A stretch of DNA of 64,000 bases from a virus. Shown here one piece after another: positions 1 to 64,000 of the stretch. Position 1 is the stretch's first letter, and every line of letters begins with the position of its first letter. Both the position numbers and the translations under genes were made by a program. Location of the stretch: positions 49,294 through 113,293 of IMG/VR virus record IMGVR_UViG_3300042878_002532. One strand, given 5' to 3'. Under the pieces are notes generated by a model. The model was not told where the DNA came from. It was given only the letters and a program-made list of their open reading frames with translations, and did not search any database.

Positions 1-498
1 AACTCTTTTGAATACTTGACAACCTTCTGACCAGTTTTCAACCCATGTTGAATCTTGTCCAGCTTTATGAATGTTGATACCATATAAACCTTCTGTGATT
101 TTGTTTTCATCGTAGTTTAAGTCTTTGTTTGCATCTCTGTAAACTTTAACATTTTTAGCTTGACCTAATGCTTCGTATTTACCTTGGTGTAATCTGATTG
201 TATGTGAACCTCTATATTGATTTGGTACTAATCTAGCTACTCCGTCTTTGTTATGAAATTCCATAACTCCTTTTTTACCTGGATCTGTTGTTGCTGCCCA
301 AATAAAAAACTTCCATTCACCATTTTCTTTAAATGATATTGTAAGATTATCATCAAATACATTTGTTACTTTTGTTCCTGTAGATGAGTTTCTTACTCCA
401 ACGATATTTACATCGTATCCTTTGTTTGCCGCATCGTCGAACCATACATATCCTTTTGATTTAACTGCAGCCTCGATTTGTTCTCTTGTATAAGACAT
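1..498 (-). CDS. Putative peptidoglycan peptidase with an L,D-transpeptidase (YkuD)-like motif; runs off the window edge and is not in the ORF track
   Basis: Manual translation from the ATG at 498: MSYTREQIEAAVKSKGYVWF...YGINIHKAGQDSTWVENWSEGCQVFKRV. The H-x(n)-S-x-G-C motif is typical of YkuD-like catalytic domains. Confidence 0.55.
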   Translation of the reverse strand, partial: MSYTREQIEAAVKSKGYVWFDDAANKGYDVNIVGVRNSSTGTKVTNVFDDNLTISFKENGEWKFFIWAATTDPGKKGVMEFHNKDGVARLVPNQYRGSHTIRLHQGKYEALGQAKNVKVYRDANKDLNYDENKITEGLYGINIHKAGQDSTWVENWSEGCQVFKRV

Positions 499-515
499 TT
501 TTTAAATGTTATTTT

Positions 516-875
516 TTATAGGCTAAAATCTTCAAAGCCTTTTATGTTTTCATCATCTCTATGTCTAGCATCATGTTCTGAGTGAGATGATTCTGGTCCA
601 CCTAATAGTGGTTTTTCTTCGTGATGTTCTTCTTCATGCTCTTCTGAATGACCTGCAAGAAAGTTGAATACTTCTTCTACATCATCCTTAGATGTTGCAA
701 TGTGGTCTAATGCCCAGTTGTGGCCGTTTGTAAGCATAGCGTCAACTTCTGCTTCATCCATTTCTAACATCTCATCAACTAATCTTTTGATTGTTTTAAG
801 ATTACCAAAGAACATATAATTTTGAGGACCACCATCATGGTCTTCTTTAAATAGTTTAAATTTTTTGATTTCCAT
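516..875 (-). CDS. Hypothetical, probably virion-internal protein with a His/Glu-rich tail
   Basis: Likely start MEIKKFKLFKE (capsid-targeting-like peptide); contains HSEEHEEEHHEE and ends IKGFEDFSL. Confidence 0.6.
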   Translation of the reverse strand: MEIKKFKLFKEDHDGGPQNYMFFGNLKTIKRLVDEMLEMDEAEVDAMLTNGHNWALDHIATSKDDVEEVFNFLAGHSEEHEEEHHEEKPLLGGPESSHSEHDARHRDDENIKGFEDFSL

Positions 876-886
876 ATCGTTTACTT

Positions 887-2047
887 TTATTTTAGAATGT
901 TTACTACTTCTGGGTAGTATTTGCATATATTTTGATTCTTTCCTTCATAAGGAATGGCTGAAAGTGCGTATCTCATAGCATTTAATCTTCCAATCTTTTT
1001 GTCGTTTGAGTTTATTATAACCCAAGGTGTAGTCCTACTTGATGTAAGGTTGAACATCTGATTTTTGTAGTGTCCGATTATCTCCCATTTATCAACAACT
1101 TTGGCGTCATTCGGTGAGAACTTCCAGTATTTCAAAGGACTTTGTTGTCTTAAATCGAATCTTTTTAGTTGTTTTTCTTTGGTAATAGAGAACCAGAACT
1201 TAATAAGGTGAAGACCTTGTTTCTTTATCATTTTCTCTTCCCAATCTACCACTTTTTCCATGAAGTCTTTGTACTGATCTTCTGTACAATAACCCATTGC
1301 TGGTTCTACTACTGCTCTGTTGTACCAAGATCTATCAAAGAATACTATTTCTCCTTCTTTAGGCATGTGTGCCTCATATCTAGCGAACCAGTTTTCTTTC
1401 TCTTCTGGAGTTGGAAGTCCTAAAGCAACTACTCTGAATCCTTTTGGATTTAAGTATTCGACGAATCTTTTTATTGTAGAACCTTTTCCTGCAGAGTCTC
1501 GTCCTTCGAATACTATAGCTATTCTCTTACCGTTCTTCAGAACCCATTCTTGAAGTTTCATAAGCTCTACTTGTATCTGATATTTCTCTGATTCGTATTC
1601 TTTTCTAGTAAGTATAGATCTCTCACCTTCGAACTCATCAAAGTGTTGAGCCTGAGCACCAGTTTTAATAACTGATATCCTGTTATCTATAGATTTGGCG
1701 AAGTCATCAAACTGTTTTCTTATGTTACTTTTGGTATCTCTTCTTTTGAGTTCCATAAGTTGATTTATCTTCCTAAGAAGTGTGTCGATGTTTAAGTCTT
1801 GTACGACCTCTGGAGTGAACTCGTTGTTAAGTTCTCTCATTATTATATCTACTTCGATTTTTTCAAAGGATTTGTATTCTACTTTGTTTGTTTGAAAGTT
1901 GTAGACAATATTGTCCAATATAGAACTTTTATACTCTCCAAGTCTTGTCAGTATGTTCCTTTTTATCTGTTCGATATTTTCGGGATCCATCTTGTCAATC
2001 CTAAGCTCTTCTTTTATAAAATCCAAGAATTTACGTAAATTCTTCAT
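887..2047 (-). CDS. ppk2: Polyphosphate kinase 2 with an approximately 150-aa N-terminal extension
   Basis: FEGRDSAGKG (Walker A), FDRSWYNR and QSPLKYWKFS motifs. Likely start MKNLRKFLDFIKEE at 2047, just downstream of a TATATA element. Confidence 0.92.
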   Translation of the reverse strand: MKNLRKFLDFIKEELRIDKMDPENIEQIKRNILTRLGEYKSSILDNIVYNFQTNKVEYKSFEKIEVDIIMRELNNEFTPEVVQDLNIDTLLRKINQLMELKRRDTKSNIRKQFDDFAKSIDNRISVIKTGAQAQHFDEFEGERSILTRKEYESEKYQIQVELMKLQEWVLKNGKRIAIVFEGRDSAGKGSTIKRFVEYLNPKGFRVVALGLPTPEEKENWFARYEAHMPKEGEIVFFDRSWYNRAVVEPAMGYCTEDQYKDFMEKVVDWEEKMIKKQGLHLIKFWFSITKEKQLKRFDLRQQSPLKYWKFSPNDAKVVDKWEIIGHYKNQMFNLTSSRTTPWVIINSNDKKIGRLNAMRYALSAIPYEGKNQNICKYYPEVVNILK

Positions 2048-2067
2048 ATATTTAGAATATTTTCTTT

Positions 2068-2082
2068 TATATATTAAAAGTG
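2068..2082 (-). promoter_or_regulatory. Putative late promoter (CACTTTTAATATATA)
   Basis: Identical 15-mer at 36486-36500; the same TATATA core lies upstream of most virion genes. Confidence 0.6.
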
Positions 2083-2087
2083 AAAAG

Positions 2088-2990
2088 CTAAAGTTTTTTC
2101 TCAAATAGATAAAGGTCGTATAAAGTATTTCCTTTTACGTTCTTTATACTTTTAAGAACTTGTCCGGTAACAGAATCAAGCACTTTGAATACTCCTATTT
2201 GTTGATTTTTATCAGTCTGAATTTTCACAGTATTTCCTGGTTGACCCAAAGCCCCTAATACTGCAACATATTTGTTTCCATATACACTTTTTAAAAACGA
2301 TACTCTTAAAGTATTTGTATCTTTAATGTTGTTTATATAAGCGTTATCCATTACTTTTGTTAAATCTAACTGACTTTCAGTTTCTTTTACTACTATGGTC
2401 GCGAATTTTCTTTCTTCACCACCTAAAGTAATTTCTTCTCTGTTCTGAATTTTGTTTTGGTTTACAAGGTTTTGTTGGTTTCTTCTAATCTCACTAAAAT
2501 CTGCTTTAGCTATTATACCACCTCTCATACCTTTATCATTCATATTATAACCTGCAGGGGCTAATCTGTAGAACGATCCAGTAAAAGTCATAGAAAGTAT
2601 TCTATCTGTTCTAAAAAGTCTCCAGATCTTGTTTATGTGTCTTTTCTGAGACACCGACCATCCGTTTAGATGCCAACCTCTCAATAAAGTTTTGCCTTTT
2701 GAAGACCTCCCAATCACCATTGGGTATATAACTCGCTCATGGCCAGCAAAATGCGTATCTTCTTCTCCTTTGTAGTTGAGTAGGAAGATCATTCCGTATT
2801 TGATTGCCTTTATCATAGTCTGCTCGTTGTACTTGATAGGTTCGTTGATAGGTATATTGGCGATGTCTTTTACATTCTTCAATGAAAATCTAGGTATGAA
2901 CTCATTGTCCTCTATAAGTTCGTATCGTTCTTTAACGACGAATTCTACAGGCTTTGTATTGTAATATGCTTTTGTTTGCGCTAGGTTCAT
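2088..2990 (-). CDS. WYL-domain-like protein
   Basis: Y..E....ERVIYP..IG...LLRGW...WRLFRTDRI matches the WYL-domain pattern. Confidence 0.6.
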   Translation of the reverse strand: MNLAQTKAYYNTKPVEFVVKERYELIEDNEFIPRFSLKNVKDIANIPINEPIKYNEQTMIKAIKYGMIFLLNYKGEEDTHFAGHERVIYPMVIGRSSKGKTLLRGWHLNGWSVSQKRHINKIWRLFRTDRILSMTFTGSFYRLAPAGYNMNDKGMRGGIIAKADFSEIRRNQQNLVNQNKIQNREEITLGGEERKFATIVVKETESQLDLTKVMDNAYINNIKDTNTLRVSFLKSVYGNKYVAVLGALGQPGNTVKIQTDKNQQIGVFKVLDSVTGQVLKSIKNVKGNTLYDLYLFEKKL

Positions 2991-3041
2991 AAAGTATATA
3001 TTTAATTATATTCTATATATTAAATGTGAATGACGCAAAAT

Positions 3042-3077
3042 AAAAAAGCGAGGTCACATTTGATGTGCCTCGCTTTT
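3042..3077. terminator. Intrinsic terminator hairpin
   Basis: AAAAAAGCGAGGtCACATttgATGTGCCTCGCTTTT. Confidence 0.7.
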
Positions 3078-3107
3078 CCAACATTCTGTTGTAACCTTCT
3101 GTGGTGA

Positions 3108-3278
3108 TTACTTAACTACAGTAGTATCTACTGAAACGGTAGATGCCGGAACAGCTGTAGTATCTACAGCAGCCTCAACGGCAGTCGTGTCAGTATTTGC
3201 AGCTTCTCCCTCAGGAGTCTTGCCACCGCAAGATGCAAGTACCACAGATGTGATTACTAAAAACAATGCTTTTTTCAT
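3108..3278 (-). CDS. Small lipoprotein
   Basis: MKKALFLVITSVVLASC lipobox followed by a Thr/Ala/Val-rich tail with three DTT motifs. Confidence 0.75.
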   Translation of the reverse strand: MKKALFLVITSVVLASCGGKTPEGEAANTDTTAVEAAVDTTAVPASTVSVDTTVVK

Positions 3279-3390
3279 AATTTTCTGTCTTGTTATTTTT
3301 TGTGAGATGTATATATCCAATTGAAGATTTTGTTTAGAAAAAGAAAAAATATATTTAATATATACATATACAAGAAAATAATTCTAAGAA

Positions 3391-4101
3391 ATGTCAATAA
3401 AAAGTAGAGAAGATGCAAACAAATATTATCAAATCGTAAACGAGTTGGTAGACGAATACATGTCAAAGGGTAAAATCAGACCTTCTAATCTTAAAAGATA
3501 CCTTCAACCAGGTAGTGAGAGATTCAAAAAGTTTTTAATAAGAAACAAGTTGAACGAGATAACAGGAATAGACAGAGTTCTTTCTGATGTGATTGAAGAT
3601 AGAGCCAATATGGAATCTGACGGAGTTCTTACATTTGAAAACTTCAAATTCTTTGAATCTGATGAGTTCAAAATTGCTTCTATGAAACAATGTCTTTATA
3701 AAGGTATTGAAAAAGCGGATCTAAATATGGAAAAAGTATTGGCAGACGTTTTTGATACTAACTTAGGATCGATAGATATAGTAGATCCTGAAAAACATTG
3801 TTTTAAAATAGAGGATGAAGAAGAAGTTTTCATTTATTCAAAAGAAGACATTGATATAATAGGATTAAATATAATAGATCATCTATATGATGAGCTTTGT
3901 AAAAAAGATGTTGTACTTGCAGACGACATATCTATGAATCTTTCTGATTTGGTGGGAAAAGAAGCTTTTGAGAAAAAGATGCACGATTTTTTCACAGAAG
4001 AATTTTTACTAAAACTGATTGGAAAGTTACTTGATTCTGAATACTACAAAGAAGGTGAAAGTGTCGGAAAAGGAAACTACTTTGTTTGGAAAAAACTCTA
4101 A
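3391..4101 (+). CDS. Hypothetical protein
   Basis: 236-aa ORF with TAATATATA at 3356-3364; internal VLTFENFKFFES motif. Confidence 0.75.
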   Translation: MSIKSREDANKYYQIVNELVDEYMSKGKIRPSNLKRYLQPGSERFKKFLIRNKLNEITGIDRVLSDVIEDRANMESDGVLTFENFKFFESDEFKIASMKQCLYKGIEKADLNMEKVLADVFDTNLGSIDIVDPEKHCFKIEDEEEVFIYSKEDIDIIGLNIIDHLYDELCKKDVVLADDISMNLSDLVGKEAFEKKMHDFFTEEFLLKLIGKLLDSEYYKEGESVGKGNYFVWKKL

Positions 4102-4182
4102 AAACATGTAACATCATGATATACTAATAACTAATATTTGGTTTTTCTATTTGGATATATAAATCAAAATAAAAATATCAGT

Positions 4183-4998
4183 ATGTTACTAAAAGTAGGA
4201 TCAAAAGGAGATGACGTAAAGTCACTTCAGGAAAAGCTGGGACTTACAGCTGACGGCTCGTTCGGACCTGGAACAGAGAAAGCCGTAAAAGAATGGCAAG
4301 CAAAAAACGGATTGACGGCAGACGGAGTTATCGGTGATAAAAGCTGGCAACTTTTGGCTTTATTCGGAACAAAAAAAGAAGAGGTTGTAATACCTGCAAG
4401 TGAATTTAAGCTTGAGGCATTAAAAGGACATCTTCCGGATTCAGTAATCGCTCAGATTCCTGACACAGCAAAAAAATTCAACATTACAAATGTATTGAGA
4501 CTATCTCACTTCTTGGCACAATGTGGTCATGAGTCTGGTGGATTCAAAGCGGTTTCTGAAAACCTAAACTATTCTTCTGACGGATTGAAAAAAATATTCG
4601 GAAAGTATTTCCCTGGTGATACTACGGCTTATGCTAGAAACCCGGAAAAGATTGCTTCTAAAGTTTATGCAAACAGAATGGGTAATGGAGACGAAAGTTC
4701 TAAAGAAGGATTCAAATTCAGAGGTAGAGGATATATCCAGTTGACCGGAAAATCAAACTATCAAGGATTCACAAAATTCATTGGAGAGGATTGCGTAGCA
4801 AATCCGGATTTAGTAGCGACTAAATATCCATTGGCTTCTGCGGCATTCTTTTTTGACTCTAATAAACTATGGTCTATTTGTGATAAAGGTGCAGATGATG
4901 CTACCGTAACTGCAGTTACTAAAAGAGTGAATGGTGGTACTATTGGATTACCGGATAGAATAAAACATTTCAAAGAGTTTTACAACTTACTTAAATAA
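4183..4998 (+). CDS. Endolysin: peptidoglycan-binding domain plus glycoside hydrolase family 19
   Basis: LKVGSKGDDVKSLQ..ADGSFGPGTEKAVKEWQ (PG_binding_1); HFLAQCGHESGGF, ENLNYS, FRGRGYIQLTGK and TKRVNGG (GH19). Confidence 0.92.
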   Translation: MLLKVGSKGDDVKSLQEKLGLTADGSFGPGTEKAVKEWQAKNGLTADGVIGDKSWQLLALFGTKKEEVVIPASEFKLEALKGHLPDSVIAQIPDTAKKFNITNVLRLSHFLAQCGHESGGFKAVSENLNYSSDGLKKIFGKYFPGDTTAYARNPEKIASKVYANRMGNGDESSKEGFKFRGRGYIQLTGKSNYQGFTKFIGEDCVANPDLVATKYPLASAAFFFDSNKLWSICDKGADDATVTAVTKRVNGGTIGLPDRIKHFKEFYNLLK

Positions 4999-5004
4999 AA
5001 AAAG

Positions 5005-5032
5005 AAAAGAGAGCCACAAAGCTCTCTTTTTT
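5005..5032. terminator. Bidirectional terminator
   Basis: AAAAGAGAGC-cacaaa-GCTCTCTTTT between convergent genes. Confidence 0.7.
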
Positions 5033-5694
5033 CATGATAGAATATCTTTTATCTTAGCATCTCTGATTAGAACCTTTGATAGAATTCCTGATTGTTTGTC
5101 AATGGCTTCGAATATCTTTGTTTTTGAAAAGAATCCATTATAGATTGTGTTGAAATCGTCTTTCATATGTATAAGTTTCAAAAAAAGATTAGGTTGTAAT
5201 CTTATAATAAACTTTTCTACATATTTATCTTCTCTCAACTCTAAAATATAAGCTTGTTCCATTTCTGGTCCAAAATTGAACTCTGATGGTTCAAATCCTA
5301 AACTCTTTATAAAATCTAATACGAATGAATACTTTTCATATCGACATTTGAGTTTTGTTTCTGTGTCGTAGTATGAAAATCTCGAAGGCATCTGATTAAA
5401 ATCCATTTCGGTTCCTATATGATATGTGTCATTTTCCAATAGTTCCGAAAGATCAGATTCTCTCCTATCTTCTTTGTTTAAGATATTCTTTTTTTTAACA
5501 AAGTGAGATAGCTTAGTATCAAAAAGAAAATGTGTTTCTCCTGTTTCTTCTGCTCTTTTTTCACATTCGTCGATGAAATATTGATCTATCTCAGATCTTT
5601 CATATTCCCATGAAGATTCTTCTTGTATAAATCCTTCTGGTTTGCTACCATCGTCTATTTCTATAGTACCATCTGGTAATTGTCTAATATTCAT
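5032..5694 (-). CDS. Hypothetical protein with R-[DE]-x-[KD]-[IL]-x-x-[IL]-L motifs
   Basis: Internal RRESDLSELLE and C-terminal IRDAKIKDILS. Confidence 0.7.
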   Translation of the reverse strand: MNIRQLPDGTIEIDDGSKPEGFIQEESSWEYERSEIDQYFIDECEKRAEETGETHFLFDTKLSHFVKKKNILNKEDRRESDLSELLENDTYHIGTEMDFNQMPSRFSYYDTETKLKCRYEKYSFVLDFIKSLGFEPSEFNFGPEMEQAYILELREDKYVEKFIIRLQPNLFLKLIHMKDDFNTIYNGFFSKTKIFEAIDKQSGILSKVLIRDAKIKDILS

Positions 5695-5918
5695 GCTAAG
5701 GCATAGTTTTTTTCGTGGTCGAACCTTTCTTTTGAAAAGTCCAATAGAACTTTACACTTCTCATACTCTTCTCTTTCTTCGAAGTAGTACATTATTTTTT
5801 CGATAAAATCTAACGTGTATGGTTTAAAGGATATGTCATAACATTTACCTTTATTGATTCTATCATAAGTGCTATTCATCAAATAGCTGTAGTTGTGCAT
5901 AACAATTTTATCAGTCAT
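5691..5918 (-). CDS. Small protein with a UVR-like (UvrB/C, McsA, ClpC) helical motif
   Basis: YFEEREEYEKCKVLLD resembles the UVR consensus E-x-[YF]-E-x-A. Confidence 0.5.
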   Translation of the reverse strand: MTDKIVMHNYSYLMNSTYDRINKGKCYDISFKPYTLDFIEKIMYYFEEREEYEKCKVLLDFSKERFDHEKNYALA

Positions 5919-5919
5919 C

Positions 5920-6540
5920 TTATTTATTGCTTTGATTTTTCAAAAAATCTAATTCCTCTTGTGTTATTTTACTCATTCCGTGTTTACTAATCTTATCTAA
6001 GATTGAATCTACATCGAAACGGTCTTCGTTTTCTTCTACTATTCTTTCAATCTCCGTAGTTTCTTTCTTCATCATTAGGTTGTTCAGTTCCGCTTCTGGG
6101 TTTACACTTTCAAAATCTTTTAACTTAGATTCTAATTCCTCTCTAGAGATTGTCACACCCAATACTTCTACAACATCATCAATCTGTTTACCATATTGTT
6201 CATGTATATTACTTATTATATTTTCATTTAACTTTTTATCGATTGTCTCAGATGTATAGATACATTTATTTTCTTTGAAAATACAAACAATACTTTTATC
6301 CATAAGATAAACTACGTTTACAATATTGTAGTCTTTCAGTTTGGTATCTAACATTACTGTGTGATTTACCCTACTAACAAATACCGCTTGACCTTTTTTA
6401 ATATTAGATAATATCTCTTCGAATTGTAATATCATATCTTTCAGAAGCTTTTGGTCTTTGAAATGTTCTTTTATTTTGTCTACAATCTTCGCATATAGGA
6501 AGCCTAATATAAACATAAGTGTTAACGTCATTATACTCAT
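5920..6540 (-). CDS. Membrane-anchored protein with a C-terminal DUF6576-like motif
   Basis: N-terminal transmembrane helix; VDSILDKISKHGMSKITQEELDFL. Confidence 0.65.
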   Translation of the reverse strand: MSIMTLTLMFILGFLYAKIVDKIKEHFKDQKLLKDMILQFEEILSNIKKGQAVFVSRVNHTVMLDTKLKDYNIVNVVYLMDKSIVCIFKENKCIYTSETIDKKLNENIISNIHEQYGKQIDDVVEVLGVTISREELESKLKDFESVNPEAELNNLMMKKETTEIERIVEENEDRFDVDSILDKISKHGMSKITQEELDFLKNQSNK

Positions 6541-7727
6541 AGTGTATTATATATATTTTTTCTGATTTTGATTAGTATTTCATTGACAAAAGATTCATCT
6601 ACTTTGTCTGGAAGGTTTGAGTTCGCGAACAGCTCGTCGATTTCTACGATTTCTGCCTCTACTTGATCAATAAGAGTCTGTAGGTCAATCTTTCCTTTTC
6701 TGATGTCGATTAGTTCTTGAGCATTTTCTCTACGAACGTTGATACCAAGACCCAATGCGATTTCTCTTGCCATATCCATAAGTCTTCGGGAGTGCATCAT
6801 GTTCTTACCGTCGATTTTTTGACCGTGAGATTTAACATCAACCCATCTTGCATCATTTTTATTTACTAACCAATCTTCATAAGACTTATAATCTTTACAG
6901 TGTTCGGAATAACCATCTTTATTATAAACAATATTACAGATTGGAGTTTCATCTTTTGGAATAGAAGAAAGTCTAAGAGCATTTGACTCAGCAACGTTAT
7001 CACCTTCACCAGTCTTTACAAGTCCTTTATAACCAAATCCCATTGAGTGACCTTCTTCTTTTCTCCATGCTTTAGCTTTTTCCCTCAAGTCTTCTGGAAT
7101 CCTTTCATTAAAACAGTTGTTAGCATCTGTATCAAAATAAACAGCATATGAATCTCTAGCATTTGGTACATTTACAACTCCACAGAACTTTTCTTCAAAC
7201 CCCTTATCAGAGTTCCATTTTTTCCAAGGAATAGATTTTGGTCCTTCAATCACATAAACAAAGTCGAGTACATCTTTACGAGTTACTTTATCTTTTTCCC
7301 AGTTTTGTTTTTTGTTTTGACCTTTTGCTTTTTGGATTTGCATTTTACCATAACCACCAAAAGATTTGGCACACACTTTGGTGATGAATTTATCTCTGTT
7401 ATCTAAGATAAGGTCGAAGATAGGATCTTTATAGATGATACAATCTTCTGGTGTGTTTAGAAGTTCTAATACGGTTGGATTATTGCTAGAAAGTAGTTGT
7501 AGAAATCTTTTGATTTCATAGATTACGGTATCATTTGTATCGTCGTTGATTTGTTCTTTGTAGTTGAATCCAAAGATGTCTTCTTGTGATTGAATGAATA
7601 CACCTGCGTAGTCTGTATCGGATGTTTCAATGTTTGTTCCATATGCATGTGATCCTCTAATAACGAGTAGTAGTGGTTTTGCGTTTGGAGACTTTTCTTC
7701 GATGAATCTAAATAGTTCTTCTTTCAT
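6537..7727 (-). CDS. Nucleotidyltransferase (Pol-beta superfamily, YcgL/RlaP-like)
   Basis: RGSHAYGTNIETSDTDY (GS...DxD), NNPTVLELL and DGKNMMHSRRL motifs. Confidence 0.8.
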   Translation of the reverse strand: MKEELFRFIEEKSPNAKPLLLVIRGSHAYGTNIETSDTDYAGVFIQSQEDIFGFNYKEQINDDTNDTVIYEIKRFLQLLSSNNPTVLELLNTPEDCIIYKDPIFDLILDNRDKFITKVCAKSFGGYGKMQIQKAKGQNKKQNWEKDKVTRKDVLDFVYVIEGPKSIPWKKWNSDKGFEEKFCGVVNVPNARDSYAVYFDTDANNCFNERIPEDLREKAKAWRKEEGHSMGFGYKGLVKTGEGDNVAESNALRLSSIPKDETPICNIVYNKDGYSEHCKDYKSYEDWLVNKNDARWVDVKSHGQKIDGKNMMHSRRLMDMAREIALGLGINVRRENAQELIDIRKGKIDLQTLIDQVEAEIVEIDELFANSNLPDKVDESFVNEILIKIRKNIYNTL

Positions 7728-7744
7728 TTTCTTTATTTATTCTA

Positions 7745-7752
7745 CAAATGTA
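7745..7752 (-). promoter_or_regulatory. Bacteroidota-type -7 element (TACATTTG)
   Basis: TAnnTTTG about 17 nt upstream of the ATG at 7727. Confidence 0.55.
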
Positions 7753-7822
7753 GTGATTAAAACTGAAATAAAAATAAAGCAACATTAAAATTTAATATAT
7801 ACCAAAAAAGAATAAAACTCAT

Positions 7823-8971
7823 ATGTCTACACAGAGTTATAATACGGGCAACACAATATATGATAGTAATGGTGGTAATCAAAACGTTGTTGCGGACTAT
7901 GCTTATATTTCAGATTTACTTGCCAATATACCTGATAATAATACAAACTTAATTGATGCAAAAGACGTTAGGGATGCGGTTTGGACTTTATGGAATAGAA
8001 TTGAAGATATAAATATAGGTTTATCCTCTTCTGGAATAAACATATATGCAACTGGATCAGGAACATTTTCGGCAGATTTAAGATATGATAGAACACGTCT
8101 ATCTAGTGCAGCACCTGTCGGTGGTGTTCCAACTGGATCAACATTTAGTGGAACTCTTCAGGATGTTTTTGATAGAATATTTTATCCATATACAGCACCA
8201 ACGTGTGCTTTGAGTGGTGGTAGTACTAGACAATTTGGTTCGAATACTTCGGTAACATTGAGTTTCACTCTTAATAAATTTGAAAAGCCTGTGACTGCAG
8301 TATCTATACAACTTCTTTCTGGAACATCACCGATAACACCAATACCTTCTGTGATAACTCAGAACAATACAAATCCTGCTAGTTTTGGTCCAAGTACTTT
8401 GTCTACCACTCCAGCATCTATTGTTACTTATGCTACACATAGTGCAACACCAACATCACTCAGTGAATCTAATACATACAATCTTACTATAGGTGATGGT
8501 CAAGCTTCCGCTGGTGCGTCAACTACCGTTACTTGGATGAACTATTTATATTATGGTACTTTAAATTTGAGTACACTTTCGGGTAATCCGAATCCTGATT
8601 TAACCGTAAGGCCCGATGGTAGCAATAGTGCAGCCGTTGCATCATCCATAGTGCAGATAACTGCAGCAATAGATAGCAATACCGTTAAGGCGACTGCCAA
8701 TACGTATGATAGAGTTTTGGTATCAAAAGTTTTTGCAACCAGTAGAACACTTAGTTTGGCGGACTATGCTGCCGGTAATAACTATCTTTTCTTTGCTTGG
8801 CCTACATTGTTTGGAACACCTACTTTTAAAATAAATGGATTGTCGAATAGTGCATTTACTAAAGTTAAAAGTGGTTTTGTATTCACAAATGAAAATGGAT
8901 TCTCAGGAGTAAATTATGATGTTTGGATAAGTAATACTGTCTATGGAACATCTACAATAAATATAAGTTAA
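7823..8971 (+). CDS. Putative virion structural or fibre-associated protein
   Basis: S/T/G/N-rich, beta-rich composition; TAATATATA at 7793-7801. Confidence 0.55.
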   Translation: MSTQSYNTGNTIYDSNGGNQNVVADYAYISDLLANIPDNNTNLIDAKDVRDAVWTLWNRIEDINIGLSSSGINIYATGSGTFSADLRYDRTRLSSAAPVGGVPTGSTFSGTLQDVFDRIFYPYTAPTCALSGGSTRQFGSNTSVTLSFTLNKFEKPVTAVSIQLLSGTSPITPIPSVITQNNTNPASFGPSTLSTTPASIVTYATHSATPTSLSESNTYNLTIGDGQASAGASTTVTWMNYLYYGTLNLSTLSGNPNPDLTVRPDGSNSAAVASSIVQITAAIDSNTVKATANTYDRVLVSKVFATSRTLSLADYAAGNNYLFFAWPTLFGTPTFKINGLSNSAFTKVKSGFVFTNENGFSGVNYDVWISNTVYGTSTINIS

Positions 8972-8990
8972 AAAAATAAGATAAAGATAT

Positions 8991-10334
8991 ATGCCAACTC
9001 AAAACGTAGGTACACTAGTAGGGGCTGCGATAAGGCCAATAGATGATGCAATGCCGATTGCTTCTGCATTTTCTTTTGAAATAAATGGAGGACATCACCA
9101 AGTTGCCACTTTGGTTGCTAGAGATGCCATAATTGTTCAAAGAAGACAATGGGGGATGTTGTGTACGGTTTATAACGATTCAACTTCTACAAACAATGCA
9201 ACATACCAACTTAAATATGGACATAACAATGGTAGTACCAATACTATGGATAACGCAAACTGGGTAGTTTTCTCAGGTGGTGGCGGTGCCGGTGGAAGTG
9301 CAAACTGGGTAGATCCTGTTCTTTCTGTTACAATGAGTACTCCTGGAATTTCGGCAGACGGAGATAGATATTTGGTTGGATTGGATGAGACTGCTTCGTT
9401 ATCTGGTAGTTTTGCCACACTTACTAATACTGGATATGTTGGAAACTTAGTTGGTGGATATATTGCTGAATATAACTCTAGTATAAGCAATTGGGTAACT
9501 ACATTACCAACCGATGGGATGACTCTAAGAGTCAATGATCAAGACAACTCATTTTATAGATATGAAGGAACTTATTCTACTGGTCAATGGTACAAAGAAA
9601 GAGTCAATCAAGTAAGATATCTTTCTGCGATTAGTGCAAATGGTGTTGATTATACTATAACCACTAATGATTTTTTTGAATACTCTACTGAAGTTGTATA
9701 TTTAGTTCAGTTTGGAACTGCTAACTCAGGAAGTACAGCTTCATTAAATATAAATGGTTTAGGTCAAACAAACATGAGAAAACAGAACGCACTTGGACTT
9801 TCTGATTTTTCTAAAAACGATTTGAATATTGTTGGAGTTTACAATCTTATATATGATGGAACTATTTTTAGAGTTGATCAACAAGCCGGAGAAGGTGGTG
9901 CTTTTACTTTAAAGTATAGGATTATCGATTCTGAAAGAATTGAAGTTCCTGCATATTCTGAATATTTACTTTATGGTGATTTAGAAGTAAATGGTATATT
10001 AGATATCAATGCTACTGGAAAAGTTGTTTTGGTAAATGGTGGATTGAATGTAAATGGTGGTACGGTTTCTAACTCAGGAAATATAGAATTTGTAACCGTT
10101 CCTCAGGCAGCATCGACTGGAGTTGCTGGATATGTTCCAAAATGGGCATCTACTACTGCAATATCTGCAACTTCTTCTATACAGGATAGTGGAACAAAAG
10201 TTACTTTGAGCTCTGTTTTGAATTTGACACCAAGTAGTCAACCTGCAACTGCTGCGGCTGGAGATATATACTTTGATAGTGGTACTAATAAGTTAAGAGC
10301 ATATGATGGTTCTGGTTGGAACGATCTTTGGTAA
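8991..10334 (+). CDS. Putative tail-fibre or structural protein
   Basis: G/S/T-rich; ANSGSTASLNINGLG and C-terminal AAGDIYFDSGTNKLRAYDGSGW segments are typical of fibre domains. Confidence 0.6.
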   Translation: MPTQNVGTLVGAAIRPIDDAMPIASAFSFEINGGHHQVATLVARDAIIVQRRQWGMLCTVYNDSTSTNNATYQLKYGHNNGSTNTMDNANWVVFSGGGGAGGSANWVDPVLSVTMSTPGISADGDRYLVGLDETASLSGSFATLTNTGYVGNLVGGYIAEYNSSISNWVTTLPTDGMTLRVNDQDNSFYRYEGTYSTGQWYKERVNQVRYLSAISANGVDYTITTNDFFEYSTEVVYLVQFGTANSGSTASLNINGLGQTNMRKQNALGLSDFSKNDLNIVGVYNLIYDGTIFRVDQQAGEGGAFTLKYRIIDSERIEVPAYSEYLLYGDLEVNGILDINATGKVVLVNGGLNVNGGTVSNSGNIEFVTVPQAASTGVAGYVPKWASTTAISATSSIQDSGTKVTLSSVLNLTPSSQPATAAAGDIYFDSGTNKLRAYDGSGWNDLW

Positions 10335-10335
10335 T

Positions 10336-10367
10336 AAAAAAAGTCCTTCATTTGAAGGACTTTTTTT
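10336..10367. terminator. Bidirectional terminator
   Basis: AAAAAAAGTCCTTCA-tt-TGAAGGACTTTTTTT. Confidence 0.8.
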
Positions 10368-10635
10368 ATGATATTATTTTAATAATATTTTCTAAGGAAA
10401 AACCATCTAATGGTTTGCCACCATTTTTAAGGTAGTCTCCATAGATGTTGTTATAGTCATCTATAGTATAGAACTTTGAATCTAAGTCACAAAATATAAC
10501 TGTAGTATCGTGTGCATTCACCGTTTTATTCTGAAGTCCTGTCTCTCCGTATCCTGGTCCCATAGGTCCAATCAGTTCGGTTCCGTTTACTTCTTCTTTT
10601 ATGAAATCTTCAAATCTTTTAATCATCATCCCCAT
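10366..10635 (-). CDS. Small protein with a capsid-targeting-like N-terminus
   Basis: MGMMIKRFEDFIKEE. Confidence 0.65.
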   Translation of the reverse strand: MGMMIKRFEDFIKEEVNGTELIGPMGPGYGETGLQNKTVNAHDTTVIFCDLDSKFYTIDDYNNIYGDYLKNGGKPLDGFSLENIIKIIS

Positions 10636-11083
10636 TACTTGCTTCTATTTTTTCAAAGTATTCGTCTTGTTCTTGAAGAGAATATTCGTCTTTTTTGATA
10701 TTGTATATTATGTTGTACAAAAATCTGTCATCTAATCTATGTTTTTCACCACCTTTCATTGTTATGGTACATACATCGTCTTCAAAAACATTTTCAATCT
10801 TACTTATTTGAAGTCCAAACTTTCCATATTTGTCGTGAAGATTACATATAACTATTCTTTTTTCCTTTAAAAGGTCGTCTATTCTAGAATATGTCGAATT
10901 CTTTGATAGATACATGAAATCTTTCATGTAGTCCTCTCTTGTATGCTGATAGAGGTTCAGGAAATTTATTTCCTTATCAGAAAGCTTCTTGCTGCTGTTT
11001 ATCTTATCTAAGATACGGTTCAGCTCTATTTCTTTAATAGATTCGCCGAGAAGGTAATACTTTATGAGTTTTTTTATTTTCAT
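10619..11083 (-). CDS. Hypothetical protein with a DUF6576-like motif
   Basis: ELNRILDKINSSKKLSDKEINFL; start is at 11083 or 11104. Confidence 0.6.
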   Translation of the reverse strand: MKIKKLIKYYLLGESIKEIELNRILDKINSSKKLSDKEINFLNLYQHTREDYMKDFMYLSKNSTYSRIDDLLKEKRIVICNLHDKYGKFGLQISKIENVFEDDVCTITMKGGEKHRLDDRFLYNIIYNIKKDEYSLQEQDEYFEKIEASNGDDD

Positions 11084-11163
11084 GTCGCTATTATTTTCTA
11101 TCATATATATTAAGAAGTGTAAACGATTTTTATATATAGTTTATACTAAAATTATATAATCTA

Positions 11164-14100
11164 ATGGATCAAAAGTTACTTAGTGCATTAAACAATTTAT
11201 CCGAAGGCCTGGAGGCCATCGCAGAGGCACTTAAAGAAAGTGGGGGTAGTGGTAATAAATCTGCCACTACTTCCGCACTACAAGGTGGAAGTTTTACTAA
11301 AGAGATTCAGGAAATAAATGTTGGTGTCAAGCAATTGATGAAAGATTCTAAACAGATTCTGAAGAACCAAGAAACTATAATAAGTTTATCTAAGAAGTCT
11401 GCAGGTGATAAAAAGAGTGACTTTGAAAAGGCGGGTGGTGATAAGAAGAAAGAAAGCCAGATTAAAAAAGGTATTGGAACTATATTGCTTATTGCAGTTG
11501 CTGTACTTGCCATAGGAATGGCATTTAAACTTGTTGGTAAAATTGATTTTCTATCGGTTGTAGGTTTAGGATTAGCCATGTTGATAATGTCTGAGGCGTT
11601 TGTAAAAATAGCCAAAACAAAAATGACTATAAAAGAGGCTGCTATTGCATCACTTGCAATGGTTATGATGGCAATTGCCGTTACTCTTTCATCATGGGTA
11701 TTAAAAATGATTAGTCCAATCGGAATAGCACAGTTACTAACGGGTATTGCAATAACTGCAATGTTTTATATTATGGCTCCTAAATTCGCGATGTTATTGA
11801 ATGCTGTTAATAATAGCTTCAAAAAAGTGAGTTATGCAGACATAATCAAAGTTACTGTAATCTTAGTTGCTATGTCTGTGGCGATAACTCTTTCATCATG
11901 GGTATTGAGATTAATCACACCATTGAGTCTTGGACAGATTATAACGGGTATTGGTATAACCGTGATGTTCTATGTTGTGTCTAACTTTTTACCTAAGCTT
12001 GCCATTTCGGTAATCGCGGTTAGTAAAATAATGAGTAAAAAAGACTTGGCGTTGTTGCCAATCATGTTGGTTGCATTTTCTATTGCGATAACACTTTCGT
12101 CATGGATATTGAGAATGATTGCACCAATGTCGTTTGGACAAATAATAACAGGGATTGCAATAACTGCGATGTTCTGGATTGTATCTAACTTCTTGCCTAA
12201 GCTTGCACTTGCTGTAATCGCGGTTAGTAAAATAATGAGTAAAAAGGACTTAGTTTTACTACCACTTATGATGGTTGCATTTTCTATCGCGATTATGCTT
12301 TCTTCTTTAATATTAAAATTGATTCAACCACTATCGTTTGGTCAGATAATAACAACAATAGTTGTTACTGCAGTATTTTGGGCAATTTCGATGTTTTTAA
12401 CAGATATCGCAATTGGTGTTATAATGGTTGATAAAATATTGGGTAAAAATAAAATATGGATGATTCCATTGGTTTATGTTGCGATATCTGCTGCCATAAT
12501 GGTTGCCGGTTTCCTTTTCTCGATGACTCCAGAATTGGGTTGGAAACAAATGGTTGGTATTCTATTGATTGGTTTGATATTTGCTGGATTGGCTTATGTT
12601 ATGCCTGATATGGCGATTGGTCTTGTTATCATGGAGAAGGCCTTGGGTAAAGGTAAAATGTGGTTGATTCCTTTGGTTTATGTTGCGATTGCTGCTGCCA
12701 TAATGGTTTCGTCTCACATTCTTAATGCTAGTGCTGAAATACCTTGGATGAAGCTACTTAACATATTGGTATTCTCTGTTGTATTAGTGATTGCAGTTGC
12801 TTTAATCGGATTACTATCTTTACTTTTAGTCAAAGTTATTGGATTAACCACTATACTAAAAGGATCTCTTTGTATTGTGGCTATAGCCACTTCAATAATG
12901 TTGGCATCATGGCTTCTTACTAAGGGTAGTTATAAAAAATATCCTGATTGGAAATGGGTACTTTTTGCAGCATTGGCAATTGTGGTATTTGGTTTAATAG
13001 GATGGTTATTGATGAAGATTGGTAGTCTCAGTACGTATATAAAGGGTGGTATTGCCATATTGGCGGTTGCTACTACTATTATGTTGACTTCGCATATAAT
13101 AAATGCTGGAAACTATAAAAAATATCCTAAACTGGCTTGGTCTCTAGGTGTTGGTGCTGCATTGTTGGCATTTGGTTTGGCTGCGGTTGGATTGGGGTTA
13201 GTGATGATGTTTGATGGTGGTTTATCTCTTTTATTAGGTTCTCTTGGTATTTTAGGAGTATCTGCAACTATAGTTGCTGCCTCACACATACTTGCTCAGG
13301 GTAAATATGGTAAATTTCCTTCACTTGGATGGTCTGTTTCTGTTGGTTTAGCATTGGCTGCCTTTGGTGGTGGAATGGTTCTTTTGGGTGGTCTTATAAT
13401 AGCATCTTTTGGTATTGGTGGTCTTATGCTTGCAGCAGGTGCTAAGGCTGTTTTGAAGGTCGCAGAAACTATAGTAAAGTCATCACACATATTAGCCAAA
13501 GGAAATTGGAAAAAGGGTCCTACGGTTGAATGGGCATCGGGAGTTGCAATTGCACTTGGTGCTTTTGCACCAATCTATAGTATGTTGTTGGAAAACGCAC
13601 CTGGACTTTTCAGTGCGGGTGGTGGTGTTGGTCCAGACGATTTTGCAAGGGCCATAGTAACCGTTAGTAAGGGTATAATGACTGCAGCGGCTGAATTCGC
13701 CTCTCCTAAGAATAAAAGTGTTTGGAAAGGTGGACCTACACAAGCTTGGGCGACTGGTGTTGGTATAGCATTAGGTGCATTCGCCCCAGTTTATATGATG
13801 TTGCTTAACAATGCACCTGGTATATTCAGTAAGGGTGGTGGTGTCGGACCTGAAGATTTTGCAAAGGCAGTTATGACGGTTTCTAGAGGTATAATAGCAG
13901 CTGCTGGAGTATTTGCGTTAAATACCGCACAATTCGAAGAAGGTAAATATCCTTCTGTTAAATGGGGTCAAGGTGTAGGTGCTGCACTTAATGCCTTTGC
14001 TCCTGTATTTACCGCGTTGAGTAAAGATACTGGTTGGTTTACATCGGGTGATGAGGTTATAACCAACATGGTAAGTGGTGTCATTAGACTAGCGGGTGCC

Positions 14101-15330
14101 ATCGTCACAGTTGCACAAATATTCGAATGGGCTAAGATGAAGTGGGATTCAGCTCCTAGTAAAAATTGGTCATGGAATGTCGGAGTTGCCGTTAGGTCAT
14201 ATGCAAAATTGGCTTCTGATATAAGTAAAAATACGGACTTTTTTGGTATAGGATTGTCTTTGCCTGTTAAAATCGTATCTTCAATTATTTCTGTAGGACA
14301 TATTATACAAAAAAACAAAAAGGCACTAACAAGTTATTTGAATCCTGCATTTGTGCCTATTTTGGCAGTAAGTGTTAGGGGTTATGTTAGGTTAACTGAC
14401 TTTGTTGCAAAAAGTGCTGGTATGTTAATGAACGAAAGTGGTGTTAGAACCGTTGCTGTTCAGATGGCCACTACTGCCAAAATATTAGAAAAAAACAAAA
14501 AGTATTTCTCTTATTTGATTCCGAGAAACTTTATAGCCAATTTGGCACCTAACTTATTAGGGTATGCTACAATGGCAAGGGCTTTGGAGAAGATGATGAC
14601 GATTACCGAAAAGAAATTCATACCTTTAAGTGCATTGGGTGGAACCGACGTTAGTTATAAGACTACTAGACCTGCAGATATTTCTATTGTCAATAGAGTT
14701 GCTGCACAGATGTCTTTGACTGCAGCTATTATTGGTAAGAATGCTAAATATTTCAATACTAAAATAGATCCTAACTTCATGAAATCGGTAGGGTCAAATC
14801 TTTTCTATTATATGACTATTGCTAAAAAACTACAATCACAACAAAGTTTTGGATCTATGATAAAAAGTGCTTTTGGTCTTGATCCTATGAGTCAAATGGC
14901 AAATGGTATGATTAAACTTGCCAAAGGATATGATAGTCTTGCATCTTCCATAAAAAAGATGGGTTCTGCAATGAGCCAAATCAACGACAAGAAGCTTTCA
15001 CAGATGGAAAGAATGGCTAGACTGGGTAGAAGTCAGAACCAAAGTAAAGGATTCTTAGGTTCTCTTGGTGAGGCTGCTGGTTCTGTTGTTGGTGCTGTGG
15101 GTGGACTTGTTGGTGGTGCTCTCAATATGGTTACTCCTGGTGGTGGTCCTGGATCTAAATCAAGTAGTAGAGAAAAGGAAAAAGTTGGTAAATATGGTAA
15201 TGTTAACAAACAGAATGATATGATTATAGAACTACTTATGGAATTGAATAGTAAGATTGGTGCAGGTTCAAATATCGATACTGCTATGTTGAAAAAGTTG
15301 AACGAGAAAAAAGATTCTAAACTTCAGTAA
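11164..15330 (+). CDS. Large multi-pass membrane repeat protein; candidate tape-measure or ejection-channel protein
   Basis: 1388 aa with many hydrophobic helices in approximately 68-aa repeats (DNA repeat at 12010 and 12214) and helical termini; TATATA upstream. Confidence 0.55.
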   Translation: MDQKLLSALNNLSEGLEAIAEALKESGGSGNKSATTSALQGGSFTKEIQEINVGVKQLMKDSKQILKNQETIISLSKKSAGDKKSDFEKAGGDKKKESQIKKGIGTILLIAVAVLAIGMAFKLVGKIDFLSVVGLGLAMLIMSEAFVKIAKTKMTIKEAAIASLAMVMMAIAVTLSSWVLKMISPIGIAQLLTGIAITAMFYIMAPKFAMLLNAVNNSFKKVSYADIIKVTVILVAMSVAITLSSWVLRLITPLSLGQIITGIGITVMFYVVSNFLPKLAISVIAVSKIMSKKDLALLPIMLVAFSIAITLSSWILRMIAPMSFGQIITGIAITAMFWIVSNFLPKLALAVIAVSKIMSKKDLVLLPLMMVAFSIAIMLSSLILKLIQPLSFGQIITTIVVTAVFWAISMFLTDIAIGVIMVDKILGKNKIWMIPLVYVAISAAIMVAGFLFSMTPELGWKQMVGILLIGLIFAGLAYVMPDMAIGLVIMEKALGKGKMWLIPLVYVAIAAAIMVSSHILNASAEIPWMKLLNILVFSVVLVIAVALIGLLSLLLVKVIGLTTILKGSLCIVAIATSIMLASWLLTKGSYKKYPDWKWVLFAALAIVVFGLIGWLLMKIGSLSTYIKGGIAILAVATTIMLTSHIINAGNYKKYPKLAWSLGVGAALLAFGLAAVGLGLVMMFDGGLSLLLGSLGILGVSATIVAASHILAQGKYGKFPSLGWSVSVGLALAAFGGGMVLLGGLIIASFGIGGLMLAAGAKAVLKVAETIVKSSHILAKGNWKKGPTVEWASGVAIALGAFAPIYSMLLENAPGLFSAGGGVGPDDFARAIVTVSKGIMTAAAEFASPKNKSVWKGGPTQAWATGVGIALGAFAPVYMMLLNNAPGIFSKGGGVGPEDFAKAVMTVSRGIIAAAGVFALNTAQFEEGKYPSVKWGQGVGAALNAFAPVFTALSKDTGWFTSGDEVITNMVSGVIRLAGAIVTVAQIFEWAKMKWDSAPSKNWSWNVGVAVRSYAKLASDISKNTDFFGIGLSLPVKIVSSIISVGHIIQKNKKALTSYLNPAFVPILAVSVRGYVRLTDFVAKSAGMLMNESGVRTVAVQMATTAKILEKNKKYFSYLIPRNFIANLAPNLLGYATMARALEKMMTITEKKFIPLSALGGTDVSYKTTRPADISIVNRVAAQMSLTAAIIGKNAKYFNTKIDPNFMKSVGSNLFYYMTIAKKLQSQQSFGSMIKSAFGLDPMSQMANGMIKLAKGYDSLASSIKKMGSAMSQINDKKLSQMERMARLGRSQNQSKGFLGSLGEAAGSVVGAVGGLVGGALNMVTPGGGPGSKSSSREKEKVGKYGNVNKQNDMIIELLMELNSKIGAGSNIDTAMLKKLNEKKDSKLQ

Positions 15331-15359
15331 ACAATTTGATTGTTATTCATATAATAGAT

Positions 15360-15794
15360 ATGAATAAAAATGTTTCCATCTTTAAAAAGATTAGACTTTT
15401 CTCTTTTTATAAAAAAGTTATCAAAGAAAATAGTGAAGAGCTTGAGAGAAACTTTGGCCTTAGAGTTGATAAGGCACAAAGGTTATATACCGTTCTAAAC
15501 ATTCCTGAAGAAATAATAGGAGAGTCTTTTTCTCTTAAAAAATCTGATATCGATCGTATATCAGAAAACTATATAAAAGAGTATAACACCGAAGTAAACC
15601 GTATATTAAATGCAAAGGGACTTGGAGAGCTTTTTGGTCTTTATGAGGTTAAAAAGGTTGATAAGTACTCATATTTGGTGGTTATCGGATATTCACTTTT
15701 CAAAAGTAATGAGTATTATAATAAACTATATTGGAGAGTATATCCTATTATTGGGATAGTATCAATCATTACTACAATTTTACTACTTGTTTAG
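15360..15794 (+). CDS. Hypothetical protein with a C-terminal transmembrane helix
   Basis: Ends VYPIIGIVSIITTILLLV. Confidence 0.7.
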   Translation: MNKNVSIFKKIRLFSFYKKVIKENSEELERNFGLRVDKAQRLYTVLNIPEEIIGESFSLKKSDIDRISENYIKEYNTEVNRILNAKGLGELFGLYEVKKVDKYSYLVVIGYSLFKSNEYYNKLYWRVYPIIGIVSIITTILLLV

Positions 15795-15822
15795 TAAACT
15801 TTTAATCAAAAATGTATTATAA
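15795..15822 (+). promoter_or_regulatory. Putative middle-class promoter TAAAC-N18-TATAA
   Basis: The same bipartite motif and spacing occur at 26294, 48296 and 50892. Confidence 0.6.
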
Positions 15823-15846
15823 ATAAAAATTCAAAATATAAAAATT

Positions 15847-16293
15847 ATGGCAAAAGAAACAGCAGAAGCATTCTATGAGTTAGATGAGACAACAGAAGAG
15901 CTTTTTATGGATGTCTTCAACAAGAAGTCGTTTCCGGTTAATGTTAACTTTCAATTTATTGGGAGCTCTAAACAAAAGCAATTGATAAAAGTAGCTAAAA
16001 TCGCGGATGATTTTGCCTTTGTTCTTAAAAAAGAACTTAAAGTTATCATCAATGAAGATCTTTTAAACGTATTTGATGAAGAGTCTATAACTATTCTTAT
16101 CGAGCAAGAGATTGATAAAATCAATATCAATATGGAAAGTGGTAAGATTAAGTTGGTAGGAACAGATTTAAACACATTTTCTTCTATTGTAAACAAATAT
16201 GGTGTTGAGAAAGTAGCAAGAGCTAACAAAGTTGAAGAACTTTATAGTGAACAACAAAAAGATGCTAAGACAGACGAAGAATTTATTATCTAA
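15847..16293 (+). CDS. Hypothetical protein (possible degenerate phage metallopeptidase fold)
   Basis: VIINEDLLNVFDEESITILIEQEI resembles that family but has no HExxH. Confidence 0.55.
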   Translation: MAKETAEAFYELDETTEELFMDVFNKKSFPVNVNFQFIGSSKQKQLIKVAKIADDFAFVLKKELKVIINEDLLNVFDEESITILIEQEIDKININMESGKIKLVGTDLNTFSSIVNKYGVEKVARANKVEELYSEQQKDAKTDEEFII

Positions 16294-16295
16294 TC

Positions 16296-16553
16296 ATGAG
16301 TATTATAACTAAAAAATACGTATCTGCGCTTCAAAAAAGATACGAAGCTGAGATGGCTGAGGCAGAAGCAAACATAGCACTTTATCTATCTGGTCATAAT
16401 CTTGCAGCAATCGGAGAGCACTCTGATTTGATGGAAGAACAAGATAAGTGGATCGAAAAATATACGAATGCTAAAGATAAATTGGAAACTTTAAAATCTT
16501 TGGATTTGAATGATTCGGATTTAGATAAAAAGTCGGAAAGAATTAACAGCTAG
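16296..16553 (+). CDS. Small helical phage protein
   Basis: EAEANIALYL...AIGEHSDL...AKDKLETL pattern. Confidence 0.65.
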   Translation: MSIITKKYVSALQKRYEAEMAEAEANIALYLSGHNLAAIGEHSDLMEEQDKWIEKYTNAKDKLETLKSLDLNDSDLDKKSERINS

Positions 16554-16578
16554 GCTGTACAAAAATAAAAACAAAAAT

Positions 16579-17265
16579 ATGTCAAATATTGAAACAAACG
16601 TAGTAAAACCAGAGATTAAATTCTTTGAAAATAACACTGAGAATTTAGTTATTGATCCTATCAATGAAGTTATTTTAGATAGTAAAATCAAATCTATCGA
16701 AGACTATATGGTCAACAATGATGGAACTAATAAAAGTGATGAAGAAAAAGATAATCTTTATAAAGTATCACAAGGATTTTGGAAAGAGTATACTGATGCT
16801 TTAAGAGATGCTAAATACAACTTCCATCTTAATAGAGTTCAATGGAAATTCTTAACAGATTTAATCTTACAAAAATTAGAGTATGATGTAAACACTGTTT
16901 TCTTCGCAATCGAATTAACTGAGTTATTGGGAACAATGAGAGATGTTAAATATACAAACGATGATGAGTTAATCGCTTTCCCTGTTAATGCAACAGAAAT
17001 CACTTACATCTACCATTTAATATCAAAACATAAAGTTAAAGGTCTTACTAAAGATTCTTATACATTCTCTAAAGTTTTGATGAGAATAGGAACTATTAGT
17101 AAACTTTTCAACTATTACGATTCTTATGCAAAAAGTTTATCTACAGATATCCAGGATTGGGTTGCTTCTTTTGAAGAAGGTATCATTGCAGAAGGTGTTG
17201 AGAAAAAGAAAAGAAAATCAGAAACAGTTGAAGCTACGGTAATCGAACCAAGTTCAAACAACTAA
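16579..17265 (+). CDS. Hypothetical protein
   Basis: 228-aa ORF followed by a hairpin. Confidence 0.75.
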   Translation: MSNIETNVVKPEIKFFENNTENLVIDPINEVILDSKIKSIEDYMVNNDGTNKSDEEKDNLYKVSQGFWKEYTDALRDAKYNFHLNRVQWKFLTDLILQKLEYDVNTVFFAIELTELLGTMRDVKYTNDDELIAFPVNATEITYIYHLISKHKVKGLTKDSYTFSKVLMRIGTISKLFNYYDSYAKSLSTDIQDWVASFEEGIIAEGVEKKKRKSETVEATVIEPSSNN

Positions 17266-17283
17266 TCATTGATTTAGTTTAAT

Positions 17284-17314
17284 AAAAAAGCCTTTAGATT
17301 TTCTAAAGGCTTTT
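17284..17314. terminator. Bidirectional terminator
   Basis: AAAAAAGCCTTTAGA-tt-TTCTAAAGGCTTTT. Confidence 0.8.
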
Positions 17315-17317
17315 CTT

Positions 17318-20300
17318 TTAATATACTGGCTCAATCGGAGTAAATGGTCCGATTATGTCTCTCATTCCTGAAGAATCAACTAAATCTTTTATTCCACGTA
17401 TTTCGTAGTTTTTTCTGTCTCTATAAACTGCCCCATATCCATTTTCTGAAGATATCTCTATTACAATGAATGGATCTATGTTAGAATCTAACGCAAAGTT
17501 GAATGGTGCTATTATTGGTGTTTTATGTGGACCATTTTCTTTCATAGAAATAATAGAATGTGTTGCACCGACTTTTGGTGGTGGAAGTATTCTTCTATAT
17601 TCGTCTATTGTCTGTACCGGTTCTAAATCTATTTCTAACCACTCTGTTATATTCAACCAATTTTGGTCATCTCCTTGGTCTAATACCGGTGGTATTGCAG
17701 AATAAGTTGCACCAAGTCCACTATAAACAAACATCTCTCTATTATATTTTACTATGTTTGTTACTCCATATGTTCCATTTGCATCCCAATCTTCCACATC
17801 TTCATTTTTTCTTGGACTTTTAACCTTATTGTTGTCTTGTGCAGACTCATATATCTTTCCATAATAAGTTACTTTATCACCTTTCATATAGTTTGTAAAT
17901 GGTGCCCATTCTTTATATGTTTTATATGTTCTAATCTTTATAGTAAAGTATTCTGGTAGAACCATATTTTCTTTAAACTCATAATATGGTCTTGGTGGTG
18001 GAACTAAACCTGTTGGATTTTTGTCTGCACCTACTCCATCTACTATAGTATAGAAGTCTAATACACAGTTGTAGACGGTAGATCCACTATTAACCGGCAT
18101 CAAATAAGCTTCGTTTAGTTTAAATGATATTGGTGTCATACTTTCTCTTATGTTGACTATTCTCATATCATGAACTCTATGAGTAATCTGTGTACCACCT
18201 GTAAAGTAAGCTCTTCCTGTTATGTCTAGTATTTTGTGAGTTAGTGGAATTATATTACTTTTCAACCAGAATTTTAATCCTTGTAGTTTTATCGTTATAT
18301 CATCTATACTATATCCAAGTAAATTGTTTCCTTCTTTGTCTGTTATAAAGTATGTTAGATTGAATAGGTTTGTCTCTTCAAAGTTCTCGTTTGGAAAAGT
18401 ATGCTTTACAAAGTCGTTTTCTGTCCATCCTTCCACAGAGTTGTCAAATATATCTGGTATTTCTACTTTGAATAGTTTTAAAAAGTTTTCTGAAGTAGTA
18501 TTTATATTTCTATAGTATTCGTTTAGTTGTAAATCGTTGTATCCAAAGAAGTTTATTGCGTTTATTATGGATTTGTATGATCCAATATAAGGATATATCA
18601 AATGCTTCATCATCAAAAGTTCTTTTCTCTTCATGTTTAAGAAGTTCCAATCTACACCACCTTCTAATATGTCATAATCTTTAAATATGAATATCTCATT
18701 ATGACCTATATTTTTTCCTACATTTCCTAATTCTATTTTGAATCTTGGATCTTCTATTTCAGTCTGTCCTATTGTTTTAAATCTAGCAATCTCTCTATCT
18801 GTAACAAATAAAGTTGTTTTTAGGTATGTAGTTGTTCCTGATTTTGGATAGTCGGTTATTACAGTTTTTTCACTTTCAAAGAAGTCTAAATCTATGTTAA
18901 AGAAATCTACTATTATAGTTTTGTTGTAGATTTCTGATATCTTAACTACATATCCACTATTTGTTGATATGTACTGATTTTTAGTATTTGTTATATCCTT
19001 TATTTCGATTCCTAAATATTGTCCTACTTTCAAACCTTTACCTATAAAAGTCTCTTCTGACATCATGTTGAGTTTTATTTGTCCTCTTTTGTATCCGTCT
19101 GAAGTAAGTGTGTCAAATGATATAATAGTGTCATTTGTAGGAGTACTGGTGATACTAAACTCTACTTCTTCTCTTTTATAAAGTTGTAAAAATGAACTAT
19201 ATGCACCTTCTTCGGGTGCTTTAAATCCTAAGAATAGTTGAAGTGGTGTTGGCTCTGTAGAAACATCATCTTGGTCATCTATGTAACTAAGTTCATATTC
19301 AACACTATCAAAAACGATTTGTTGATATTCAGGTAAATCCACTTTGTTTATGTCTCTGTTAGGATATTTGTTTAAAGGAACATCTTTGAATGGTTTTGGT
19401 CCTTTATATGTATAAGGACCTGTCTTTTCAAGTTGCTCTCCGCTCAAATCATATATGAAGAATTCTGGATTTTCATCTGTCAACCATCTCCAATAGTATT
19501 TTACTGCAACATCACCTTCAAAGTTTTCTCTTGGTCTTCTGACACATTCATATGCCTTTACCCAAAGTTCTGTTGGTTTTACGTAATTTGGATTTAAAGT
19601 ACCAAATTGTCCTTCGTCTATCGAACTTCCTGTTACTCCAATTATGTCAACTATACTATTTACGGTTGGTTTTATTACAAAAACATTTGCCATCGATGGT
19701 TGTAAAGTCCATATAGATTTGTCTTCTGGGTTGTATAGTATTCTTTTACTTATGGCTGGCGTCGTTTCTGTATGAACCACTACTCCATTTGCAGAATCCA
19801 CAACACAAACTGTGCTTGTTGTATCCGATGCTAAATATACACCACCATCATATTGGTTTAGTGCCATTCTACCATATATTGATGGATTTCTATCTATGTT
19901 TATGGTATTGTCTGTAAGATTCAAAGATCTGAATCTAAAAGTCTTGTCAGAAACGTTCATCTCGCCTGTAAGGTTGTTGTAAATTACATCCACAAACTCA
20001 CTCATGGTCATTCCTGGTACTGATGCAGTCAGTCCATTATCTATTCTCCAAAGTTGTGCATCTGCATAAACATATACAGATTCGTTTACTGGTTCATAGA
20101 ATATAGAAGATTGTGCAAGATCAGGAATATTGTAAGATGTTTGTATATCTCTCGTTGCACCATTTACTCTAATCAATAAATCTGCGTCGGTAGTTATGTA
20201 TATGTCTTTTTCAAACTCGTTGTATACCATTTTCCCTGTTTTTGTGTCTGTAGGTGATGGTGTTGTGAGATTTGTTATTAAAACGTTTTTATAACTGAAT

Positions 20301-23300
20301 ATTGATATTGTCGGGCTATTTTCGTAAGTAACGTAGATATCACCGTTGTCTGTGTTTATCAACATGTCCGCTGCCGTGTTGGTTAATGTTATAGATGTTA
20401 CTATTATGTTTAATACAGGATCGACAACCCATAATTTGGTTTTTGATAGACAATATAGGAAGCTATTGAAAGTATTGAATTCTATCTCTATACTATCAGT
20501 GTTTCCTGTAAGATATATTGTAGATAGATATACTCCGGTATATGCATCCATTGCACTAAGATTGTCTCCTAACACAAAAACAGAGTTGGATAGCTGTATG
20601 TATTTCATATCAATAAGATTTGAAACTCCAGGCTGTCCACTTATGTTATAGTTTATTGTTTCGTAGTCGTTGAAGTTATAGTTTACACCAAACATCTCTT
20701 GATTATGTTGTATAGGGTTGAATGGCCCTCCTTGTCCTGTTGGTCCTACCGCAGGATCACACGTAGTCTGTCCAAATCCTATAGTGAATGCTAAAGTTAT
20801 GAATCCAGATGATCTACAAGGTGCACTTTCTAATCCCCAGAAAGGTCCTTGGTAGTTAAGACTCATAATCTTTGGATCAACACTAAGAAGATTATATTTT
20901 ACGTCTTGTAAAGGATGAGGTGTACTATTTACACCAATTACTCTTCCTGTTCCAAACCCCGCATCTTCAAAAGATGAATTTGCATCGGATTTTATTAGTC
21001 TTACTTCATTTCCAGTAACAATAGTTCCTTTGTTTCCTTTAATCTTTTTAGTTATCACATAGTCTGTCTGACCAGGTAGCATAATCTTACCGGTCTTTAT
21101 GGTATAGTCAAGTCTTCTGTCTGTTCTTTTGACATCAAACTTCAATAGATTATTTATACTTTTAACTATTATTCCGTATGTTTCTAATACTGGAGCATGT
21201 TCTTCTGTCCATGCTACCAATGTTGCGGGAATATCCGGTAATTTCACGGTTGCGGTTGATGATGTTGATGATACGGTCGCACCTGTGTTGTCAAGGAAGG
21301 TTCCGTATATTGTCTGCATCTCATATGGTTTGCTGTTTATTGTAAACGATAGATTTCCACCTATTTCATTGAATAAAACTTTAGAGTGTTCTATATGATA
21401 ATCTGCGGTTGTTCCTACTTCTATTCGATTTATTTCTATAGGTATGTTAGGATATTCCGATCTTATTACAATGGCGTTGTAGAATGGTGAAACATAACTT
21501 CCTAAGTATTCTAAATCTGCTGTGATTCCTAATGCACGAAGTCTGACAAAGTTTCTAGATAACCAGTTTCTTAGAGTTCTATCTATAGTTCTTTGCATAT
21601 CTGGTGCCGCACCTGAATATATCCAAGCCACTTCTTCTTCATATACTTGTTTGTTGATTACTAACTTTATTCCAAACTCATCTATATCTGTAAAGACTAT
21701 ATTATATTTGTAGTTTTCTGAGTAGTCGTAGTTTAACTCTTGTGTGAACTTTTCTTTTATCTCAATAAGTCTTTCATTAGTTTGAAATTGCTTACCTATC
21801 AAATAAGAGCTACAATTTGCGACCTCTGTATCGTATAGATTTGATAGAAACAAATAGTTATTTGATGGTATAGAACTCGATGATGATAAATCTGGTGGCA
21901 TCGAAAAAAGTTCTATTGCTTTTCTAATGATGAATGCTTCTCTATCTCCTAAATTTGCCAAACATGTACTTACGGTCTCTGTGTGGTAGAAATTAACTTC
22001 TGCATACTTACTTGGATACATCAAATCTGCTTTCAGTACTCCCTTATTTAAGTATAAATCTATATTTAATGAACTAAAATCGTCTTTATATTTTTCTGCA
22101 GCCATTGCTAATGTAACAGAACTACTTTGTGTATATCCCTGTTCAAAATATAGTCTATCTGTTGTTAAATAGATTTGACAATTGTTTACTATTTCATCAG
22201 TAAGTACTTGATCAACTGAAATATATGTTGGTTTTCCCCAATACTCTTTTGAGTTGGCGGGAGTGACAAATTGTGTGTTTACATTTGAATAGTCTTGTGT
22301 GTATGCCTTTATACATTGGTATACGTTGTTGTTATATAAAACCTGAGACTTTTCTGTATACACAACAAGTTCTGTTATGTTAGCAAAGTTGGGTACGTTA
22401 CTAACTGTAAGAAAGTTTGTATTTAATGTAGATCCAATTATTTTAAACTCTCTACCCGATTTTAATATTTTTGGAAATGCATTCAGATTTTTGAATGTTA
22501 TTCTACCATTTGCAATGGTTATTCCTCCGTCGTATATTTTAGGAACATCGGTTTTAGATATAAGTTCAATAAGAAGATTTTTATCAGTCTCAATATTTTT
22601 AAGGTAGTATTCAAAATGTACTGCATCAGTCACTTCGTTTTCTTTAACTGTATAGACACCATCATTTTTTTCACTATTTACTATATTTAGTTTTTTACCT
22701 GCGTAGTATTTGTCGTAAAAGTTTGGTTCGTTCCATTCCGAAAGGTTGTTTTTGTAGTCTGCGTCTATATAGTTGTATATTCCTAAGAGATTTGAACCTC
22801 TAAGTGTTACATCTTTTATCGATCCATTTGTGTATTCGACATAGTACATTGATTCAAACGTCGCGTTATCTACGTCTGTTAGTATCATTACTGCACCTTT
22901 TTTAGAACCGATTACTGCATAAGTCTTTTTAGTATCTTGAAACTCCAAAAACTCACTATCAAACATTATAAAAGTTCCAATAGGGAAAAATCTTTCAAAA
23001 TCCACACCGTATATCCATTTAGAATAGAAGCTTGGATCATTATTTACAGGTTCTATTGCAGCCATAGAAAATGTTCCTAATCTTGCTCCATAGAAGTGCA
23101 TTCCCCATTCGTTGAATATCTGAAACTTACTTAGAGTTAAATCTCCAGAAACTGCATATTCAAATGCCGGAAGATATTCCATTGTATATAGACCAATTGT
23201 CTTATAGATGTCTGATGAACTTTGGTGAAAAAGTAAATCTCCTTCGAATCTATCGACAGTGTTGTTGTACTTTATGTTTAGGTAATCGCCTTCCTTATTG

Positions 23301-23329
23301 AAGAAAACTAAGCTTTTATGGTTAGACAT
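17318..23329 (-). CDS. Very large structural protein, probably a baseplate wedge component, with a beta-propeller region
   Basis: 2003 aa. Repeated 'YN(P/E)...(I/V)Y(V/I)' propeller blades; PYIGSYKSIINAINFFGY resembles a wedge-protein motif; short CBM-like repeats (YMKGDKVTYYGKIYE). Confidence 0.55.
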   Translation of the reverse strand: MSNHKSLVFFNKEGDYLNIKYNNTVDRFEGDLLFHQSSSDIYKTIGLYTMEYLPAFEYAVSGDLTLSKFQIFNEWGMHFYGARLGTFSMAAIEPVNNDPSFYSKWIYGVDFERFFPIGTFIMFDSEFLEFQDTKKTYAVIGSKKGAVMILTDVDNATFESMYYVEYTNGSIKDVTLRGSNLLGIYNYIDADYKNNLSEWNEPNFYDKYYAGKKLNIVNSEKNDGVYTVKENEVTDAVHFEYYLKNIETDKNLLIELISKTDVPKIYDGGITIANGRITFKNLNAFPKILKSGREFKIIGSTLNTNFLTVSNVPNFANITELVVYTEKSQVLYNNNVYQCIKAYTQDYSNVNTQFVTPANSKEYWGKPTYISVDQVLTDEIVNNCQIYLTTDRLYFEQGYTQSSSVTLAMAAEKYKDDFSSLNIDLYLNKGVLKADLMYPSKYAEVNFYHTETVSTCLANLGDREAFIIRKAIELFSMPPDLSSSSSIPSNNYLFLSNLYDTEVANCSSYLIGKQFQTNERLIEIKEKFTQELNYDYSENYKYNIVFTDIDEFGIKLVINKQVYEEEVAWIYSGAAPDMQRTIDRTLRNWLSRNFVRLRALGITADLEYLGSYVSPFYNAIVIRSEYPNIPIEINRIEVGTTADYHIEHSKVLFNEIGGNLSFTINSKPYEMQTIYGTFLDNTGATVSSTSSTATVKLPDIPATLVAWTEEHAPVLETYGIIVKSINNLLKFDVKRTDRRLDYTIKTGKIMLPGQTDYVITKKIKGNKGTIVTGNEVRLIKSDANSSFEDAGFGTGRVIGVNSTPHPLQDVKYNLLSVDPKIMSLNYQGPFWGLESAPCRSSGFITLAFTIGFGQTTCDPAVGPTGQGGPFNPIQHNQEMFGVNYNFNDYETINYNISGQPGVSNLIDMKYIQLSNSVFVLGDNLSAMDAYTGVYLSTIYLTGNTDSIEIEFNTFNSFLYCLSKTKLWVVDPVLNIIVTSITLTNTAADMLINTDNGDIYVTYENSPTISIFSYKNVLITNLTTPSPTDTKTGKMVYNEFEKDIYITTDADLLIRVNGATRDIQTSYNIPDLAQSSIFYEPVNESVYVYADAQLWRIDNGLTASVPGMTMSEFVDVIYNNLTGEMNVSDKTFRFRSLNLTDNTINIDRNPSIYGRMALNQYDGGVYLASDTTSTVCVVDSANGVVVHTETTPAISKRILYNPEDKSIWTLQPSMANVFVIKPTVNSIVDIIGVTGSSIDEGQFGTLNPNYVKPTELWVKAYECVRRPRENFEGDVAVKYYWRWLTDENPEFFIYDLSGEQLEKTGPYTYKGPKPFKDVPLNKYPNRDINKVDLPEYQQIVFDSVEYELSYIDDQDDVSTEPTPLQLFLGFKAPEEGAYSSFLQLYKREEVEFSITSTPTNDTIISFDTLTSDGYKRGQIKLNMMSEETFIGKGLKVGQYLGIEIKDITNTKNQYISTNSGYVVKISEIYNKTIIVDFFNIDLDFFESEKTVITDYPKSGTTTYLKTTLFVTDREIARFKTIGQTEIEDPRFKIELGNVGKNIGHNEIFIFKDYDILEGGVDWNFLNMKRKELLMMKHLIYPYIGSYKSIINAINFFGYNDLQLNEYYRNINTTSENFLKLFKVEIPDIFDNSVEGWTENDFVKHTFPNENFEETNLFNLTYFITDKEGNNLLGYSIDDITIKLQGLKFWLKSNIIPLTHKILDITGRAYFTGGTQITHRVHDMRIVNIRESMTPISFKLNEAYLMPVNSGSTVYNCVLDFYTIVDGVGADKNPTGLVPPPRPYYEFKENMVLPEYFTIKIRTYKTYKEWAPFTNYMKGDKVTYYGKIYESAQDNNKVKSPRKNEDVEDWDANGTYGVTNIVKYNREMFVYSGLGATYSAIPPVLDQGDDQNWLNITEWLEIDLEPVQTIDEYRRILPPPKVGATHSIISMKENGPHKTPIIAPFNFALDSNIDPFIVIEISSENGYGAVYRDRKNYEIRGIKDLVDSSGMRDIIGPFTPIEPVY

Positions 23330-23410
23330 TTATATTGAATACTTTTTGATATATATTAAAAATGTGTTTCTTGATAATAATATATAGAGTATAAAAATCT
23401 TAAATAAATT

Positions 23411-24394
23411 ATGGCCAAAATAGATAAAGTGGAAAAATTCTTAAAAGAAGAAAAACCAAAGAAAATAAAAAATCTTGAAGTAGGTTTTGACATAGATTCT
23501 TTTGAAAAAGAAGAAGATACGGATACTCTTGGATTTAGATCAGAGTTTGAACCAATCGCTAAAGGTAAAGAAAAAACTCTTAAAAAAGAAATACAAGTTA
23601 CTACACCAGGATTAAAAAAATCTATCAAAAAGTTTGAGGATTTCAAGATTTCTATTTCTATTGATGAAGTAGAACCAGAAGAAGGTGTTCTTATGGGTGG
23701 TTTAACACCTAATGATGATGAAACTTGTTCAGATTGTGAATCTAATCCATGTGGGTGTGGATGTTCTGATTGTGATTGTGATCCTTGCGAATGTGGTGTT
23801 GGTGAAGAAGATGTTGCAAAGTTTTCTAACTTTAATGATGTCATTGGAGACTTATTTTCAGAGAGTTTAAAGTATCATTTGAAAAATAATAAACCAATCA
23901 CTGAAAACATATTTAGACCAGGTTCTGAGGCTTTCTATGATGTTCTTAAAGAAGCTAGAACACATTTTGATTCTAATAGAGTAAATCTAACGGGATTGGA
24001 TAAAGATTTGTTTGAGTCTACTGAAATAGGAAAGTTTGCTAAGTTCAATGGTGAGATAGTTCCTTTGGATCTTCCAATGGAAACGATTGAAGAAATGAAT
24101 GAGGCCGAATACAAAGGTAGAGAAGTTGAGTTGAATCATCCAATGAGAGGTGGTACTAAGAAGTATCATGTTTATGTTAAGAATCCTAAAACAGGTAATG
24201 TTAAAAAGATTGCGTTTGGTGATGTTCACGGTGGATTGACCGCAAAGGTTAGTGATCCTAAGGCTAGAAAGTCTTTTGCTGCTAGGCACAAATGTGATAT
24301 GAAGAAAGATAAGACTAAGGCCGGATATTGGGCTTGTAGAATAAACAAATACGGACATCTTTGGGGTGGAAAAACTTATCCTGGATACTGGTAA
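23411..24394 (+). CDS. Putative head-associated polyprotein with a Cys-rich cluster and a C-terminal DUF6321-like domain
   Basis: CSDCESNPCGCGCSDCDCDPCEC; VYVKNPKTGNVKKIAFGD...ARKSFAARHKC...AGYWAC. Confidence 0.65.
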   Translation: MAKIDKVEKFLKEEKPKKIKNLEVGFDIDSFEKEEDTDTLGFRSEFEPIAKGKEKTLKKEIQVTTPGLKKSIKKFEDFKISISIDEVEPEEGVLMGGLTPNDDETCSDCESNPCGCGCSDCDCDPCECGVGEEDVAKFSNFNDVIGDLFSESLKYHLKNNKPITENIFRPGSEAFYDVLKEARTHFDSNRVNLTGLDKDLFESTEIGKFAKFNGEIVPLDLPMETIEEMNEAEYKGREVELNHPMRGGTKKYHVYVKNPKTGNVKKIAFGDVHGGLTAKVSDPKARKSFAARHKCDMKKDKTKAGYWACRINKYGHLWGGKTYPGYW

Positions 24395-24397
24395 AAT

Positions 24398-24667
24398 ATG
24401 ACACTTCCATATAAAGAAACTAAAATAAGTGATAATACATTTATCAGAGAATTTAGTCAAGATACTGACTCTGGTGAGTTTATGTGGCATCGTGATAGGG
24501 AAGATAGAATAATCGAATCTATCGACGAAACTGATTGGATGGTGCAGATAGACAACGAACTACCAAAGAAGATAGAAGGTGAAGTTTTTATACCGATGGG
24601 TATTTATCATCGGTTGATAAAGGGAACTAACAATCTTAAAGTAAAGGTAATAAAGTTAAAAAAATGA
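24398..24667 (+). CDS. Small cupin-like protein
   Basis: EFMWHRDREDR...QIDNELP...FIPMGIYHRLIKG. Confidence 0.65.
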   Translation: MTLPYKETKISDNTFIREFSQDTDSGEFMWHRDREDRIIESIDETDWMVQIDNELPKKIEGEVFIPMGIYHRLIKGTNNLKVKVIKLKK

Positions 24668-24706
24668 TTTTTTTTTTAATATATACTCTATAAAAAAATA
24701 CTAAAT

Positions 24707-25090
24707 ATGAAACACTTAAAAAAATTTAATGAAGGATTCTTTTCGAATCTTTTTAAAGGAAAAGAAGATGAAACACCAGTAACTCCTGAAGAAGTTAAAT
24801 CAAAATCAACATCAGGTTCGGCTTTTGATAGAGATGAATTAAAAATTGAAGCGGAAGAAAAATTTAATTCTCTAGTAAAAGAATTAGATAGTAAGTTAAG
24901 AAATACAACTGAAAATTATATTGAAGTAAAACAAAATCCTGCCTTTAAAACCAAAAGTACAAAATCGGTAAACTCTTTTTTATTGAAAATGATTGAAGAT
25001 CATTATACACAAAGAGGATTTATAACCAATAGATCGTATGATGGTAGAGATAATGCTAAACATGATTGGTTTAGAATAATCGCTGACTAA
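24707..25090 (+). CDS. Protein with a capsid-targeting-like N-terminus
   Basis: MKHLKKFNE; TAATATATA at 24677-24685. Confidence 0.7.
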   Translation: MKHLKKFNEGFFSNLFKGKEDETPVTPEEVKSKSTSGSAFDRDELKIEAEEKFNSLVKELDSKLRNTTENYIEVKQNPAFKTKSTKSVNSFLLKMIEDHYTQRGFITNRSYDGRDNAKHDWFRIIAD

Positions 25091-25111
25091 ACAATACTAA
25101 AATAAAGTAAT

Positions 25112-25140
25112 AAAAAAACCACTCTAATGAGTGGTTTTCT
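25112..25140. terminator. CCACTC-family terminator hairpin
   Basis: AAAACCACTC-taat-GAGTGGTTTT. Confidence 0.75.
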
Positions 25141-25143
25141 TTT

Positions 25144-26268
25144 TTAGTCAATCTTTGACTTATAGTTTTCGTTGTAGAGTCTGATTACTTCGTCATACTC
25201 GCTTAGTATTCCATCTTTGAAATCAGAGTTCTCATATTTCTGTCTATCAATATATTCTCTGATATAAGTTTCATATTCAAGCTTTATAGAGATGTCCATA
25301 GATTCTTCATCTATCTCAACTGCTTCTGAGATAATATCTTCTCCATCTTCATTCTTTTGTACTATGTCGTCTATATACTCAACAGATGCGAAATTACCTT
25401 TCTCTAACATCATTTCAAGCTTTCTACGAAGCTTTCTATTATTGATAAGTAGATTGTTTGATATGGCTAAATCTATGTAGTCCTTCGTGTCCTTAATCTC
25501 ATCTAATCTATCAATATCCTCTTCAGTTATTACTCTGAACTTTCTGAATACTGGTGAGTAGTTGTTTGCATGAAAAGATACTTCATTTGTATCTAAATCT
25601 AATATAGTGATTCCTTTTTGGTCTCCCGTATCGTTTCTATCCATTTGGTACAAAGACCCTATGAATCTAAAATTTTTGTTCTGTTGAACAAGATGAATAT
25701 GGCCCGAAAATACATCTTTGTATCCACTAAAGTTCTCTACATCAATCTTATCTGCGTTTCTATGTGCAACAGAGTTTAGGTGCATTTTACAACCATTTAA
25801 GTCTGAGTGGCAAAATAGATAGTCTCCTGGATTACTACCAAGTTCTTTAATCATATCGAGTCTTTTCTCTACCCATGGTATTAGAACAAGCTTTTGATTG
25901 TTTACTTCGATTGTGGTAGTTTTTTCATATACGGTTATGTTTTTGTTCATATAACTGAACAATCTAACAGAGTTGACTTCGTTTGATCCTTTGTTAAATA
26001 AATCGTGGTTTCCAACCATTATATGAATTGGTATAATATCAGAGATATCTTTAAGTATTTTTTCCACTTTATTTGATATGTTTATAGGAATGGATGTTCT
26101 ATTATCGAATAAATCACCTAAGTGAATCAGTATGTCACCAGGCTTCGCGTTTTCTTTTAGATAGGGGATTACATAGTTATAGAATGTTGATTCCATCATA
26201 TTCATCCATTTATCTAGGTTGTTTAGATAGATACCAAAATGGGTATCTGTTATCATATATACTTTCAT
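25144..26268 (-). CDS. Recombination nuclease, Mre11/SbcD family (T4 gp47-like)
   Basis: ITDTHFG, HLGDLFDNR, VGNHD and FSGHIH metallophosphoesterase motifs. Confidence 0.88.
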   Translation of the reverse strand: MKVYMITDTHFGIYLNNLDKWMNMMESTFYNYVIPYLKENAKPGDILIHLGDLFDNRTSIPINISNKVEKILKDISDIIPIHIMVGNHDLFNKGSNEVNSVRLFSYMNKNITVYEKTTTIEVNNQKLVLIPWVEKRLDMIKELGSNPGDYLFCHSDLNGCKMHLNSVAHRNADKIDVENFSGYKDVFSGHIHLVQQNKNFRFIGSLYQMDRNDTGDQKGITILDLDTNEVSFHANNYSPVFRKFRVITEEDIDRLDEIKDTKDYIDLAISNNLLINNRKLRRKLEMMLEKGNFASVEYIDDIVQKNEDGEDIISEAVEIDEESMDISIKLEYETYIREYIDRQKYENSDFKDGILSEYDEVIRLYNENYKSKID

Positions 26269-26293
26269 TGAAAATGATAATTTTTTGTATGAT

Positions 26294-26321
26294 TTATATG
26301 ATTTTTATGTATTTAAGTTTA
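26294..26321 (-). promoter_or_regulatory. Putative middle-class promoter TAAAC-N18-TATAA
   Basis: Reverse-strand TAAACttaaatacataaaaatcaTATAA upstream of the nuclease gene. Confidence 0.6.
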
Positions 26322-26463
26322 AATAAGTGAAAATGGAAAAAAATTGCTTTTTTAATATAATATATACATTATAGTTAAGCCTTTAAAAAAACAGAAGGTA
26401 AAAAAATATTAATATATACATTATAATTGTTTACCAATTACATAAAAAATAAATAAAAAAAAT

Positions 26464-27087
26464 ATGCCATTACCACATTATACGCAGATTTCCAATGTTG
26501 GTTCTCCAGGTGGACCTGGAACACTACCAGATGAAGTAGTATACCTAAACTTGTTTGAGGTAACATTCGTGTTACCAGTTATCTTACAGGCACAAAAAAG
26601 AGATGCTCTTTTATTGTTAGAAAACGCTACTAAAATAAGTTTAGCAAACTTAACAGAGTTTGATACTGCTGCCAAAGAGCAAAGATTCAAATACTCTACA
26701 AGAGTTTTTCAAACAACTCCTACTAAGACTAGTGGTACGTTGGCAATACCTTTCCAGGTAAATGTTAATAACAATGGTTCTATGGAAGTTTGGAATACTT
26801 TGAAAGCTTGGTATGACTTACTTTTTAACTCTCAAAATGGTTCTCTTCACTACAAAAGTGATATGATTGGAACTATTATCGTAAATCAACATGATAAAAA
26901 GGGTGTTGTATTGAGAAGGGTTACTTTCCAAAACTGTCAAATGTCGAAACTTGCAGGTTACGAACTTGATTGGGCATCAAATGATATCATTCCAACAGTT
27001 AGTGCTGATTTTGTATATGATTACTTCATTGATGAATACATTGACTCAGGATTCTCTATTAATCCTCCACTTATTTCAGGATATTAA
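26464..27087 (+). CDS. Tail tube protein (T4 gp19-like)
   Basis: NLFEVTF...LKAWYDL...YKSDMIGTIIVNQHDKKG...ELDW...FVYDYF; two upstream TAATATATA elements (26358, 26410). Confidence 0.78.
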   Translation: MPLPHYTQISNVGSPGGPGTLPDEVVYLNLFEVTFVLPVILQAQKRDALLLLENATKISLANLTEFDTAAKEQRFKYSTRVFQTTPTKTSGTLAIPFQVNVNNNGSMEVWNTLKAWYDLLFNSQNGSLHYKSDMIGTIIVNQHDKKGVVLRRVTFQNCQMSKLAGYELDWASNDIIPTVSADFVYDYFIDEYIDSGFSINPPLISGY

Positions 27088-27096
27088 TACTAAATA

Positions 27097-27177
27097 TAAA
27101 AACCCACTCAATCGAGTGGGTTTTTTTATGTCTATTTTTATAACTAAAAAACCCACTCAAAATTTGAGTGGGTTTTT
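27097..27177. terminator. Tandem pair of CCCACTC-family terminators
   Basis: AACCCACTC-aatc-GAGTGGGTT and AACCCACTCAA-aat-TTGAGTGGGTT. Confidence 0.8.
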
Positions 27178-27180
27178 CTA

Positions 27181-27435
27181 TTAGAATTTTGGCATGCTTA
27201 TATTGCTTGTCATACTCGATGCGTTCTTCATCATCGAACCTGTATCTGGCATTCCTTTTTGTTGCTCTCCTTCGTCTTTCTTTCTTTGATTGTCTTCTTC
27301 TTCGACAATTTCGTTAACAAGTTTGATGTTTTCTTCAAACATCCAGAAAGGCCAATCATCCATTGACACTTCCTGTGTGTGAAAGTGTTTTTGGAGCATT
27401 AATTTATTCTTTAATATATGCTTCAAAGGCATCAT
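27181..27435 (-). CDS. Small baseplate-hub or tail-assembly chaperone partner (T4-like gp51-type)
   Basis: MMPLKHILKNKLMLQKHFH...SMDDWPFWMFE resembles the small ORF that follows gp26 in T4-like phages; overlaps the upstream gene. Confidence 0.5.
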   Translation of the reverse strand: MMPLKHILKNKLMLQKHFHTQEVSMDDWPFWMFEENIKLVNEIVEEEDNQRKKDEGEQQKGMPDTGSMMKNASSMTSNISMPKF

Positions 27436-28345
27436 GAATAACGAAAATACTTGAGGCTCCGTTGGGAAATTGCATATCTGTGTGGACCTCCTCACCACAC
27501 TGGCATAACTTTTTAAGTTCTTTTATTCCAAATGTCATCTTGCCCACAGCTGCATTCAAAAATTGAAATGAGATATCATCCATTTCTTCAAATTCTTTAA
27601 CTTTTGCTTTTACTCCGTCATATGTTATAGAAGTTCTACCATTCATCATAAAAGGAATGATTTTTAAGAAAGCTAAATTAGGATTTCTTTTTTCATTATT
27701 TTCTTTCATAATGTATTCTGTGAAAGCCTTTTGAAGTCCAATGTTAGGTGGAGTCAATTCAAAGGCTTTACCATTAACTGTTTTGAAATGATATGATCCT
27801 GAATTTCTGTTGTAGAATCTTTCAAGTTTTTCATCTATTTCATGGAAAACAAAGTTTTCTTTGTTTAGTGAGATTGCCACTTCTTCGCCACAACTACATT
27901 TTGCATTTACTGATAATGAATTTCCTGATTGGAAAGTAAGTTCTCTGATAAGAAAAACTAAGAATAGTCTATCTTGATCTTTGATATCTAAATAAGATCC
28001 TATTTTACCATCAGAATATTTAACTCTAACACATGATTGTAAAATATCATTCATTTTTTCCACTATGTCGTAGAAGTTCTGGTCGTCTACCATAGAGTAT
28101 GCTTGAATCTCTTTTACTTGTGCTGGTCTTACCATGAAAAGAGTTCCTGTTGGATAGAATTGTCCACAAGGTAATTCTCTGATATCGAAGTTGAAGTATT
28201 GTAAGTCACTTACTCTAGTTCCCTCTACTACAGGTTTTTGTGCGGTTGTATTGTCATTAAAGTTGTTCTGATTCTTACTTGGATCGATATCGTTTAGATG
28301 TCTCTTTAGGTAGTCCTCTTCACTCATTTCTTGTTCTTTAGACAT
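27404..28345 (-). CDS. Baseplate hub or tail-assembly chaperone (T4 gp26-like)
   Basis: LPCGQFYP, VRPAQVKE, DRLFLVFLIRELT and two CxC zinc sites; lies between the sheath and tube genes. Confidence 0.68.
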   Translation of the reverse strand: MSKEQEMSEEDYLKRHLNDIDPSKNQNNFNDNTTAQKPVVEGTRVSDLQYFNFDIRELPCGQFYPTGTLFMVRPAQVKEIQAYSMVDDQNFYDIVEKMNDILQSCVRVKYSDGKIGSYLDIKDQDRLFLVFLIRELTFQSGNSLSVNAKCSCGEEVAISLNKENFVFHEIDEKLERFYNRNSGSYHFKTVNGKAFELTPPNIGLQKAFTEYIMKENNEKRNPNLAFLKIIPFMMNGRTSITYDGVKAKVKEFEEMDDISFQFLNAAVGKMTFGIKELKKLCQCGEEVHTDMQFPNGASSIFVIHDAFEAYIKE

Positions 28346-28430
28346 AATGTTATTTGTTATTTTTTAAATATATATTAGATATATCTCTCTTCCTTATATC
28401 TTCAAATAACTATAAAGTTTTCATAAAACA

Positions 28431-28461
28431 AAAAAACCTCAAATTTCTTTGAGGTTTTTTT
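28431..28461. terminator. Terminator after the sheath gene
   Basis: AAAAAACCTCAAA-tttc-TTTGAGGTTTTTT. Confidence 0.75.
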
Positions 28462-28475
28462 ATTTTTAGTGTATA

Positions 28476-31400
28476 TTATGCGAATCCACCTGCTGCAATA
28501 GCTCCTGTTCTTAGTATAGTTACATTGTTAACAATGATTCCCATACCTTTGATAGGTTCTACGTAAGTATCAAGTACACCGATTTGGTTATCGATAATCT
28601 CAGTCGTATTGTTTTCCTCATCCATTTTATTGAAGTAGTTGTACAATCCATTTTTACTTACATATGTTTCACAGATTACGTCAGCTCTAAGTTTGATTTC
28701 AGCTCTGATGTCTGGTGTGTTATATCTCCATTGGAAGTCTAACAACATTCTTGATAACTCTCTTTCAAGCTCGATAAGTACCTCTCTAACGTGAATGTAA
28801 GAAAGTGCCGATTTGTAAAGAGTTTGTGCTGTATTCTCAGTCTCAATAACGTTTCCTCTATTTCTTTTGAAAACGATTGGGTTGATTTGAGCACCATTTA
28901 ACCACTCTATGTCAGATGGAGTAAAGTCCATTTCTAATCCAGCGATGTTTGTGATTCTACCGTTAGTAACACCCGCTGCGATTGTCCAAGGAGTAATAGA
29001 TCCAACATTTGATGTATGTTTTCTCATATACGTTGTTGCTGCATGAGATGCTGGTGGCATATCTAATGGTCTTCCATTGTCATTTACTGTTAAGTAAGGC
29101 ATGAAGTAACCAACACAAGTTGTACCTGCTCCGTCACCGAATGAGTAAAGGAATGCTGGTCCACTTTCAGGATCTCCACCTTTGGCAATAAACTCTGCTT
29201 GAAGAACTCCTTCTGCGTTTACGAATGTTGGAGAGCTTGAGTTTTTGAATGACTTCATAGAAGGCATATTCAAGAATCCAAATGCGTCTAATCTATCTCC
29301 ACAGATGTCAACTAATTGTTGTTTAGATCTTTCTGTCAATCCTAATCCAAATGAATCGATTAAGTATCTGAAGTCTAAAGCTTCTTTGTTAGTTATTGCT
29401 TTGAACAATGGTGTTCCTTTTGAAACAAGATTTAATACTGCATTTTGTCTAGCTTCAGTTCCATCAGGTAATGATGCTTCTCTTACTCTGAATCCTTTTA
29501 AAGAGATTGCTTTGTAAGTTGTTGCATAGTTATCAACAGTTTTGTATCTTGTTGTTTGCCAGTCTCCACTAAAATTAACCTTTTTGATTTCAGAATCACA
29601 AGTTATTTCAACTAAGTCTGCGTTTCCAGTGTATTGTCTTTTTGAAACAATTCTTGTTAGTTTTCTTGGATATTGACCAATGTTTAGTGTTAGTTCATTA
29701 TACTTAGCCTCTAAGAAGTCTCCAACTTTTACTTCAGTATATCTAGCTCCCGCTACAAGAACTTTGTTAGGAACTTCAACATATCCAGCAGGATACTCAA
29801 TCTCTAAAGATTGTTTGTAGTTTGTTATTGCAGAGTTTATTTCGAATGTTCCTGCTGTTTCGATATCTACATCCTCATATGAATTAAATGTTTCATCCAT
29901 AAAAGATACATTTAAAACTTCTCCATCAACATACATTTTAAGGTAGTGTTTAGTGTTGAAGTCTGATATTATAGAAACGTTTTGTACTCTTTCGTAAGAA
30001 GTTTCTTCGTTTACTTTATATACGTGTGTGAATATTCCAGCACCATTATCCATAGTACCAAAAAGATTATCTGATATGATTGTGAAAGTTCCTGTGTTTG
30101 TAACCGCACCTTTTATAGAAATCACGTCGTATAAAGAAAGCTCGTCTAAATCTGCTGCGTTAAATGCGATATAATCGTATCCTGCTGCAGAAGAAGTAGG
30201 TCCTACGTTTACTCCAGCAGTTAATCCAAATACAGTAACTGCAGATTCACCATCAAAGAAGTAAACATCAGATATGTATTCAGCACCCGCTACATAAGGA
30301 GTTGCATTTGCTTTTTCTAATATTGTTTTAGATGTTTTGTTTGCATAGAAGAAATCTCCAGTGTTTACAACACCATCATAGTATCTTCCGTATAGTTTAG
30401 AGTATTTTCCAACTACACCAAAACTATTTCCATCAGCAACTTCTACTTGTGTTTTTACACCTTTGGCACCTAATATAAATTCGTTATCTACTGTATAGAA
30501 TACTAAGAAACCTTTTAAGATGTCTTGTAAATCTGCTAGTTCGAAAGGAAGTTTAAGTTCGAAAGATTTATCTTGTGTAGAAGAAGTAACAATATTTGAT
30601 ATTGAAACGTCTGCTAAACTAATCTTATCTCCTTTGTAGTTGTTAAGACCTTTTTTAAAGCTTTTAAGCATTGCCATTTTAACTTTGTTAGGACTATCGA
30701 TTAGATCAACAAGTCTGTTAAACATTTTGAATCTTCTGTATTGTGCGTAGTCTTTAACGTTTATAGAAGAGTCTGTATCTGTAAAGGTTACTTTAATAGA
30801 TCCTGTTGCTCCAGTTACTGCTTCTATGAAGTAGTCTGCACCTGATGCCGTACCAAATACGAAGTTGTTAAATCCACCTTGTTTAAGGTTTACGTTTGTC
30901 CAAACTGGAGTTCCTGTTATTTGTTGTTCTAATACTCTGAACTTAACAGATGCTAATACAGTATCTGTAGATGCTACTGAAGGATTGTTTGCGTTTGTAC
31001 TATTTACAACTTTAAATTTTCCTGTAGAGTCTACTACGAATGCAGATGAATATGTTGCTGCAGTTGAACTGTATACGTAGTTACTTCCTAATATACTAAG
31101 TGTTGCAGTTCCTGAAATAGGTACTTGTTTGTCTCCAACAACAACAAATGCGTCATAGTCTGGATACATAAGTGAGTAAGTAGCTACGATTGATGCAGTT
31201 GAATAACTAAATGTTGCAGCAAGTTCTACGTTATAGATATATCCTTCTGAGAAGTATGATGTTCTTTCATCACCATTAGTAACCCATCCTTTTACTTTAG
31301 GAGTTTCATATGCGTGGTGTGTTCCAGTCTCATATGCCCAAGATGCTGAACCACCTAATAAAGCAGTTACGTTTCCTGGTAAATCTAATGGATTTGAAAC

Positions 31401-32408
31401 GATTTCAATCTCTTCTGATATTACTTCTTGGTAAGAAAGGAAATCAATATTAGTTTCATTTTTACCTGCGATTGTATGGCCGATTAAGTCAAGTCTTCCG
31501 TTGAAGAAGTCTGTTTCTACTAAGTCACTATTAAACGCACAAAATATACCAGTTCTGTCTGTATCTCTATTTACTACTGTTTCGATGAAGACGTTTCTAC
31601 CGTTTGCATCTCTAAAATATGGAATTAAAGAAAGTCCTTCGTAGAATGCTAAAAGCGTAATGTTTCTATCATTTGCGAATTCTCTAACTTTGTCTTTTCT
31701 AAGTCCTGTAGCATTGAAGTAAGCACTCCATCTAGAATCTACTGCTAAAGTTTTGTAGTCTGACCAATCACCACCAACTACAACAACATCAACCATATAG
31801 TCAGATGCGTAATCATTAGTGCTAACATAAGGAGGCATTTTTTCTGCCGAACCATACCATTCGATAAGAGTTCTGTCAAATCCAGCTACTGCTGATTTGA
31901 AAACAAATACAGTTACGAATTTATCAGATAAGTTTGTTAAACTGAATGCTCTTTCAGAGTATCCTGTGTTATTTTTAGTAAGATTTATGAAAGACTCAGT
32001 GTCTCTTTTCCAGAAACCTGTAGTGTCAAAAAATCTTCTATAAGGACCAGTTCTTTCCACGTCGTTTAAAGTATCTGCAGAAGTAGATAGAGACTTATAT
32101 TCAATAACGTCTAAATTATCGTCTGTAAGAAGCAAGTTTATTGCATAAACTGGGGCTGTCTCCAACATTTTAGAAACTGTTCTATGAAAGAACGAACCCT
32201 TTCTCTCCAATCCTCTATCCAATTGACCGAATATTGCTTCTAAGTCAGTTGTGTTACTAACCATTATCGGTGTATTGACAGGTCCTTTTTTAGACACGCC
32301 TATTACCAAGTTTGTAAGTCCTTCAACAACTGGAGTCGCGATAACGGAGTTATCATATTCCTCTAGGAATATTCCTGGTCTTTTGTATTTTCCAATTTGA
32401 ATTGCCAT
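28476..32408 (-). CDS. Contractile tail sheath protein (T4 gp18-like), unusually long
   Basis: N-terminal RPGIFLEEYD...GVSKKGPVNTP...FG; C-terminal PWTIAAGVTNG, QINPI, LSYIHVREVLI and YVEPIKGM. Confidence 0.92.
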   Translation of the reverse strand: MAIQIGKYKRPGIFLEEYDNSVIATPVVEGLTNLVIGVSKKGPVNTPIMVSNTTDLEAIFGQLDRGLERKGSFFHRTVSKMLETAPVYAINLLLTDDNLDVIEYKSLSTSADTLNDVERTGPYRRFFDTTGFWKRDTESFINLTKNNTGYSERAFSLTNLSDKFVTVFVFKSAVAGFDRTLIEWYGSAEKMPPYVSTNDYASDYMVDVVVVGGDWSDYKTLAVDSRWSAYFNATGLRKDKVREFANDRNITLLAFYEGLSLIPYFRDANGRNVFIETVVNRDTDRTGIFCAFNSDLVETDFFNGRLDLIGHTIAGKNETNIDFLSYQEVISEEIEIVSNPLDLPGNVTALLGGSASWAYETGTHHAYETPKVKGWVTNGDERTSYFSEGYIYNVELAATFSYSTASIVATYSLMYPDYDAFVVVGDKQVPISGTATLSILGSNYVYSSTAATYSSAFVVDSTGKFKVVNSTNANNPSVASTDTVLASVKFRVLEQQITGTPVWTNVNLKQGGFNNFVFGTASGADYFIEAVTGATGSIKVTFTDTDSSINVKDYAQYRRFKMFNRLVDLIDSPNKVKMAMLKSFKKGLNNYKGDKISLADVSISNIVTSSTQDKSFELKLPFELADLQDILKGFLVFYTVDNEFILGAKGVKTQVEVADGNSFGVVGKYSKLYGRYYDGVVNTGDFFYANKTSKTILEKANATPYVAGAEYISDVYFFDGESAVTVFGLTAGVNVGPTSSAAGYDYIAFNAADLDELSLYDVISIKGAVTNTGTFTIISDNLFGTMDNGAGIFTHVYKVNEETSYERVQNVSIISDFNTKHYLKMYVDGEVLNVSFMDETFNSYEDVDIETAGTFEINSAITNYKQSLEIEYPAGYVEVPNKVLVAGARYTEVKVGDFLEAKYNELTLNIGQYPRKLTRIVSKRQYTGNADLVEITCDSEIKKVNFSGDWQTTRYKTVDNYATTYKAISLKGFRVREASLPDGTEARQNAVLNLVSKGTPLFKAITNKEALDFRYLIDSFGLGLTERSKQQLVDICGDRLDAFGFLNMPSMKSFKNSSSPTFVNAEGVLQAEFIAKGGDPESGPAFLYSFGDGAGTTCVGYFMPYLTVNDNGRPLDMPPASHAATTYMRKHTSNVGSITPWTIAAGVTNGRITNIAGLEMDFTPSDIEWLNGAQINPIVFKRNRGNVIETENTAQTLYKSALSYIHVREVLIELERELSRMLLDFQWRYNTPDIRAEIKLRADVICETYVSKNGLYNYFNKMDEENNTTEIIDNQIGVLDTYVEPIKGMGIIVNNVTILRTGAIAAGGFA

Positions 32409-32477
32409 ATTTTTTAGTTTAATTTTTTATAGTTAAAGTATATATAAAATGTAAAAAGCGATATTTTTCTCTTTTTT

Positions 32478-33020
32478 TTAAAAGGAGGTTATTTTTTTAG
32501 AAGAATCTTGCATTTCTTTTTTTATTTCCTCCATTTTCTTTTTTTGTTCTGCGGTTGCAGTCAATAGGGCTTTTTTTAAATCGACAATCTCCTGAGTCTT
32601 TATCTTTTGATTAGATTTTATGTCGTTTACGGTCTTTAATTTGGCGGAAGTGTCTACTTTCTGACTTGATAGTTGCTTTAAATCTTCTTCGTTTTTATAA
32701 AGATCATCATTGTACTTCATCAACTCATCTTGAACATACTTTATTTTCATTTGAAGGTTCATCATTCGTGTGTACTCTTCTATGAATGGATTATTCAAAA
32801 ACTTTTTATTTATTTCCTCTATCTTTTTATTTAATAACTCATTGTCTTTGTCACTTTTTAGATTCATGAAAGCTTTATCAAGTTCTGCCTTTACTGCAGG
32901 AAAATCTTTTAAACTTTTTTCAAGGTTATTAGTTTCTTCTTTGGCAAGTTTTACGTCAGGCTCATCAGTTATTTCGACTTCCACGTTTTCAAAACGTTTA
33001 AAATTCTTTAGATATTTCAT
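32478..33020 (-). CDS. Coiled-coil protein with a capsid-targeting-like N-terminus
   Basis: MKYLKNFKRFE followed by heptad-rich sequence. Confidence 0.7.
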   Translation of the reverse strand: MKYLKNFKRFENVEVEITDEPDVKLAKEETNNLEKSLKDFPAVKAELDKAFMNLKSDKDNELLNKKIEEINKKFLNNPFIEEYTRMMNLQMKIKYVQDELMKYNDDLYKNEEDLKQLSSQKVDTSAKLKTVNDIKSNQKIKTQEIVDLKKALLTATAEQKKKMEEIKKEMQDSSKKITSF

Positions 33021-33037
33021 TTTTTAAACACTTTTAT

Positions 33038-36000
33038 TTAAGCTCTGGTGATTTCAACTTTGCTCGCGTCACTTCCGTTAATCATATTTACGATCGTGGA
33101 AATTCCCGCCACTTTGGCTATCTGCTTGTTTAGTTTTTCGACCTTCTCTTTGTCTTTACCTATTTCTTTTCCAAATTCTATCGCGTTGAAAAGAACGTTT
33201 TTGCCATCCACCTCTTTTGTGATCCAATATGCTCCGATCACTTCTATTTTTTCGGTGGTGATTTTTTTCTGACCGTCCGCACTCATCATTCCGACTTCTA
33301 TAGTACCTGGTGATAATAACAATTTCAAGAAATCATCTCTTTTAACTTTGGTGAAATGTGAAAGTGCTTTAGATTCTTTTACCTGTAAATCACCACCTAC
33401 TAAATTATTAGCATGTCCTAAAACAGAGGCGTCTAGAAGAGGATTGAATGTGCCAAAGTTTTTACTACACTGCATATATGCATATGCACCATCTATCTCT
33501 TGAATGTAGAATGCTCTCTGTGCCTCGTTGCCATCTTTGTCTTTTATCTTCAATACAAAAAACGTGTATTTTACAGGATAAACGGCTTTTTTACCATCGT
33601 CACTAACCGCGTTTTCACTTTTTGTGGCCTTTATCTTAGTAGCGCTTGCTTCTATCCCTTCTACAATCTCTTGGTTATTTTCTTCATCTTTTTCCAAAAA
33701 TGTTCCTCCTTTGTTGATTGCAGTACCTATCTTCTCGTCCGGTTTTCCAAAGTATTCGTCTAAAAGCTCTGCTTGTTTTCCTCTTCCTGAATCACCATAT
33801 CCACTTTTAGATTTGTAAAGACTATCACCATCTAACATATCGGTCATGAACTTTCTCAGATTGGCACCACCGTTTGGTCTGATTTCGTTTCCTACTCTTA
33901 GGTTTGTCTTCGGGTCGAAGATGAATTCGTATTTTCTATCTTTCATTAAATCCAAAACTGCATTTTCCCAAACATCGAATATTTTGTCGTTTCTATAAGG
34001 ACCTTTGTCTCCAAACGAAGTATATTCTGCTTCGGTACTTACACCAGGTCCGGTACTTCTTTTTGTTATGTATTTTGCCATATAAAGCTTGTATGCTCTG
34101 TTGAACAATTTCAATATCTCGATTATTGGATCGTATCCGTCTATTATGAATCCGTCTTTGTCTTTTTCTAACTTTTCGAAGTTTGCTCTAACTTTCTCAA
34201 ACTCTGTTTTATCCATTGTGTAGTCTTTTACATTTCTACACTTTCTCTCAAAGTAGTCTTGTATCCTTTCGACTCTAGACATACTAGATCTTGGATCACT
34301 TGCACTTGTACTTCCTTGAGTTTCTGTTGACTCTGGAGTCTCTTCTGTAGTCACTGGTTCTTCTGCTTCTTTTATGTAAGACATGAATCTGTCGAATTTA
34401 AGCAATCTTCCTACAGGTTTACTACTGCTCTTCAATGCTTCGTTTAATTCCAACATAATAACACGCATTCCAGCTTGTATCTCCATTAATTTTGAGATAT
34501 AAACACTTTCGTTTACCGATTCGTCAAGCTTGTCCAGGTCGGCTTTCATTTTATCTATGTTTGCTAGTATCTTCGCTTTTTTTGGGTTATCTTTTTTAAG
34601 TTCCAATGCTTTTTTAGTCGCACTTTCTATATCTTTTATAAGCTCGTCCTTTTTATATTTGGTCTCTCTTGCCTTTTGGTCTACATAAGGTGAAAGATCT
34701 GATTTTGAAACTCCAAAAGAAATTTTCGAATCGTCGTACACAACAGATAGTGTATCTTCCTTTGGAAGTTTTCCACCTTCTGCGTCGTCTTTAGTTGCCC
34801 ACTTTTTATCATCGCCCATTTTCATTACATGAGTCTTCGAAACCAAAGTCACAACTCTCTTATCGCCTTTTCCGTCTGTGTATATGTATTTTTGACCAAC
34901 GTTGTATTTGCTTTCCTTTTTCTTTTCCTCGCTTTGCTCTGAATACTCTGTCTTAACATTGACAATTGGATTTTTCATCAAAACCTTTAATGTCTCAACA
35001 AACTTTTTAAGCGGATCTGCCAATTCTCCTAAACCACCATAAAGATTCTTCCCATCAAACTGTAAAGCTCTCTTTGCGAATCTTGCGATTTTTTCCGCAA
35101 CAACTTCAATCTTACCACCATTTGGATTTTTCTCACTTCTTGGCATTAGATATTCGTAAGACTCTTTATATAAAGAATCTTTTTCTTGAATCGTTTGCTT
35201 TTTGTCACCTACCAAATACCTATTTATATTGTCGTATAAGGCCATTATGAGTGTATCGTTTTTACCATCTTTATGTTTGGCTAATAGTATTCTGACAAAC
35301 TCTTCACTTATTGGTAGCTTTTGGTCTTTTGTATCTATAAGAGATGTTATATCTTTTGTTAATTTTCCAAATGCTTGAGTCAAATGATCTTCTTCTTTAT
35401 AGACATTATTTCCATCTACACTATTTCCTTGTTTCTCTAATACTAATTCAAGTCCTGCTTTTAAAGTTATCTTTTCCTTTTTAGTGTTAAGTTTCGTAGC
35501 AGCAGCGAGTGTTGCTTTCAATTCTAGTTCGTTTTTGGCAAAAATTTTATCAATATTTGCACTTGAAAAAGTAACTCCTTTGTTTATATCGGAGTTGTTC
35601 AGTATCGATGTTAATGTGTCACCTGCTACAGTTACATAAGGAACTGGTTTCTTTGCATCTGCCTCTTCTTTTTTGTTGAAGTTTAAAAGATTTACACTTT
35701 TGTAATTTTTTAAGATATAGTAAAGTGCACTTAGATTCTTAATCATGGTTGGAAGGCTTTCTTCTAACTTTGAATATTTATCCTCATTCTCTTCAGAATC
35801 TTCTTCACTTTGACCCTGTCCTTGACCCTGTCCTTGACCTTGTGCTTGACCCTGTCCTTGACCTTGTGCTTGACCTTGTGCTTGACCTTGTGCTTGACCC
35901 TGTGCTTGACCCTGTGCTTCTATTTTTTTTAGTTCCTCTAAGAAACCCTCAAGTTCTTCAAGTAATTTAGCCTTTACTGTAGTATCAATATCGGTTTCTT

Positions 36001-36463
36001 TCATCTCTTCTGTTGCTGTGATTGCACTTTCTGTAAGATTTATTATAATATTAGTCTCAGAACCATTTTCAACGGCCTCGTTCAATGCAAAAAAGAATGA
36101 ATACAAAATACTTTTTGCATAAAGTTTCTTATCTTCAGGATTCATGTTGTATGCAAATCCAGATGCTGCTATCCTATCAAATTCACCTTCTAGTCTTGAG
36201 ATTAATGGCTTTATTCTTCTAAGGTTGTTAGCGACTTTTGCTTTTCTAACAAGGTGATTTAAAAACCTACCTACTAATGAATCATGCCATCCAATATCAT
36301 TCGCCATTGGTCCTGATCCGTGGTTGCTGGCATATTCACTTTCTTTTATAAGTTCTTGATATAGTTCATTTCCTGATATTTTTGCGTCTCTTAGAAATTC
36401 AGATTTTTCGTCTAATCTTTTGGCTTCTCTTAAAAAGTCATTTCTTTTAATAAGATATTTCAT
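33038..36463 (-). CDS. Large putative internal-head or ejection protein
   Basis: MKYLIKRNDFLRE start, several (I/L/V)xE sites (LIKE, VNE, LNE, YIKE), a QG repeat and a LysM-like YVTVAGDTL segment; late element at 36486-36500. Confidence 0.65.
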   Translation of the reverse strand: MKYLIKRNDFLREAKRLDEKSEFLRDAKISGNELYQELIKESEYASNHGSGPMANDIGWHDSLVGRFLNHLVRKAKVANNLRRIKPLISRLEGEFDRIAASGFAYNMNPEDKKLYAKSILYSFFFALNEAVENGSETNIIINLTESAITATEEMKETDIDTTVKAKLLEELEGFLEELKKIEAQGQAQGQAQGQAQGQAQGQGQGQAQGQGQGQGQGQSEEDSEENEDKYSKLEESLPTMIKNLSALYYILKNYKSVNLLNFNKKEEADAKKPVPYVTVAGDTLTSILNNSDINKGVTFSSANIDKIFAKNELELKATLAAATKLNTKKEKITLKAGLELVLEKQGNSVDGNNVYKEEDHLTQAFGKLTKDITSLIDTKDQKLPISEEFVRILLAKHKDGKNDTLIMALYDNINRYLVGDKKQTIQEKDSLYKESYEYLMPRSEKNPNGGKIEVVAEKIARFAKRALQFDGKNLYGGLGELADPLKKFVETLKVLMKNPIVNVKTEYSEQSEEKKKESKYNVGQKYIYTDGKGDKRVVTLVSKTHVMKMGDDKKWATKDDAEGGKLPKEDTLSVVYDDSKISFGVSKSDLSPYVDQKARETKYKKDELIKDIESATKKALELKKDNPKKAKILANIDKMKADLDKLDESVNESVYISKLMEIQAGMRVIMLELNEALKSSSKPVGRLLKFDRFMSYIKEAEEPVTTEETPESTETQGSTSASDPRSSMSRVERIQDYFERKCRNVKDYTMDKTEFEKVRANFEKLEKDKDGFIIDGYDPIIEILKLFNRAYKLYMAKYITKRSTGPGVSTEAEYTSFGDKGPYRNDKIFDVWENAVLDLMKDRKYEFIFDPKTNLRVGNEIRPNGGANLRKFMTDMLDGDSLYKSKSGYGDSGRGKQAELLDEYFGKPDEKIGTAINKGGTFLEKDEENNQEIVEGIEASATKIKATKSENAVSDDGKKAVYPVKYTFFVLKIKDKDGNEAQRAFYIQEIDGAYAYMQCSKNFGTFNPLLDASVLGHANNLVGGDLQVKESKALSHFTKVKRDDFLKLLLSPGTIEVGMMSADGQKKITTEKIEVIGAYWITKEVDGKNVLFNAIEFGKEIGKDKEKVEKLNKQIAKVAGISTIVNMINGSDASKVEITRA
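35810..35918 (-). repeat. Coding (QAQG/QG)n tandem repeat
   Basis: 12-bp and 6-bp units, tgtgcttgacc(c/t) and tgtccttgacc. Confidence 0.85.
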
Positions 36464-36568
36464 GTAGTTATGATTATATTTTGTTTATATATTAAAAGTG
36501 TAATCTCTATTTTATTTGTATTTTTGTATCTGAAAGATTGATATTAGTATAAATAAAAGATAGAATAA

Positions 36569-36600
36569 TTTGTGTGAATAGAATAAATGTCTTATATTTG
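36569..36600 (+). promoter_or_regulatory. Canonical Bacteroidota primary-sigma promoter
   Basis: TTTG-N20-TATATTTG (-33/-7 elements) upstream of the ATG at 36626. Confidence 0.75.
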
Positions 36601-36625
36601 TAAAACAAACAAACAAACAGAAACT

Positions 36626-37162
36626 ATGAAAATCAACTTCGATAAAATAATCTGCATAAACTTGACATCATTGAGCTCTCAACAACTATTTGCAGTATGT
36701 GAGACTTACTTTATAGGTTTTGAAGAACTTTATAGAAGAAAAACAGAAACAAAAGTATCTATGTACTGGATTTCAGAAGGTAAAATTGTTGCTTTTATTA
36801 TCGGTGGTTTCTTTCGTTTAGGTACAGACTTTGCTTCTCTTTCTAAAGAAGATCAAGATAAAATAAAAGCCATCAAACCGGTGAAAACTCCAAAGATGCC
36901 AAAAACTGAACAAACTCTTAGAAACTACAAAGCTTTTTTAGCAGAAGGTTATGACATACGAACTCCATCTATGGATTCAAAGTTGTATAACTTAGAGTCT
37001 CGAAAAGATTCTGTTTATGTTAAAGATGTTGTTAAAGATGTTGTTGAAGTTAAACAAGATTTACCTGTTGTTTTAGAAGTAGATGCAATCTTAGAAAAAA
37101 TATTCAAATACGGAATAGCTTCTATCACTGCAGAAGAAAAAGATTTATTAGATAATCAATAA
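36626..37162 (+). CDS. Probable early protein with a C-terminal DUF6576-like motif
   Basis: VDAILEKIFKYGIASITAEEKDLL; has its own host-type promoter and terminator. Confidence 0.7.
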   Translation: MKINFDKIICINLTSLSSQQLFAVCETYFIGFEELYRRKTETKVSMYWISEGKIVAFIIGGFFRLGTDFASLSKEDQDKIKAIKPVKTPKMPKTEQTLRNYKAFLAEGYDIRTPSMDSKLYNLESRKDSVYVKDVVKDVVEVKQDLPVVLEVDAILEKIFKYGIASITAEEKDLLDNQ

Positions 37163-37183
37163 TATAACTTTGTTTGTGTGTGT

Positions 37184-37209
37184 GCCTCGGATAAATCCGA
37201 GGCTTTTTT
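37184..37209 (+). terminator. Intrinsic terminator
   Basis: GCCTCGGA-taaa-TCCGAGGC-TTTTTT. Confidence 0.85.
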
Positions 37210-37361
37210 ATTTAGCAAATATTTAATACCATTTTTCTCTTTAGAATCAACACTTTTAAATTTTATTTTTTTGGTAGTTTAAAAAATCCGCCATTAAATC
37301 GATTTCGGTTTTTTTCCTTACCTAAAATTAAATATATAACGTATAAAAAAAATCTCCAAAC

Positions 37362-37646
37362 ATGAGATACCTAGAGTTGAAACAAAATGGTAAGGTCTTT
37401 ACCAATGAAAGAGAAATAAATCAAATATTACTATCTAACAAATTTTACTGGCTTATAGATTCCGAATTTGAGAACGCAGTTCTTGAGTTGAAAAAAGAAA
37501 CTATAATTTGGCATAGTGGTGACTTCTATTCCGGAAATTGGCATTATGGCATATTCAAAGGTGGGTCTTTCCATGGGACCTGGGAAAACGGAATTTTCGA
37601 AAACGGAAACTTCACCGGTGAATGGAAAGACGGCATCAAATTATGA
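37362..37646 (+). CDS. Small protein with G-x-[FW]-x-x pentapeptide repeats
   Basis: WHSGDFYSGNWHYGIFKGGSFHGTWENGIFENGNFTGEWKDG. Confidence 0.7.
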   Translation: MRYLELKQNGKVFTNEREINQILLSNKFYWLIDSEFENAVLELKKETIIWHSGDFYSGNWHYGIFKGGSFHGTWENGIFENGNFTGEWKDGIKL

Positions 37647-37673
37647 GTGACGACAAAAAATAAAATAACAACT

Positions 37674-38129
37674 ATGAAAAGGAGAAAACTAGCTCTAAAA
37701 TCAGTAGGCAAAAACGATGTTTATAACAACGGTATTGTGAGAGTAACAAAAGAAGAAGATTCATACTTCTTTGAAATTGGAAACGAACTAACCAGTGATA
37801 TCGCCGAAGCAGTTGCCTTGTTGATGAGAAAAGTGGATTGGAATGATGGAATATGGGATATGGAATTGGAAGATATAAATATAGATAACATCACACCTGA
37901 GAAATCATTGTTTTGGTTAACTGGTGGATATACAGAATGGAGAACATTAGAAAACTATAACAAGCCTTGGTGTGACTGTTACCTTGATTTTCAAGAAGAG
38001 TTTGGAATGTTAATATTCAACATAGTAAAAAGAAACAAAAAACTAAAAGAAATAAGAAGCAACTACTATAAATACTTAAACTTACCGATACTTTATGATT
38101 TTGCGTTAAGTAAGAACATGATAAAATAA
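37674..38129 (+). CDS. Hypothetical protein
   Basis: ORF with an A-rich leader, followed by a hairpin at 38134-38157. Confidence 0.7.
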   Translation: MKRRKLALKSVGKNDVYNNGIVRVTKEEDSYFFEIGNELTSDIAEAVALLMRKVDWNDGIWDMELEDINIDNITPEKSLFWLTGGYTEWRTLENYNKPWCDCYLDFQEEFGMLIFNIVKRNKKLKEIRSNYYKYLNLPILYDFALSKNMIK

Positions 38130-38176
38130 AAAGAAAACCCATCATTTGATGGGTTTTCTTTTTTTATATATACTAT

Positions 38177-38416
38177 ATGGAAAAATTAATGAACGTTTGT
38201 AAGAGTCCTTGGTGTAAGGCACATTTCGAATATTTTGAAAATGAGATTACAATTGTTGATGGTAATGGAGTAGTACCCAAAACATGTCCAAAATGTAGAA
38301 GCTTTGATACAGAGCTTAGTGGTGGTGTCACCTGGACCGACAAAGAATATGAAGGTAGTAGATTTGACGGAAAACCACATGAGATAAAATACAAAATAAC
38401 GAATTTTAAACTATGA
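38177..38416 (+). CDS. Small zinc-ribbon protein
   Basis: CKSPWC...CPKC. Confidence 0.65.
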   Translation: MEKLMNVCKSPWCKAHFEYFENEITIVDGNGVVPKTCPKCRSFDTELSGGVTWTDKEYEGSRFDGKPHEIKYKITNFKL

Positions 38417-39258
38417 GAGCACACTTCTTCGATATAGAAACCATTTTAGTCATGGATAGTAAAGTCTGGATAGTAGATAAATCAAATCCAAAAGTACCTA
38501 TTATGAAAATATCTAGATCAGATTTTAATCTGATAAAGAGTGGAATATACAAAAGTCAAAATAATTCTATTTATTTTGGTGGTGCCACCTATTGGGTTCC
38601 TGAAAAACTGATGAACACTCTAAAGATTAAATGTAAGAATCTAAAAATAGATATTACAAAACTTATATTTTCTATGCAGGAATACATGAATCCTGAGATA
38701 ATAGAAACACTTGACTATGATATAAACATAGAAAACTTACAACATCTTAAAAACACGACTGATGACATATACTTTATTTGCTCAAAGAACACTAAAAACA
38801 ACTATGAGAAGATAATAAAGAAAATAGAGGAAAAGCTTGAGAAGATAGGATTGACTGTTAAAAAATACTATTTCATATCTGATACTTTTTACAATAGAGA
38901 CTTAGATGAAGTTTCTCATAAAAAAGTAAGACTTCTTCTTCAACATCTTATTGGTATGAAAACAGAAGGTGATAAGTTTATAGAAGAAGAACTTCAAAAA
39001 TATGATGAGATTGAATTCTATGAAGATGATGAAAAGACTATTAGTCTTGCAATAGATTGTAATAAACTACTTCAACTTCTTATAGATAATAGTGAGTCTA
39101 GTATAAAGTCTAATCTAAAAAATCTTCTTAAATCAGAAACTCTACTTTATGTAAACTTTGTGAGTCCTAATAAGGTTAAAAGATTTTCTAAAACAAAAGT
39201 CGTGGTTGAATATCACAATCTTATAAAGACTTTTGAAAGATTTAACTTCAAAAAGTAG
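38413..39258 (+). CDS. Degenerate HAD-like protein
   Basis: HFFDIETIL (altered DxD), IYFICSK and IEFYEDD; ends LIKTFERF. Confidence 0.5.
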   Translation: MRAHFFDIETILVMDSKVWIVDKSNPKVPIMKISRSDFNLIKSGIYKSQNNSIYFGGATYWVPEKLMNTLKIKCKNLKIDITKLIFSMQEYMNPEIIETLDYDINIENLQHLKNTTDDIYFICSKNTKNNYEKIIKKIEEKLEKIGLTVKKYYFISDTFYNRDLDEVSHKKVRLLLQHLIGMKTEGDKFIEEELQKYDEIEFYEDDEKTISLAIDCNKLLQLLIDNSESSIKSNLKNLLKSETLLYVNFVSPNKVKRFSKTKVVVEYHNLIKTFERFNFKK

Positions 39259-39259
39259 T

Positions 39260-39880
39260 TTATTTAATCTTATCCTGAGCTTTGTTCAACATTGCCTGCT
39301 TTATCATCTCGTTCAATTCTCGATTTGTTGTAACTTCACCTTCTGGACTTTTATTTTCCGATTCAATAGGTAGTGCTTCCTGTTCTATTTCGTTGTATCC
39401 TAAGTCTTTTCTGAGTGTCTTATAGAACTTTTCAAGTTCCGTCTTTTGGCCTGATAAAAATTTAGCATTTTCTCTAATTTGACCGACTGTCTGATTAACT
39501 ACTTCATGCATTCTTGCAGAGTTATCACCATTATCTACCTGTCTCATCTGTGTAAGAAGGTTCTTTCTTGTCATCTTAGTCAGAAATATAGCTTCGGCGT
39601 AAACCATAGCATCTTCTTTCATCTTGCTTTTTATATAAGGGTGTTCTTTTAACTTAGGTACGTCACCTAGGTATAGATCCACAAGTGGTTCTAATACGTC
39701 CATTGCTTGTTGACTGGCTACAGTTAGATCTGAGTCATAGTCATATATTTCAATCTCACCTAAATCCGGTAAGTCTTCTGGTCTGGCTAGATGTTTAGAA
39801 AAATCAAAGTCTCCGTTTTCCGATTGTATTTCATCGAACTCGTATTTTATTCTGTTTTTTTCGTTTTCTTCTTTAGACAT
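39260..39880 (-). CDS. terS: Terminase small subunit (T4 gp16-like)
   Basis: DNSARMHEVVNQTVGQI resembles gp16 DSPRHMEVFATLMGQM; adjacent to TerL. Confidence 0.6.
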   Translation of the reverse strand: MSKEENEKNRIKYEFDEIQSENGDFDFSKHLARPEDLPDLGEIEIYDYDSDLTVASQQAMDVLEPLVDLYLGDVPKLKEHPYIKSKMKEDAMVYAEAIFLTKMTRKNLLTQMRQVDNGDNSARMHEVVNQTVGQIRENAKFLSGQKTELEKFYKTLRKDLGYNEIEQEALPIESENKSPEGEVTTNRELNEMIKQAMLNKAQDKIK

Positions 39881-39882
39881 GT

Positions 39883-40065
39883 TTAAACATAATTATTTTT
39901 GGTAAGTTTGGCGTCTTCTCTTTCCAAGAAGCCTTTTAATATCTTGTCTATTAGTTTAGACTTGTTTATAGAGTTCTCTTCGCAATACTGCTCGAACTCT
40001 TTATAGGTCTCTATATCAATAGAGAAACCTACTTTTAGCTTGTTGACACCTGATTTCCTTCCCAT
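39883..40065 (-). CDS. Ribbon-helix-helix (CopG/Arc-like) DNA-binding protein
   Basis: KVGFSID (strand), ETYKEFEQYC (helix), NKSKLIDKIL (helix). Confidence 0.7.
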   Translation of the reverse strand: MGRKSGVNKLKVGFSIDIETYKEFEQYCEENSINKSKLIDKILKGFLEREDAKLTKNNYV

Positions 40066-40144
40066 ATAGTATATATAAATAGAAAAAAATGTATTTTTTC
40101 CACTTTTACCCTTTTATATATACAAAAAACAAAAAATACTATAT

Positions 40145-42298
40145 ATGGCTGTAAAAGCAAACGAAACCGAAAGGCAGATGATTTTTACCACCAAATTTGT
40201 CGATGAGGCAACTGATAAGATAAACGACGGTATAGTCGTCAAAAGATATCAGAATCCTTGGATGAAGAGCGAAGTCGGTATCAGAAGAGCAGGCGTCTCT
40301 TTTAGAATGACTCCCGAAGAACAACAAGAATACGTAAGATGTGCATTAGATATACATTACTTTACTGAGAAGTATTGTAAGACAAAAAGAGAAGATGGTT
40401 CTGTTGGTTCGATAACTCTTAGAGATTACCAAAAAGAAATCTTAGACAACTTTGTCAACAACAGATTCAATATACTTATGGCATCGAGACAGGTTGGTAA
40501 AACCGTGTCTTCTGCTATTTTCATACTACATACGATATTATTCAGTAATGATAAGAACTGTATGATTGTTGCCAACAAAGGTGATACTGCAATTGAGATT
40601 GTGGATAAAGTAAAATCGATATACACACTTCTTCCATTCTTCTTAAAACCAGGTGTAAAGACTTGGAATCAAAAATCTCTTACATTTGAGAATGGTTGTA
40701 GAATAAAAACATCTGCAAGATCTAAGACTCCTGCGATTGGTTTTACCATTGACGTTCTTTACTTAGATGAGTTTGCACATATTCCATCGAATATCATCGA
40801 ACCATACTATACCGCTGCGTTTCCGACCGTTTCTGCGGTACAAAACTCAAAGATTATCATTACATCAACACCAAATGGTATGAACTTATTTCATAGGTTA
40901 TTAACAGATGCTGAAAGACCTGATGGTGATCCAATGAAGAATAACTACAAACCTATGAGGGTTTACTGGTATCAGGTTCCTGGTAGGTTTGTGACTTATA
41001 TAAGATTGAATCCACACAAACTTTATGAATATGGTGTTACAAAAGACGACATATTTAAATTAGTACAAGATACGTTTGGTGAAGTCACAAAGACAAAGAT
41101 TGAGTTTAACTTAGACCAGCAGAAAGATGTTATTCATGTATTTAACAATGAAAAGTGTACAGATGAAGAAGTTAAATCACTTCATTTTATAGACAAAAAT
41201 GGATTTGAGACTTCTATATTAGCCATTGCAGAGATGACAACGTGGAAAGACGAAGCTGTGAAGGATATTGGTGGAGAAGATGCGTTCAATCAAGAGTATG
41301 GACTTAGATTTATTAACTCAAGTAAGTCTCTTTTGAATGAGGCCATAATAGATGAACTTTTAAAATCTAAAAAGAACTATATCTATGAAGAAATATTTGA
41401 GTTTAAGAACAAACTGAGGTTTATGTATGAAGACTTAAAATGGATTGATGATGATGAAGTACATATGCCATTAAAAAGAAAAGAATATAAATATGTTCTT
41501 TCTGTCGATATATCCGAAGGTTTAGGACAAGATTACTCTATCATAAACATATTTAAAGTTTCTGAAAAACCTGTAGATTTAATAGAAACACAAAAACACA
41601 AATACAAGGCCATTACTGATTTCTTCAGACTTGAACAGGTTGGATTATACAGAAACAACTTTGTTTCTGTCAAACAATTAGCAGAACTTCTTTATCTTCT
41701 TGTTTTTGAATATTTGAATCCTGATAATGTAAGAGTAGTTCTTGAGTTAAACAACTATGGAAACACACTATTGGCGGAGATGCCGCACGTTTTTGATGGT
41801 AACAACAACTATGGTTCATCGGTGTTTGTTAGGTATAAACATAGAATAGATTCGACTGAAGAAAAACTTGGACTAAAAGTTGGTGAGAATAAAAACATGA
41901 TGGTTAAAGACTATCAAGAACTTATGTATAGTAGAGGATTTCATATTACAAATGAGGATAATATTAGAGAAATAACAACTTTTGTTAAGCATGTCACTAC
42001 CGCAGGTAACGTAAGATATGCAGCAGACGTAGGACATGATGATACGGTTATGACCGTGGTCAATGCCACTTCTATTTTTGCCAAATCAGAATTCAAAGAG
42101 ATGGTCGAAGAGTGGGGTAATAAATATAGTCCTAAAGAGTTTATGGCTTATGTCAACGACTGTATGAAAAACATGGATTATGTACAAGGAATTGACTATA
42201 GTCAGGTTCTTAGTGTTAGAAGACAGGTTATGTCACGAAATAAAGTGTCTAATGTAGGATCTAATCCGAATGGAATAAACTGGTTCAATAGACCTTAA
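40145..42298 (+). CDS. terL: Terminase large subunit (T4 gp17-like)
   Basis: LRDYQ, ASRQVGKT (Walker A), YLDEFAH (Walker B), TSTPNG, VDISEGLGQDYS and GHDDTVM. Confidence 0.95.
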   Translation: MAVKANETERQMIFTTKFVDEATDKINDGIVVKRYQNPWMKSEVGIRRAGVSFRMTPEEQQEYVRCALDIHYFTEKYCKTKREDGSVGSITLRDYQKEILDNFVNNRFNILMASRQVGKTVSSAIFILHTILFSNDKNCMIVANKGDTAIEIVDKVKSIYTLLPFFLKPGVKTWNQKSLTFENGCRIKTSARSKTPAIGFTIDVLYLDEFAHIPSNIIEPYYTAAFPTVSAVQNSKIIITSTPNGMNLFHRLLTDAERPDGDPMKNNYKPMRVYWYQVPGRFVTYIRLNPHKLYEYGVTKDDIFKLVQDTFGEVTKTKIEFNLDQQKDVIHVFNNEKCTDEEVKSLHFIDKNGFETSILAIAEMTTWKDEAVKDIGGEDAFNQEYGLRFINSSKSLLNEAIIDELLKSKKNYIYEEIFEFKNKLRFMYEDLKWIDDDEVHMPLKRKEYKYVLSVDISEGLGQDYSIINIFKVSEKPVDLIETQKHKYKAITDFFRLEQVGLYRNNFVSVKQLAELLYLLVFEYLNPDNVRVVLELNNYGNTLLAEMPHVFDGNNNYGSSVFVRYKHRIDSTEEKLGLKVGENKNMMVKDYQELMYSRGFHITNEDNIREITTFVKHVTTAGNVRYAADVGHDDTVMTVVNATSIFAKSEFKEMVEEWGNKYSPKEFMAYVNDCMKNMDYVQGIDYSQVLSVRRQVMSRNKVSNVGSNPNGINWFNRP

Positions 42299-42309
42299 TG
42301 ATTGAAAAT

Positions 42310-42340
42310 AAAAAATCCACTCATTGAGTGGATTTTTTTT
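42310..42340. terminator. CCACTC-family bidirectional terminator
   Basis: AAAAATCCACTCA-t-TGAGTGGATTTTT. Confidence 0.75.
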
Positions 42341-42341
42341 A

Positions 42342-42620
42342 TTAGTTAGCTTCCATTGTTACTGAAAGTCCTGCAGTTTTTAGTTTTTCTTTCATTGTAG
42401 AGATTGTATCGTAGTCTCCATATTTCACATCACATTTACCTCTAAAGTGAACTATATGTGCACACTGATTTGCTTGTTCCTGCTCATGTTTACATATTTT
42501 CATAAGACACGTTATTACCCAATCAAACGAGTTGTAGTCATCATTGTGAAGGTCTAATCGATAAGGCTTTGACAGAATTTCTTCAACTTTCGATTCTACT
42601 TGTTCTTTAATTTTACCCAT
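42342..42620 (-). CDS. clpS: ClpS N-degron adaptor
   Basis: LHNDDYNSFDWVITCL...QANQCAHIVHFRGKCDVK is a Bacteroidota-type ClpS signature. Confidence 0.88.
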   Translation of the reverse strand: MGKIKEQVESKVEEILSKPYRLDLHNDDYNSFDWVITCLMKICKHEQEQANQCAHIVHFRGKCDVKYGDYDTISTMKEKLKTAGLSVTMEAN

Positions 42621-42649
42621 AGTGTATTATCTTATTTTTTGATTATATA

Positions 42650-43183
42650 TTATATACTAGATCCTTGAATAGTTGTTTCTGTTTTGTTAACAACGTCTAC
42701 TATTGTACTTTTGATATCTTGCTCTTTTGCCCATTCTACGAATTTAGGCAAGTGTGCTTCTCTATCGTCGTAGAACTTCAATTCTTTCACTCCTAATTTT
42801 TTGATTGTTCTTTCTAATAAGTTGCATTTGAAAATAAATGTGTCACTTCCCCAGTTTAAGTGAACTTCATCAAATTCTATGTTGTTGTCTCTTAGAATCT
42901 TTTCAACGCCTTCTCTCATACCGGGAACTTTGTCTAATCTACCAGTTGCTAAAATTACATAAGCGTCTGGGTCAGCTATTGCTTCCAGATATTTTTGGTA
43001 AGTCCATTCGTTTCTTGGAATGTTGAATATCTCATCATCGATAGATTCTGGTTTACCCCACCAACCTCTATGTGGCCAATCTGTTCCTGTTTTTTCTTTC
43101 CAAACTACTTTTCCATCTTCTGGAAGTGGAGTGTGAAATAATGTGTCGTCAAAATCAAAACAGATAAGTCTTTTATACTGCAT
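42650..43183 (-). CDS. HAD-family phosphatase (RNA-repair 'Swiss Army Knife'-type)
   Basis: FDFDDTLFHTP, LATGR, TFIFK and FYDDR; TATATTTG at 43207-43214. Confidence 0.75.
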   Translation of the reverse strand: MQYKRLICFDFDDTLFHTPLPEDGKVVWKEKTGTDWPHRGWWGKPESIDDEIFNIPRNEWTYQKYLEAIADPDAYVILATGRLDKVPGMREGVEKILRDNNIEFDEVHLNWGSDTFIFKCNLLERTIKKLGVKELKFYDDREAHLPKFVEWAKEQDIKSTIVDVVNKTETTIQGSSI

Positions 43184-43256
43184 AATGGTTCGTTTTATTT
43201 TATGTACAAATATATATATAATATTTTGATATATAAATTAAAATAGAAGAAAAATT

Positions 43257-43667
43257 ATGAAAATAGATTTAAAAAAGACACTTTTGTATTTTATCGGTGC
43301 TTGTTTATTAGTTTCTGTGTTTCTAAACTTCAAAGGTTGTAACAGAGAATCTTTTGATAAATTGGAGGAAAAAAACAGATTGTTAGAGAAGACAAGAGAT
43401 TCTCTTAAATATACAAACCAAAATCTTAAAAAAGAATTTGATAATATTCAAGTGATTATTGATAAAAGAGATGCACGTATAGCAGATCTACAGATACAGA
43501 TAGAAGTATCTAAGCAAAATGTTATGGATTATAAGAATCGCGCGGATAAAGCAAACAAAGATTTGATAGAAACGAATAAAAAACTTGAAAATCTTAGAAA
43601 GAACCCAATCAAAAGAGACGATGATGACCTTATCAACTCTTTCAAAAACAAACTTAAAACCCCATGA
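43257..43667 (+). CDS. Membrane-anchored coiled-coil protein (spanin-like candidate)
   Basis: N-terminal hydrophobic helix ending FKGC, then a long coiled coil. Confidence 0.5.
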   Translation: MKIDLKKTLLYFIGACLLVSVFLNFKGCNRESFDKLEEKNRLLEKTRDSLKYTNQNLKKEFDNIQVIIDKRDARIADLQIQIEVSKQNVMDYKNRADKANKDLIETNKKLENLRKNPIKRDDDDLINSFKNKLKTP

Positions 43668-44149
43668 AAATAATATTGAGTATAATGCTTGTTCTTATTT
43701 CTTTCCTATCGTATTCTCAGGAATATCCTAAGATTGAACTAAATCAAAAAGGTGAGAAAGTTGTCATCTTCACTTTAAGTCAGGCACAAAAAATAGACAA
43801 CGATTTAGAAATACTAAATATTTTAGAAAAGTCTAAAATACAATGTGATAGTTTAAATGTTTCCTATATTAAGATAGTTGATGCACAGAACCATCAGATA
43901 GTATTACTTGAAAAAAACGTTTCTGAACTAAATTTACAAGTAAATGATAAAGACTCTCAAATAAACAACCTATCTACTCAGGTAAAAAATCTTGAAGAAA
44001 GTAATAAGATATGTGATGAGCAGAAATGTATAAAAGATAAGCAGATGGATGGTCTCAAAGATGATTTGAAAAAAGAGAAGATTAAAAAGTGGTTATTTGG
44101 AGGTGTAGGTCTCGCGGTCGGAATATTGGCAATCTTAATAGCACATTAA
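43664..44149 (+). CDS. Exported coiled-coil protein with a C-terminal TM helix (spanin-partner candidate)
   Basis: Signal peptide, coiled coil and WLFGGVGLAVGILAILIAH; overlaps the upstream gene by 4 nt. Confidence 0.5.
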   Translation: MKIILSIMLVLISFLSYSQEYPKIELNQKGEKVVIFTLSQAQKIDNDLEILNILEKSKIQCDSLNVSYIKIVDAQNHQIVLLEKNVSELNLQVNDKDSQINNLSTQVKNLEESNKICDEQKCIKDKQMDGLKDDLKKEKIKKWLFGGVGLAVGILAILIAH

Positions 44150-44209
44150 AAGTGTAAAAAATGATATTTTTTACTTAATATATAACTATATAAAAAATTA
44201 AACCAAAAC

Positions 44210-44908
44210 ATGAAACATATCAGACAATTTGAAAGTTTTAGAGTTCAGAAAAACAGACAAGAAATAATCAGCGAAGCTGTTCTTCAAGTGAACGATATCT
44301 ATAAGGTTAAAACTATGATCGATATTCCACAATCTTTAATCAATTCTTATGTTAAGAAAGTTAAAGATACTACAGGAAAAAATCTTCGTCAGTTTTTCGG
44401 TGATGTTGACATCGCGGAAGAGATTGTAAAATACATAACTCTTAACAATACAGACGTTGAGAAGATTCCTGGAAACGCTTTAATGGGCGGTGCACAAGGA
44501 CAAGTTCAAGGACAGGGTCAAGGACAGGTTCAAGTTCAAACTGAAGGTGAGGCACAAACTCAAGGACAGGAACAAGCTCAACCACAAGCTCAACCACAGG
44601 GTCAAGGTCAAGAACAAGCTCAACCACAAGGACAGGGTCAAGAACAAGCTCAACCACAAGCACAATCACAAGAAGGTGATTTTGAAGAGCCACAAGCTCA
44701 ACCACAAGGACAAGGACAGGAACAAGCTCAACCACAGGCACAAGGACAAGCTCAAACTGGTCAAGGACAAGCTCAAGGACAGGGTCAAGGACAAGCTCAA
44801 GGACAGGGTCAAGGACAAGGACAGGGACAACCACAAGGACAGGGTCAAGCTCAAGGACAAGGACAGGGTCAAGAAGAAGATGAAGATGAAGAAGAACTTC
44901 CAGCTTAA
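44210..44908 (+). CDS. Gln/Gly-rich protein with a capsid-targeting-like N-terminus
   Basis: MKHIRQFES...IISE, an approximately 125-aa Q-x dipeptide repeat and an acidic C-terminus. Confidence 0.75.
   Translation: MKHIRQFESFRVQKNRQEIISEAVLQVNDIYKVKTMIDIPQSLINSYVKKVKDTTGKNLRQFFGDVDIAEEIVKYITLNNTDVEKIPGNALMGGAQGQVQGQGQGQVQVQTEGEAQTQGQEQAQPQAQPQGQGQEQAQPQGQGQEQAQPQAQSQEGDFEEPQAQPQGQGQEQAQPQAQGQAQTGQGQAQGQGQGQAQGQGQGQGQGQPQGQGQAQGQGQGQEEDEDEEELPA
44492..44873 (+). repeat. Coding QG/QA/QP repeat
   Basis: caaggacag and caagctcaaccacaa units. Confidence 0.85.
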
Positions 44909-44979
44909 TCAAAAATACTAGTATCTAGAAATTAAAAACCTATCAGAAATGATGGGTTTTTTTATTTAATATATAAAAT

Positions 44980-45627
44980 ATGAAAAAAATCATTACATGG
45001 GAAGAGTTTAATGAATCTTATAATAAACCAAGAGTAGGTGGTAAAAAGAGATGGTCTGTTAAATATAAAAAAACAATAGACTGTAATAATCCTAAAGGTT
45101 TTTCACAAAAACAATATTGTAAGAGAAAAAGAAAAGGTGGTAATTATAAGTCTGTTAAAGAAAACTTTGGTCTATCTGACCAAGAAATAGAAAATAAGAT
45201 AATGGAAGTATGGAAAGTAGATCCATATGAGTTTAAAGACTACATTACTTCATCTATGGATCATGGTGACTTATATGGAAGTTGTAATTTGACTTTTGTT
45301 CTTTGGTATCCTTATCCAGATTCTAATGTCGAACCATGTGCCATATTTATGTTAGAAGATAACGAATGGAAGAAAGGACCTTGGTATGACAATATGGATG
45401 CTATATTGAAAAGTGAAAGATATGAAGTTGGTATAGAAGCTTGGGTTCCGGATGTTGGTGGTAATCATGAAAAGATAGAGAAGTTTTACAACTACGCAAA
45501 CAGAGTTCTACAGGAAGCGGATATACCATACATTGCATCTTATCCAGATGTTCGACACGAAGGAAAGATACTTTTAGAGTATGGCTATACCTGGGGTTAT
45601 AAAACAAAATTCATTGGCGACGAATAA
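44980..45627 (+). CDS. Putative internal-head protein
   Basis: MKKIITWEEFNE; a basic KKTIDCNNPKGFSQKQYC module, then a VKE site and a second domain. Confidence 0.65.
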   Translation: MKKIITWEEFNESYNKPRVGGKKRWSVKYKKTIDCNNPKGFSQKQYCKRKRKGGNYKSVKENFGLSDQEIENKIMEVWKVDPYEFKDYITSSMDHGDLYGSCNLTFVLWYPYPDSNVEPCAIFMLEDNEWKKGPWYDNMDAILKSERYEVGIEAWVPDVGGNHEKIEKFYNYANRVLQEADIPYIASYPDVRHEGKILLEYGYTWGYKTKFIGDE

Positions 45628-45655
45628 ATCTAAATGAGAAAATAATATATAGTAA

Positions 45656-46306
45656 ATGAGATACCTAAAAACGTTCGAAAGCCACAGCAGTAAAGACATT
45701 CTTATTGTTGTTGATGTTCAAAAATCATTCAAAAAATTCTTCAATGAGATTTATCTTCATGAGTTGAAAAAGTATTGTAATGAGTTCAGTAAGGTATATC
45801 AAATCTGGGACAACCACGTAGATGGAAAGAACGTCGATAAAGACTATCTATATGATGAAGATCCTGAAATACCTGTTCATAAAGATCTTTATCACTTTCC
45901 TAACCAAACTGACTTGATTGAGAAAAGATACAACTATGACGTTGATGCAGACTTCTATAAAAAAGTTCTTACACCGGAAACCTATGAAGAAGTTAAGACT
46001 AAAGAAGATGCAAACGAATTGAAAAAGGGAGATTTCTTTCCTACAGAAGAAGGAACTCTTATTATATATGTCGGAAATAACCACAAATGGTATCATATGC
46101 CAAAGAAACTTCACGAACTTTTTACAGAAGTTGCAGAGGCACAAAATATGAATGAAGGATTGAGTGAGGTTAAAGATGTGATTCTTGTAGGTGGTGCAGA
46201 TGGAGAATGTCTTACAGATGTTGAAACTGCAGCAGAGGCAATGGGTGTAAAACTGAGACTTAATCACAAATATATCTATAGTGCTAGCCACTGTCCAATA
46301 AAATAA
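45656..46306 (+). CDS. Isochorismatase/nicotinamidase-family cysteine hydrolase with a capsid-targeting-like N-terminus
   Basis: MRYLKTFES; ILIVVDVQ (Asp), IEK (Lys) and LVGGADGEC (Cys). Confidence 0.7.
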   Translation: MRYLKTFESHSSKDILIVVDVQKSFKKFFNEIYLHELKKYCNEFSKVYQIWDNHVDGKNVDKDYLYDEDPEIPVHKDLYHFPNQTDLIEKRYNYDVDADFYKKVLTPETYEEVKTKEDANELKKGDFFPTEEGTLIIYVGNNHKWYHMPKKLHELFTEVAEAQNMNEGLSEVKDVILVGGADGECLTDVETAAEAMGVKLRLNHKYIYSASHCPIK

Positions 46307-46315
46307 GATTTATAT

Positions 46316-46696
46316 ATGAGACTTATATTAGAGTTTGATAAATATAGTGTTATTGAAGATGTTGTTGCTGAGATGTCTAAGATATTTCCTCATGTGAAAA
46401 TGAAAGGAAGTGTTCTATATGCTTCTTCTATTTTAGACAAAGGTGGAAATCCTCTTGTGAGAATAGACTCAAAACAACCATTGATGGCACTTTTGATTCA
46501 ATTTATTGGTGATCATATTGTTATAAAATCATTTGTAAACTCTGTAAGAGAACCTAACTTCTCAAAAAGATTTATGGATGGTCTTTCAAATGTTTTAGAA
46601 CCAAAATATACCATAGTAGTTGATCAAGATGTGAGTCAAGGATATTGGGACCATATAATCGAAAAGTATCCTCAATTTAATTGGATTAAAAAATAG
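46316..46696 (+). CDS. Hypothetical protein (possibly GNAT-like)
   Basis: MRLILEFDKY start; DVSQGYWDHI weakly resembles a GNAT C-terminal motif. Confidence 0.55.
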   Translation: MRLILEFDKYSVIEDVVAEMSKIFPHVKMKGSVLYASSILDKGGNPLVRIDSKQPLMALLIQFIGDHIVIKSFVNSVREPNFSKRFMDGLSNVLEPKYTIVVDQDVSQGYWDHIIEKYPQFNWIKK

Positions 46697-46705
46697 TTTC
46701 ATTTC

Positions 46706-46912
46706 ATGCCAGCAAAGTCAAAACAACAATTCAAATATGTTTACGCAATGCGTAATAAATATGGTTCTAAGAAAAAGGCTCCTAAAAACATGAAGTGGGT
46801 ATTCAACAAAGAATGGACTGATGTGAGTTTTAAAGATTTACCCAAGAAAATAAAGGAAAAGTGTATATATGATTATGTAAACTTTTTGAATGAAGTGTAT
46901 TTCAAATACTAA
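46706..46912 (+). CDS. Small basic protein
   Basis: MPAKSKQQFKY...DLPKK; C-terminal YVNFLNE. Confidence 0.6.
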   Translation: MPAKSKQQFKYVYAMRNKYGSKKKAPKNMKWVFNKEWTDVSFKDLPKKIKEKCIYDYVNFLNEVYFKY

Positions 46913-47286
46913 CCAACCACCAAATATACATCTAAGTCTCTTATCTGGAAAAATACTTCCATGTATTCTTGATATCTTTCTGGATCTTCAAAAAATGATA
47001 CAGTTAATGTATATTCTATTCCGTTTATTTCTGGAATATAGCTACCAATCTGTTGTTTAAGATCACTTTCTATACTATCCGAAGAAAGTCTCGTCTGGTG
47101 AAGATAGAAAGGAAGGTCTCCTCCGAATTCAGTATCAAAAAAAACCTCACCTTTGTTCGTAAATAGAATCATCTCCCATTTTTGAACGATTACTCTTATT
47201 ACATCGTCTTCTATGAGATCTAATGCTCTGAATCTTGGATGTCCAGGATATCCTAAATAAAAGTCTGTGAAATTAAAGTTCGCCAT
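46909..47286 (-). CDS. Baseplate wedge subunit (T4 gp25-like)
   Basis: ILFTNKGEVFFDTEFGGDL...QIGSYIPE. Confidence 0.8.
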   Translation of the reverse strand: MANFNFTDFYLGYPGHPRFRALDLIEDDVIRVIVQKWEMILFTNKGEVFFDTEFGGDLPFYLHQTRLSSDSIESDLKQQIGSYIPEINGIEYTLTVSFFEDPERYQEYMEVFFQIRDLDVYLVVG

Positions 47287-47314
47287 GAGTTATATATTAA
47301 CTTTGGCATATCCT

Positions 47315-48274
47315 TTATTTTAAAATATCTCTAAACTTCCCTATTATCGTCATACCTAATACAATCGGATCTGTGTTTGTTTCCAGCTTACTTGTATAGT
47401 CTGCTATGACATAGTTACATTCAAACAGTTTATCGATATTTTTACCATTTTCAATAGACCAGTCTATGAATGGCTTACCTAATAACTTAATCATTGAATC
47501 AATCTTCTCTGCACCAAAGTTTGACATAAGAAAATGATAAACACTTTCATAGTTTCCACTTTCATAGATAAAGTTGTACAAATCTTTTTTTACTTTATTG
47601 GATACGTTACTTACTCCATTGTTTATATCTCCTGTCTCTAAAAAATCCTGTACTTCTACAAGAATACCTCTAAAGTCTGGGAACTTTTTGTTTATTATAG
47701 AAACTAAATTTTCTTTAGATATTTCTCGTTCTTCTTTTGGTAAAATAGTGTCTTGTATTCTTTTGTACAACTCCATTTTTAGATGTTTTTCTTCTTCCAC
47801 ATCTATACAATCAAAGTTTACAGTCTTTATTCTAGACTTTAATCCGTCTGAAATTTTGTTGATGTGATTCGTCGTGATTATAAATCTTACACTATTGTTA
47901 TATTTTTCTATGAATGCTTTGAATGCGTCTTGGAATTGTGCAGAAACTCTTTCAAACTCATCTAAAAAAACATATTTTATATCGGAACTTGACTCAAACA
48001 TTGGAGTGAACTTACAGAAATTCTGTATTTCTTCTCTAAGAACATCTATAGAAGTATCTAAAGAACAGTTAAGTTCTAAGTATGGTGTTTCTTTTGTATA
48101 TTTTCCAACAAGTATTCTTGCCAAACTGGTTTTCCCAGTTCCATAGTGACCATAGAAAATATAATGTTGGTTGATACCGTTTTCGAATTGTTTCTTTATT
48201 CGTGGAAGAAGTATGATGTCTTCTAGACGTTTTGGTCTCCATTTCTCCCAAAGCAATAAGTTTTTAACTGACAT
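47315..48274 (-). CDS. Clamp loader ATPase subunit (T4 gp44/RFC-like)
   Basis: LWEKWRP, GHYGTGKTS, FLDEFE, LKSR and FPDFR. Confidence 0.9.
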   Translation of the reverse strand: MSVKNLLLWEKWRPKRLEDIILLPRIKKQFENGINQHYIFYGHYGTGKTSLARILVGKYTKETPYLELNCSLDTSIDVLREEIQNFCKFTPMFESSSDIKYVFLDEFERVSAQFQDAFKAFIEKYNNSVRFIITTNHINKISDGLKSRIKTVNFDCIDVEEEKHLKMELYKRIQDTILPKEEREISKENLVSIINKKFPDFRGILVEVQDFLETGDINNGVSNVSNKVKKDLYNFIYESGNYESVYHFLMSNFGAEKIDSMIKLLGKPFIDWSIENGKNIDKLFECNYVIADYTSKLETNTDPIVLGMTIIGKFRDILK

Positions 48275-48295
48275 ATTAAAGTTTTTTTACACATG

Positions 48296-48323
48296 ATATA
48301 TTGTCGGGTAGAAAGAAAGTTTA
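48296..48323 (-). promoter_or_regulatory. Putative middle-class promoter TAAAC-N18-TATAT
   Basis: Reverse-strand motif upstream of the clamp loader gene. Confidence 0.55.
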
Positions 48324-48339
48324 TTTAATATATATTGAT

Positions 48340-49488
48340 ATGATTGGAGATAGTTTTAATTTCGAAGATGTCTTTTTTAGAGACCTTACCGTCTGCGTAT
48401 TAGATACGCTTGAGGGACAAATAAAGTGGACAAATCGATTCACATCAGGTGATGTGTTTGTTCAGGTTCCTATATACTACTCTCTTACAGGAGATGAAAG
48501 GTTCTTATTGGACTCATTTTCAGATGATATTGTTTCCGAAAACAGGTTCATTGAGTTAAATACTGATTTGATACCAAGAGGTCATCTTACTATGACAAGC
48601 TTTAATATAAAGTCTGACGAATTTGCCAATCCAAATGTTTGGCTTAGAATGGTTGTTGAGAATGATTTTGAAATAAGAAAGGTTCTTGGAAAAGTTAGAG
48701 CTATTCCAATAACGGTCAACTACGACTTAGAAATCACACTATCAAGTGAGATTGATACATTCAAATGTAGTCAAGCTATATTAGATACTCTTTGGATTTA
48801 TAAGTTTATGTACTTCGAGCACAACTTCATGAACATAGATGCTGTTCTTGTTATGCCAGATTCCAACACAATAGAGATGAGTAGAGATAAGAACTTGACG
48901 AGTGATAACAATATCAAATTGAAATGTTCCTTTACCGTTGAGACTTACTATCCGGCTTTTAGAAGAGATAGAGTAACATCTACTGGATATCCAAGAGAAT
49001 ATGGATCTGGTATGAAAGATGGTAATGGTTTTGCACTTACGGGTGGAGTATCTGACTATTTTGAACAACCGAGTCAGGGTGGAACTATAAATACGGGTAG
49101 TGTAAATACAAATGAAACTGTTGGTGTTGATCCAAATTCACCAAATGGTGGAGGTGGTGCTTCAAGACCGGTCTTTCCATCCACAGGACCTGCAGGAACT
49201 ACTACAGGACCTAATACCGGACCTAATGGTAAACCATGGATAAATGGACCATTTAATCCAAACAATCCATTACCTGGATATGGTCAGACTGGTACTTTTA
49301 ACAATACTGGAGGTAGCACGAACCCTTCGGATCCTTACGGAACTTTTGGTCAAGACGGATATGCAATAGAGCCAAAAAGAACAAGATGGTTCAATAATAT
49401 ACTTAGATCTAGAGAGAGAGCGGGTGGTAGTTCGACTGATCCAGTAACCGGACAACAGAATGTAACACCTCGTACGCCAAATCAATAA
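48340..49488 (+). CDS. Tail completion/sheath stabiliser (T4 gp15-like) with a P/G/N/T-rich extension
   Basis: VPIYY....ERFL, IPRG, PITVNYDLEI and FTVETYYP. Confidence 0.68.
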   Translation: MIGDSFNFEDVFFRDLTVCVLDTLEGQIKWTNRFTSGDVFVQVPIYYSLTGDERFLLDSFSDDIVSENRFIELNTDLIPRGHLTMTSFNIKSDEFANPNVWLRMVVENDFEIRKVLGKVRAIPITVNYDLEITLSSEIDTFKCSQAILDTLWIYKFMYFEHNFMNIDAVLVMPDSNTIEMSRDKNLTSDNNIKLKCSFTVETYYPAFRRDRVTSTGYPREYGSGMKDGNGFALTGGVSDYFEQPSQGGTINTGSVNTNETVGVDPNSPNGGGGASRPVFPSTGPAGTTTGPNTGPNGKPWINGPFNPNNPLPGYGQTGTFNNTGGSTNPSDPYGTFGQDGYAIEPKRTRWFNNILRSRERAGGSSTDPVTGQQNVTPRTPNQ

Positions 49489-49553
49489 AAATAGAAAAAA
49501 ATGGCTTTTTGTAGTTAATATATACTCTATACATAAAAAAAATATCAAAAAAT

Positions 49554-50837
49554 ATGAAGAATCTTAAACTTGAATTGTTTAACTTTAAAAAGAATCTTTC
49601 TCTAGAACAAGATGAGATTTCTACGATAGTTGAGGGACACATGAATGCTTGTAATGAAGCTTCTGAAAAATCCATCGTAATTTCGTTAAACGAAAGACTT
49701 AAACCTTATACTTACGATAAAAGCGTTAAATCTCTTTTAGAGGGATTGAATGATGACATGAAGAACTTTGAGTTACTTTATGAGTTGAAAAACCTTTATA
49801 ATGTTCTTAATACTAAAAATAGTGGTGAACTTTATAGACAACCTATCAACGTACTTTTACAAACTATCAACCTTGAGACTGATCAAGACAGAATGTCTAA
49901 AGTTTTGAACGAACTTGCTATTTATGACTGGGTTCCTGAAATCAAATTATTCGTACATAACTTAACAAAATCACCTGAGCAAAGAACAAACTTATTAAGT
50001 GGTGGTAAAGGTGAATCTATCTTTACAATCGTTGAGTCTGTTGAAGATGGACACATTGCTTTGGTTAGAGATTCTTGGTTTCTTTTAAGTGAAAACGTAA
50101 TCGAAAAAACATTGGTTGAAAACCACGTTAAAGACGAAGAGTCTTTAAAATCATTGAGAATGTTAGAAACTGCAATGAAATATGCTTCTGTAACAGAAGA
50201 TAGAGTTAACTTCAGAATTTCTGAATATTTAACAATCGGATTATCTGTTGCTAAAAAAGGTAAAGTATTCATCAATGATGATGAAATGAATGACGAAACT
50301 ACATTAGAAAGTTTATTTAACTCTCCAATCGTTCCAATCGTTAACAAAAACTTTTATCCAATCTTACTTGAGGTTTCTAAAAACTTAGATAAGTTTGTTG
50401 AGTTAGACGTAGTTAAAAGAGTAAACAACTTGATTAATCCATTTTTAGAGTGTTTTGCATTCAACTATAAAAAAGCTACTTTCTTATACAGATGTGACGA
50501 AAGATATGGTAACTCATTCTTCAAATACGAATCTGCTTTAGAGTTAGTAAACGAGGTAAGAAACGAGCTTAACTATGACTTGACTTACTTCTTCGAAAAT
50601 AAATTAGGAAAAGAATTAGTTGTTAAAAGAAAGTTAGAAGACAAAGAAAGAGAAATCACACTTAAATTAGAAGACGTTAGTTTCAACATTGAAAAACTTA
50701 AAGGATCTATGAAGATGATTGGAGAATCTGAAGTATTGACAACGGCACTTAAAAACTTAGAAAAAAGAAAAACGGTTTTAGACGCAGAATTATATGGTGT
50801 TAAAGAAGTACAGTATAAAGAAAGATTAAGATCTTAA
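49554..50837 (+). CDS. Probable virion protein of unknown function
   Basis: 427 aa; late element at 49516-49524; many (L/I/V)xE sites; followed by a terminator at 50860-50885. Confidence 0.65.
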   Translation: MKNLKLELFNFKKNLSLEQDEISTIVEGHMNACNEASEKSIVISLNERLKPYTYDKSVKSLLEGLNDDMKNFELLYELKNLYNVLNTKNSGELYRQPINVLLQTINLETDQDRMSKVLNELAIYDWVPEIKLFVHNLTKSPEQRTNLLSGGKGESIFTIVESVEDGHIALVRDSWFLLSENVIEKTLVENHVKDEESLKSLRMLETAMKYASVTEDRVNFRISEYLTIGLSVAKKGKVFINDDEMNDETTLESLFNSPIVPIVNKNFYPILLEVSKNLDKFVELDVVKRVNNLINPFLECFAFNYKKATFLYRCDERYGNSFFKYESALELVNEVRNELNYDLTYFFENKLGKELVVKRKLEDKEREITLKLEDVSFNIEKLKGSMKMIGESEVLTTALKNLEKRKTVLDAELYGVKEVQYKERLRS

Positions 50838-50891
50838 TATTTATTTATTGATAATTTTTAAAAATCCCCTTTATGGGGATTTTTTGTTTTA

Positions 50892-50919
50892 TAAACTTTT
50901 TCATGTTCGATGTCTATAA
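50892..50919 (+). promoter_or_regulatory. Putative middle-class promoter TAAAC-N18-TATAA
   Basis: Lies upstream of the late sigma gene. Confidence 0.6.
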
Positions 50920-50969
50920 CATGAAAGCATGAAAATCCTTTATGGATACCAAAAAATAAATGCTTATTA

Positions 50970-51335
50970 ATGTACTTAAATAATAGAGAACTTTACATAG
51001 AATTAGTAGTCAGCAAAGCACAGGGAAGACTTACAAGGCCCGCTCAAAAAATGCTAGAGCTTTTAGCAAAGAAAACAATCAAAAAAATGAGATATTGGTC
51101 GAATGACGACAAGATGGACTGTTACCAAAGTGGACTTCTATATGTATTTCAAAACTGGTATAACTTCAACGAAGAGAAATCAGTAAATGCCTTCGCTTAT
51201 TTCACCGAAATCTTTAAAAGGGGAATAGCCAAAGGATATAACGATCTTTATAAAAAGAAAGGTGACAACGAACATCAAATAAGACTTATTTCCATAGAAG
51301 GATCTAATGACGGAATGGGTCTACACTCTTTATAG
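50970..51335 (+). CDS. Late-transcription sigma factor (T4 gp55-like)
   Basis: YLNNREL...NFNEEKSVNAFAYFTE matches the gp55-type pattern YVNNKE...F..EKS.N.FAY.T. Confidence 0.8.
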   Translation: MYLNNRELYIELVVSKAQGRLTRPAQKMLELLAKKTIKKMRYWSNDDKMDCYQSGLLYVFQNWYNFNEEKSVNAFAYFTEIFKRGIAKGYNDLYKKKGDNEHQIRLISIEGSNDGMGLHSL

Positions 51336-51485
51336 ATGATATCAACAACAAAAATATTTACATACGACATAGTCGCCGCTCCTAGTTTTGGAATGGCTAC
51401 TATGTCTTTTAATATGACTATAAATCCTTCGAGGAGAACTCTTAGAAGAAGCAAGATCAAGAAGGTATTTCTACAATCTTTATAG
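51336..51485 (+). CDS. Unannotated 49-aa peptide resembling the Asp-bearing strand of the prohead protease
   Basis: MISTTKIFTYDIVAAPSFGMATMSFNMTINPSRRTLRRSKIKKVFLQSL versus KKLFTYDIVADPGFASAKMS in the protease gene at 60879. Confidence 0.6.
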   Translation: MISTTKIFTYDIVAAPSFGMATMSFNMTINPSRRTLRRSKIKKVFLQSL

Positions 51486-51657
51486 TTATCTCTATCTCTA
51501 CATTCTTATCTTTGAATTCTGCTAATTTTGCGTCAACAAAATCTGATGGATTGTGAAGGCTCACATGATTTTTCTTAATACGGGTTTCAATACCAAAATT
51601 GTCTTTTGCTTCAAATACTCGTCCTTGGTATTTTTCTGTGTTGCTTGATGAAATCAT
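51457..51657 (-). CDS. Small hypothetical protein
   Basis: MISSSNTEKYQG...; TAAATTTG at 51702-51709 upstream. Confidence 0.55.
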   Translation of the reverse strand: MISSSNTEKYQGRVFEAKDNFGIETRIKKNHVSLHNPSDFVDAKLAEFKDKNVEIEITIKIVEIPS

Positions 51658-51719
51658 AATATCTATTTTTATGCTAATATATGTATTATTTATTACATCC
51701 ACAAATTTATATATACTAT

Positions 51720-52403
51720 ATGGAGAGAATAGATAGATTTAATGTATTTGAGGCCAAAATTGTTCCTTTGAACAGAATGCCCAGAAGTAGCCGAAAACCA
51801 GAGAGATCCGGAAGATCCGGAAGATTACTTACTGATGAACAAAAATACTATGATGAAAACCAAATAGAAGATACAAGTGGTCCAAAACCCGCTATGTTAT
51901 TTACAGATGTTGTAGGATCTTCTAAAATGTGGTCCGACGATCCACAAACTATGAGCATACAACTCGATAAACATTTTAAGATTATGGATAATCTTGCTAG
52001 AAAGTATGGTGGTTTTGTGGTTAAAACAATCGGTGACGCCTTTATGGTATATTTTCCAAAAAACGAAAAGTCATTAGAAAATGCTGTTGATTTTGCGGTA
52101 GAGGTAATCAAAATTGAAGAGCTTCCACTTAGAATAGGAATATGCTCTGGTAATATGACTGCCAAAAAATGTAGAATACAGAATGTTGAGCTTGTAGACT
52201 TTTTTGGAGATGTTGTGAACACTGCATCAAGAATGGAGTCCAAAGTTGCAGAGCAGGGTGGTATTGCATTTACCTCTGTTGATAATATTGATAATCAAAT
52301 GGAGTCTATTTCAAAAAAATACAAATTGGTTAAGATAACTGGTAAAGGTATTCCAGATTTAAAAGGTGTGAAAGTCGAATTTGCTTATAAGTTAAAAGTA
52401 TAA
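51720..52403 (+). CDS. Class III nucleotidyl (adenylate) cyclase with a capsid-targeting-like N-terminus
   Basis: FTDVVGS, VKTIGDAFM, LRIGI and DFFGDVVNTASR; start MERIDRFNVFE just behind a TATATA element. Confidence 0.9.
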   Translation: MERIDRFNVFEAKIVPLNRMPRSSRKPERSGRSGRLLTDEQKYYDENQIEDTSGPKPAMLFTDVVGSSKMWSDDPQTMSIQLDKHFKIMDNLARKYGGFVVKTIGDAFMVYFPKNEKSLENAVDFAVEVIKIEELPLRIGICSGNMTAKKCRIQNVELVDFFGDVVNTASRMESKVAEQGGIAFTSVDNIDNQMESISKKYKLVKITGKGIPDLKGVKVEFAYKLKV

Positions 52404-52431
52404 AAAAACCCACTCAAATGAGTGGGTTTTT
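52402..52431. terminator. CCCACTC-family bidirectional terminator
   Basis: AAAACCCACTCA-aa-TGAGTGGGTTTT. Confidence 0.8.
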
Positions 52432-52435
52432 AGTT

Positions 52436-53509
52436 TTAGTTTTCTTCCAAAACTTCTTCGTCTTGTAGAATAGTTCTTACCATTCTATCAACTATTAAAT
52501 ATGGATCTCCGTTAGATGCTGGTCTTCTATCTTCGATATAACCAATCGCATTTGGATCGTTTATCGTAGAAGGAATTCTAATAGATTTAGTTCTATCTCC
52601 AATACCCCATCCAAAGTCTTTGATAGACGATGTTTCGTTCGCACCGGTTAGTCTTTCGTCATTGTTCTCTCCATATACCGCTATATGTTCTGCATGAGTC
52701 TTCTCAAGCTTCTTACACATTTCGATTGCAATCTCTTTTTTGTTTACTTTGTCTTCTCTAATATTTTTTGTCGAAAAGTTTACATGCATACCTGAACCAT
52801 TCCAATCATTTCCTTTAAATGGTTTTGGATCTAATTCGATTCTATAATCAAACTCTTCACTCAATCTATGTAAAATGTATCTTGAAATCCATAGTTGATC
52901 CGCACCGTCTTCTGCAAATACAGTTCCTACTTGATATTCCCATTGTCCTAAAGCAACTTCTGCATTTGTTCCGGATATAGAGATTCCTGCATTAAGACAA
53001 AGGTCTGTATGTGCTTCTACAAACTCTCTTCCTACTACATTGTTAGCACCAACTGAACAATAGTATTCACCTTGTTCTCTTGGCTCATCTTCTGTTGGCC
53101 ATCCTAATGGTCTATTTGTTTTGTTATCAAAGATAAAATACTCTTGTTCCCATCCATACATAGTTTCATCGTCATATTTTTTTAACGATTCGGTCATTTT
53201 AACTCTTGTATTACTTTCGTGTGGAGTACCATCAATATTATAAACCTCACAAAGAACTAAAATAGAGTTTGTTGTAAATGGATTATGAAAATAGTTTTTA
53301 GGAACTAATAGTAATTCTGATTTAGATGTTTCTGCTTGGTATGTTGAAGATCCATCAAAGTTCCATACTGGTGCTTTTCTCAAACCATTTTTGTATGAAT
53401 CTAAAATATTTGTTTCATCTTCGATGTGTTTCAGATTTACGACTTTTGTTTTTGTACGTATTTGTTGTGTTTTGGCACCATCCAACCAAATATATTCTAA
53501 CTTTTGCAT
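52436..53509 (-). CDS. glnII: Glutamine synthetase type II
   Basis: EYIWLDG, WNFDGSST, EQEY, NAEVALGQWEYQVG, DWNGSGMHVNFS and YIEDRRPASN. Confidence 0.93.
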   Translation of the reverse strand: MQKLEYIWLDGAKTQQIRTKTKVVNLKHIEDETNILDSYKNGLRKAPVWNFDGSSTYQAETSKSELLLVPKNYFHNPFTTNSILVLCEVYNIDGTPHESNTRVKMTESLKKYDDETMYGWEQEYFIFDNKTNRPLGWPTEDEPREQGEYYCSVGANNVVGREFVEAHTDLCLNAGISISGTNAEVALGQWEYQVGTVFAEDGADQLWISRYILHRLSEEFDYRIELDPKPFKGNDWNGSGMHVNFSTKNIREDKVNKKEIAIEMCKKLEKTHAEHIAVYGENNDERLTGANETSSIKDFGWGIGDRTKSIRIPSTINDPNAIGYIEDRRPASNGDPYLIVDRMVRTILQDEEVLEEN

Positions 53510-53665
53510 AATGTGTATGTTTTTTCTTATATTTATTAAAAAAAAGCTGTTCCGTTTTGCACATGGCCCCTATTTTTTAGGGCCATGTTGAAAAAAAATG
53601 TATTTTTATTTAAAATAAACTTTTACTATATTTGAATATAAAATCTATAACTATTTTTTAATATT

Positions 53666-53968
53666 ATGAACAAGGTTATTTTACAGATTTGGGAAGAATC
53701 AGAGAGAGGCTGGGGAACACGACCAGATGGTTGCTCTATGCACATAGACTTAAAAGAAAGAGAAAACTACATACAGACTATCTATGATAGTAGAAAGTCT
53801 GATGAATCTATACCTAATGAGTATGATAGGATTGTTGGTGAAGGTGTTGAAGCATTCATCGAAGATGCACTTTTCAAACTTGTGGAAAAAGACAAATCTG
53901 TTAGACTTACTCAATACCAGATGAACAATCTTATGGGTATGGAAGAAATAACAATAAAAGAAGCATGA
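53666..53968 (+). CDS. Hypothetical protein
   Basis: WEESERGWGTRPDG...PNEYDR motif. Confidence 0.7.
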   Translation: MNKVILQIWEESERGWGTRPDGCSMHIDLKERENYIQTIYDSRKSDESIPNEYDRIVGEGVEAFIEDALFKLVEKDKSVRLTQYQMNNLMGMEEITIKEA

Positions 53969-54312
53969 TTACAGGATTTTACGCGATGTTATTCGCATTT
54001 ATATTTTCGGAAATATACCATTTTTTCAACAAAAAAAGACTTGATTTAATTTTCAAGAACAAAGACACTAAAACTATAAGAAAGGTTGACATTGTTTTTT
54101 ACATGTCAAAACTTTTATCTATATTTTGGCCGATTGTGGGATTGTTTTCCAGTTTTAGTCATCTATTCCTATTGATAATAGTGATGAATCTAATGAAGTT
54201 TGTTTTTTATCATTTAAACGACCACATATATAAAGTATATATTAGTGCTCTTCCTTGGATGAACGTTGTAGTTTATATAACGATATTATCTTTTAAATTC
54301 TTTATACACTAA
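53965..54312 (+). CDS. Small integral membrane protein
   Basis: Three to four hydrophobic helices. Confidence 0.65.
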   Translation: MITGFYAMLFAFIFSEIYHFFNKKRLDLIFKNKDTKTIRKVDIVFYMSKLLSIFWPIVGLFSSFSHLFLLIIVMNLMKFVFYHLNDHIYKVYISALPWMNVVVYITILSFKFFIH

Positions 54313-54829
54313 AGTTTTTAAGATTTTCTTCAGTTATTATAATGAAAGAAAATCCTTTTTTGTTACACCAGTTTATCATAGTCTCCCATTTTTGTTTGTT
54401 CTTATAAGCCATCTTTAGATCATACTCAAAACTTTTAAGTTTCTTCATTCCTTTTTCAGGAACTGTAAGTTTACCTTCTGTTAAAGCGATTACCATTTTG
54501 TATTCTTTCATAGGCTTAACCTCAACCACTACTTCTTTTAAAACGCCGTCTGCACCTCTCATTCTATAAAAGAAGTCTGGATAGTATCTATGTGCTTTTA
54601 TACGTGTATCTCCATTTTCAAAGTGTGTCATCTGATAAGGTATTTCTAAACATTCTGCACCCCATTGAAATATCTCTTCTTTTAAATCAAGCCATACCAT
54701 TATCTTCTGTTCCCAAGAACTTCTATAATATACACCACCCTGTGTGTTTAACTTTAAAACCTTGTCTTTATTGGTTGGTATGAAGTTTCCACCGTGATAT
54801 CTACTATTGTTAGGTTTAGAATTTATCAT
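54302..54829 (-). CDS. Head completion nuclease (T4 gp4 / TnsA-like)
   Basis: YRSSWE, IPY, HRYYPDF, VEVKP, NKQKW and IITE. Confidence 0.85.
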   Translation of the reverse strand: MINSKPNNSRYHGGNFIPTNKDKVLKLNTQGGVYYRSSWEQKIMVWLDLKEEIFQWGAECLEIPYQMTHFENGDTRIKAHRYYPDFFYRMRGADGVLKEVVVEVKPMKEYKMVIALTEGKLTVPEKGMKKLKSFEYDLKMAYKNKQKWETMINWCNKKGFSFIIITEENLKNFSV

Positions 54830-54874
54830 GTATTTGATTCTTTTTATTTATATATAAAAGAAAAAACTTTACAT

Positions 54875-55570
54875 ATGAGTCCATTAGAAGGAAGAGTTCG
54901 ATTGAGTCTATTGGTTTATGGTAATAGTATAGAAGATAACTTTAAAAACAATTCTTTTTTCTTTGCCGAAAAATATTCCAAAAGTGATGAAATGGTCACT
55001 GCAAAACGTACAGAAGACATACAGATTGGTGGTTTTTACTTTCTACATTACCTTGATGACTCCAACTGGATGAAGTATTCTCCAGTATTTGTAGTGGAAC
55101 AAAAGAATTTTGGAAATCAAATCATATTATTTGCAGTAAACTTAAACTTTATACCTCTTCAGATAAGAGCTCTTATATTCGACCAATATATAGCCGAAAA
55201 TTATTTTGAAAATGATACTTTTTTGAAAGTAGACTATGTCGGTATGTATAAAGAGCTTGTCAAGTTTGGATTCGAATATGCTCTAATGGAGTATAATGTT
55301 ATTCAGATAAAGAAAGTTCATAAGATTCACATGGAAATACTTCCGCGTTTCTTCTTTTCACAGCACCCTAAGGCAACGTATGATCCAAAGAAACTGATGG
55401 ATATATGGCATAAAAAACTCGAAACAAAATCTGCCAGAAATCAAGAGATGATGAAGTCTATGGTAGATGAATTCTATGATATAAACAACGAAATATCAGA
55501 GAAGTATAAGGTTATGAAAGGTCATATAGAAAGAATTCAAAAAAGCTTAAAAAAATATGGTGGAAAGTAA
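54875..55570 (+). CDS. DNA end protector (T4 gp2-like)
   Basis: FYFLHY...YSPVFVV...AVNLNFIPLQIR; lies next to the gp4-like gene. Confidence 0.6.
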   Translation: MSPLEGRVRLSLLVYGNSIEDNFKNNSFFFAEKYSKSDEMVTAKRTEDIQIGGFYFLHYLDDSNWMKYSPVFVVEQKNFGNQIILFAVNLNFIPLQIRALIFDQYIAENYFENDTFLKVDYVGMYKELVKFGFEYALMEYNVIQIKKVHKIHMEILPRFFFSQHPKATYDPKKLMDIWHKKLETKSARNQEMMKSMVDEFYDINNEISEKYKVMKGHIERIQKSLKKYGGK

Positions 55571-55620
55571 AAAATGAGTATCTTTGTAGAGTAAATAAAA
55601 ACAAAAAAAACTCTCTCTCT

Positions 55621-56070
55621 ATGAATTACTCAACTTACATTTCTGCAGCAGAAAAGCTATCAACTTTTGGTCAAAAACAAAAAGCATTGGCTCTTATTAA
55701 CCATGCCAACGATTTGGAAAGAAAAAAAATAAACGAACTAAAATTCAATATTTTAGTTGGTGAAGTAAGACCTTTTAAAGATGCAAAGTTTCACTCCGTA
55801 CAGGTTATAAGAGAAAGAGAAGCAAACACAATCATGTGTATCTTCCAATCTGATATGGTTAATACTCACAGAATCAACGCAAAGATAAAACCGGGTGGTG
55901 AGGTTCAGTGGTCTGATGGTAATCTATTCATGGATAGACAATCTGTTAAGTCTTATCAAAGACTATTAGACTATCTAACTAACTATCAAAGTGAAGTTCA
56001 GAAACTTCTTGGAGAAATTGAGATAAAGCGAGACGATATTAAGGTCGTAAATCGAAGCTTTTATATTTAA
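55621..56070 (+). CDS. Hypothetical probable early protein
   Basis: TATCTTTG at 55579-55586 upstream and a hairpin at 56075-56101 downstream. Confidence 0.7.
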   Translation: MNYSTYISAAEKLSTFGQKQKALALINHANDLERKKINELKFNILVGEVRPFKDAKFHSVQVIREREANTIMCIFQSDMVNTHRINAKIKPGGEVQWSDGNLFMDRQSVKSYQRLLDYLTNYQSEVQKLLGEIEIKRDDIKVVNRSFYI

Positions 56071-56175
56071 AAATAAAGGGTAGTTTTTGCTACCCTTTTT
56101 TGTTTTCCTATACCACCACTCTTAAAAGAGGTACGTCATATTTTATATATACCTTAAAATTTTAAATAAATTTTA

Positions 56176-57888
56176 ATGGCATCGTATAACTATAACAACA
56201 ATCAAGAAGGACAGGGCATGGGCTTTGTAAATTCTGCAGTAGAGAATAAAGGTCTTTTTAGTAGAATACTTAGAACTCTTTCAAACTACGGAATGAACTA
56301 TGACGATATGATAATTCGAAACCAAGTAGGTATTGGTATAAACGAAGATCCATATGCAGCCAAAGGAAACTCTATGTACGACTTCTTTTCACAAAGAGCT
56401 GTTGCATCGGTTTTAAATAGAAAGTCTATTCCTTACTTAGATAAGGCTTATGCTGACAAAAGAAGGATTCTTAGAGAATATTCTATCAAAGACGAAATTC
56501 GTGATATGATTAGTGCCGTTGCGGATGAATGTATCGTTTACAATGATGATAGAGACTTCTGTTCTCCTAGAGCAATATCAAACGATTATTCTCAAGAAAT
56601 AAAAGACAAATACCAAGAGTATTTTGAGAAAATCTATAATAAATATGGATTTTCAGATAGTATCACTGCTTGGAATATGATAAAAGACTTTCTTATTGAT
56701 GGTTATGTTGCAGTAGAGATTGTTTATGATGATAAAAAGAAGAATATCATTGCATTCAACAGACTTAGACCTGAAAGTTTAGTTCCTGCATATGAACCAA
56801 ATGTAGGACATTTATGGATTCAGTTTCCTGAAGATCCTCAGCTTAGAAGAATATTTTTGGATTCACAGATTGTATTCATTTCTTATTCTACACAAAATGA
56901 TTATTCAGAGACTTCTTATATTGAAGGACTTATTAAACCATATAACCAGTTAAAGATTCTTGAACAAACTAGAATCATGTTCAACGTAATCAATGCAACT
57001 ATTTATCAAAAGTTTACTATTCCAATTAAAGGTCTTTCTAGACAAAGAGCGGAAGAACAGATTGGTCAGTTGATACATGACTACTCTGAGGAAGTTGAAT
57101 GGGATGACACACTTGGTACACTTACCTTGAATGGATCTAAACATCTTCCTTATAACAAACAAGTTTGGTTTCCTGATGGTGATGCAGGTACTCCTAATAT
57201 GACATTAGAATCTCCACAAGGACATGACTTAAATGAAGAATCAATGCTTAAGTGGTTCCACCAGGCACTTAAAAGAGCTAGTAAAATTCCATTGACACGT
57301 TTCGAAGGAGAAGGTGGTGGTGGTAATCTAATATCAGATGCTGCTGAGATGACAAGAGATGAGATTAAGTTCCATAACTTTATATCTAGAATACGAGCAA
57401 ACTTTAAAGAACTTATAGTTAAACCACTTAAACTACAGATGCTTATCGAGTTTCCTGAGTTGAAAGAAGATGAGATTGTTCTTAATCAAATGGATATAAT
57501 CTTCTACACTAATCAAATATTTGAAGAGTGGAAAAAGATAAACAATTTGTCTAAAAAGGCGGAAGCACTTGGAACTCTTACTGCAGTAATGAATGGTGAG
57601 AAACCTTACTTCCATATCGAATGGTTGATGGATAATGTCTTCAAACTTACTCCTGAAGAGAAAGCGGAAAACCAAAAATACTGGGCAAAAGAGGCTGCTG
57701 GTGCCGGTGCTGGACCTGCGGGTGCTGCTGGTGCCGAAGGTGGTGCCCCTGCACAAGGTGGTGAAGGTGGTGAAGCTCCTGCTGAAGGTGGACAAGCAGC
57801 CGCTGAAGCTCCTGCACAGGGTGGACAAGCAGCTCCTGAAGCTCCTGCCGAAGGTGGTGCCGAAGGTGGTGCAGAATTTGAATTCTAA
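56176..57888 (+). CDS. Portal protein (T4 gp20-like)
   Basis: AVADECIV, FLIDG, IKPYNQLKILE, KIPLTRF and EMTRDEIKFHNFISR; acidic Gly/Ala/Pro tail. Confidence 0.92.
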   Translation: MASYNYNNNQEGQGMGFVNSAVENKGLFSRILRTLSNYGMNYDDMIIRNQVGIGINEDPYAAKGNSMYDFFSQRAVASVLNRKSIPYLDKAYADKRRILREYSIKDEIRDMISAVADECIVYNDDRDFCSPRAISNDYSQEIKDKYQEYFEKIYNKYGFSDSITAWNMIKDFLIDGYVAVEIVYDDKKKNIIAFNRLRPESLVPAYEPNVGHLWIQFPEDPQLRRIFLDSQIVFISYSTQNDYSETSYIEGLIKPYNQLKILEQTRIMFNVINATIYQKFTIPIKGLSRQRAEEQIGQLIHDYSEEVEWDDTLGTLTLNGSKHLPYNKQVWFPDGDAGTPNMTLESPQGHDLNEESMLKWFHQALKRASKIPLTRFEGEGGGGNLISDAAEMTRDEIKFHNFISRIRANFKELIVKPLKLQMLIEFPELKEDEIVLNQMDIIFYTNQIFEEWKKINNLSKKAEALGTLTAVMNGEKPYFHIEWLMDNVFKLTPEEKAENQKYWAKEAAGAGAGPAGAAGAEGGAPAQGGEGGEAPAEGGQAAAEAPAQGGQAAPEAPAEGGAEGGAEFEF

Positions 57889-57903
57889 AAACATATCAGA
57901 TAT

Positions 57904-57933
57904 AAAAAAAGCCACTCATTTGAGTGGCTTTTT
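57904..57933. terminator. CCACTC-family bidirectional terminator
   Basis: AAAAAAGCCACTCA-tt-TGAGTGGCTTTTT. Confidence 0.8.
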
Positions 57934-57936
57934 TAT

Positions 57937-58413
57937 TTATGCTGCTGTTTCATATGTGTCTACATAGAAGTAAACTACTTTATTATCTATTATATGCGGC
58001 CTTAAATCGACGGTCATTGAATTTTCCATAAGTTCTTTTACTACTTTACCCATAGGAGTTGACAAAACTTTACATCTTAAAGTTAGTTTTTCCACTTTGT
58101 TTTCTTTTAAAATAAAAGACATTGATTTTATTGTAAGTACACTCATTTGTAGTGAAAGAATATTTCCACTATTTCCAAGCTGAGCAAACATAGATATTGA
58201 TTCTATATCGAATTGTATTTTTTTACCAGATTCTAAAATACTTGTTAGTCTAATATCTCTTTTGAACGAAGTCCACTCTTTGTATCTAGACATCAAATCT
58301 TCAAATTGATCCAAAGTATTGTTTTGTAACAATACTTCGTAATCAAAATATTCTAGATTATCATCTGATTCAGAAGGATCTAAATGAGACCAATCTTTGA
58401 ATAACTGTCCCAT
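57937..58413 (-). CDS. Protein with a degenerate prohead-protease-like C-terminal segment
   Basis: CKVLSTPMGKVVKELME versus protease IRLLSTYWGKEAKSLVD; also carries KRDIRLTSILE. Confidence 0.55.
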   Translation of the reverse strand: MGQLFKDWSHLDPSESDDNLEYFDYEVLLQNNTLDQFEDLMSRYKEWTSFKRDIRLTSILESGKKIQFDIESISMFAQLGNSGNILSLQMSVLTIKSMSFILKENKVEKLTLRCKVLSTPMGKVVKELMENSMTVDLRPHIIDNKVVYFYVDTYETAA

Positions 58414-60296
58414 TAGAATCTCATGAAGTTTATCTGTTTCTTCTCTAAATCTACTGATTTAACAACCGCTTTAATAGGATCTCCCAATCTAATCTGTTCT
58501 CCAAACTCATTGTATGCTAAATATTTATCTACATCTGCAGTCCATTTCCCATTAAGAGTTTCTAATCTTATCAAACCTTCACATTTGTTTTCTGTAATCT
58601 CTACATAGATTCCTCTATCCATTACTCCGGTAACAATACCATCGAATACCTGACCGATTCGGTCCTGAAGATATTCAGCTTGTTTGTATTTGATAGAATC
58701 TCTTTGTGCTCTGGATGCCACAAGTTCTCTAGCAGAACACCATTTTGCTTGTTCTTCAATCTTTGTAGGATTTCCTTGCTTTCCAGTCGTTAGTTTATCA
58801 AATAATATTCTATGTGTTATTAAATCTGGATATCTTCTGATTGGAGAAGTAAAGTGTGAATAGTGTGTGAATCCTAATCCATAGTGTCCTATGTTCTTTA
58901 TAGTATATACTGCCTTCGACATTGATCTCGTAACCAAAGTCTCAATCATATTTTCTTCAGGAGATCCTTTTATCTCTTTTAAAAGGTGATTAAGGTTATT
59001 TTTCAGTACATCTCCTTCCTCATCTAACTCAAGCTTGTAACCAAAATTGGTACATATACTTTGAAGAGATGCTAGCTTGTCACCGTTTGGTTTGTCGTGT
59101 ACTCTATATACGTTGTGCCATTGGTCTTTTGCTAAAAGTTTGGCAACTGATTTGTTTGCCAATAACATATATTCTTCAATCAATTTGTTTGCATCTTTCT
59201 GTTCTTTGAAGTAGACTCCGATTGGTTTTTTGTCATCTTCTGCAAGTTTGAACTTTACTTCAATACCACCCATTTCGATAGATCCATTTTTTATTCTAGT
59301 TCTTCTGATTTTTTTAGCCAATGTGTCTAATTGTCTAATCTCTTTATGATAGTCTCCATCTAATCCTTCGATTATCTCTTGTGCTTCTTCGTATGCATAT
59401 CTTCTGTCAGAGTGTATTACAGTCTTTCCGTGCCAAGTATCTTTTATCTTTCCGTCTTTATCTAATGTAAATACTGTTGAAAATGCCAATCTATCCACAT
59501 TTGGTTTAAGTGAGCATATTCCATTAGAAAGTCTTTCGGGAAGCATAGGTACACATCTGTCTACTAAATAAACTGATGTTGCTCTTTTGAACGCTTCTTT
59601 ATCTAATTCTGTTCCAAACTTTACATAGTGTGCAACGTCTGCAATATGTACTCCTACTTTTATGTTATTAGGATCTCTCATATCTATTGAGATGGCATCA
59701 TCAAAATCTTTTGCGTCTACAGGATCTATTGTTATAGTAGTCACGTCACGCATATCCTTTCTTGATTTAATTTCTTTTTCGGATATTATCTCAGGAACAA
59801 GTTCTGCTTCGTTAAGTACTTCTTGTGGAAATTCAACAGGTAGTCCATATTCGTACATAATGGCATTCATTTCCGTATTGTTATCTCCAACAAATCCAAG
59901 TATCTTAGTAATCTTTCCTCTTGGTGATTTTTTGTCAAGATCCCAGTCTAAAAACTCTACTAACACTTTTTGTCCATTTTCAACATCCGACTTTCCTTTT
60001 ATGTAGAAGTCTACCGCCATTTTAGAACTATCGGGTACTACAAAGATTGTATCGTTTTTTACTTGAGCAGTTCCCACAAACTCTGTTTTAAATCTTGAAG
60101 TTGTTTCTAATACTTTACCTTCTAGTTTTTTTTGTCCTTGGAATATCTCTACTCGAGCAGTATCTAAGTGAAGTGCATTAGCAGTCTTCTTTTTATGTAT
60201 AAAGATTTCTTTACCATCTACTTTTATATTGGCGTTTCCTGACGTGGAGAATTCTACTTGCGTTTCGAATATGTCTCCTTCTTTAATTTTATTCAT
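58413..60296 (-). CDS. rnr: Ribonuclease R (RNB plus S1 domains)
   Basis: TIDPVDAKDFDDA, VHIADV, LIEEYMLLAN, HYGL and HFTSPIRRYPDL; C-terminal S1 domain. Confidence 0.95.
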   Translation of the reverse strand: MNKIKEGDIFETQVEFSTSGNANIKVDGKEIFIHKKKTANALHLDTARVEIFQGQKKLEGKVLETTSRFKTEFVGTAQVKNDTIFVVPDSSKMAVDFYIKGKSDVENGQKVLVEFLDWDLDKKSPRGKITKILGFVGDNNTEMNAIMYEYGLPVEFPQEVLNEAELVPEIISEKEIKSRKDMRDVTTITIDPVDAKDFDDAISIDMRDPNNIKVGVHIADVAHYVKFGTELDKEAFKRATSVYLVDRCVPMLPERLSNGICSLKPNVDRLAFSTVFTLDKDGKIKDTWHGKTVIHSDRRYAYEEAQEIIEGLDGDYHKEIRQLDTLAKKIRRTRIKNGSIEMGGIEVKFKLAEDDKKPIGVYFKEQKDANKLIEEYMLLANKSVAKLLAKDQWHNVYRVHDKPNGDKLASLQSICTNFGYKLELDEEGDVLKNNLNHLLKEIKGSPEENMIETLVTRSMSKAVYTIKNIGHYGLGFTHYSHFTSPIRRYPDLITHRILFDKLTTGKQGNPTKIEEQAKWCSARELVASRAQRDSIKYKQAEYLQDRIGQVFDGIVTGVMDRGIYVEITENKCEGLIRLETLNGKWTADVDKYLAYNEFGEQIRLGDPIKAVVKSVDLEKKQINFMRF

Positions 60297-60681
60297 TATC
60301 TTTTTTCTTTTTTGATATATTGTCGACTCCGTATTTTTCAATCAGAGTGTTTTTCATTTTTGACAATACTTTTTTATTCTGTATGGGATAGTCTACTCCG
60401 AAGTTTTTTCTTAGAGTTTCTTTTCGTTTGACCTCTGAGCATTTTCTACACGAATAGTCTCCCCAGTTTTTGTTGTCGTATTTTAAGTAGTTTTTGTAGA
60501 TGACTTCTTTTTCAGTGCCACATCCATCACATTTGCATTTTACTTTATAATGTGATCCGTTTGGTAGAAGTCCAACGGGAATGATTATTATCTCACCTAT
60601 TGAAATATCGTATCCTAAGTCCTCATAGTATTGGTAGTTGGACTCGTTTATTTTAATTTCAATTTCTCTTGTAAGTATCAT
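60289..60681 (-). CDS. Zinc-ribbon and 'YGV'-repeat protein resembling a homing-endonuclease N-terminal DNA-binding region with no nuclease domain
   Basis: KCKCDGCG...CRKC, FGVDYPIQN and KYGVDN. Confidence 0.55.
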   Translation of the reverse strand: MILTREIEIKINESNYQYYEDLGYDISIGEIIIIPVGLLPNGSHYKVKCKCDGCGTEKEVIYKNYLKYDNKNWGDYSCRKCSEVKRKETLRKNFGVDYPIQNKKVLSKMKNTLIEKYGVDNISKKKKDNE

Positions 60682-60878
60682 GTTTCTATTTTGGTGGATA
60701 TAAAAAATCCACCCATTCTTTTTATAAAAAAACATGATTTAGTTTTGTTAATGGTGATTTTTTTTTATAAAAAAATAAAAATAAGACACTTCTATAAAAA
60801 ATCCACCTTTATAATTTCTACGGTTTTGAAGGTTTATATATACTCTAATAATTATACAAAAAAAAACACAACTATTTC

Positions 60879-62981
60879 ATGAAACCAGTTCTAATTGTAG
60901 AAAATTCAACGAACTCTCTTATAAGAGAAAGTTCAAGCACTGGTAAGAAGGACTATATTTTGGGTGGTACATTCACTGAATTCGGCGTTAAAAACCGTAA
61001 TGAGAGAATCTACACTGCTGCAAAATTCCTTCCTGCTTTAGAGGAGATGAATGAAAGAATGAACAATCTTGGAATTGTCTACGGTGAATTTGATCATCCA
61101 GACGTTTTCGATACTTCACTTTCAAGAGCTTCTCACGTAATTACGAAAGCTAATTACGTAAAAGAATCAAACTTGGTAGAAGGTGAAATCAGATTATTAA
61201 GCACTTATTGGGGAAAAGAGGCAAAATCGTTAGTAGACGATGGTTGTCCTATTTTCGTTTCATCTAGGGCTGCAGGTATTACTGAATCTGATGGCACTGT
61301 ATCATTAAAAAAACTATTTACTTACGACATCGTTGCTGACCCAGGTTTTGCATCGGCTAAAATGAGTGTAAAGGTTCTTAATGAGTCACTTGGTTATGAC
61401 AACCCAAAATCTAACTTTAGGATATATGATTTATCCAACGAGTCAAAAACGGAAGAGTTATTTAATATGAACAACAACGAATTTGTTACTAAACAACAAC
61501 TAACTGACTACTCTCAGTATTTGGTTAAAGAGTTGGCATCAACTAAAAAAGAAGTTAAGACTGCCATTACTAAAGGGAATATGAACCCTAAAAAACTTGA
61601 GCAATTGCTTGAGTATTACGATGAATTGAACAACACTAATTCACAAGTAGCTAAATATTTAGATTACTTAGCTGAGAAAGTTCAAATTATGGTAAATGAA
61701 AACAAGTCTTTGAAAGAAACTACAGAGAAATTAATCAAACATAACGATTATTTAGCTGAAAATCTTGAAAAGGCTGTAAACTATTCTGAATACTTAGCAG
61801 AAAACTTAGATAAGAACATTGCTTATTCTGAATATGTTGCTGAAAACTTAGACAAAAACATTGCTTATTCTGAGTATGTTGCTGAAAACGTAGACAAAAA
61901 CATTTCTTACACAGAATATGTTGCTGAAAACTTAGACAAAAACATTGCTTACTCTGAATACTTAGCAGAAAACTTAGACAAAAACATTGCTTACTCTGAA
62001 TACATTGCTGAGAGCTTAGACAAATCTATTGCTTATGGTGAGTATATCGCAGAACACGTTGATAACTCTATTGCTTACTCTGAATACTTAGCAGAACACG
62101 TTGAAGGTAACATCGCTTACTCTGAATACATTGCTGAACATTTAGATGATAATATTGCTTACTCTGAATACATTGCTGAAAATTTAGACAAATCTATTAA
62201 CTACCAAGGATTAATCGTTGAGAAGTTAAACGGTGGTAAATTGAACGAATCAGAAGGAGCATTCCCATCATTAAATGCTGCAGGATTTGAAGATCTTGAA
62301 GATGAAAACGATGATGAAAATGAAAATGCATATGGATCTGAAGAAGAAGACGAAGATGAAAACGGAATCGCAGAAATGACTCCTAATCATGCATACGCAC
62401 ACGAAGATAATGAAGATGAGAATGAAGATGAGGATTGTGGCCCAGGTGTTACAGGAAACTCAGATTCAGAATTATCAGAATCTATTGATAAATTAATCGA
62501 AGAAGCTAAAAAACGTAAAGTTTCTGAGACATCAGATTTGAATTTCTTGAAATTCATGTCTAAATCACAAGTTGATAGCTACTATGCTTTAACTAACGAA
62601 GAACAAGAGACAGTAAAACTACACATAAACGAAAGTAGCTACTTCACACAAAAAGAAGTATTGTCTTTAATCTCTGAAGCGTTATCAACTAAAAACGAAT
62701 CTCTTGAAGAAAGAGTAATCAGAATGATGCCTGAGAACACAAAGGCTATCTGGAATCAGTTAAATGAGTCTGCAAAAAAATCTATCATTTCACAAGCTAG
62801 ATTATATCCTGCAGAAGTATTAATGACTGAAGGTCAAGTTGAACATTTTTGGGCAACAAGAAACCTAAAAAAGAATGAATCTGTATCTAAAAAACTTGTT
62901 TCTCACGAAGCTCTTATCCAAGAAGATAAGTTGTCTGATAATGACGTAACAGCTATTATGGAAAGATTCAAAAACATTTAA
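60879..62981 (+). CDS. Prohead protease (T4 gp21-like) fused to a scaffold/core domain
   Basis: NRNERIY, GEFDHP, VSSRAAG and TYDIVADPG; followed by a coiled coil, 14-aa repeats and an acidic linker. Confidence 0.88.
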   Translation: MKPVLIVENSTNSLIRESSSTGKKDYILGGTFTEFGVKNRNERIYTAAKFLPALEEMNERMNNLGIVYGEFDHPDVFDTSLSRASHVITKANYVKESNLVEGEIRLLSTYWGKEAKSLVDDGCPIFVSSRAAGITESDGTVSLKKLFTYDIVADPGFASAKMSVKVLNESLGYDNPKSNFRIYDLSNESKTEELFNMNNNEFVTKQQLTDYSQYLVKELASTKKEVKTAITKGNMNPKKLEQLLEYYDELNNTNSQVAKYLDYLAEKVQIMVNENKSLKETTEKLIKHNDYLAENLEKAVNYSEYLAENLDKNIAYSEYVAENLDKNIAYSEYVAENVDKNISYTEYVAENLDKNIAYSEYLAENLDKNIAYSEYIAESLDKSIAYGEYIAEHVDNSIAYSEYLAEHVEGNIAYSEYIAEHLDDNIAYSEYIAENLDKSINYQGLIVEKLNGGKLNESEGAFPSLNAAGFEDLEDENDDENENAYGSEEEDEDENGIAEMTPNHAYAHEDNEDENEDEDCGPGVTGNSDSELSESIDKLIEEAKKRKVSETSDLNFLKFMSKSQVDSYYALTNEEQETVKLHINESSYFTQKEVLSLISEALSTKNESLEERVIRMMPENTKAIWNQLNESAKKSIISQARLYPAEVLMTEGQVEHFWATRNLKKNESVSKKLVSHEALIQEDKLSDNDVTAIMERFKNI
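61750..62222 (+). repeat. Approximately 11 coding 42-bp repeats (NLDKNIAYSEY[LVI]AE)
   Basis: gaaaacttagacaaaaacattgcttactctgaatac units. Confidence 0.9.
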
Positions 62982-63066
62982 TCTATAAAAAATCCACACC
63001 TGTAAAAATAAGGTTTTTGGACGATATATATAGATTATTACAAAAAACAAAAAAATAAAAAAAATT

Positions 63067-64000
63067 ATGTCACACATTAGAATAGACAAAGCGAAAGCTA
63101 CAAAGAAATGGGCTCCTGTTCTTGAGAACATGGGAGTTACTGGTGATAGAGTTGAATGGATGGCGGAATACGCTGAGTTTCACTCAATCAACGAAAACGC
63201 ATACGTAAACGCATCTAACGTTGCTGGTATGGGTGGTGTATTTGCTGCACAACCAGGAAGTTATGCTGGACAAACAAACGGTGGTACTTTAGCTACTGCA
63301 GCTTCAGTTGGAACAATCGGTTCAGGTGATGTTGGTCAAAACTTATTGCCAGTTGCAATGAAAATTGCTGCTCAAACAATCGGTTTAGACTTAGTTGCTG
63401 TTAAACCAACTCCAGGTCCGAAAATCGATTTACTTTACATCGATTTCCAATATGATGATACTAGATTAGGTGCATCTGACGAAAGACCACAAGTTTTCAA
63501 ATTAAATGTTGGTGCATCTGCATCTGTATTTAATGCTGCAATCCAAACAGGTGTTGGTTCAACAATCGCACAAAATCAAGGTGGATTACAAAATGGTAGA
63601 TATTTCTACTCAATCAATGGTGCTGGTACTCAGTCATTAGGTAACCCAACAATCTTGAGCGGAAACGTTGCTGGTGCAACAGTTTCAACTACTGAGCCTT
63701 TACAAAAAACTGGTGTTGTTGAGTTCTTAGGATTCTCTAGAATTGATGGTTTCCCAATGTTCAGAGCGTTTAGACAAGCTAACACTGCACACACTGCAGT
63801 TGATCAAGCTAACCTTGCTTGGACATTAGATCCATCAAGAAACACATTTACTGCTACTGCATCTATGACTTCTAAAATCACTCACCTTGCTGGTCTTACT
63901 ATTGCATCTGGAACTGTGACTATTGAGTTAATCTCTGCATTAGAAGATCATATCCCAGGTTTCTCAACAAACTTTGGTGGTGTTCCTTCTGGATCTGCAC
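63067..64000 (+). CDS. Major capsid protein (T4 gp23-like), partial; not in the ORF track
   Basis: MSHIRIDKAKATKKWAPVLE...SINE...LLPVAMKIAAQTIGLDLVAVKPTPGP; immediately follows the protease/scaffold gene; strong codon bias. Confidence 0.88.
   Translation, partial: MSHIRIDKAKATKKWAPVLENMGVTGDRVEWMAEYAEFHSINENAYVNASNVAGMGGVFAAQPGSYAGQTNGGTLATAASVGTIGSGDVGQNLLPVAMKIAAQTIGLDLVAVKPTPGPKIDLLYIDFQYDDTRLGASDERPQVFKLNVGASASVFNAAIQTGVGSTIAQNQGGLQNGRYFYSINGAGTQSLGNPTILSGNVAGATVSTTEPLQKTGVVEFLGFSRIDGFPMFRAFRQANTAHTAVDQANLAWTLDPSRNTFTATASMTSKITHLAGLTIASGTVTIELISALEDHIPGFSTNFGGVPSGSA

Follow-up and report, generated by a model that had tools for sequence, protein, structure and literature searches.

The window analysed here is a stretch of 64,000 nucleotides within a 113-kb contig (IMG/VR record IMGVR_UViG_3300042878_002532) of a giant bacterial virus of the Mahaphage type. 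About one protein in six of this fragment bears one short N-terminal tag, and the tagged proteins share nothing but that tag. The tagged genes considered individually are as follows:

516..875 (-), 119-aa protein with no assigned function, tagged from the Met at 875 (MEIKKFKLFKE)
887..2047 (-), polyphosphate kinase 2 (PPK2; Pfam PF03976, 1e-75)
10366..10626 (-), 86-aa protein, N-terminus MIKRFEDFIKEE
23411..24394 (+), 327-aa protein, N-terminus MAKIDKVEKFLKEE
24707..25090 (+), 127-aa protein, N-terminus MKHLKKFNE
32478..33020 (-), 180-aa protein, MKYLKNFKRFE, the tag being retained in the LR745206 orthologue
33038..36463 (-), 1141-aa protein, N-terminus MKYLIKRNDFLRE, adjoining the tail sheath gene
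44210..44908 (+), 232-aa protein, MKHIRQFESF, the tag being retained in the orthologue
44980..45627 (+), 215-aa protein, N-terminus MKKIITWEEFNES, with a promoter element 4 nt upstream of its start codon
45656..46306 (+), 216-aa protein, previously proposed as a cysteine hydrolase
46316..46696 (+), 126-aa protein, N-terminus MRLILEFDKY
51720..52403 (+), class III nucleotidyl cyclase (MERIDRFNVFE; Pfam PF00211, 2e-21)

All twelve N-termini quoted in the sequence-only reading were confirmed at the starts it gave, those at 875, 10626/10629 and 51720 being internal Met residues of the longest ORF. Its count of about 12 tagged proteins was nonetheless too low, as the whole contig holds 16-21 against roughly 2 expected. 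It had also named three tagged enzymes, of which PPK2 and the cyclase are confirmed while cysteine hydrolase stays a tentative label: the 216-aa protein has no Pfam match, a poor model and only a weak isochorismatase lead. The tag of this protein, M[RK]Y[LI]KTFES, is nearly invariant among 120 homologues and is followed in the family by a variable linker of 4-5 residues. The genes for GS, RNase R, the clamp loader and ClpS are genuine and untagged, as had been claimed. Among the remaining proteins, the tag of the 119-aa protein ends in F-K-E at residue 11 and that of the 1141-aa protein in L-R-E at residue 13, and the tag of the 86-aa protein is kept in the 120 homologues among the matches listed, with varying start points. 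The start of the 327-aa protein is similar to the T4 gp24 propeptide, MAKINELLRE. In the AF2 model of PPK2 (pLDDT 92) the tag forms a separate helix (residues 2-16, with an I-K-E site ending at residue 13), followed by a low-confidence hinge (16-21), an additional folded domain (22-128) and the PPK2 domain (147-372). Cellular-looking PPK2 homologues, which align over the kinase domain only, lack the tag.

In proteins that are otherwise unrelated, the tag core begins at residue 2-4, right at the N-terminus; it has a basic M-K-x-[IL]-K lead-in and occurs in several sub-types. A loose core pattern, [ILMV]xx[FYW]xx[FYWL] beginning at residue 2-4, matched 16 of the 125 first-ATG N-termini of the contig, where internal positions would predict 1.8 (P 4e-11) and column shuffles gave 3.6 +/- 1.8; 21 of 124 were tagged when a later Met was permitted as start. 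In the nearest complete relative, LR745206 (635 kb, 924 proteins), which was used for comparison, the same pattern matched 116 of 924 proteins against 12.6 expected and 30 +/- 5 in column shuffles. Pattern-free clustering of N-termini across this genome likewise recovered the tag as one class, of 141 proteins, giving a range of 116-141 over the two methods. A second class (54 proteins) comprised signal peptides and membrane helices; a Sec or lipoprotein signal peptide, with its hydrophobic h-region behind a basic N-terminus, was rejected as the identity of the tag, which is amphipathic and charged, signal-peptide-like N-termini forming this separate class. Two more distant Mahaphages showed a 6-8 fold enrichment, and LR756500 contains tandem arrays of tagged genes, in runs of 5 and 7, which we take to resemble the ip loci of T-even phages. 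As a positive control, the same patterns recovered T4 ipI, ipII and ipIII. The system is thus much larger than had been described, the tagged share reaching 8-15% of genes across the clade.

It is scarcely credible that the shared N-terminus is a relic of common descent within one fast-evolving gene family. Many tagged proteins are indeed small orphans in which no family was detected, as such a relic would have it, but the 116 tagged proteins of LR745206 fall into 112 BLAST clusters, tagged proteins span at least 15 distinct, unrelated and well-defined Pfam folds (among them PPK2, cyclase, NUDIX, Acb1/2H, Rnl1, PolyA_pol, DHH, GNAT, GH108 and Hc1), and the untagged cellular-looking PPK2s also speak against it. 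Tagged proteins are mostly acidic, with a median pI of 5.0 and a pI above 9 in 7%. The tag is retained among orthologues: of the pairs between the contig and LR745206, ten have it in both genomes and six in one only.

The tagged genes also have a link to late-type promoters, for which a candidate reader is encoded in the window:

50970..51335 (+), gp55-like late sigma factor (phrog_234, 4.5e-7)

This sigma factor presumably reads the TATATATA promoters; it is itself untagged, although a scoring matrix gave it a weak flag. The promoter-like TATATATA element is common to structural genes, preceding those for the sheath, portal, protease, capsid, terminase and baseplate, and is absent upstream of the genes for DNA polymerase, the clamp loader, RNase R and GS; the genes for ClpS and a helicase, too, are preceded by this "late" element. 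It is enriched 5-fold upstream of tagged genes and in LR745206 precedes 58% of tagged vs 20% of untagged genes (P 7e-16). Of the twelve genes listed, 8 have it within 80 nt upstream, so the earlier statement that most tagged genes follow such an element was correct; it lies 20 nt upstream of the PPK2 gene and 4 nt before the cyclase ATG, there within a spurious 5' ORF extension. As to spacing, 45 of the 109 genes with the element at most 12 nt from the ATG are tagged, the tag is commonest, at 41% of such genes, where the distance is 4-5 nt, and in 40 of the 67 element-bearing tagged genes it is exactly that, which leaves some room for a role at the level of expression. The motif might then be a trait of the nucleotide sequence or of translation, in an AT-rich genome whose late mRNAs are nearly leaderless, and not a protein signal, a reading that these spacings favour. 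We nevertheless consider it very improbable, because 59% of genes whose promoter is equally close are untagged, such a promoter is missing from 42% of tagged genes, codon usage within the tag is that of the genome, and synonymous sites diverge about as fast within the tag (41%) as elsewhere (47%). Moreover, substitutions in the tag preserve chemistry (F/Y/W, I/L, K/R) rather than nucleotides, and the tag is not enriched in PTm1, a cultured AT-rich jumbo phage (30% GC) of a host in the same phylum, Bacteroidetes. Selection on the tag therefore acts on the protein and not on the RNA.

At the protein level the tag retains the four residues that matter in the T4 capsid targeting sequence (CTS), namely two aromatics three apart, then I/L-x-Glu. 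In the T4 CTS, for comparison MKTYQEFIAE, residues 4 and 7 drive targeting and residues 8 and 10 processing, and gp21 cleaves after L/I-X-E (PMC9026906). Across the aligned tags the first targeting position is Y/F/W in 116 of 116 and the second F/Y/L/W, both partly by construction of the pattern. A strict signature derived from T4, [YFW]xx[FYW][ILV]xE, is found at 5 N-termini of the contig against 0.6 expected and at 25 of LR745206 against 2.6 (P 9e-17). The first 400 kb of LR756501 and of LR756500 contain 27 and 19 such N-termini, respectively. An [ILVMF]xE ending at residue 6-20 is present in 91 of 116 tagged vs 279 of 808 untagged proteins (P 3e-19), its end position in tagged proteins peaking at residue 11-12; for [IL]xE the figures are 69 of 116 vs 166 of 808. 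The canonical I/L-x-E is missing in about 20-40% of tags, one example being the hydrolase family, whose tag ends in T-F-E. Processing of the phiKZ type was rejected, the P3 residue in the tags being hydrophobic rather than that of S/A/G-x-E and the tags being 10-14 residues rather than long propeptides.

Such sites, together with conserved Leu, Phe or Tyr and the ClpS that the phage encodes, could instead mark proteins for regulated proteolysis without packaging, the head protease activating them or clearing them at a set time, or ClpS reading an exposed N-degron. This seems quite improbable, since no cleavage that leaves Phe, Tyr or Leu at the new N-terminus is indicated and the conserved Glu sits C-terminal to the aromatics. 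A degradation signal would also leave unexplained the likeness to T4 residues 4 and 7 and to the scaffold repeats of the phage's own head module, which is laid out as follows:

56176..57888 (+), gp20-type portal protein (phrog_213, 1.7e-56; BLASTP to T4 gp20, 3e-23)
60879..62981 (+), head maturation protease fused to a scaffold-like region (phrog_207, 1.6e-29)
61743..62213 (+), about 11 tandem 14-residue repeats within the fusion, unit AYSEYIAENLDKNI
63067..63999 (+), gp23-type major capsid protein, partial at the contig end

In the fusion protein, a gp21-type protease domain (about residues 1-180) is followed by a helical linker, the repeats, an acidic stretch and a C-terminal domain. In tblastn the protease matched 711 phage records, many of them annotated as gp21 or prohead core protease, while a search for Pfam S77 or PDB sequence matches returned none. 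Its relationship to T4 gp21 itself is suggested by intermediate homologues and by an hhalign match of 49% probability (E 1.8e-4), which pairs His73 and Ser128 with His85 and Ser140 of T4 gp21, presumably the catalytic pair of that enzyme. In the repeats (TRF period 42, 9.7 copies), which are conserved in LR745206 and LR756501, each unit holds a T4-CTS-like signature, aromatic-x-x-aromatic-[ILV]-A-E. Inside proteins, matches to the strict signature cluster in this fusion protein, which accounts for 11 of the 19 internal ones of the contig, 11 of the 58 found in LR745206 and 14 of the 42 found in LR756501. BLASTP with T4 gp22 gave no match in the contig or LR745206. The propeptide-like N-terminal stretch of the capsid protein terminates at residue 43 with a conserved S-I-N-E, and several tags share its I-N-E ending. 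The recurrence of the tag signature in these putative scaffold repeats is the strongest new link to the head; together with the T4 determinants, the gp21-type protease, the T4-type head module, the late-type promoter common to tagged genes and the lack of the tag in cellular-looking PPK2s, it strengthens the likeness to the T4 CTS that was first proposed from the N-termini.

The explanation we favour, and regard as fairly probable, is that the phage employs the tag as a T4-type capsid targeting sequence at very large scale. Because the tag resembles both the load-then-clip signal of T4 and the phage's own scaffold repeats, packaging of the tagged proteins into the virus head is probable. We infer the following course from the sequence features: the tag would form an N-terminal amphipathic helix of 10-14 residues, whose two aromatics three apart, equivalent to T4 CTS positions 4 and 7, would dock the new protein to the prohead scaffolding core. 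That core is most plausibly formed here by the tag-like 14-residue repeats, about 11 in number, within the protease-scaffold fusion. Next, the head protease would remove the tag at its terminal [ILVF]-x-Glu, following the gp21-type cutting rule, and the mature protein would stay inside the head after clipping, presumably to exit with the DNA at the next infection. That delivery might precede phage transcription, as the sequence-only reading supposed, is pure conjecture.

The tag could alternatively be a docking or oligomerisation helix for a non-capsid phage structure or hub, such as a chaperone, a membrane patch or an intracellular assembly body, in which case its resemblance to the scaffold repeats would reflect no more than a common amphipathic-helix design. 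With up to 141 clients among 924 proteins, and acidic ones at that, an address in the cytoplasm would fit better than packaging alongside DNA, and many of the clients are enzymes able to work in the cytoplasm. We think this unlikely, however, given that a seven-residue signature, beyond mere amphipathicity, is common to the T4 CTS and the head scaffold repeats, that the tag ends in a head-protease cutting motif far above chance, and that tagged genes have the promoter element of structural genes. Several observations count against capsid targeting: the tagged share of genes is far above that processed in T4 or phiKZ-like phages, which is an estimated few percent, and the tagged proteins are acidic whereas T4 internal proteins are basic. 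The tags without a canonical I/L-x-E, the frequent spacing of 4-5 nt between promoter element and ATG, the "late" element before ClpS and a helicase, and the missing Pfam S77 and PDB matches of the protease point the same way. For the uncultured Mahaphage clade, virion proteomics was not found in the literature searched.

In T4, the CTS is carried by IPI, IPII, IPIII, Alt and gp24 and is removed by the prohead protease gp21 (Mullaney and Black, 1996, as reviewed in PMC9026906, PMC5694885). Like the Mahaphage tag, it is N-terminal, 10-19 residues long, with aromatics three apart at both targeting positions and I/L-x-Glu at the processing positions, on cargo that is otherwise unrelated; both systems also include a gp21-type protease alongside portal and capsid genes of the T4 type. 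In contrast, only about 2-3% of T4 genes are CTS-like by the same pattern, the T4 cargo consists of small basic proteins rather than mostly acidic ones with many enzymes, and T4 has neither the extra basic lead-in and sub-types of the tag nor a scaffold fused to the protease and made of tag-like repeats. The Mahaphage version is, furthermore, a prediction from sequence. The fusion resembles T4 gp22, gp67 and gp68, which are degraded by gp21, in being helical, highly charged, rich in I/L-x-E sites and encoded between the portal and capsid genes, and differs in its protease fusion and regular repeats; the N-terminus of gp22, MLKEQLIAE, is itself CTS-like. In phiKZ, 201phi2-1 and SPN3US, which belong to a lineage separate from the Mahaphages, propeptide-bearing inner-body or ejection proteins are cut by gp21-related proteases (PMC5694885, PMC9026906). 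These phages, too, load many different proteins (8-19 processed per phage) and process them after Glu by a diverged, self-cutting gp21 homologue, as predicted for Mahaphages, yet their sites are S/A-x-E, their propeptides mostly long (>100 residues), and no single short tag is shared.

Short amphipathic helices with a flexible linker also send unrelated enzymes into protein shells as the cargo-loading peptides of encapsulins and the encapsulation peptides of bacterial microcompartments. Those shells are different and without homology, and encapsulin peptides are usually C-terminal; to our knowledge, neither kind is clipped by a maturation protease.

On the favoured reading the scale is new, the kind of mechanism being already known from T4. 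We put forward tentatively, as a possibility rather than an expectation, that Mahaphage heads hold a starter proteome of at least 100 proteins, whose tag co-assembles with a scaffold polymer of the same tag and each of which is freed by one cut after Glu. If so, the starter cargo would include many enzymes for breaking down defence signals or mending RNA (Acb1-like, NUDIX, DHH, RNA ligase, CCA-type transferase), as well as makers and users of nucleotides such as the cyclase and PPK2.

The contig (113,293 bp, 33.6% G+C, without a terminal repeat), whose right-hand 64 kb make up the window, is a fragment of a huge phage, because its nearest relatives are genomes of Mahaphage size (634-735 kb). 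The nearest public record is LR745206.1, an uncultured phage of 634,780 bp, with 77% DNA identity in the tail sheath region and 81% protein identity in the head protease; further matches were to LR756502, LR756504 and LR756501/3 (636-735 kb). The same genes also occur on contigs of 400-660 kb. The four largest genomes of one survey (634, 636, 642 and 735 kb) are assigned there to the 'Mahaphage' clade, whose predicted hosts are Bacteroidetes (Al-Shayeb et al. 2020, PMC7162821). The landmark genes of the window are as follows.

Landmark genes (window coordinates)
26464-27087, tail tube
28476-32408, tail sheath
40145-42298, large terminase
50970-51335, gp55-like late sigma factor
56176-57888, portal, gp20-type
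60879-62981, head maturation protease
63067 onward, gp23-type capsid protein, start only

A short motif, here called the tag, recurs at the N-termini of many proteins of these phages, and as an observation it is well supported. All 12 N-termini listed in the sequence-only reading are present in the sequence. Our core pattern was deliberately loose, namely an aliphatic residue at position 2-4, an aromatic three residues on, and an aromatic or Leu after three more. It occurred on 16 of the 125 N-termini of the contig against 1.8 expected from internal positions (P 4e-11) and 3.6 +/- 1.8 in a column shuffle, a control that preserves N-terminal composition position by position; when a later Met was accepted as the start, 21 of 124 were tagged. 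LR745206 had 116 tagged N-termini among 924 (12.6 expected from internal positions; column shuffle 30 +/- 5), and the first 400 kb of LR756501 and LR756500 had 60/538 and 41/539 (7.7 and 7.2 expected from internal positions). Pattern-free, reduced-alphabet clustering of LR745206 N-termini returned the tag as one class of 141 proteins; a second class, of 54, consisted of signal peptides and membrane helices. In LR756500 the tag takes the form M-K-[YF]-I-[KL]-E-Y-E-x-F-[IL]-x-E, and adjacent tagged genes stand in runs of seven and five (11.7-16 kb and about 313 kb). Such runs resemble the variable loci for internal proteins in T-even phages. Run on T4, the same patterns recovered ipI, ipII and ipIII, which are annotated internal virion proteins, together with gp61.1. 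The cultured Tenacibaculum phage PTm1 (225 kb, 29.7% G+C, Bacteroidetes host) has T4-type head genes and a scaffold repeat different from the Mahaphage one; it was considered as a cultured model carrying the tag and rejected, as it had no tag enrichment (6/300 against 4.1 expected; largest N-terminal class <=3), and it serves as a negative control.

The tagged proteins are diverse. With the first 25 residues stripped, the 116 tagged proteins of LR745206 fell into 112 BLAST clusters, and that the tag is a leftover of common descent is scarcely credible. Of the enzymes that the sequence-only reading described as tagged, the window's PPK2 and class III cyclase do bear the tag, and both were recognized by Pfam. 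A third, the 'cysteine hydrolase' at 45656, does carry the tag, but its enzyme label is tentative: AlphaFold produced a poor model (pLDDT 52.7), and from the protein atlas came no more than a weak lead to isochorismatase. Homologue searches with this protein and with the head protease matched close relatives from the same clade only. Pfam assignments among the LR745206 tagged proteins comprised NUDIX (two), SMODS-associated NUDIX, Acb1/2H phosphoesterase, T4-type RNA ligase, poly(A)/CCA-type nucleotidyltransferase, DHH, GNAT, methyltransferase, DEDD exonuclease, glycoside hydrolase 108, histone-like Hc1, MazE-like, ankyrin, zinc protease and NFACT-R. GS, RNase R, ClpS and the clamp loader lack the tag, as had been claimed, and so do DNA polymerase, helicase, terminase, portal, sheath, tube, endolysin, the late sigma factor and ribosomal protein S21. 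The S21 of huge phages has been reported to carry 'basic and aromatic N-terminal extensions' (PMC7162821); whether these are the tag was checked in LR745206 and LR756501, whose S21 genes are short and untagged. RNA-repair-type genes occur both in the window (RlaP nucleotidyltransferase and HAD_SAK_1 phosphatase, at 6537-7727 and 42650-43183, both on the minus strand) and in the LR745206 tagged set (Rnl1 ligase and CCA-type transferase), which suggests a tRNA or RNA repair module, part tagged and part untagged.

The closest known counterpart of the tag is the T4 capsid targeting sequence (CTS), MKTYQEFIAE, in which mutants assign targeting to residues 4 and 7 and processing to residues 8 and 10, the cutting rule of the protease gp21 being L/I-X-E (PMC9026906). 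All four key positions are kept in one Mahaphage tag sub-type, for example MIKKYNQFIKE; a second, for example MKYLKTYKIFES, ends in I-F-E. The corresponding signature, aromatic-x-x-aromatic-[ILV]-x-E, was found at 5 N-termini of the contig against 0.6 expected, and at 25 against 2.6 in LR745206 (P 9e-17). In 78% of tagged proteins, against 35% of untagged ones, an [ILVMF]-x-E ends within residues 6-20, usually at 11-12 (P 3e-19), and the tag Glu is usually followed by S, E, N or A; a canonical site is absent from a fifth to two fifths of tags. That the tag marks proteins for proteolysis or acts as a degron, with no packaging involved, seems improbable to us. It is instead plausible that the tag is a capsid targeting sequence working by the T4 mechanism, with binding, cutting, packaging and ejection all predicted from the likeness. 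The CTS has been suggested as a general loading route for varied proteins in T4-like phages (PMC9026906). Points against this reading are the tags without a canonical site, the number of tagged proteins, which is several times our own estimate for T4 or phiKZ-like phages, and their charge: T4 internal proteins are basic whereas the tagged proteins are acidic (median pI in LR745206 5.0, against 5.5 for the rest; pI >9 in 7% against 17%). Asp and Glu are also enriched over the 20 residues downstream of the tag in LR745206.

Orthologue pairs between the contig and LR745206 carried the tag in both genomes in ten cases and in one genome only in six. In the 216-aa family (45656-46306; 120 homologues) nine tag residues are nearly invariant and the next four or five are variable, with indels; an 86-aa family likewise has a conserved tag followed by a variable stretch. 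Codon choice within the tag is that of the genome, identical residues in the ten orthologue pairs differ in codon at a similar rate inside the tag (41%) and outside it (47%), and substitutions in the tag preserve chemistry, not nucleotides. These observations argue against a signal at the RNA level and point to selection on the tag as protein. We therefore consider an RNA-level or translation-level artefact very improbable, although a small door to a role in expression is left open by promoter spacing, as the tag is commonest (41%) on genes with a promoter element 4-5 nt from the ATG.

The element in question, [AT]ATATATA, lies 19-36 nt upstream of the sheath, portal, protease and capsid genes in both the contig and LR745206, and also stands ahead of the terminase, the baseplate hub and further large structural genes. 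The genes for DNA polymerase, clamp loader, RNase R, GS and the late sigma factor lack it; against the capsid-targeting reading, it is present upstream of ClpS and a helicase. T4 late promoters have the sequence TATAAATA and are read by gp55, and by analogy we take [AT]ATATATA to be a predicted late promoter. In LR745206, 58% of tagged genes have it upstream, against 20% of untagged ones (odds ratio 5.4, P 7e-16); in the window, 8 of the 12 tagged genes do, in agreement with the earlier statement that most follow a TATATA element. Genome-wide in LR745206, the spacing of TAATATATA to the ATG forms two sharp classes, 4-5 nt and 20-27 nt, and 40 of the 67 tagged genes with this element belong to the former; window examples lie upstream of 44980, 45656 and 51720. 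T4 late promoters initiate transcription a few bases downstream of the element; if the same applies here, the 4-5 nt spacing would yield leaderless or nearly leaderless mRNAs. Our reading of the close spacing is a mobile 'late promoter plus tag' cassette. Replication-type and RNA-type genes without the TATATATA element are preceded by another promoter-like motif, GACAATATATC or TATATCATGT (upstream of the clamp loader, window 48274, minus strand; RNase R, window 60296, minus strand; and the DNA polymerase operon, genome 43421), which may represent an early or middle promoter class.

Tag-like starts are frequent among PPK2 relatives with a phage-type N-terminal extension and absent from cellular-looking ones, in which only the kinase domain aligned. 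In the predicted structure (pLDDT 92) the tag is a separate helix (residues 2-16) with an I-K-E site at residue 13, followed by a low-confidence hinge and then the folded body. That such a helix instead docks onto some other structure is unlikely in our judgement, if worth keeping in mind. Between tag and kinase domain, the window PPK2 (887-2047, minus strand) has an additional domain of about 105 residues (22-128), folded with confidence in the model; it is common to other phage-like PPK2s and absent where only the kinase domain aligns.

The head genes, too, bear on the reading as a capsid targeting sequence. The head protease finds matches in hundreds of genes that carry the annotation prohead core protease in T4-like phages, and hhalign placed its His73/Ser128 opposite His85/Ser140 of T4 gp21, which we take to be the catalytic pair. 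PDB, Pfam S77 and BLASTP against T4 gp21 gave no match, so that the link to gp21, made through hhalign and intermediate homologues only, is weak at sequence level. The most telling evidence lies in the same 700-residue protein, C-terminal to the protease domain, where a unit of 14 residues, AYSEYIAENLDKNI, is repeated in tandem about 11 times. The core of the repeats, Y-S-E-Y-I-A-E, is nearly that of the T4 CTS, Y-Q-E-F-I-A-E, and every copy also has a predicted cutting site. When all proteins were scanned, internal matches to the signature concentrated in this protein (11/19 in the contig, 11/58 in LR745206, 14/42 in LR756501); one short motif thus occupies two kinds of place, unrelated N-termini and the repeat unit of a predicted head scaffold. 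Compared for co-variation across Mahaphages, tag and repeat both kept the same general pattern in LR756501 and LR756500, which makes the comparison uninformative. A 1691-aa LR756501 protein with seven signature matches proved false, its 60-residue repeat being unrelated. A complex prediction for two copies of the repeat region (residues 285-460) with the 86-aa tagged protein returned a score of 0.00, 'no answer', which speaks neither for nor against binding.

The capsid protein has a propeptide-like N-terminus with a conserved S-I-N-E end at residue 43, and several tags end alike. T4 gp21 has L-I-E at residue 9 of its own N-terminus (PMC9026906), and the protease here likewise has such a site, L-I-V-E at residue 8; gp22, the scaffold protein of T4, has a CTS-like start, MLKEQLIAE, and T4 gp24 begins MAKINELLRE. 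Outside the window, contig 29575-29934 (plus strand) encodes a hyper-charged 119-aa protein with a tag-like start, a basic tail and 11 [ILV]-x-E sites (the highest density in the contig, at 9 per 100 residues). It is a candidate for a small core protein of the prohead or an internal protein, akin to T4 gp67 and gp68. A 49-aa ORF directly after the late sigma gene (window 51336-51485, plus strand) contains the stretch KIFTYDIVAAPSF, resembling head protease residues 146-157 (LFTYDIVADPGF).

In the literature on the CTS, Mahaphage and jumbo phages we found nothing in print on a tag of this scale, with 8-15% of genes tagged in the largest known phages, on cargo rich in counter-defence or RNA-repair-type enzymes, or on a protease-fused scaffold of tag-like repeats. 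Under the capsid-targeting reading, the largest phages would deliver a large, swappable enzyme set along with their DNA, and the delivered enzymes would act ahead of any phage gene expression. If true, this would change the view of huge gene content and counter-defence in the largest known phages, and a simple sequence rule would predict the virion cargo of uncultured phages. To our knowledge no core partner has yet been identified for the CTS, not even in T4, and scaffold repeats of the same design would be a concrete candidate. Being short and modular, the tag may also find use, as the T4 CTS has already, in packing foreign proteins into capsids.

Follow-up and report, generated by a model that had tools for sequence, protein, structure and literature searches.

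The window, which is the whole stretch of DNA analyzed here (64,000 nucleotides), carries a gene for a small class III nucleotide cyclase with a short N-terminal tag. The contig to which it belongs, 113 kb in length, is about 17% of the genome of a huge lake-water phage, and its portal protein shows 82% identity to the portal of an uncultured phage of 634 kb. The tagged and predicted adenylate cyclase is borne by an uncultured lake megaphage. The neighbors of the gene are a gp55-like gene, a small unknown ORF, and a glutamine synthetase gene. The features on which the following discussion depends are:

51706..51716, + strand: promoter-like motif TTTATATATAC, with a core TATATATA that ends 4 nt before the ATG (from motif enrichment and site lists)
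51720..52403, + strand: open reading frame of the tagged cyclase, 227 aa, with the TAA stop codon at 52401-52403
51720..51752, + strand: N-terminal tag, residues 1-11 (MERIDRFNVFE), a candidate capsid-targeting sequence and protease site
51753..51812, + strand: variable linker, residues 12-31, unconstrained, and basic in this subclade only
51804..51825, + strand: in-frame 9-bp tandem duplication, AGATCCGGA x2.4, which doubles the RSG of the RSGRLL motif (RSG-RSG)
51813..51842, + strand: clade-specific motif RSGRLLTDEQ, residues 32-41, with R32, S33, R35, and Q41 invariant in 26 sequences
51891..52301, + strand: class III cyclase catalytic domain (Pfam), residues 58-194, holding D63, K102, D106, R138, D160, N167, and R171
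52404..52431, either strand: two-way terminator-like hairpin of 12 pairs with T runs on both strands, common to the convergent glutamine synthetase gene
60879..62981, + strand: gp21-type (T4) head maturation protease, 700 aa (phrog_207, E 1.6e-29)

The start codon at 51720 was favored over an in-frame upstream ATG at 51681 because the methionine of the tag is universal, while the upstream ATG is present in only 2 of 10 syntenic relatives. Guanylate_cyc (PF00211) is the sole Pfam domain of the product and was matched over residues 58-194 with 76.8 bits (cut-off 21.9, E 2.1e-21); a six-frame search of the contig with the same model gave one match only, at the cyclase gene. No sensor domain was found by Pfam, NCBIfam, or PHROGs, all of which were empty besides the cyclase domain, and the ESM Atlas returned a family name and nothing further. 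A stand-alone class III cyclase with adenylate-type residues and no sensor domain had been proposed in a sequence-only reading of this DNA, and both points stand, the gene being complete and phage-borne. All six residues named in that reading are present: the two metal-binding aspartates, D63 in FTD and D106 in IGD; the adenine-type pair, K102 in VKT and D160 in VDFFG; and the transition-state N167 and R171 in NTASR. In a phmmer alignment to PDB entry 5oyh, K102 and D160 fall opposite the Lys of VKTIGDAY and the Asp of WDLVGD, and D63, D106, N167, and R171 are aligned with the equivalent residues of 5oyh and 6aoa. The 5oyh entry is an engineered rhodopsin adenylyl cyclase with K497/D566 as its adenine site (bioRxiv 10.64898/2026.08.12.744502). 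D63, K102, D106, D160, and R171 are invariant in 51 aligned family members, and N167 is found in at least 90% of them. Pairwise dN/dS for the whole gene was 0.09-0.14 in five of six comparisons (synonymous sites were saturated in the other one), and values of 0.07-0.12 for the catalytic domain show strong purifying selection. Since a single chain has every residue needed in the two halves of the active site, the protein should act as a homodimer, which is its predicted working form.

The best solved relatives of the family profile are 1fx4 and 1fx2 (E about 1e-13), which have in common with the phage family the pattern D-x-x-x-S-[ST]-x-x-W at the start of helix 1. These two structures are of GRESAG4.1/4.3 from Trypanosoma brucei and, together with Ma1120 from Mycobacterium avium (4wp3, 4wp9) and 5oyh, they resemble the phage cyclase in fold family and in the six functional residues. 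Unlike them, the phage cyclase is virus-encoded, has no receptor, membrane, or sensor part, and possesses the 11-residue tag and an RSxRLLTDxQ motif.

The cyclases form a virus-specific clade, tagged in huge and jumbo phages and untagged in giant-virus bins; the tag was found in 26 of 27 distinct phage-locus proteins and in none of the seven from giant-virus-type loci. The giant-virus origin of the untagged loci is based on three things: the names of the IMG/VR bins, a TBP-like neighbor at 23.4 bits, and, in one bin, a separate contig with an NCLDV capsid gene; loci L047-L049 lay outside this search. Diplonemid cyclases are the nearest cellular kin of the clade. In a quick tree of 80 rows the inner branches of the viral clade have mostly support values below 95, and the tree favors no one direction of transfer among giant viruses, phages, and protists.

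The linker evolves freely, with a pN of 0.55-0.75 that is roughly equal to pS. The sequence-only reading had described this linker as basic and as containing a 9-bp tandem duplication. The basic character is correct for the subclade of the query but does not extend to the family, in which, among 115 relatives, only 18 have a net positive linker, as against 82 with a net negative one and 15 with no net charge. The duplication is real, and perfect 9-bp tandem duplications number 5 in the window versus 0.475 in mononucleotide shuffles. Both the basic linker and the duplication are quirks of the subclade and not family features. The conserved element of the region is instead the RSxRLLTDxQ motif, which had not been singled out. 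It lies near the C-terminus in most relatives and on the N-terminal side in the subfamily of the query, having moved from the former position to the latter; the C-terminal version comes with paired Cys. None of the 20 long relatives checked, eukaryotic and bacterial, has the motif, and the PDB alignments, by which it might be placed on solved cyclases, do not extend to it.

The tag, on the other hand, is constrained at its codons, whereas the linker is not, as judged by pairwise substitution analysis. In the query, hydrophobic residues I4 and F7 are followed by V9-F10-E11, with Ala12 next; among 26 sequences with only 51-88% identity to the query, E11 is invariant and at least 90% have A12. 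An [I/L/V]-x-E site occurs in 113 of 114 full-length relatives, ending at residue 11-14 (at residue 19 in two). At P3 there are 66 cases of I, 30 of L, and 17 of V, even though the search pattern permitted F, M, Y, and W too, and 92 relatives have Ala at P1'. In 98 of the 114, positions 4 and 7 are hydrophobic and fit the pattern M-[KREQDH]-x-[ILVM]-x-x-[FWY]. With the tag removed, the mature proteins are mostly basic (median pI 8.4).

This arrangement resembles the capsid-targeting sequences of T4 cargo. Residues 4 and 7 of the T4 sequence are reported to direct targeting and residues 8 and 10 processing (PMC9026906), and gp21-type prohead proteases all cleave after Glu (PMC5694885). Compared by sequence, IPII and IPIII of T4 both begin MKTYQEFIAE, with Ala following the cleaved Glu, and the tag of the phage cyclase is one residue longer than that of IPIII. 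T4 cargo and the phage cyclase are alike in having a short N-terminal propeptide, hydrophobic at 4 and 7 and ending in [I/L/V]-x-E before Ala, as well as a gp21-type protease in the genome and a basic mature protein. They differ also in the cargo itself. No cyclase is reported among T4 cargo in the sources as available, while in the lake phage the putatively packaged and cleaved cargo would be a cyclase.

The candidate protease is encoded within the same window. It is 30-36% identical to annotated gp21-type proteases of T4-like cyanophages, and tblastn matched it to records annotated as 'prohead protease gp21' or 'prohead core scaffold and protease'. Its own N-terminus has L-I-V-E at residues 5-8. 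A gp21-type protease is also present in four of five other cyclase-bearing phage records; phrog_207 gave no match in one record that is 91% complete. We infer that the protease at 60879-62981 reads and cuts the cyclase tag.

The sequence preceding the gene may also associate it with the structural genes. The same class of motif as that at 51706-51716 is found 5' of the genes for the portal, head protease, terminase, and head-completion (gp4-like) proteins, and the motif and its spacing are kept in 9 of 9 syntenic relatives. In a second lineage, a jumbo phage contig of about 250 kb has its own flavor of tag and its own motif, ATAAATAA, which is located 5' of the cyclase gene and likewise of the tail sheath gene. 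The motif of the lake phage may act as a late promoter and, since it is only 4 nt from the ATG, the mRNA would have little or no leader. Contig pieces from one RNA library (X15) cover 51482-52416, and one piece from another (X19) lies within the cyclase gene; these indicate presence in the libraries only, and DNA carry-over is possible. The comparison took in contigs of four RNA libraries; parts of the stretch that they leave uncovered are uninformative, and the cover says nothing on timing. The targeting tag claimed in the sequence-only reading is supported as a conserved N-terminal sequence that resembles the capsid-targeting type of T4, and the genome has a gp21-type head protease and, before the gene, a promoter motif of the structural-gene type.

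Identity to relatives is 68-74% for the cyclase and 89-100% for gp55 and the portal, and at the nucleotide level it is 78-84% in the cyclase domain versus about 85-90% in the flanks. Exchange of the cyclase as a cassette was considered and dropped, the dip in nucleotide identity being only moderate.

The best explanation, to which we give about an even chance, is that a minimal class III adenylate cyclase is loaded into the prohead by its tag, cut by the head protease, and acts on host ATP. Transcription of the gene would occur alongside the structural genes from a late-type promoter. Residues 1-11 would serve as a T4-type capsid-targeting sequence that brings the cyclase into the prohead core, where the gp21-type protease would cleave after Glu11 to leave a basic 24-kDa enzyme amid the packaged DNA. 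The enzyme may then be injected with the DNA and convert host ATP to cAMP prior to any phage gene expression. The cAMP would have to act on host receptors, because no cNMP-binding (PF00027) match was found in seven phage records (the 113-kb contig, the 634-kb LR745206, and five more) and no GAF (PF01590) match in five. What the sequences show directly is the enzyme family with its intact catalytic and adenine-type residues, the conserved tag, the protease, the promoter motif, and purifying selection; that the protein is packaged, cut, and active, what it makes, and what this acts on are inferred.

The main alternative is an active but unpackaged adenylate cyclase, an auxiliary signaling gene whose product is made in the course of infection and raises cAMP in a cell already infected. 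The tag would then be a different address, or a peptide for assembly or regulation that many proteins of this phage have. The frequency of the tag speaks for this. The strict tag pattern is present at 14 of 124 gene N-termini versus 5 of 653 internal Met windows of this genome, a contrast that favors the packaged reading, but the 14 amount to about 1 in 9 genes; so many cargo proteins would be a high number for a capsid, and the tag could therefore be some other kind of address. (A plain pattern was used for these genome-wide counts in place of an HMM built from the cyclase tags, which at 4 bits matched 16 of 124 N-termini and 17 of 653 internal Met windows, a weak separation due to a poor alignment.) Nor is the tag significantly tied to a gene having its own promoter motif: the strict pattern is found on 7 of 46 genes with the motif and 7 of 78 without (Fisher p = 0.38, in a test that operons blur), and the broad pattern gave p = 0.12, so no such link is claimed for this genome. 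Glutamine synthetase, a metabolic gene, adjoins the cyclase in half of the syntenic loci.

Auxiliary adenylate cyclases have also been published in phages. In the literature searched, a phage adenylate cyclase was found only for pelagiphages, beside curli genes, and there too it was read as changing host behavior, according to the accessible part of the report (PMC9599517). As far as that part describes them, those cyclases are next to curli (type VIII secretion) genes in a curli/histidine kinase/FecR cluster of small podoviruses and are treated as partner auxiliary genes, and no tag or packaging is mentioned; their likeness to the lake-phage cyclase is by description only. No paper on a tagged or packaged cyclase was found in the literature searched. 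The word 'cyclase' is not in the main text of the 2020 huge-phage paper and is used for other enzymes only in the 2021 jumbo-phage survey, as available; the supplementary tables of both may list such genes. Against an unpackaged enzyme, the conserved positions of the tag coincide with the targeting and cleavage positions of T4, with P3 limited to I, L, or V and P1 to Glu; untagged forms of the enzyme occur only outside phages; and the promoter motif is the one that precedes head and tail genes. On balance we regard the unpackaged enzyme as rather unlikely.

It is improbable that the cyclase makes cGMP, cCMP, or cUMP, or a flood of cAMP, in order to jam a host defense of the Pycsar or Pucsar type through occupied or mis-triggered cNMP-binding effectors. 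Defense signaling by cUMP, cCMP, and cGMP through CNB-domain effectors does exist, according to the available parts of two reports (PMC11224242; bioRxiv 10.64898/2026.08.12.744502), and a target in the host would agree with the lack of any phage-encoded receptor in the records searched. Six PADLOC PycC models matched the cyclase (E 7e-7 to 0.014), weakly and partially and with at most 26.8 bits, far below the 76.8 bits that the general model of class III cyclases gave. For five of them the match is confined to the N-terminal half of the domain, the best being over residues 58-129, and for one it reaches residue 174. The PycC entry of the PDB, 7r65, was matched at E 0.93 only. The adenine-type K/D base-recognition pair is invariant in 51 of 51 sequences, and the cyclase gene is tied to no defense locus. 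PycC and the Pucsar cGMP cyclases are, like the phage cyclase, stand-alone or nearly stand-alone class III-type enzymes in phage-host conflict, and have weak HMM similarity to it. They are, however, host-encoded, with a CNB-domain effector as partner and other base-recognition residues, as far as the same two sources describe them, whereas the lake cyclase is phage-encoded and has adenine-type residues, and no partner effector or cNMP-binding gene was found nearby or anywhere in the seven phage records. Membership in Pycsar was rejected, there being no cNMP-binding TIR or membrane effector in the searched records, and the interference with cyclic-nucleotide immunity suggested in the sequence-only reading found no specific support.

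A protein without catalytic activity, either a remnant or a decoy that binds nucleotides, kept for a structural role, is very improbable. Following the first metal Asp, members of the family have an unusual GSS where GFT is common, but all catalytic residues are kept even at about 35% identity, and the strong purifying selection described above acts on the domain.

Returning to the packaged cyclase, a functional parallel may be Alt of T4, an enzyme that acts on the host at injection, as the phage cyclase would by analogy. ExoY, CyaA, and the anthrax edema factor are class II cyclase toxins of bacteria, dependent on an activator from the host and directed at eukaryotic cells. What they would have in common with the phage cyclase is the idea of a ready-made cyclase handed to another cell for a flood of cAMP; the lake enzyme differs in being of class III and in that a phage would hand it to a bacterium. 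If true, the injected cyclase would be the phage counterpart of bacterial cyclase toxins.

The wider proposal is that huge and jumbo phages inject a capsid-borne, ready-made adenylate cyclase with their DNA and hijack host cAMP signaling in the first seconds, using an enzyme family common to megaphages and giant viruses of protists. We put this forward tentatively, as somewhat short of an even chance. The 11-residue tag, the small size of the enzyme, and the predicted new N-terminus at Ala12 offer testable handles. The family links diplonemid protists with the giant viruses of eukaryotes and with huge bacterial phages, and RSxRLLTDxQ is a conserved but movable motif within it. If the tag works as in T4, cAMP would join Alt ADP-ribosylation and the anti-restriction function of IPI among the effects of pre-made, injected phage proteins, and the cargo of uncultured megaphages would become readable from sequence.

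The tagged cyclase gene lies between a late sigma gene and the head genes, in the following order (window coordinates):

50970-51335, a T4 gp55-like late sigma factor (phrog_234), the first gene in this order
51457-51702, minus strand, a small ORF (66-81 aa) separating the sigma gene from the cyclase
51720-52403, plus strand, the cyclase, 227 codons with stop TAA
52404-52431, a two-way terminator-like hairpin after the cyclase stop
52436-53509, minus strand, a type II (eukaryote-like) glutamine synthetase (Gln-synt_C, Gln-synt_N), convergent with the cyclase, followed by two small genes, a gp4-like head completion protein and two more genes
56176-57888, the portal protein
58413-60735, minus strand, within the head-gene module between portal and protease, an RNase II/R-family exoribonuclease (RNB 370 bits, CSD2, S1) and a homing-endonuclease-like gene
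60879-62981, plus strand, a head maturation protease of 700 aa (phrog_207, E 1.6e-29)

A six-frame search found a single cyclase copy in the whole contig. Its sole Pfam domain is PF00211, the adenylate and guanylate cyclase catalytic domain (residues 58-194, 76.8 bits with a curated cut-off of 21.9 bits), and neither NCBIfam nor PHROGs adds another domain, in agreement with the sequence-only reading of a sensor-less enzyme. The catalytic residues named in that reading, D63, K102, D106, D160, N167 and R171, are all there and have identical partners in the alignment with PDB 5oyh, a rhodopsin cyclase engineered to an adenylyl cyclase, in which the Lys of VKTIGDAY and the Asp of WDLVGD align with K102 and D160. 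The adenine-recognition site of 5oyh is given as K497 and D566 (2026 preprint, bioRxiv 10.64898/2026.08.12.744502). In a 51-member family alignment reaching down to about 35% identity, D63, K102, D106, R138, D160 and R171 are invariant and N167 is retained in at least 90% of members. All active-site parts are present on one chain, which is the look of homodimeric class III cyclases. By its residues the protein is assigned to the class III cyclases, an identity that we hold with high confidence, and ATP is its likely substrate. Over the whole gene, pairwise dN/dS was 0.09-0.14 in all but one of six comparisons (the remaining one was saturated), and the catalytic domain gave 0.07-0.12; these ratios are rough, since silent sites are near saturation. 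In linker residues 13-30, replacement sites change as fast as silent sites.

The N-terminus resembles the capsid-targeting tags of T4. Internal proteins IPII and IPIII of T4 start with MKTYQEFIAE followed by Ala (T4 record), and the cyclase starts with MERIDRFNVFE followed by Ala; positions 4 and 7 are hydrophobic in all three, and each has an [I/V]-x-E site directly before Ala, one residue later in the cyclase. The first 10 residues of IPIII were described as enough for head incorporation, residues 4 and 7 mainly governing targeting and 8 and 10 processing, and the T4 prohead protease, gp21, carries its own LIE-9 site (PMC9026906). T4 tags comprise 10-20 residues, and the proteases of T4, phiKZ, 201phi2-1 and SPN3US all cleave after Glu (PMC5694885). 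The head protease of the present phage starts with MKPVLIVEN, which fits the presumed cut motif and recalls LIE-9 of gp21. Its protease domain matches 756 phage records. Many of these carry T4-like phage annotations, either prohead protease gp21 or prohead core scaffold and protease, and are about 30-36% identical to it. The protease-family match covers the first ~280 residues, and the ~420-residue tail may be a fused scaffold.

M1 and E11 do not vary among 26 relatives with 51-88% identity to the query, and A12 is found in at least 90% of them. The full N-terminus is present in 114 of the best 120 relatives, and 113 of these have aliphatic-x-Glu near it, the lone exception reading Ala-Phe-Glu. 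The Glu is residue 11 in 79, 12 in 18, 13 in 11, 14 in 3 and 19 in 2, and is followed by Ala in 92. The aliphatic residue is Ile (66), Leu (30) or Val (17); Phe, Met, Tyr and Trp, which the pattern permits, were not seen in the 113. The pattern M-[KREQDH]-x-[ILVM]-x-x-[FWY] is fitted by 98 of the 114. Over the contig, the strict tag pattern occurs at 14 of 124 called gene starts versus 5 of 653 internal Met windows, and the tag is therefore a genuine N-terminal feature, not a composition effect. Since an N-terminal extension with hydrophobic-x-Glu is carried by 26 of 27 distinct phage-locus proteins from IMG/VR and by none of seven from giant-virus-type or similar untagged loci, which begin 4-15 residues ahead of the first strand of the domain, the tag is an add-on that goes with the phage setting, distinct from the enzyme itself.

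The contig is a single virus sequence of 113,293 bases (33.6% G+C, 17% of a genome by CheckV), of which the window is the right-hand 64 kb. Its portal is 82% identical to that of LR745206.1, an uncultured phage of 634,780 bp, 47-79% identical to those of four more uncultured records of 636-735 kb, two of which are alike in length and coordinates, and 36% identical to that of one 462-kb record. Genomes larger than 634 kb were placed in the 'Mahaphage' clade, with Bacteroidetes hosts predicted (2020 huge-phage paper). Near-identical DNA was found in 14 lake-water runs, 12 of which may be the source series. Ten IMG/VR loci, with eight distinct cyclase sequences among them, keep the order gp55, cyclase, gp4, portal, at identities of 68-74% for the cyclase, 98-100% for gp55 and 89-96% for the portal. 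The small ORF at 51457-51702 is retained in all ten at 65-98% identity. The glutamine synthetase (356.7 bits with NF041605, under the cut-off of 500) is present in only four of the ten, so that it was either inserted or lost recently.

Within 50 bases upstream of gene starts, the most frequent 8-mers are pieces of TTTAATATATA, which precede 33-35 of 124 genes versus about 1 expected; TAATATATA occurs 40 times, 36 of them within 50 bases upstream of an ORF of at least 45 codons. A sister form, TTTATATATA, is found upstream of the portal, protease, large terminase, gp4-like and cyclase genes and of those for 1310-aa and 1388-aa proteins. The TATATATA core ends 4 bases before the cyclase ATG, with motif and spacing kept in nine of nine syntenic loci, and TTTAATATATA lies 4-5 bases before the ATG in two more distant cyclase loci. 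The cyclase motif may be read as a late-type promoter, given the gp55-like factor of this phage and the structural genes that the motif also precedes. The two forms, TTTAATATATA and TTTATATATA, lie either about 17-35 nt or 3-7 nt from the ATG (examples at window 38177, 39883 and 51720 versus 56176 and 60879). The short spacing suggests that some genes have mRNAs with little or no leader, and the cyclase transcript would be nearly leaderless. A polyphosphate kinase 2 (window 887-2047, minus strand; PF03976 254.6 bits, ~146 extra N-terminal residues) starts with the same kind of tag (MKNLRKFLDFIKEE), with TAATATATA 20 nt upstream.

A different motif, ATAAATA[AT], occurs 70 times in G003, a ~250-kb jumbo phage contig, 52 times upstream of ORFs, among them the genes for the tail sheath (phrog_34521, E 3.9e-87), for a tail protein and, with the motif 5 bases before the ATG, for the cyclase; two of ten ORFs scanned there received a name. 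Many G003 genes bear a tag variety particular to that lineage. At least four paralogous genes of G003 (loci L084-L090) start with MSFINWG.E..EQ, each behind a ATAAATAA motif (examples at contig positions 40049, 100473, 107990 and 119425). As the query-type and G003 cyclases each follow their own structural-gene motif, two lineages with differing promoter motifs both place a tagged cyclase behind it. In the query contig the tag and the promoter motif show no significant link (tag on 7 of 46 genes that have their own motif versus 7 of 78 that lack it, p = 0.38), and operons may hide one.

The 9-bp tandem duplication noticed earlier was confirmed at window 51804-51825 and is in frame. Five perfect 9-bp tandem duplications occur in the 64-kb window (17912, 21255, 50324, 51804 and 57755) versus 0.475 in shuffles; duplication by in-frame slippage seems frequent in this megaphage genome. 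The basic linker described with it holds for the query's subclade and not as a wider trait. C-terminal of the linker is RSGRLLTDEQ (residues 32-41), whose first three residues the duplication doubles and in which R32, S33, R35 and Q41 are invariant in the 26 relatives. Of 95 stand-alone representatives of 180-400 residues, 63 have RSxRLL C-terminal of the domain, four, the query's subfamily, N-terminal of it, and 28 do not match the pattern; it was not found in 20 long eukaryotic and bacterial relatives and was found in one 550-residue protein of unknown origin. From these positions and absences, RSxRLL is a signature of the viral clade, relocated in the query's subfamily. In its C-terminal version the motif is placed between the final domain strands, often with a Cys on either side; in P0122, P0125, P0132, P0144, P0149 and other family proteins a conserved Cys pair brackets it (C-x6-14-RSGRLLT-x5-6-C). 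The pair would put four Cys in a homodimer, which could form a metal site or disulfides. The N-terminal version of the query is without Cys.

A word-indexed search gave 421 relatives with lengths of 124-398 residues; the top 120 all measure 159-233 residues and have PF00211. Scanning 1.84 billion representatives in full with HMMER yielded 8,961 matches at E <=0.001 and 252 at E <=1e-10; the top 150 are mostly stand-alone proteins of ~200-260 residues, and the long relatives carry several cyclase domains. P0126, P0131, P0133, P0136, P0137 and P0146 have 1,400-4,800 residues and three or four strong cyclase domains each. Three long relatives looked up belong to eukaryote protein sets, two named diplonemids (Diplonema japonicum, Namystynia), and Diplonema papillatum adenylate cyclases are among the longer relatives listed. 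By sequence, such eukaryotic multi-cyclase proteins (those looked up being diplonemid) appear to be the closest cellular relatives of the viral clade. Among solved structures, the family profile matches those of Trypanosoma brucei GRESAG4 cyclase domains best (1fx4, 1fx2; E about 1e-13). Eighty catalytic domains were chosen for a quick maximum-likelihood tree, with three bacterial TPR-linked cyclases placed at the root. In it, 52 stand-alone sequences form a clade (SH-aLRT 95, inner branching mostly unresolved) and 25 mostly eukaryotic domains another (support 93), within which sits a fourth row labelled bacterial. The query subfamily and three other sequences labelled tagged, one of them without a tag-like N-terminus, group together in 17 rows (support 98).

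The IMG/VR scan gave 94 relatives, with 79 loci kept. Loci L004-L023 share the query's architecture. L024-L044 have a second one, with a T4-type portal on four of their five longest contigs (63-125 kb, CheckV 13-50% complete), and belong to jumbo phages of about 250 kb or larger. L029 and L045-L048 carry giant-virus bin names; one such bin holds an NCLDV major capsid gene on a different contig, and one giant-virus-type locus has a TBP-like neighbour (23.4 bits). On these architectures, portals and bin names the clade is common to huge phages, jumbo phages and giant viruses of eukaryotes, as far as binning can be trusted. No gene consistently adjoins the cyclase across the differing contexts of the IMG/VR loci.

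A cNMP-binding domain (PF00027) was not found in the contig, in the complete 634-kb LR745206, whose single tagged cyclase is 48% identical to the query, or in five more records with a cyclase, including two of 91% and 98% rated completeness; a GAF domain was not found in five records searched. The same PF00027 and GAF searches match in 11 and 12 of 14 control genomes. In print, adenylate cyclase is described for pelagiphages, adjoining curli genes (PMC9599517); a tagged or packaged phage cyclase was not found in the literature searched.

The main rival to head delivery is that the same enzyme acts solely inside the infected cell and the tag has another purpose. That the cyclase jams cyclic-nucleotide defence, as also proposed earlier, is possible and has no specific support. 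The best-supported account is a tagged, head-delivered adenylate cyclase, packaging itself being given an even chance. The cyclase would work like the tag-loaded internal proteins and Alt of T4. The T4-type tag would carry the sensor-less cyclase to the prohead, where it would be trimmed after Glu11 (predicted mature protein 216 residues, 24.3 kDa, pI 9.0); the trimmed enzyme would be ejected into the host, probably a member of the Bacteroidota, and would there make cAMP acting on host receptors.
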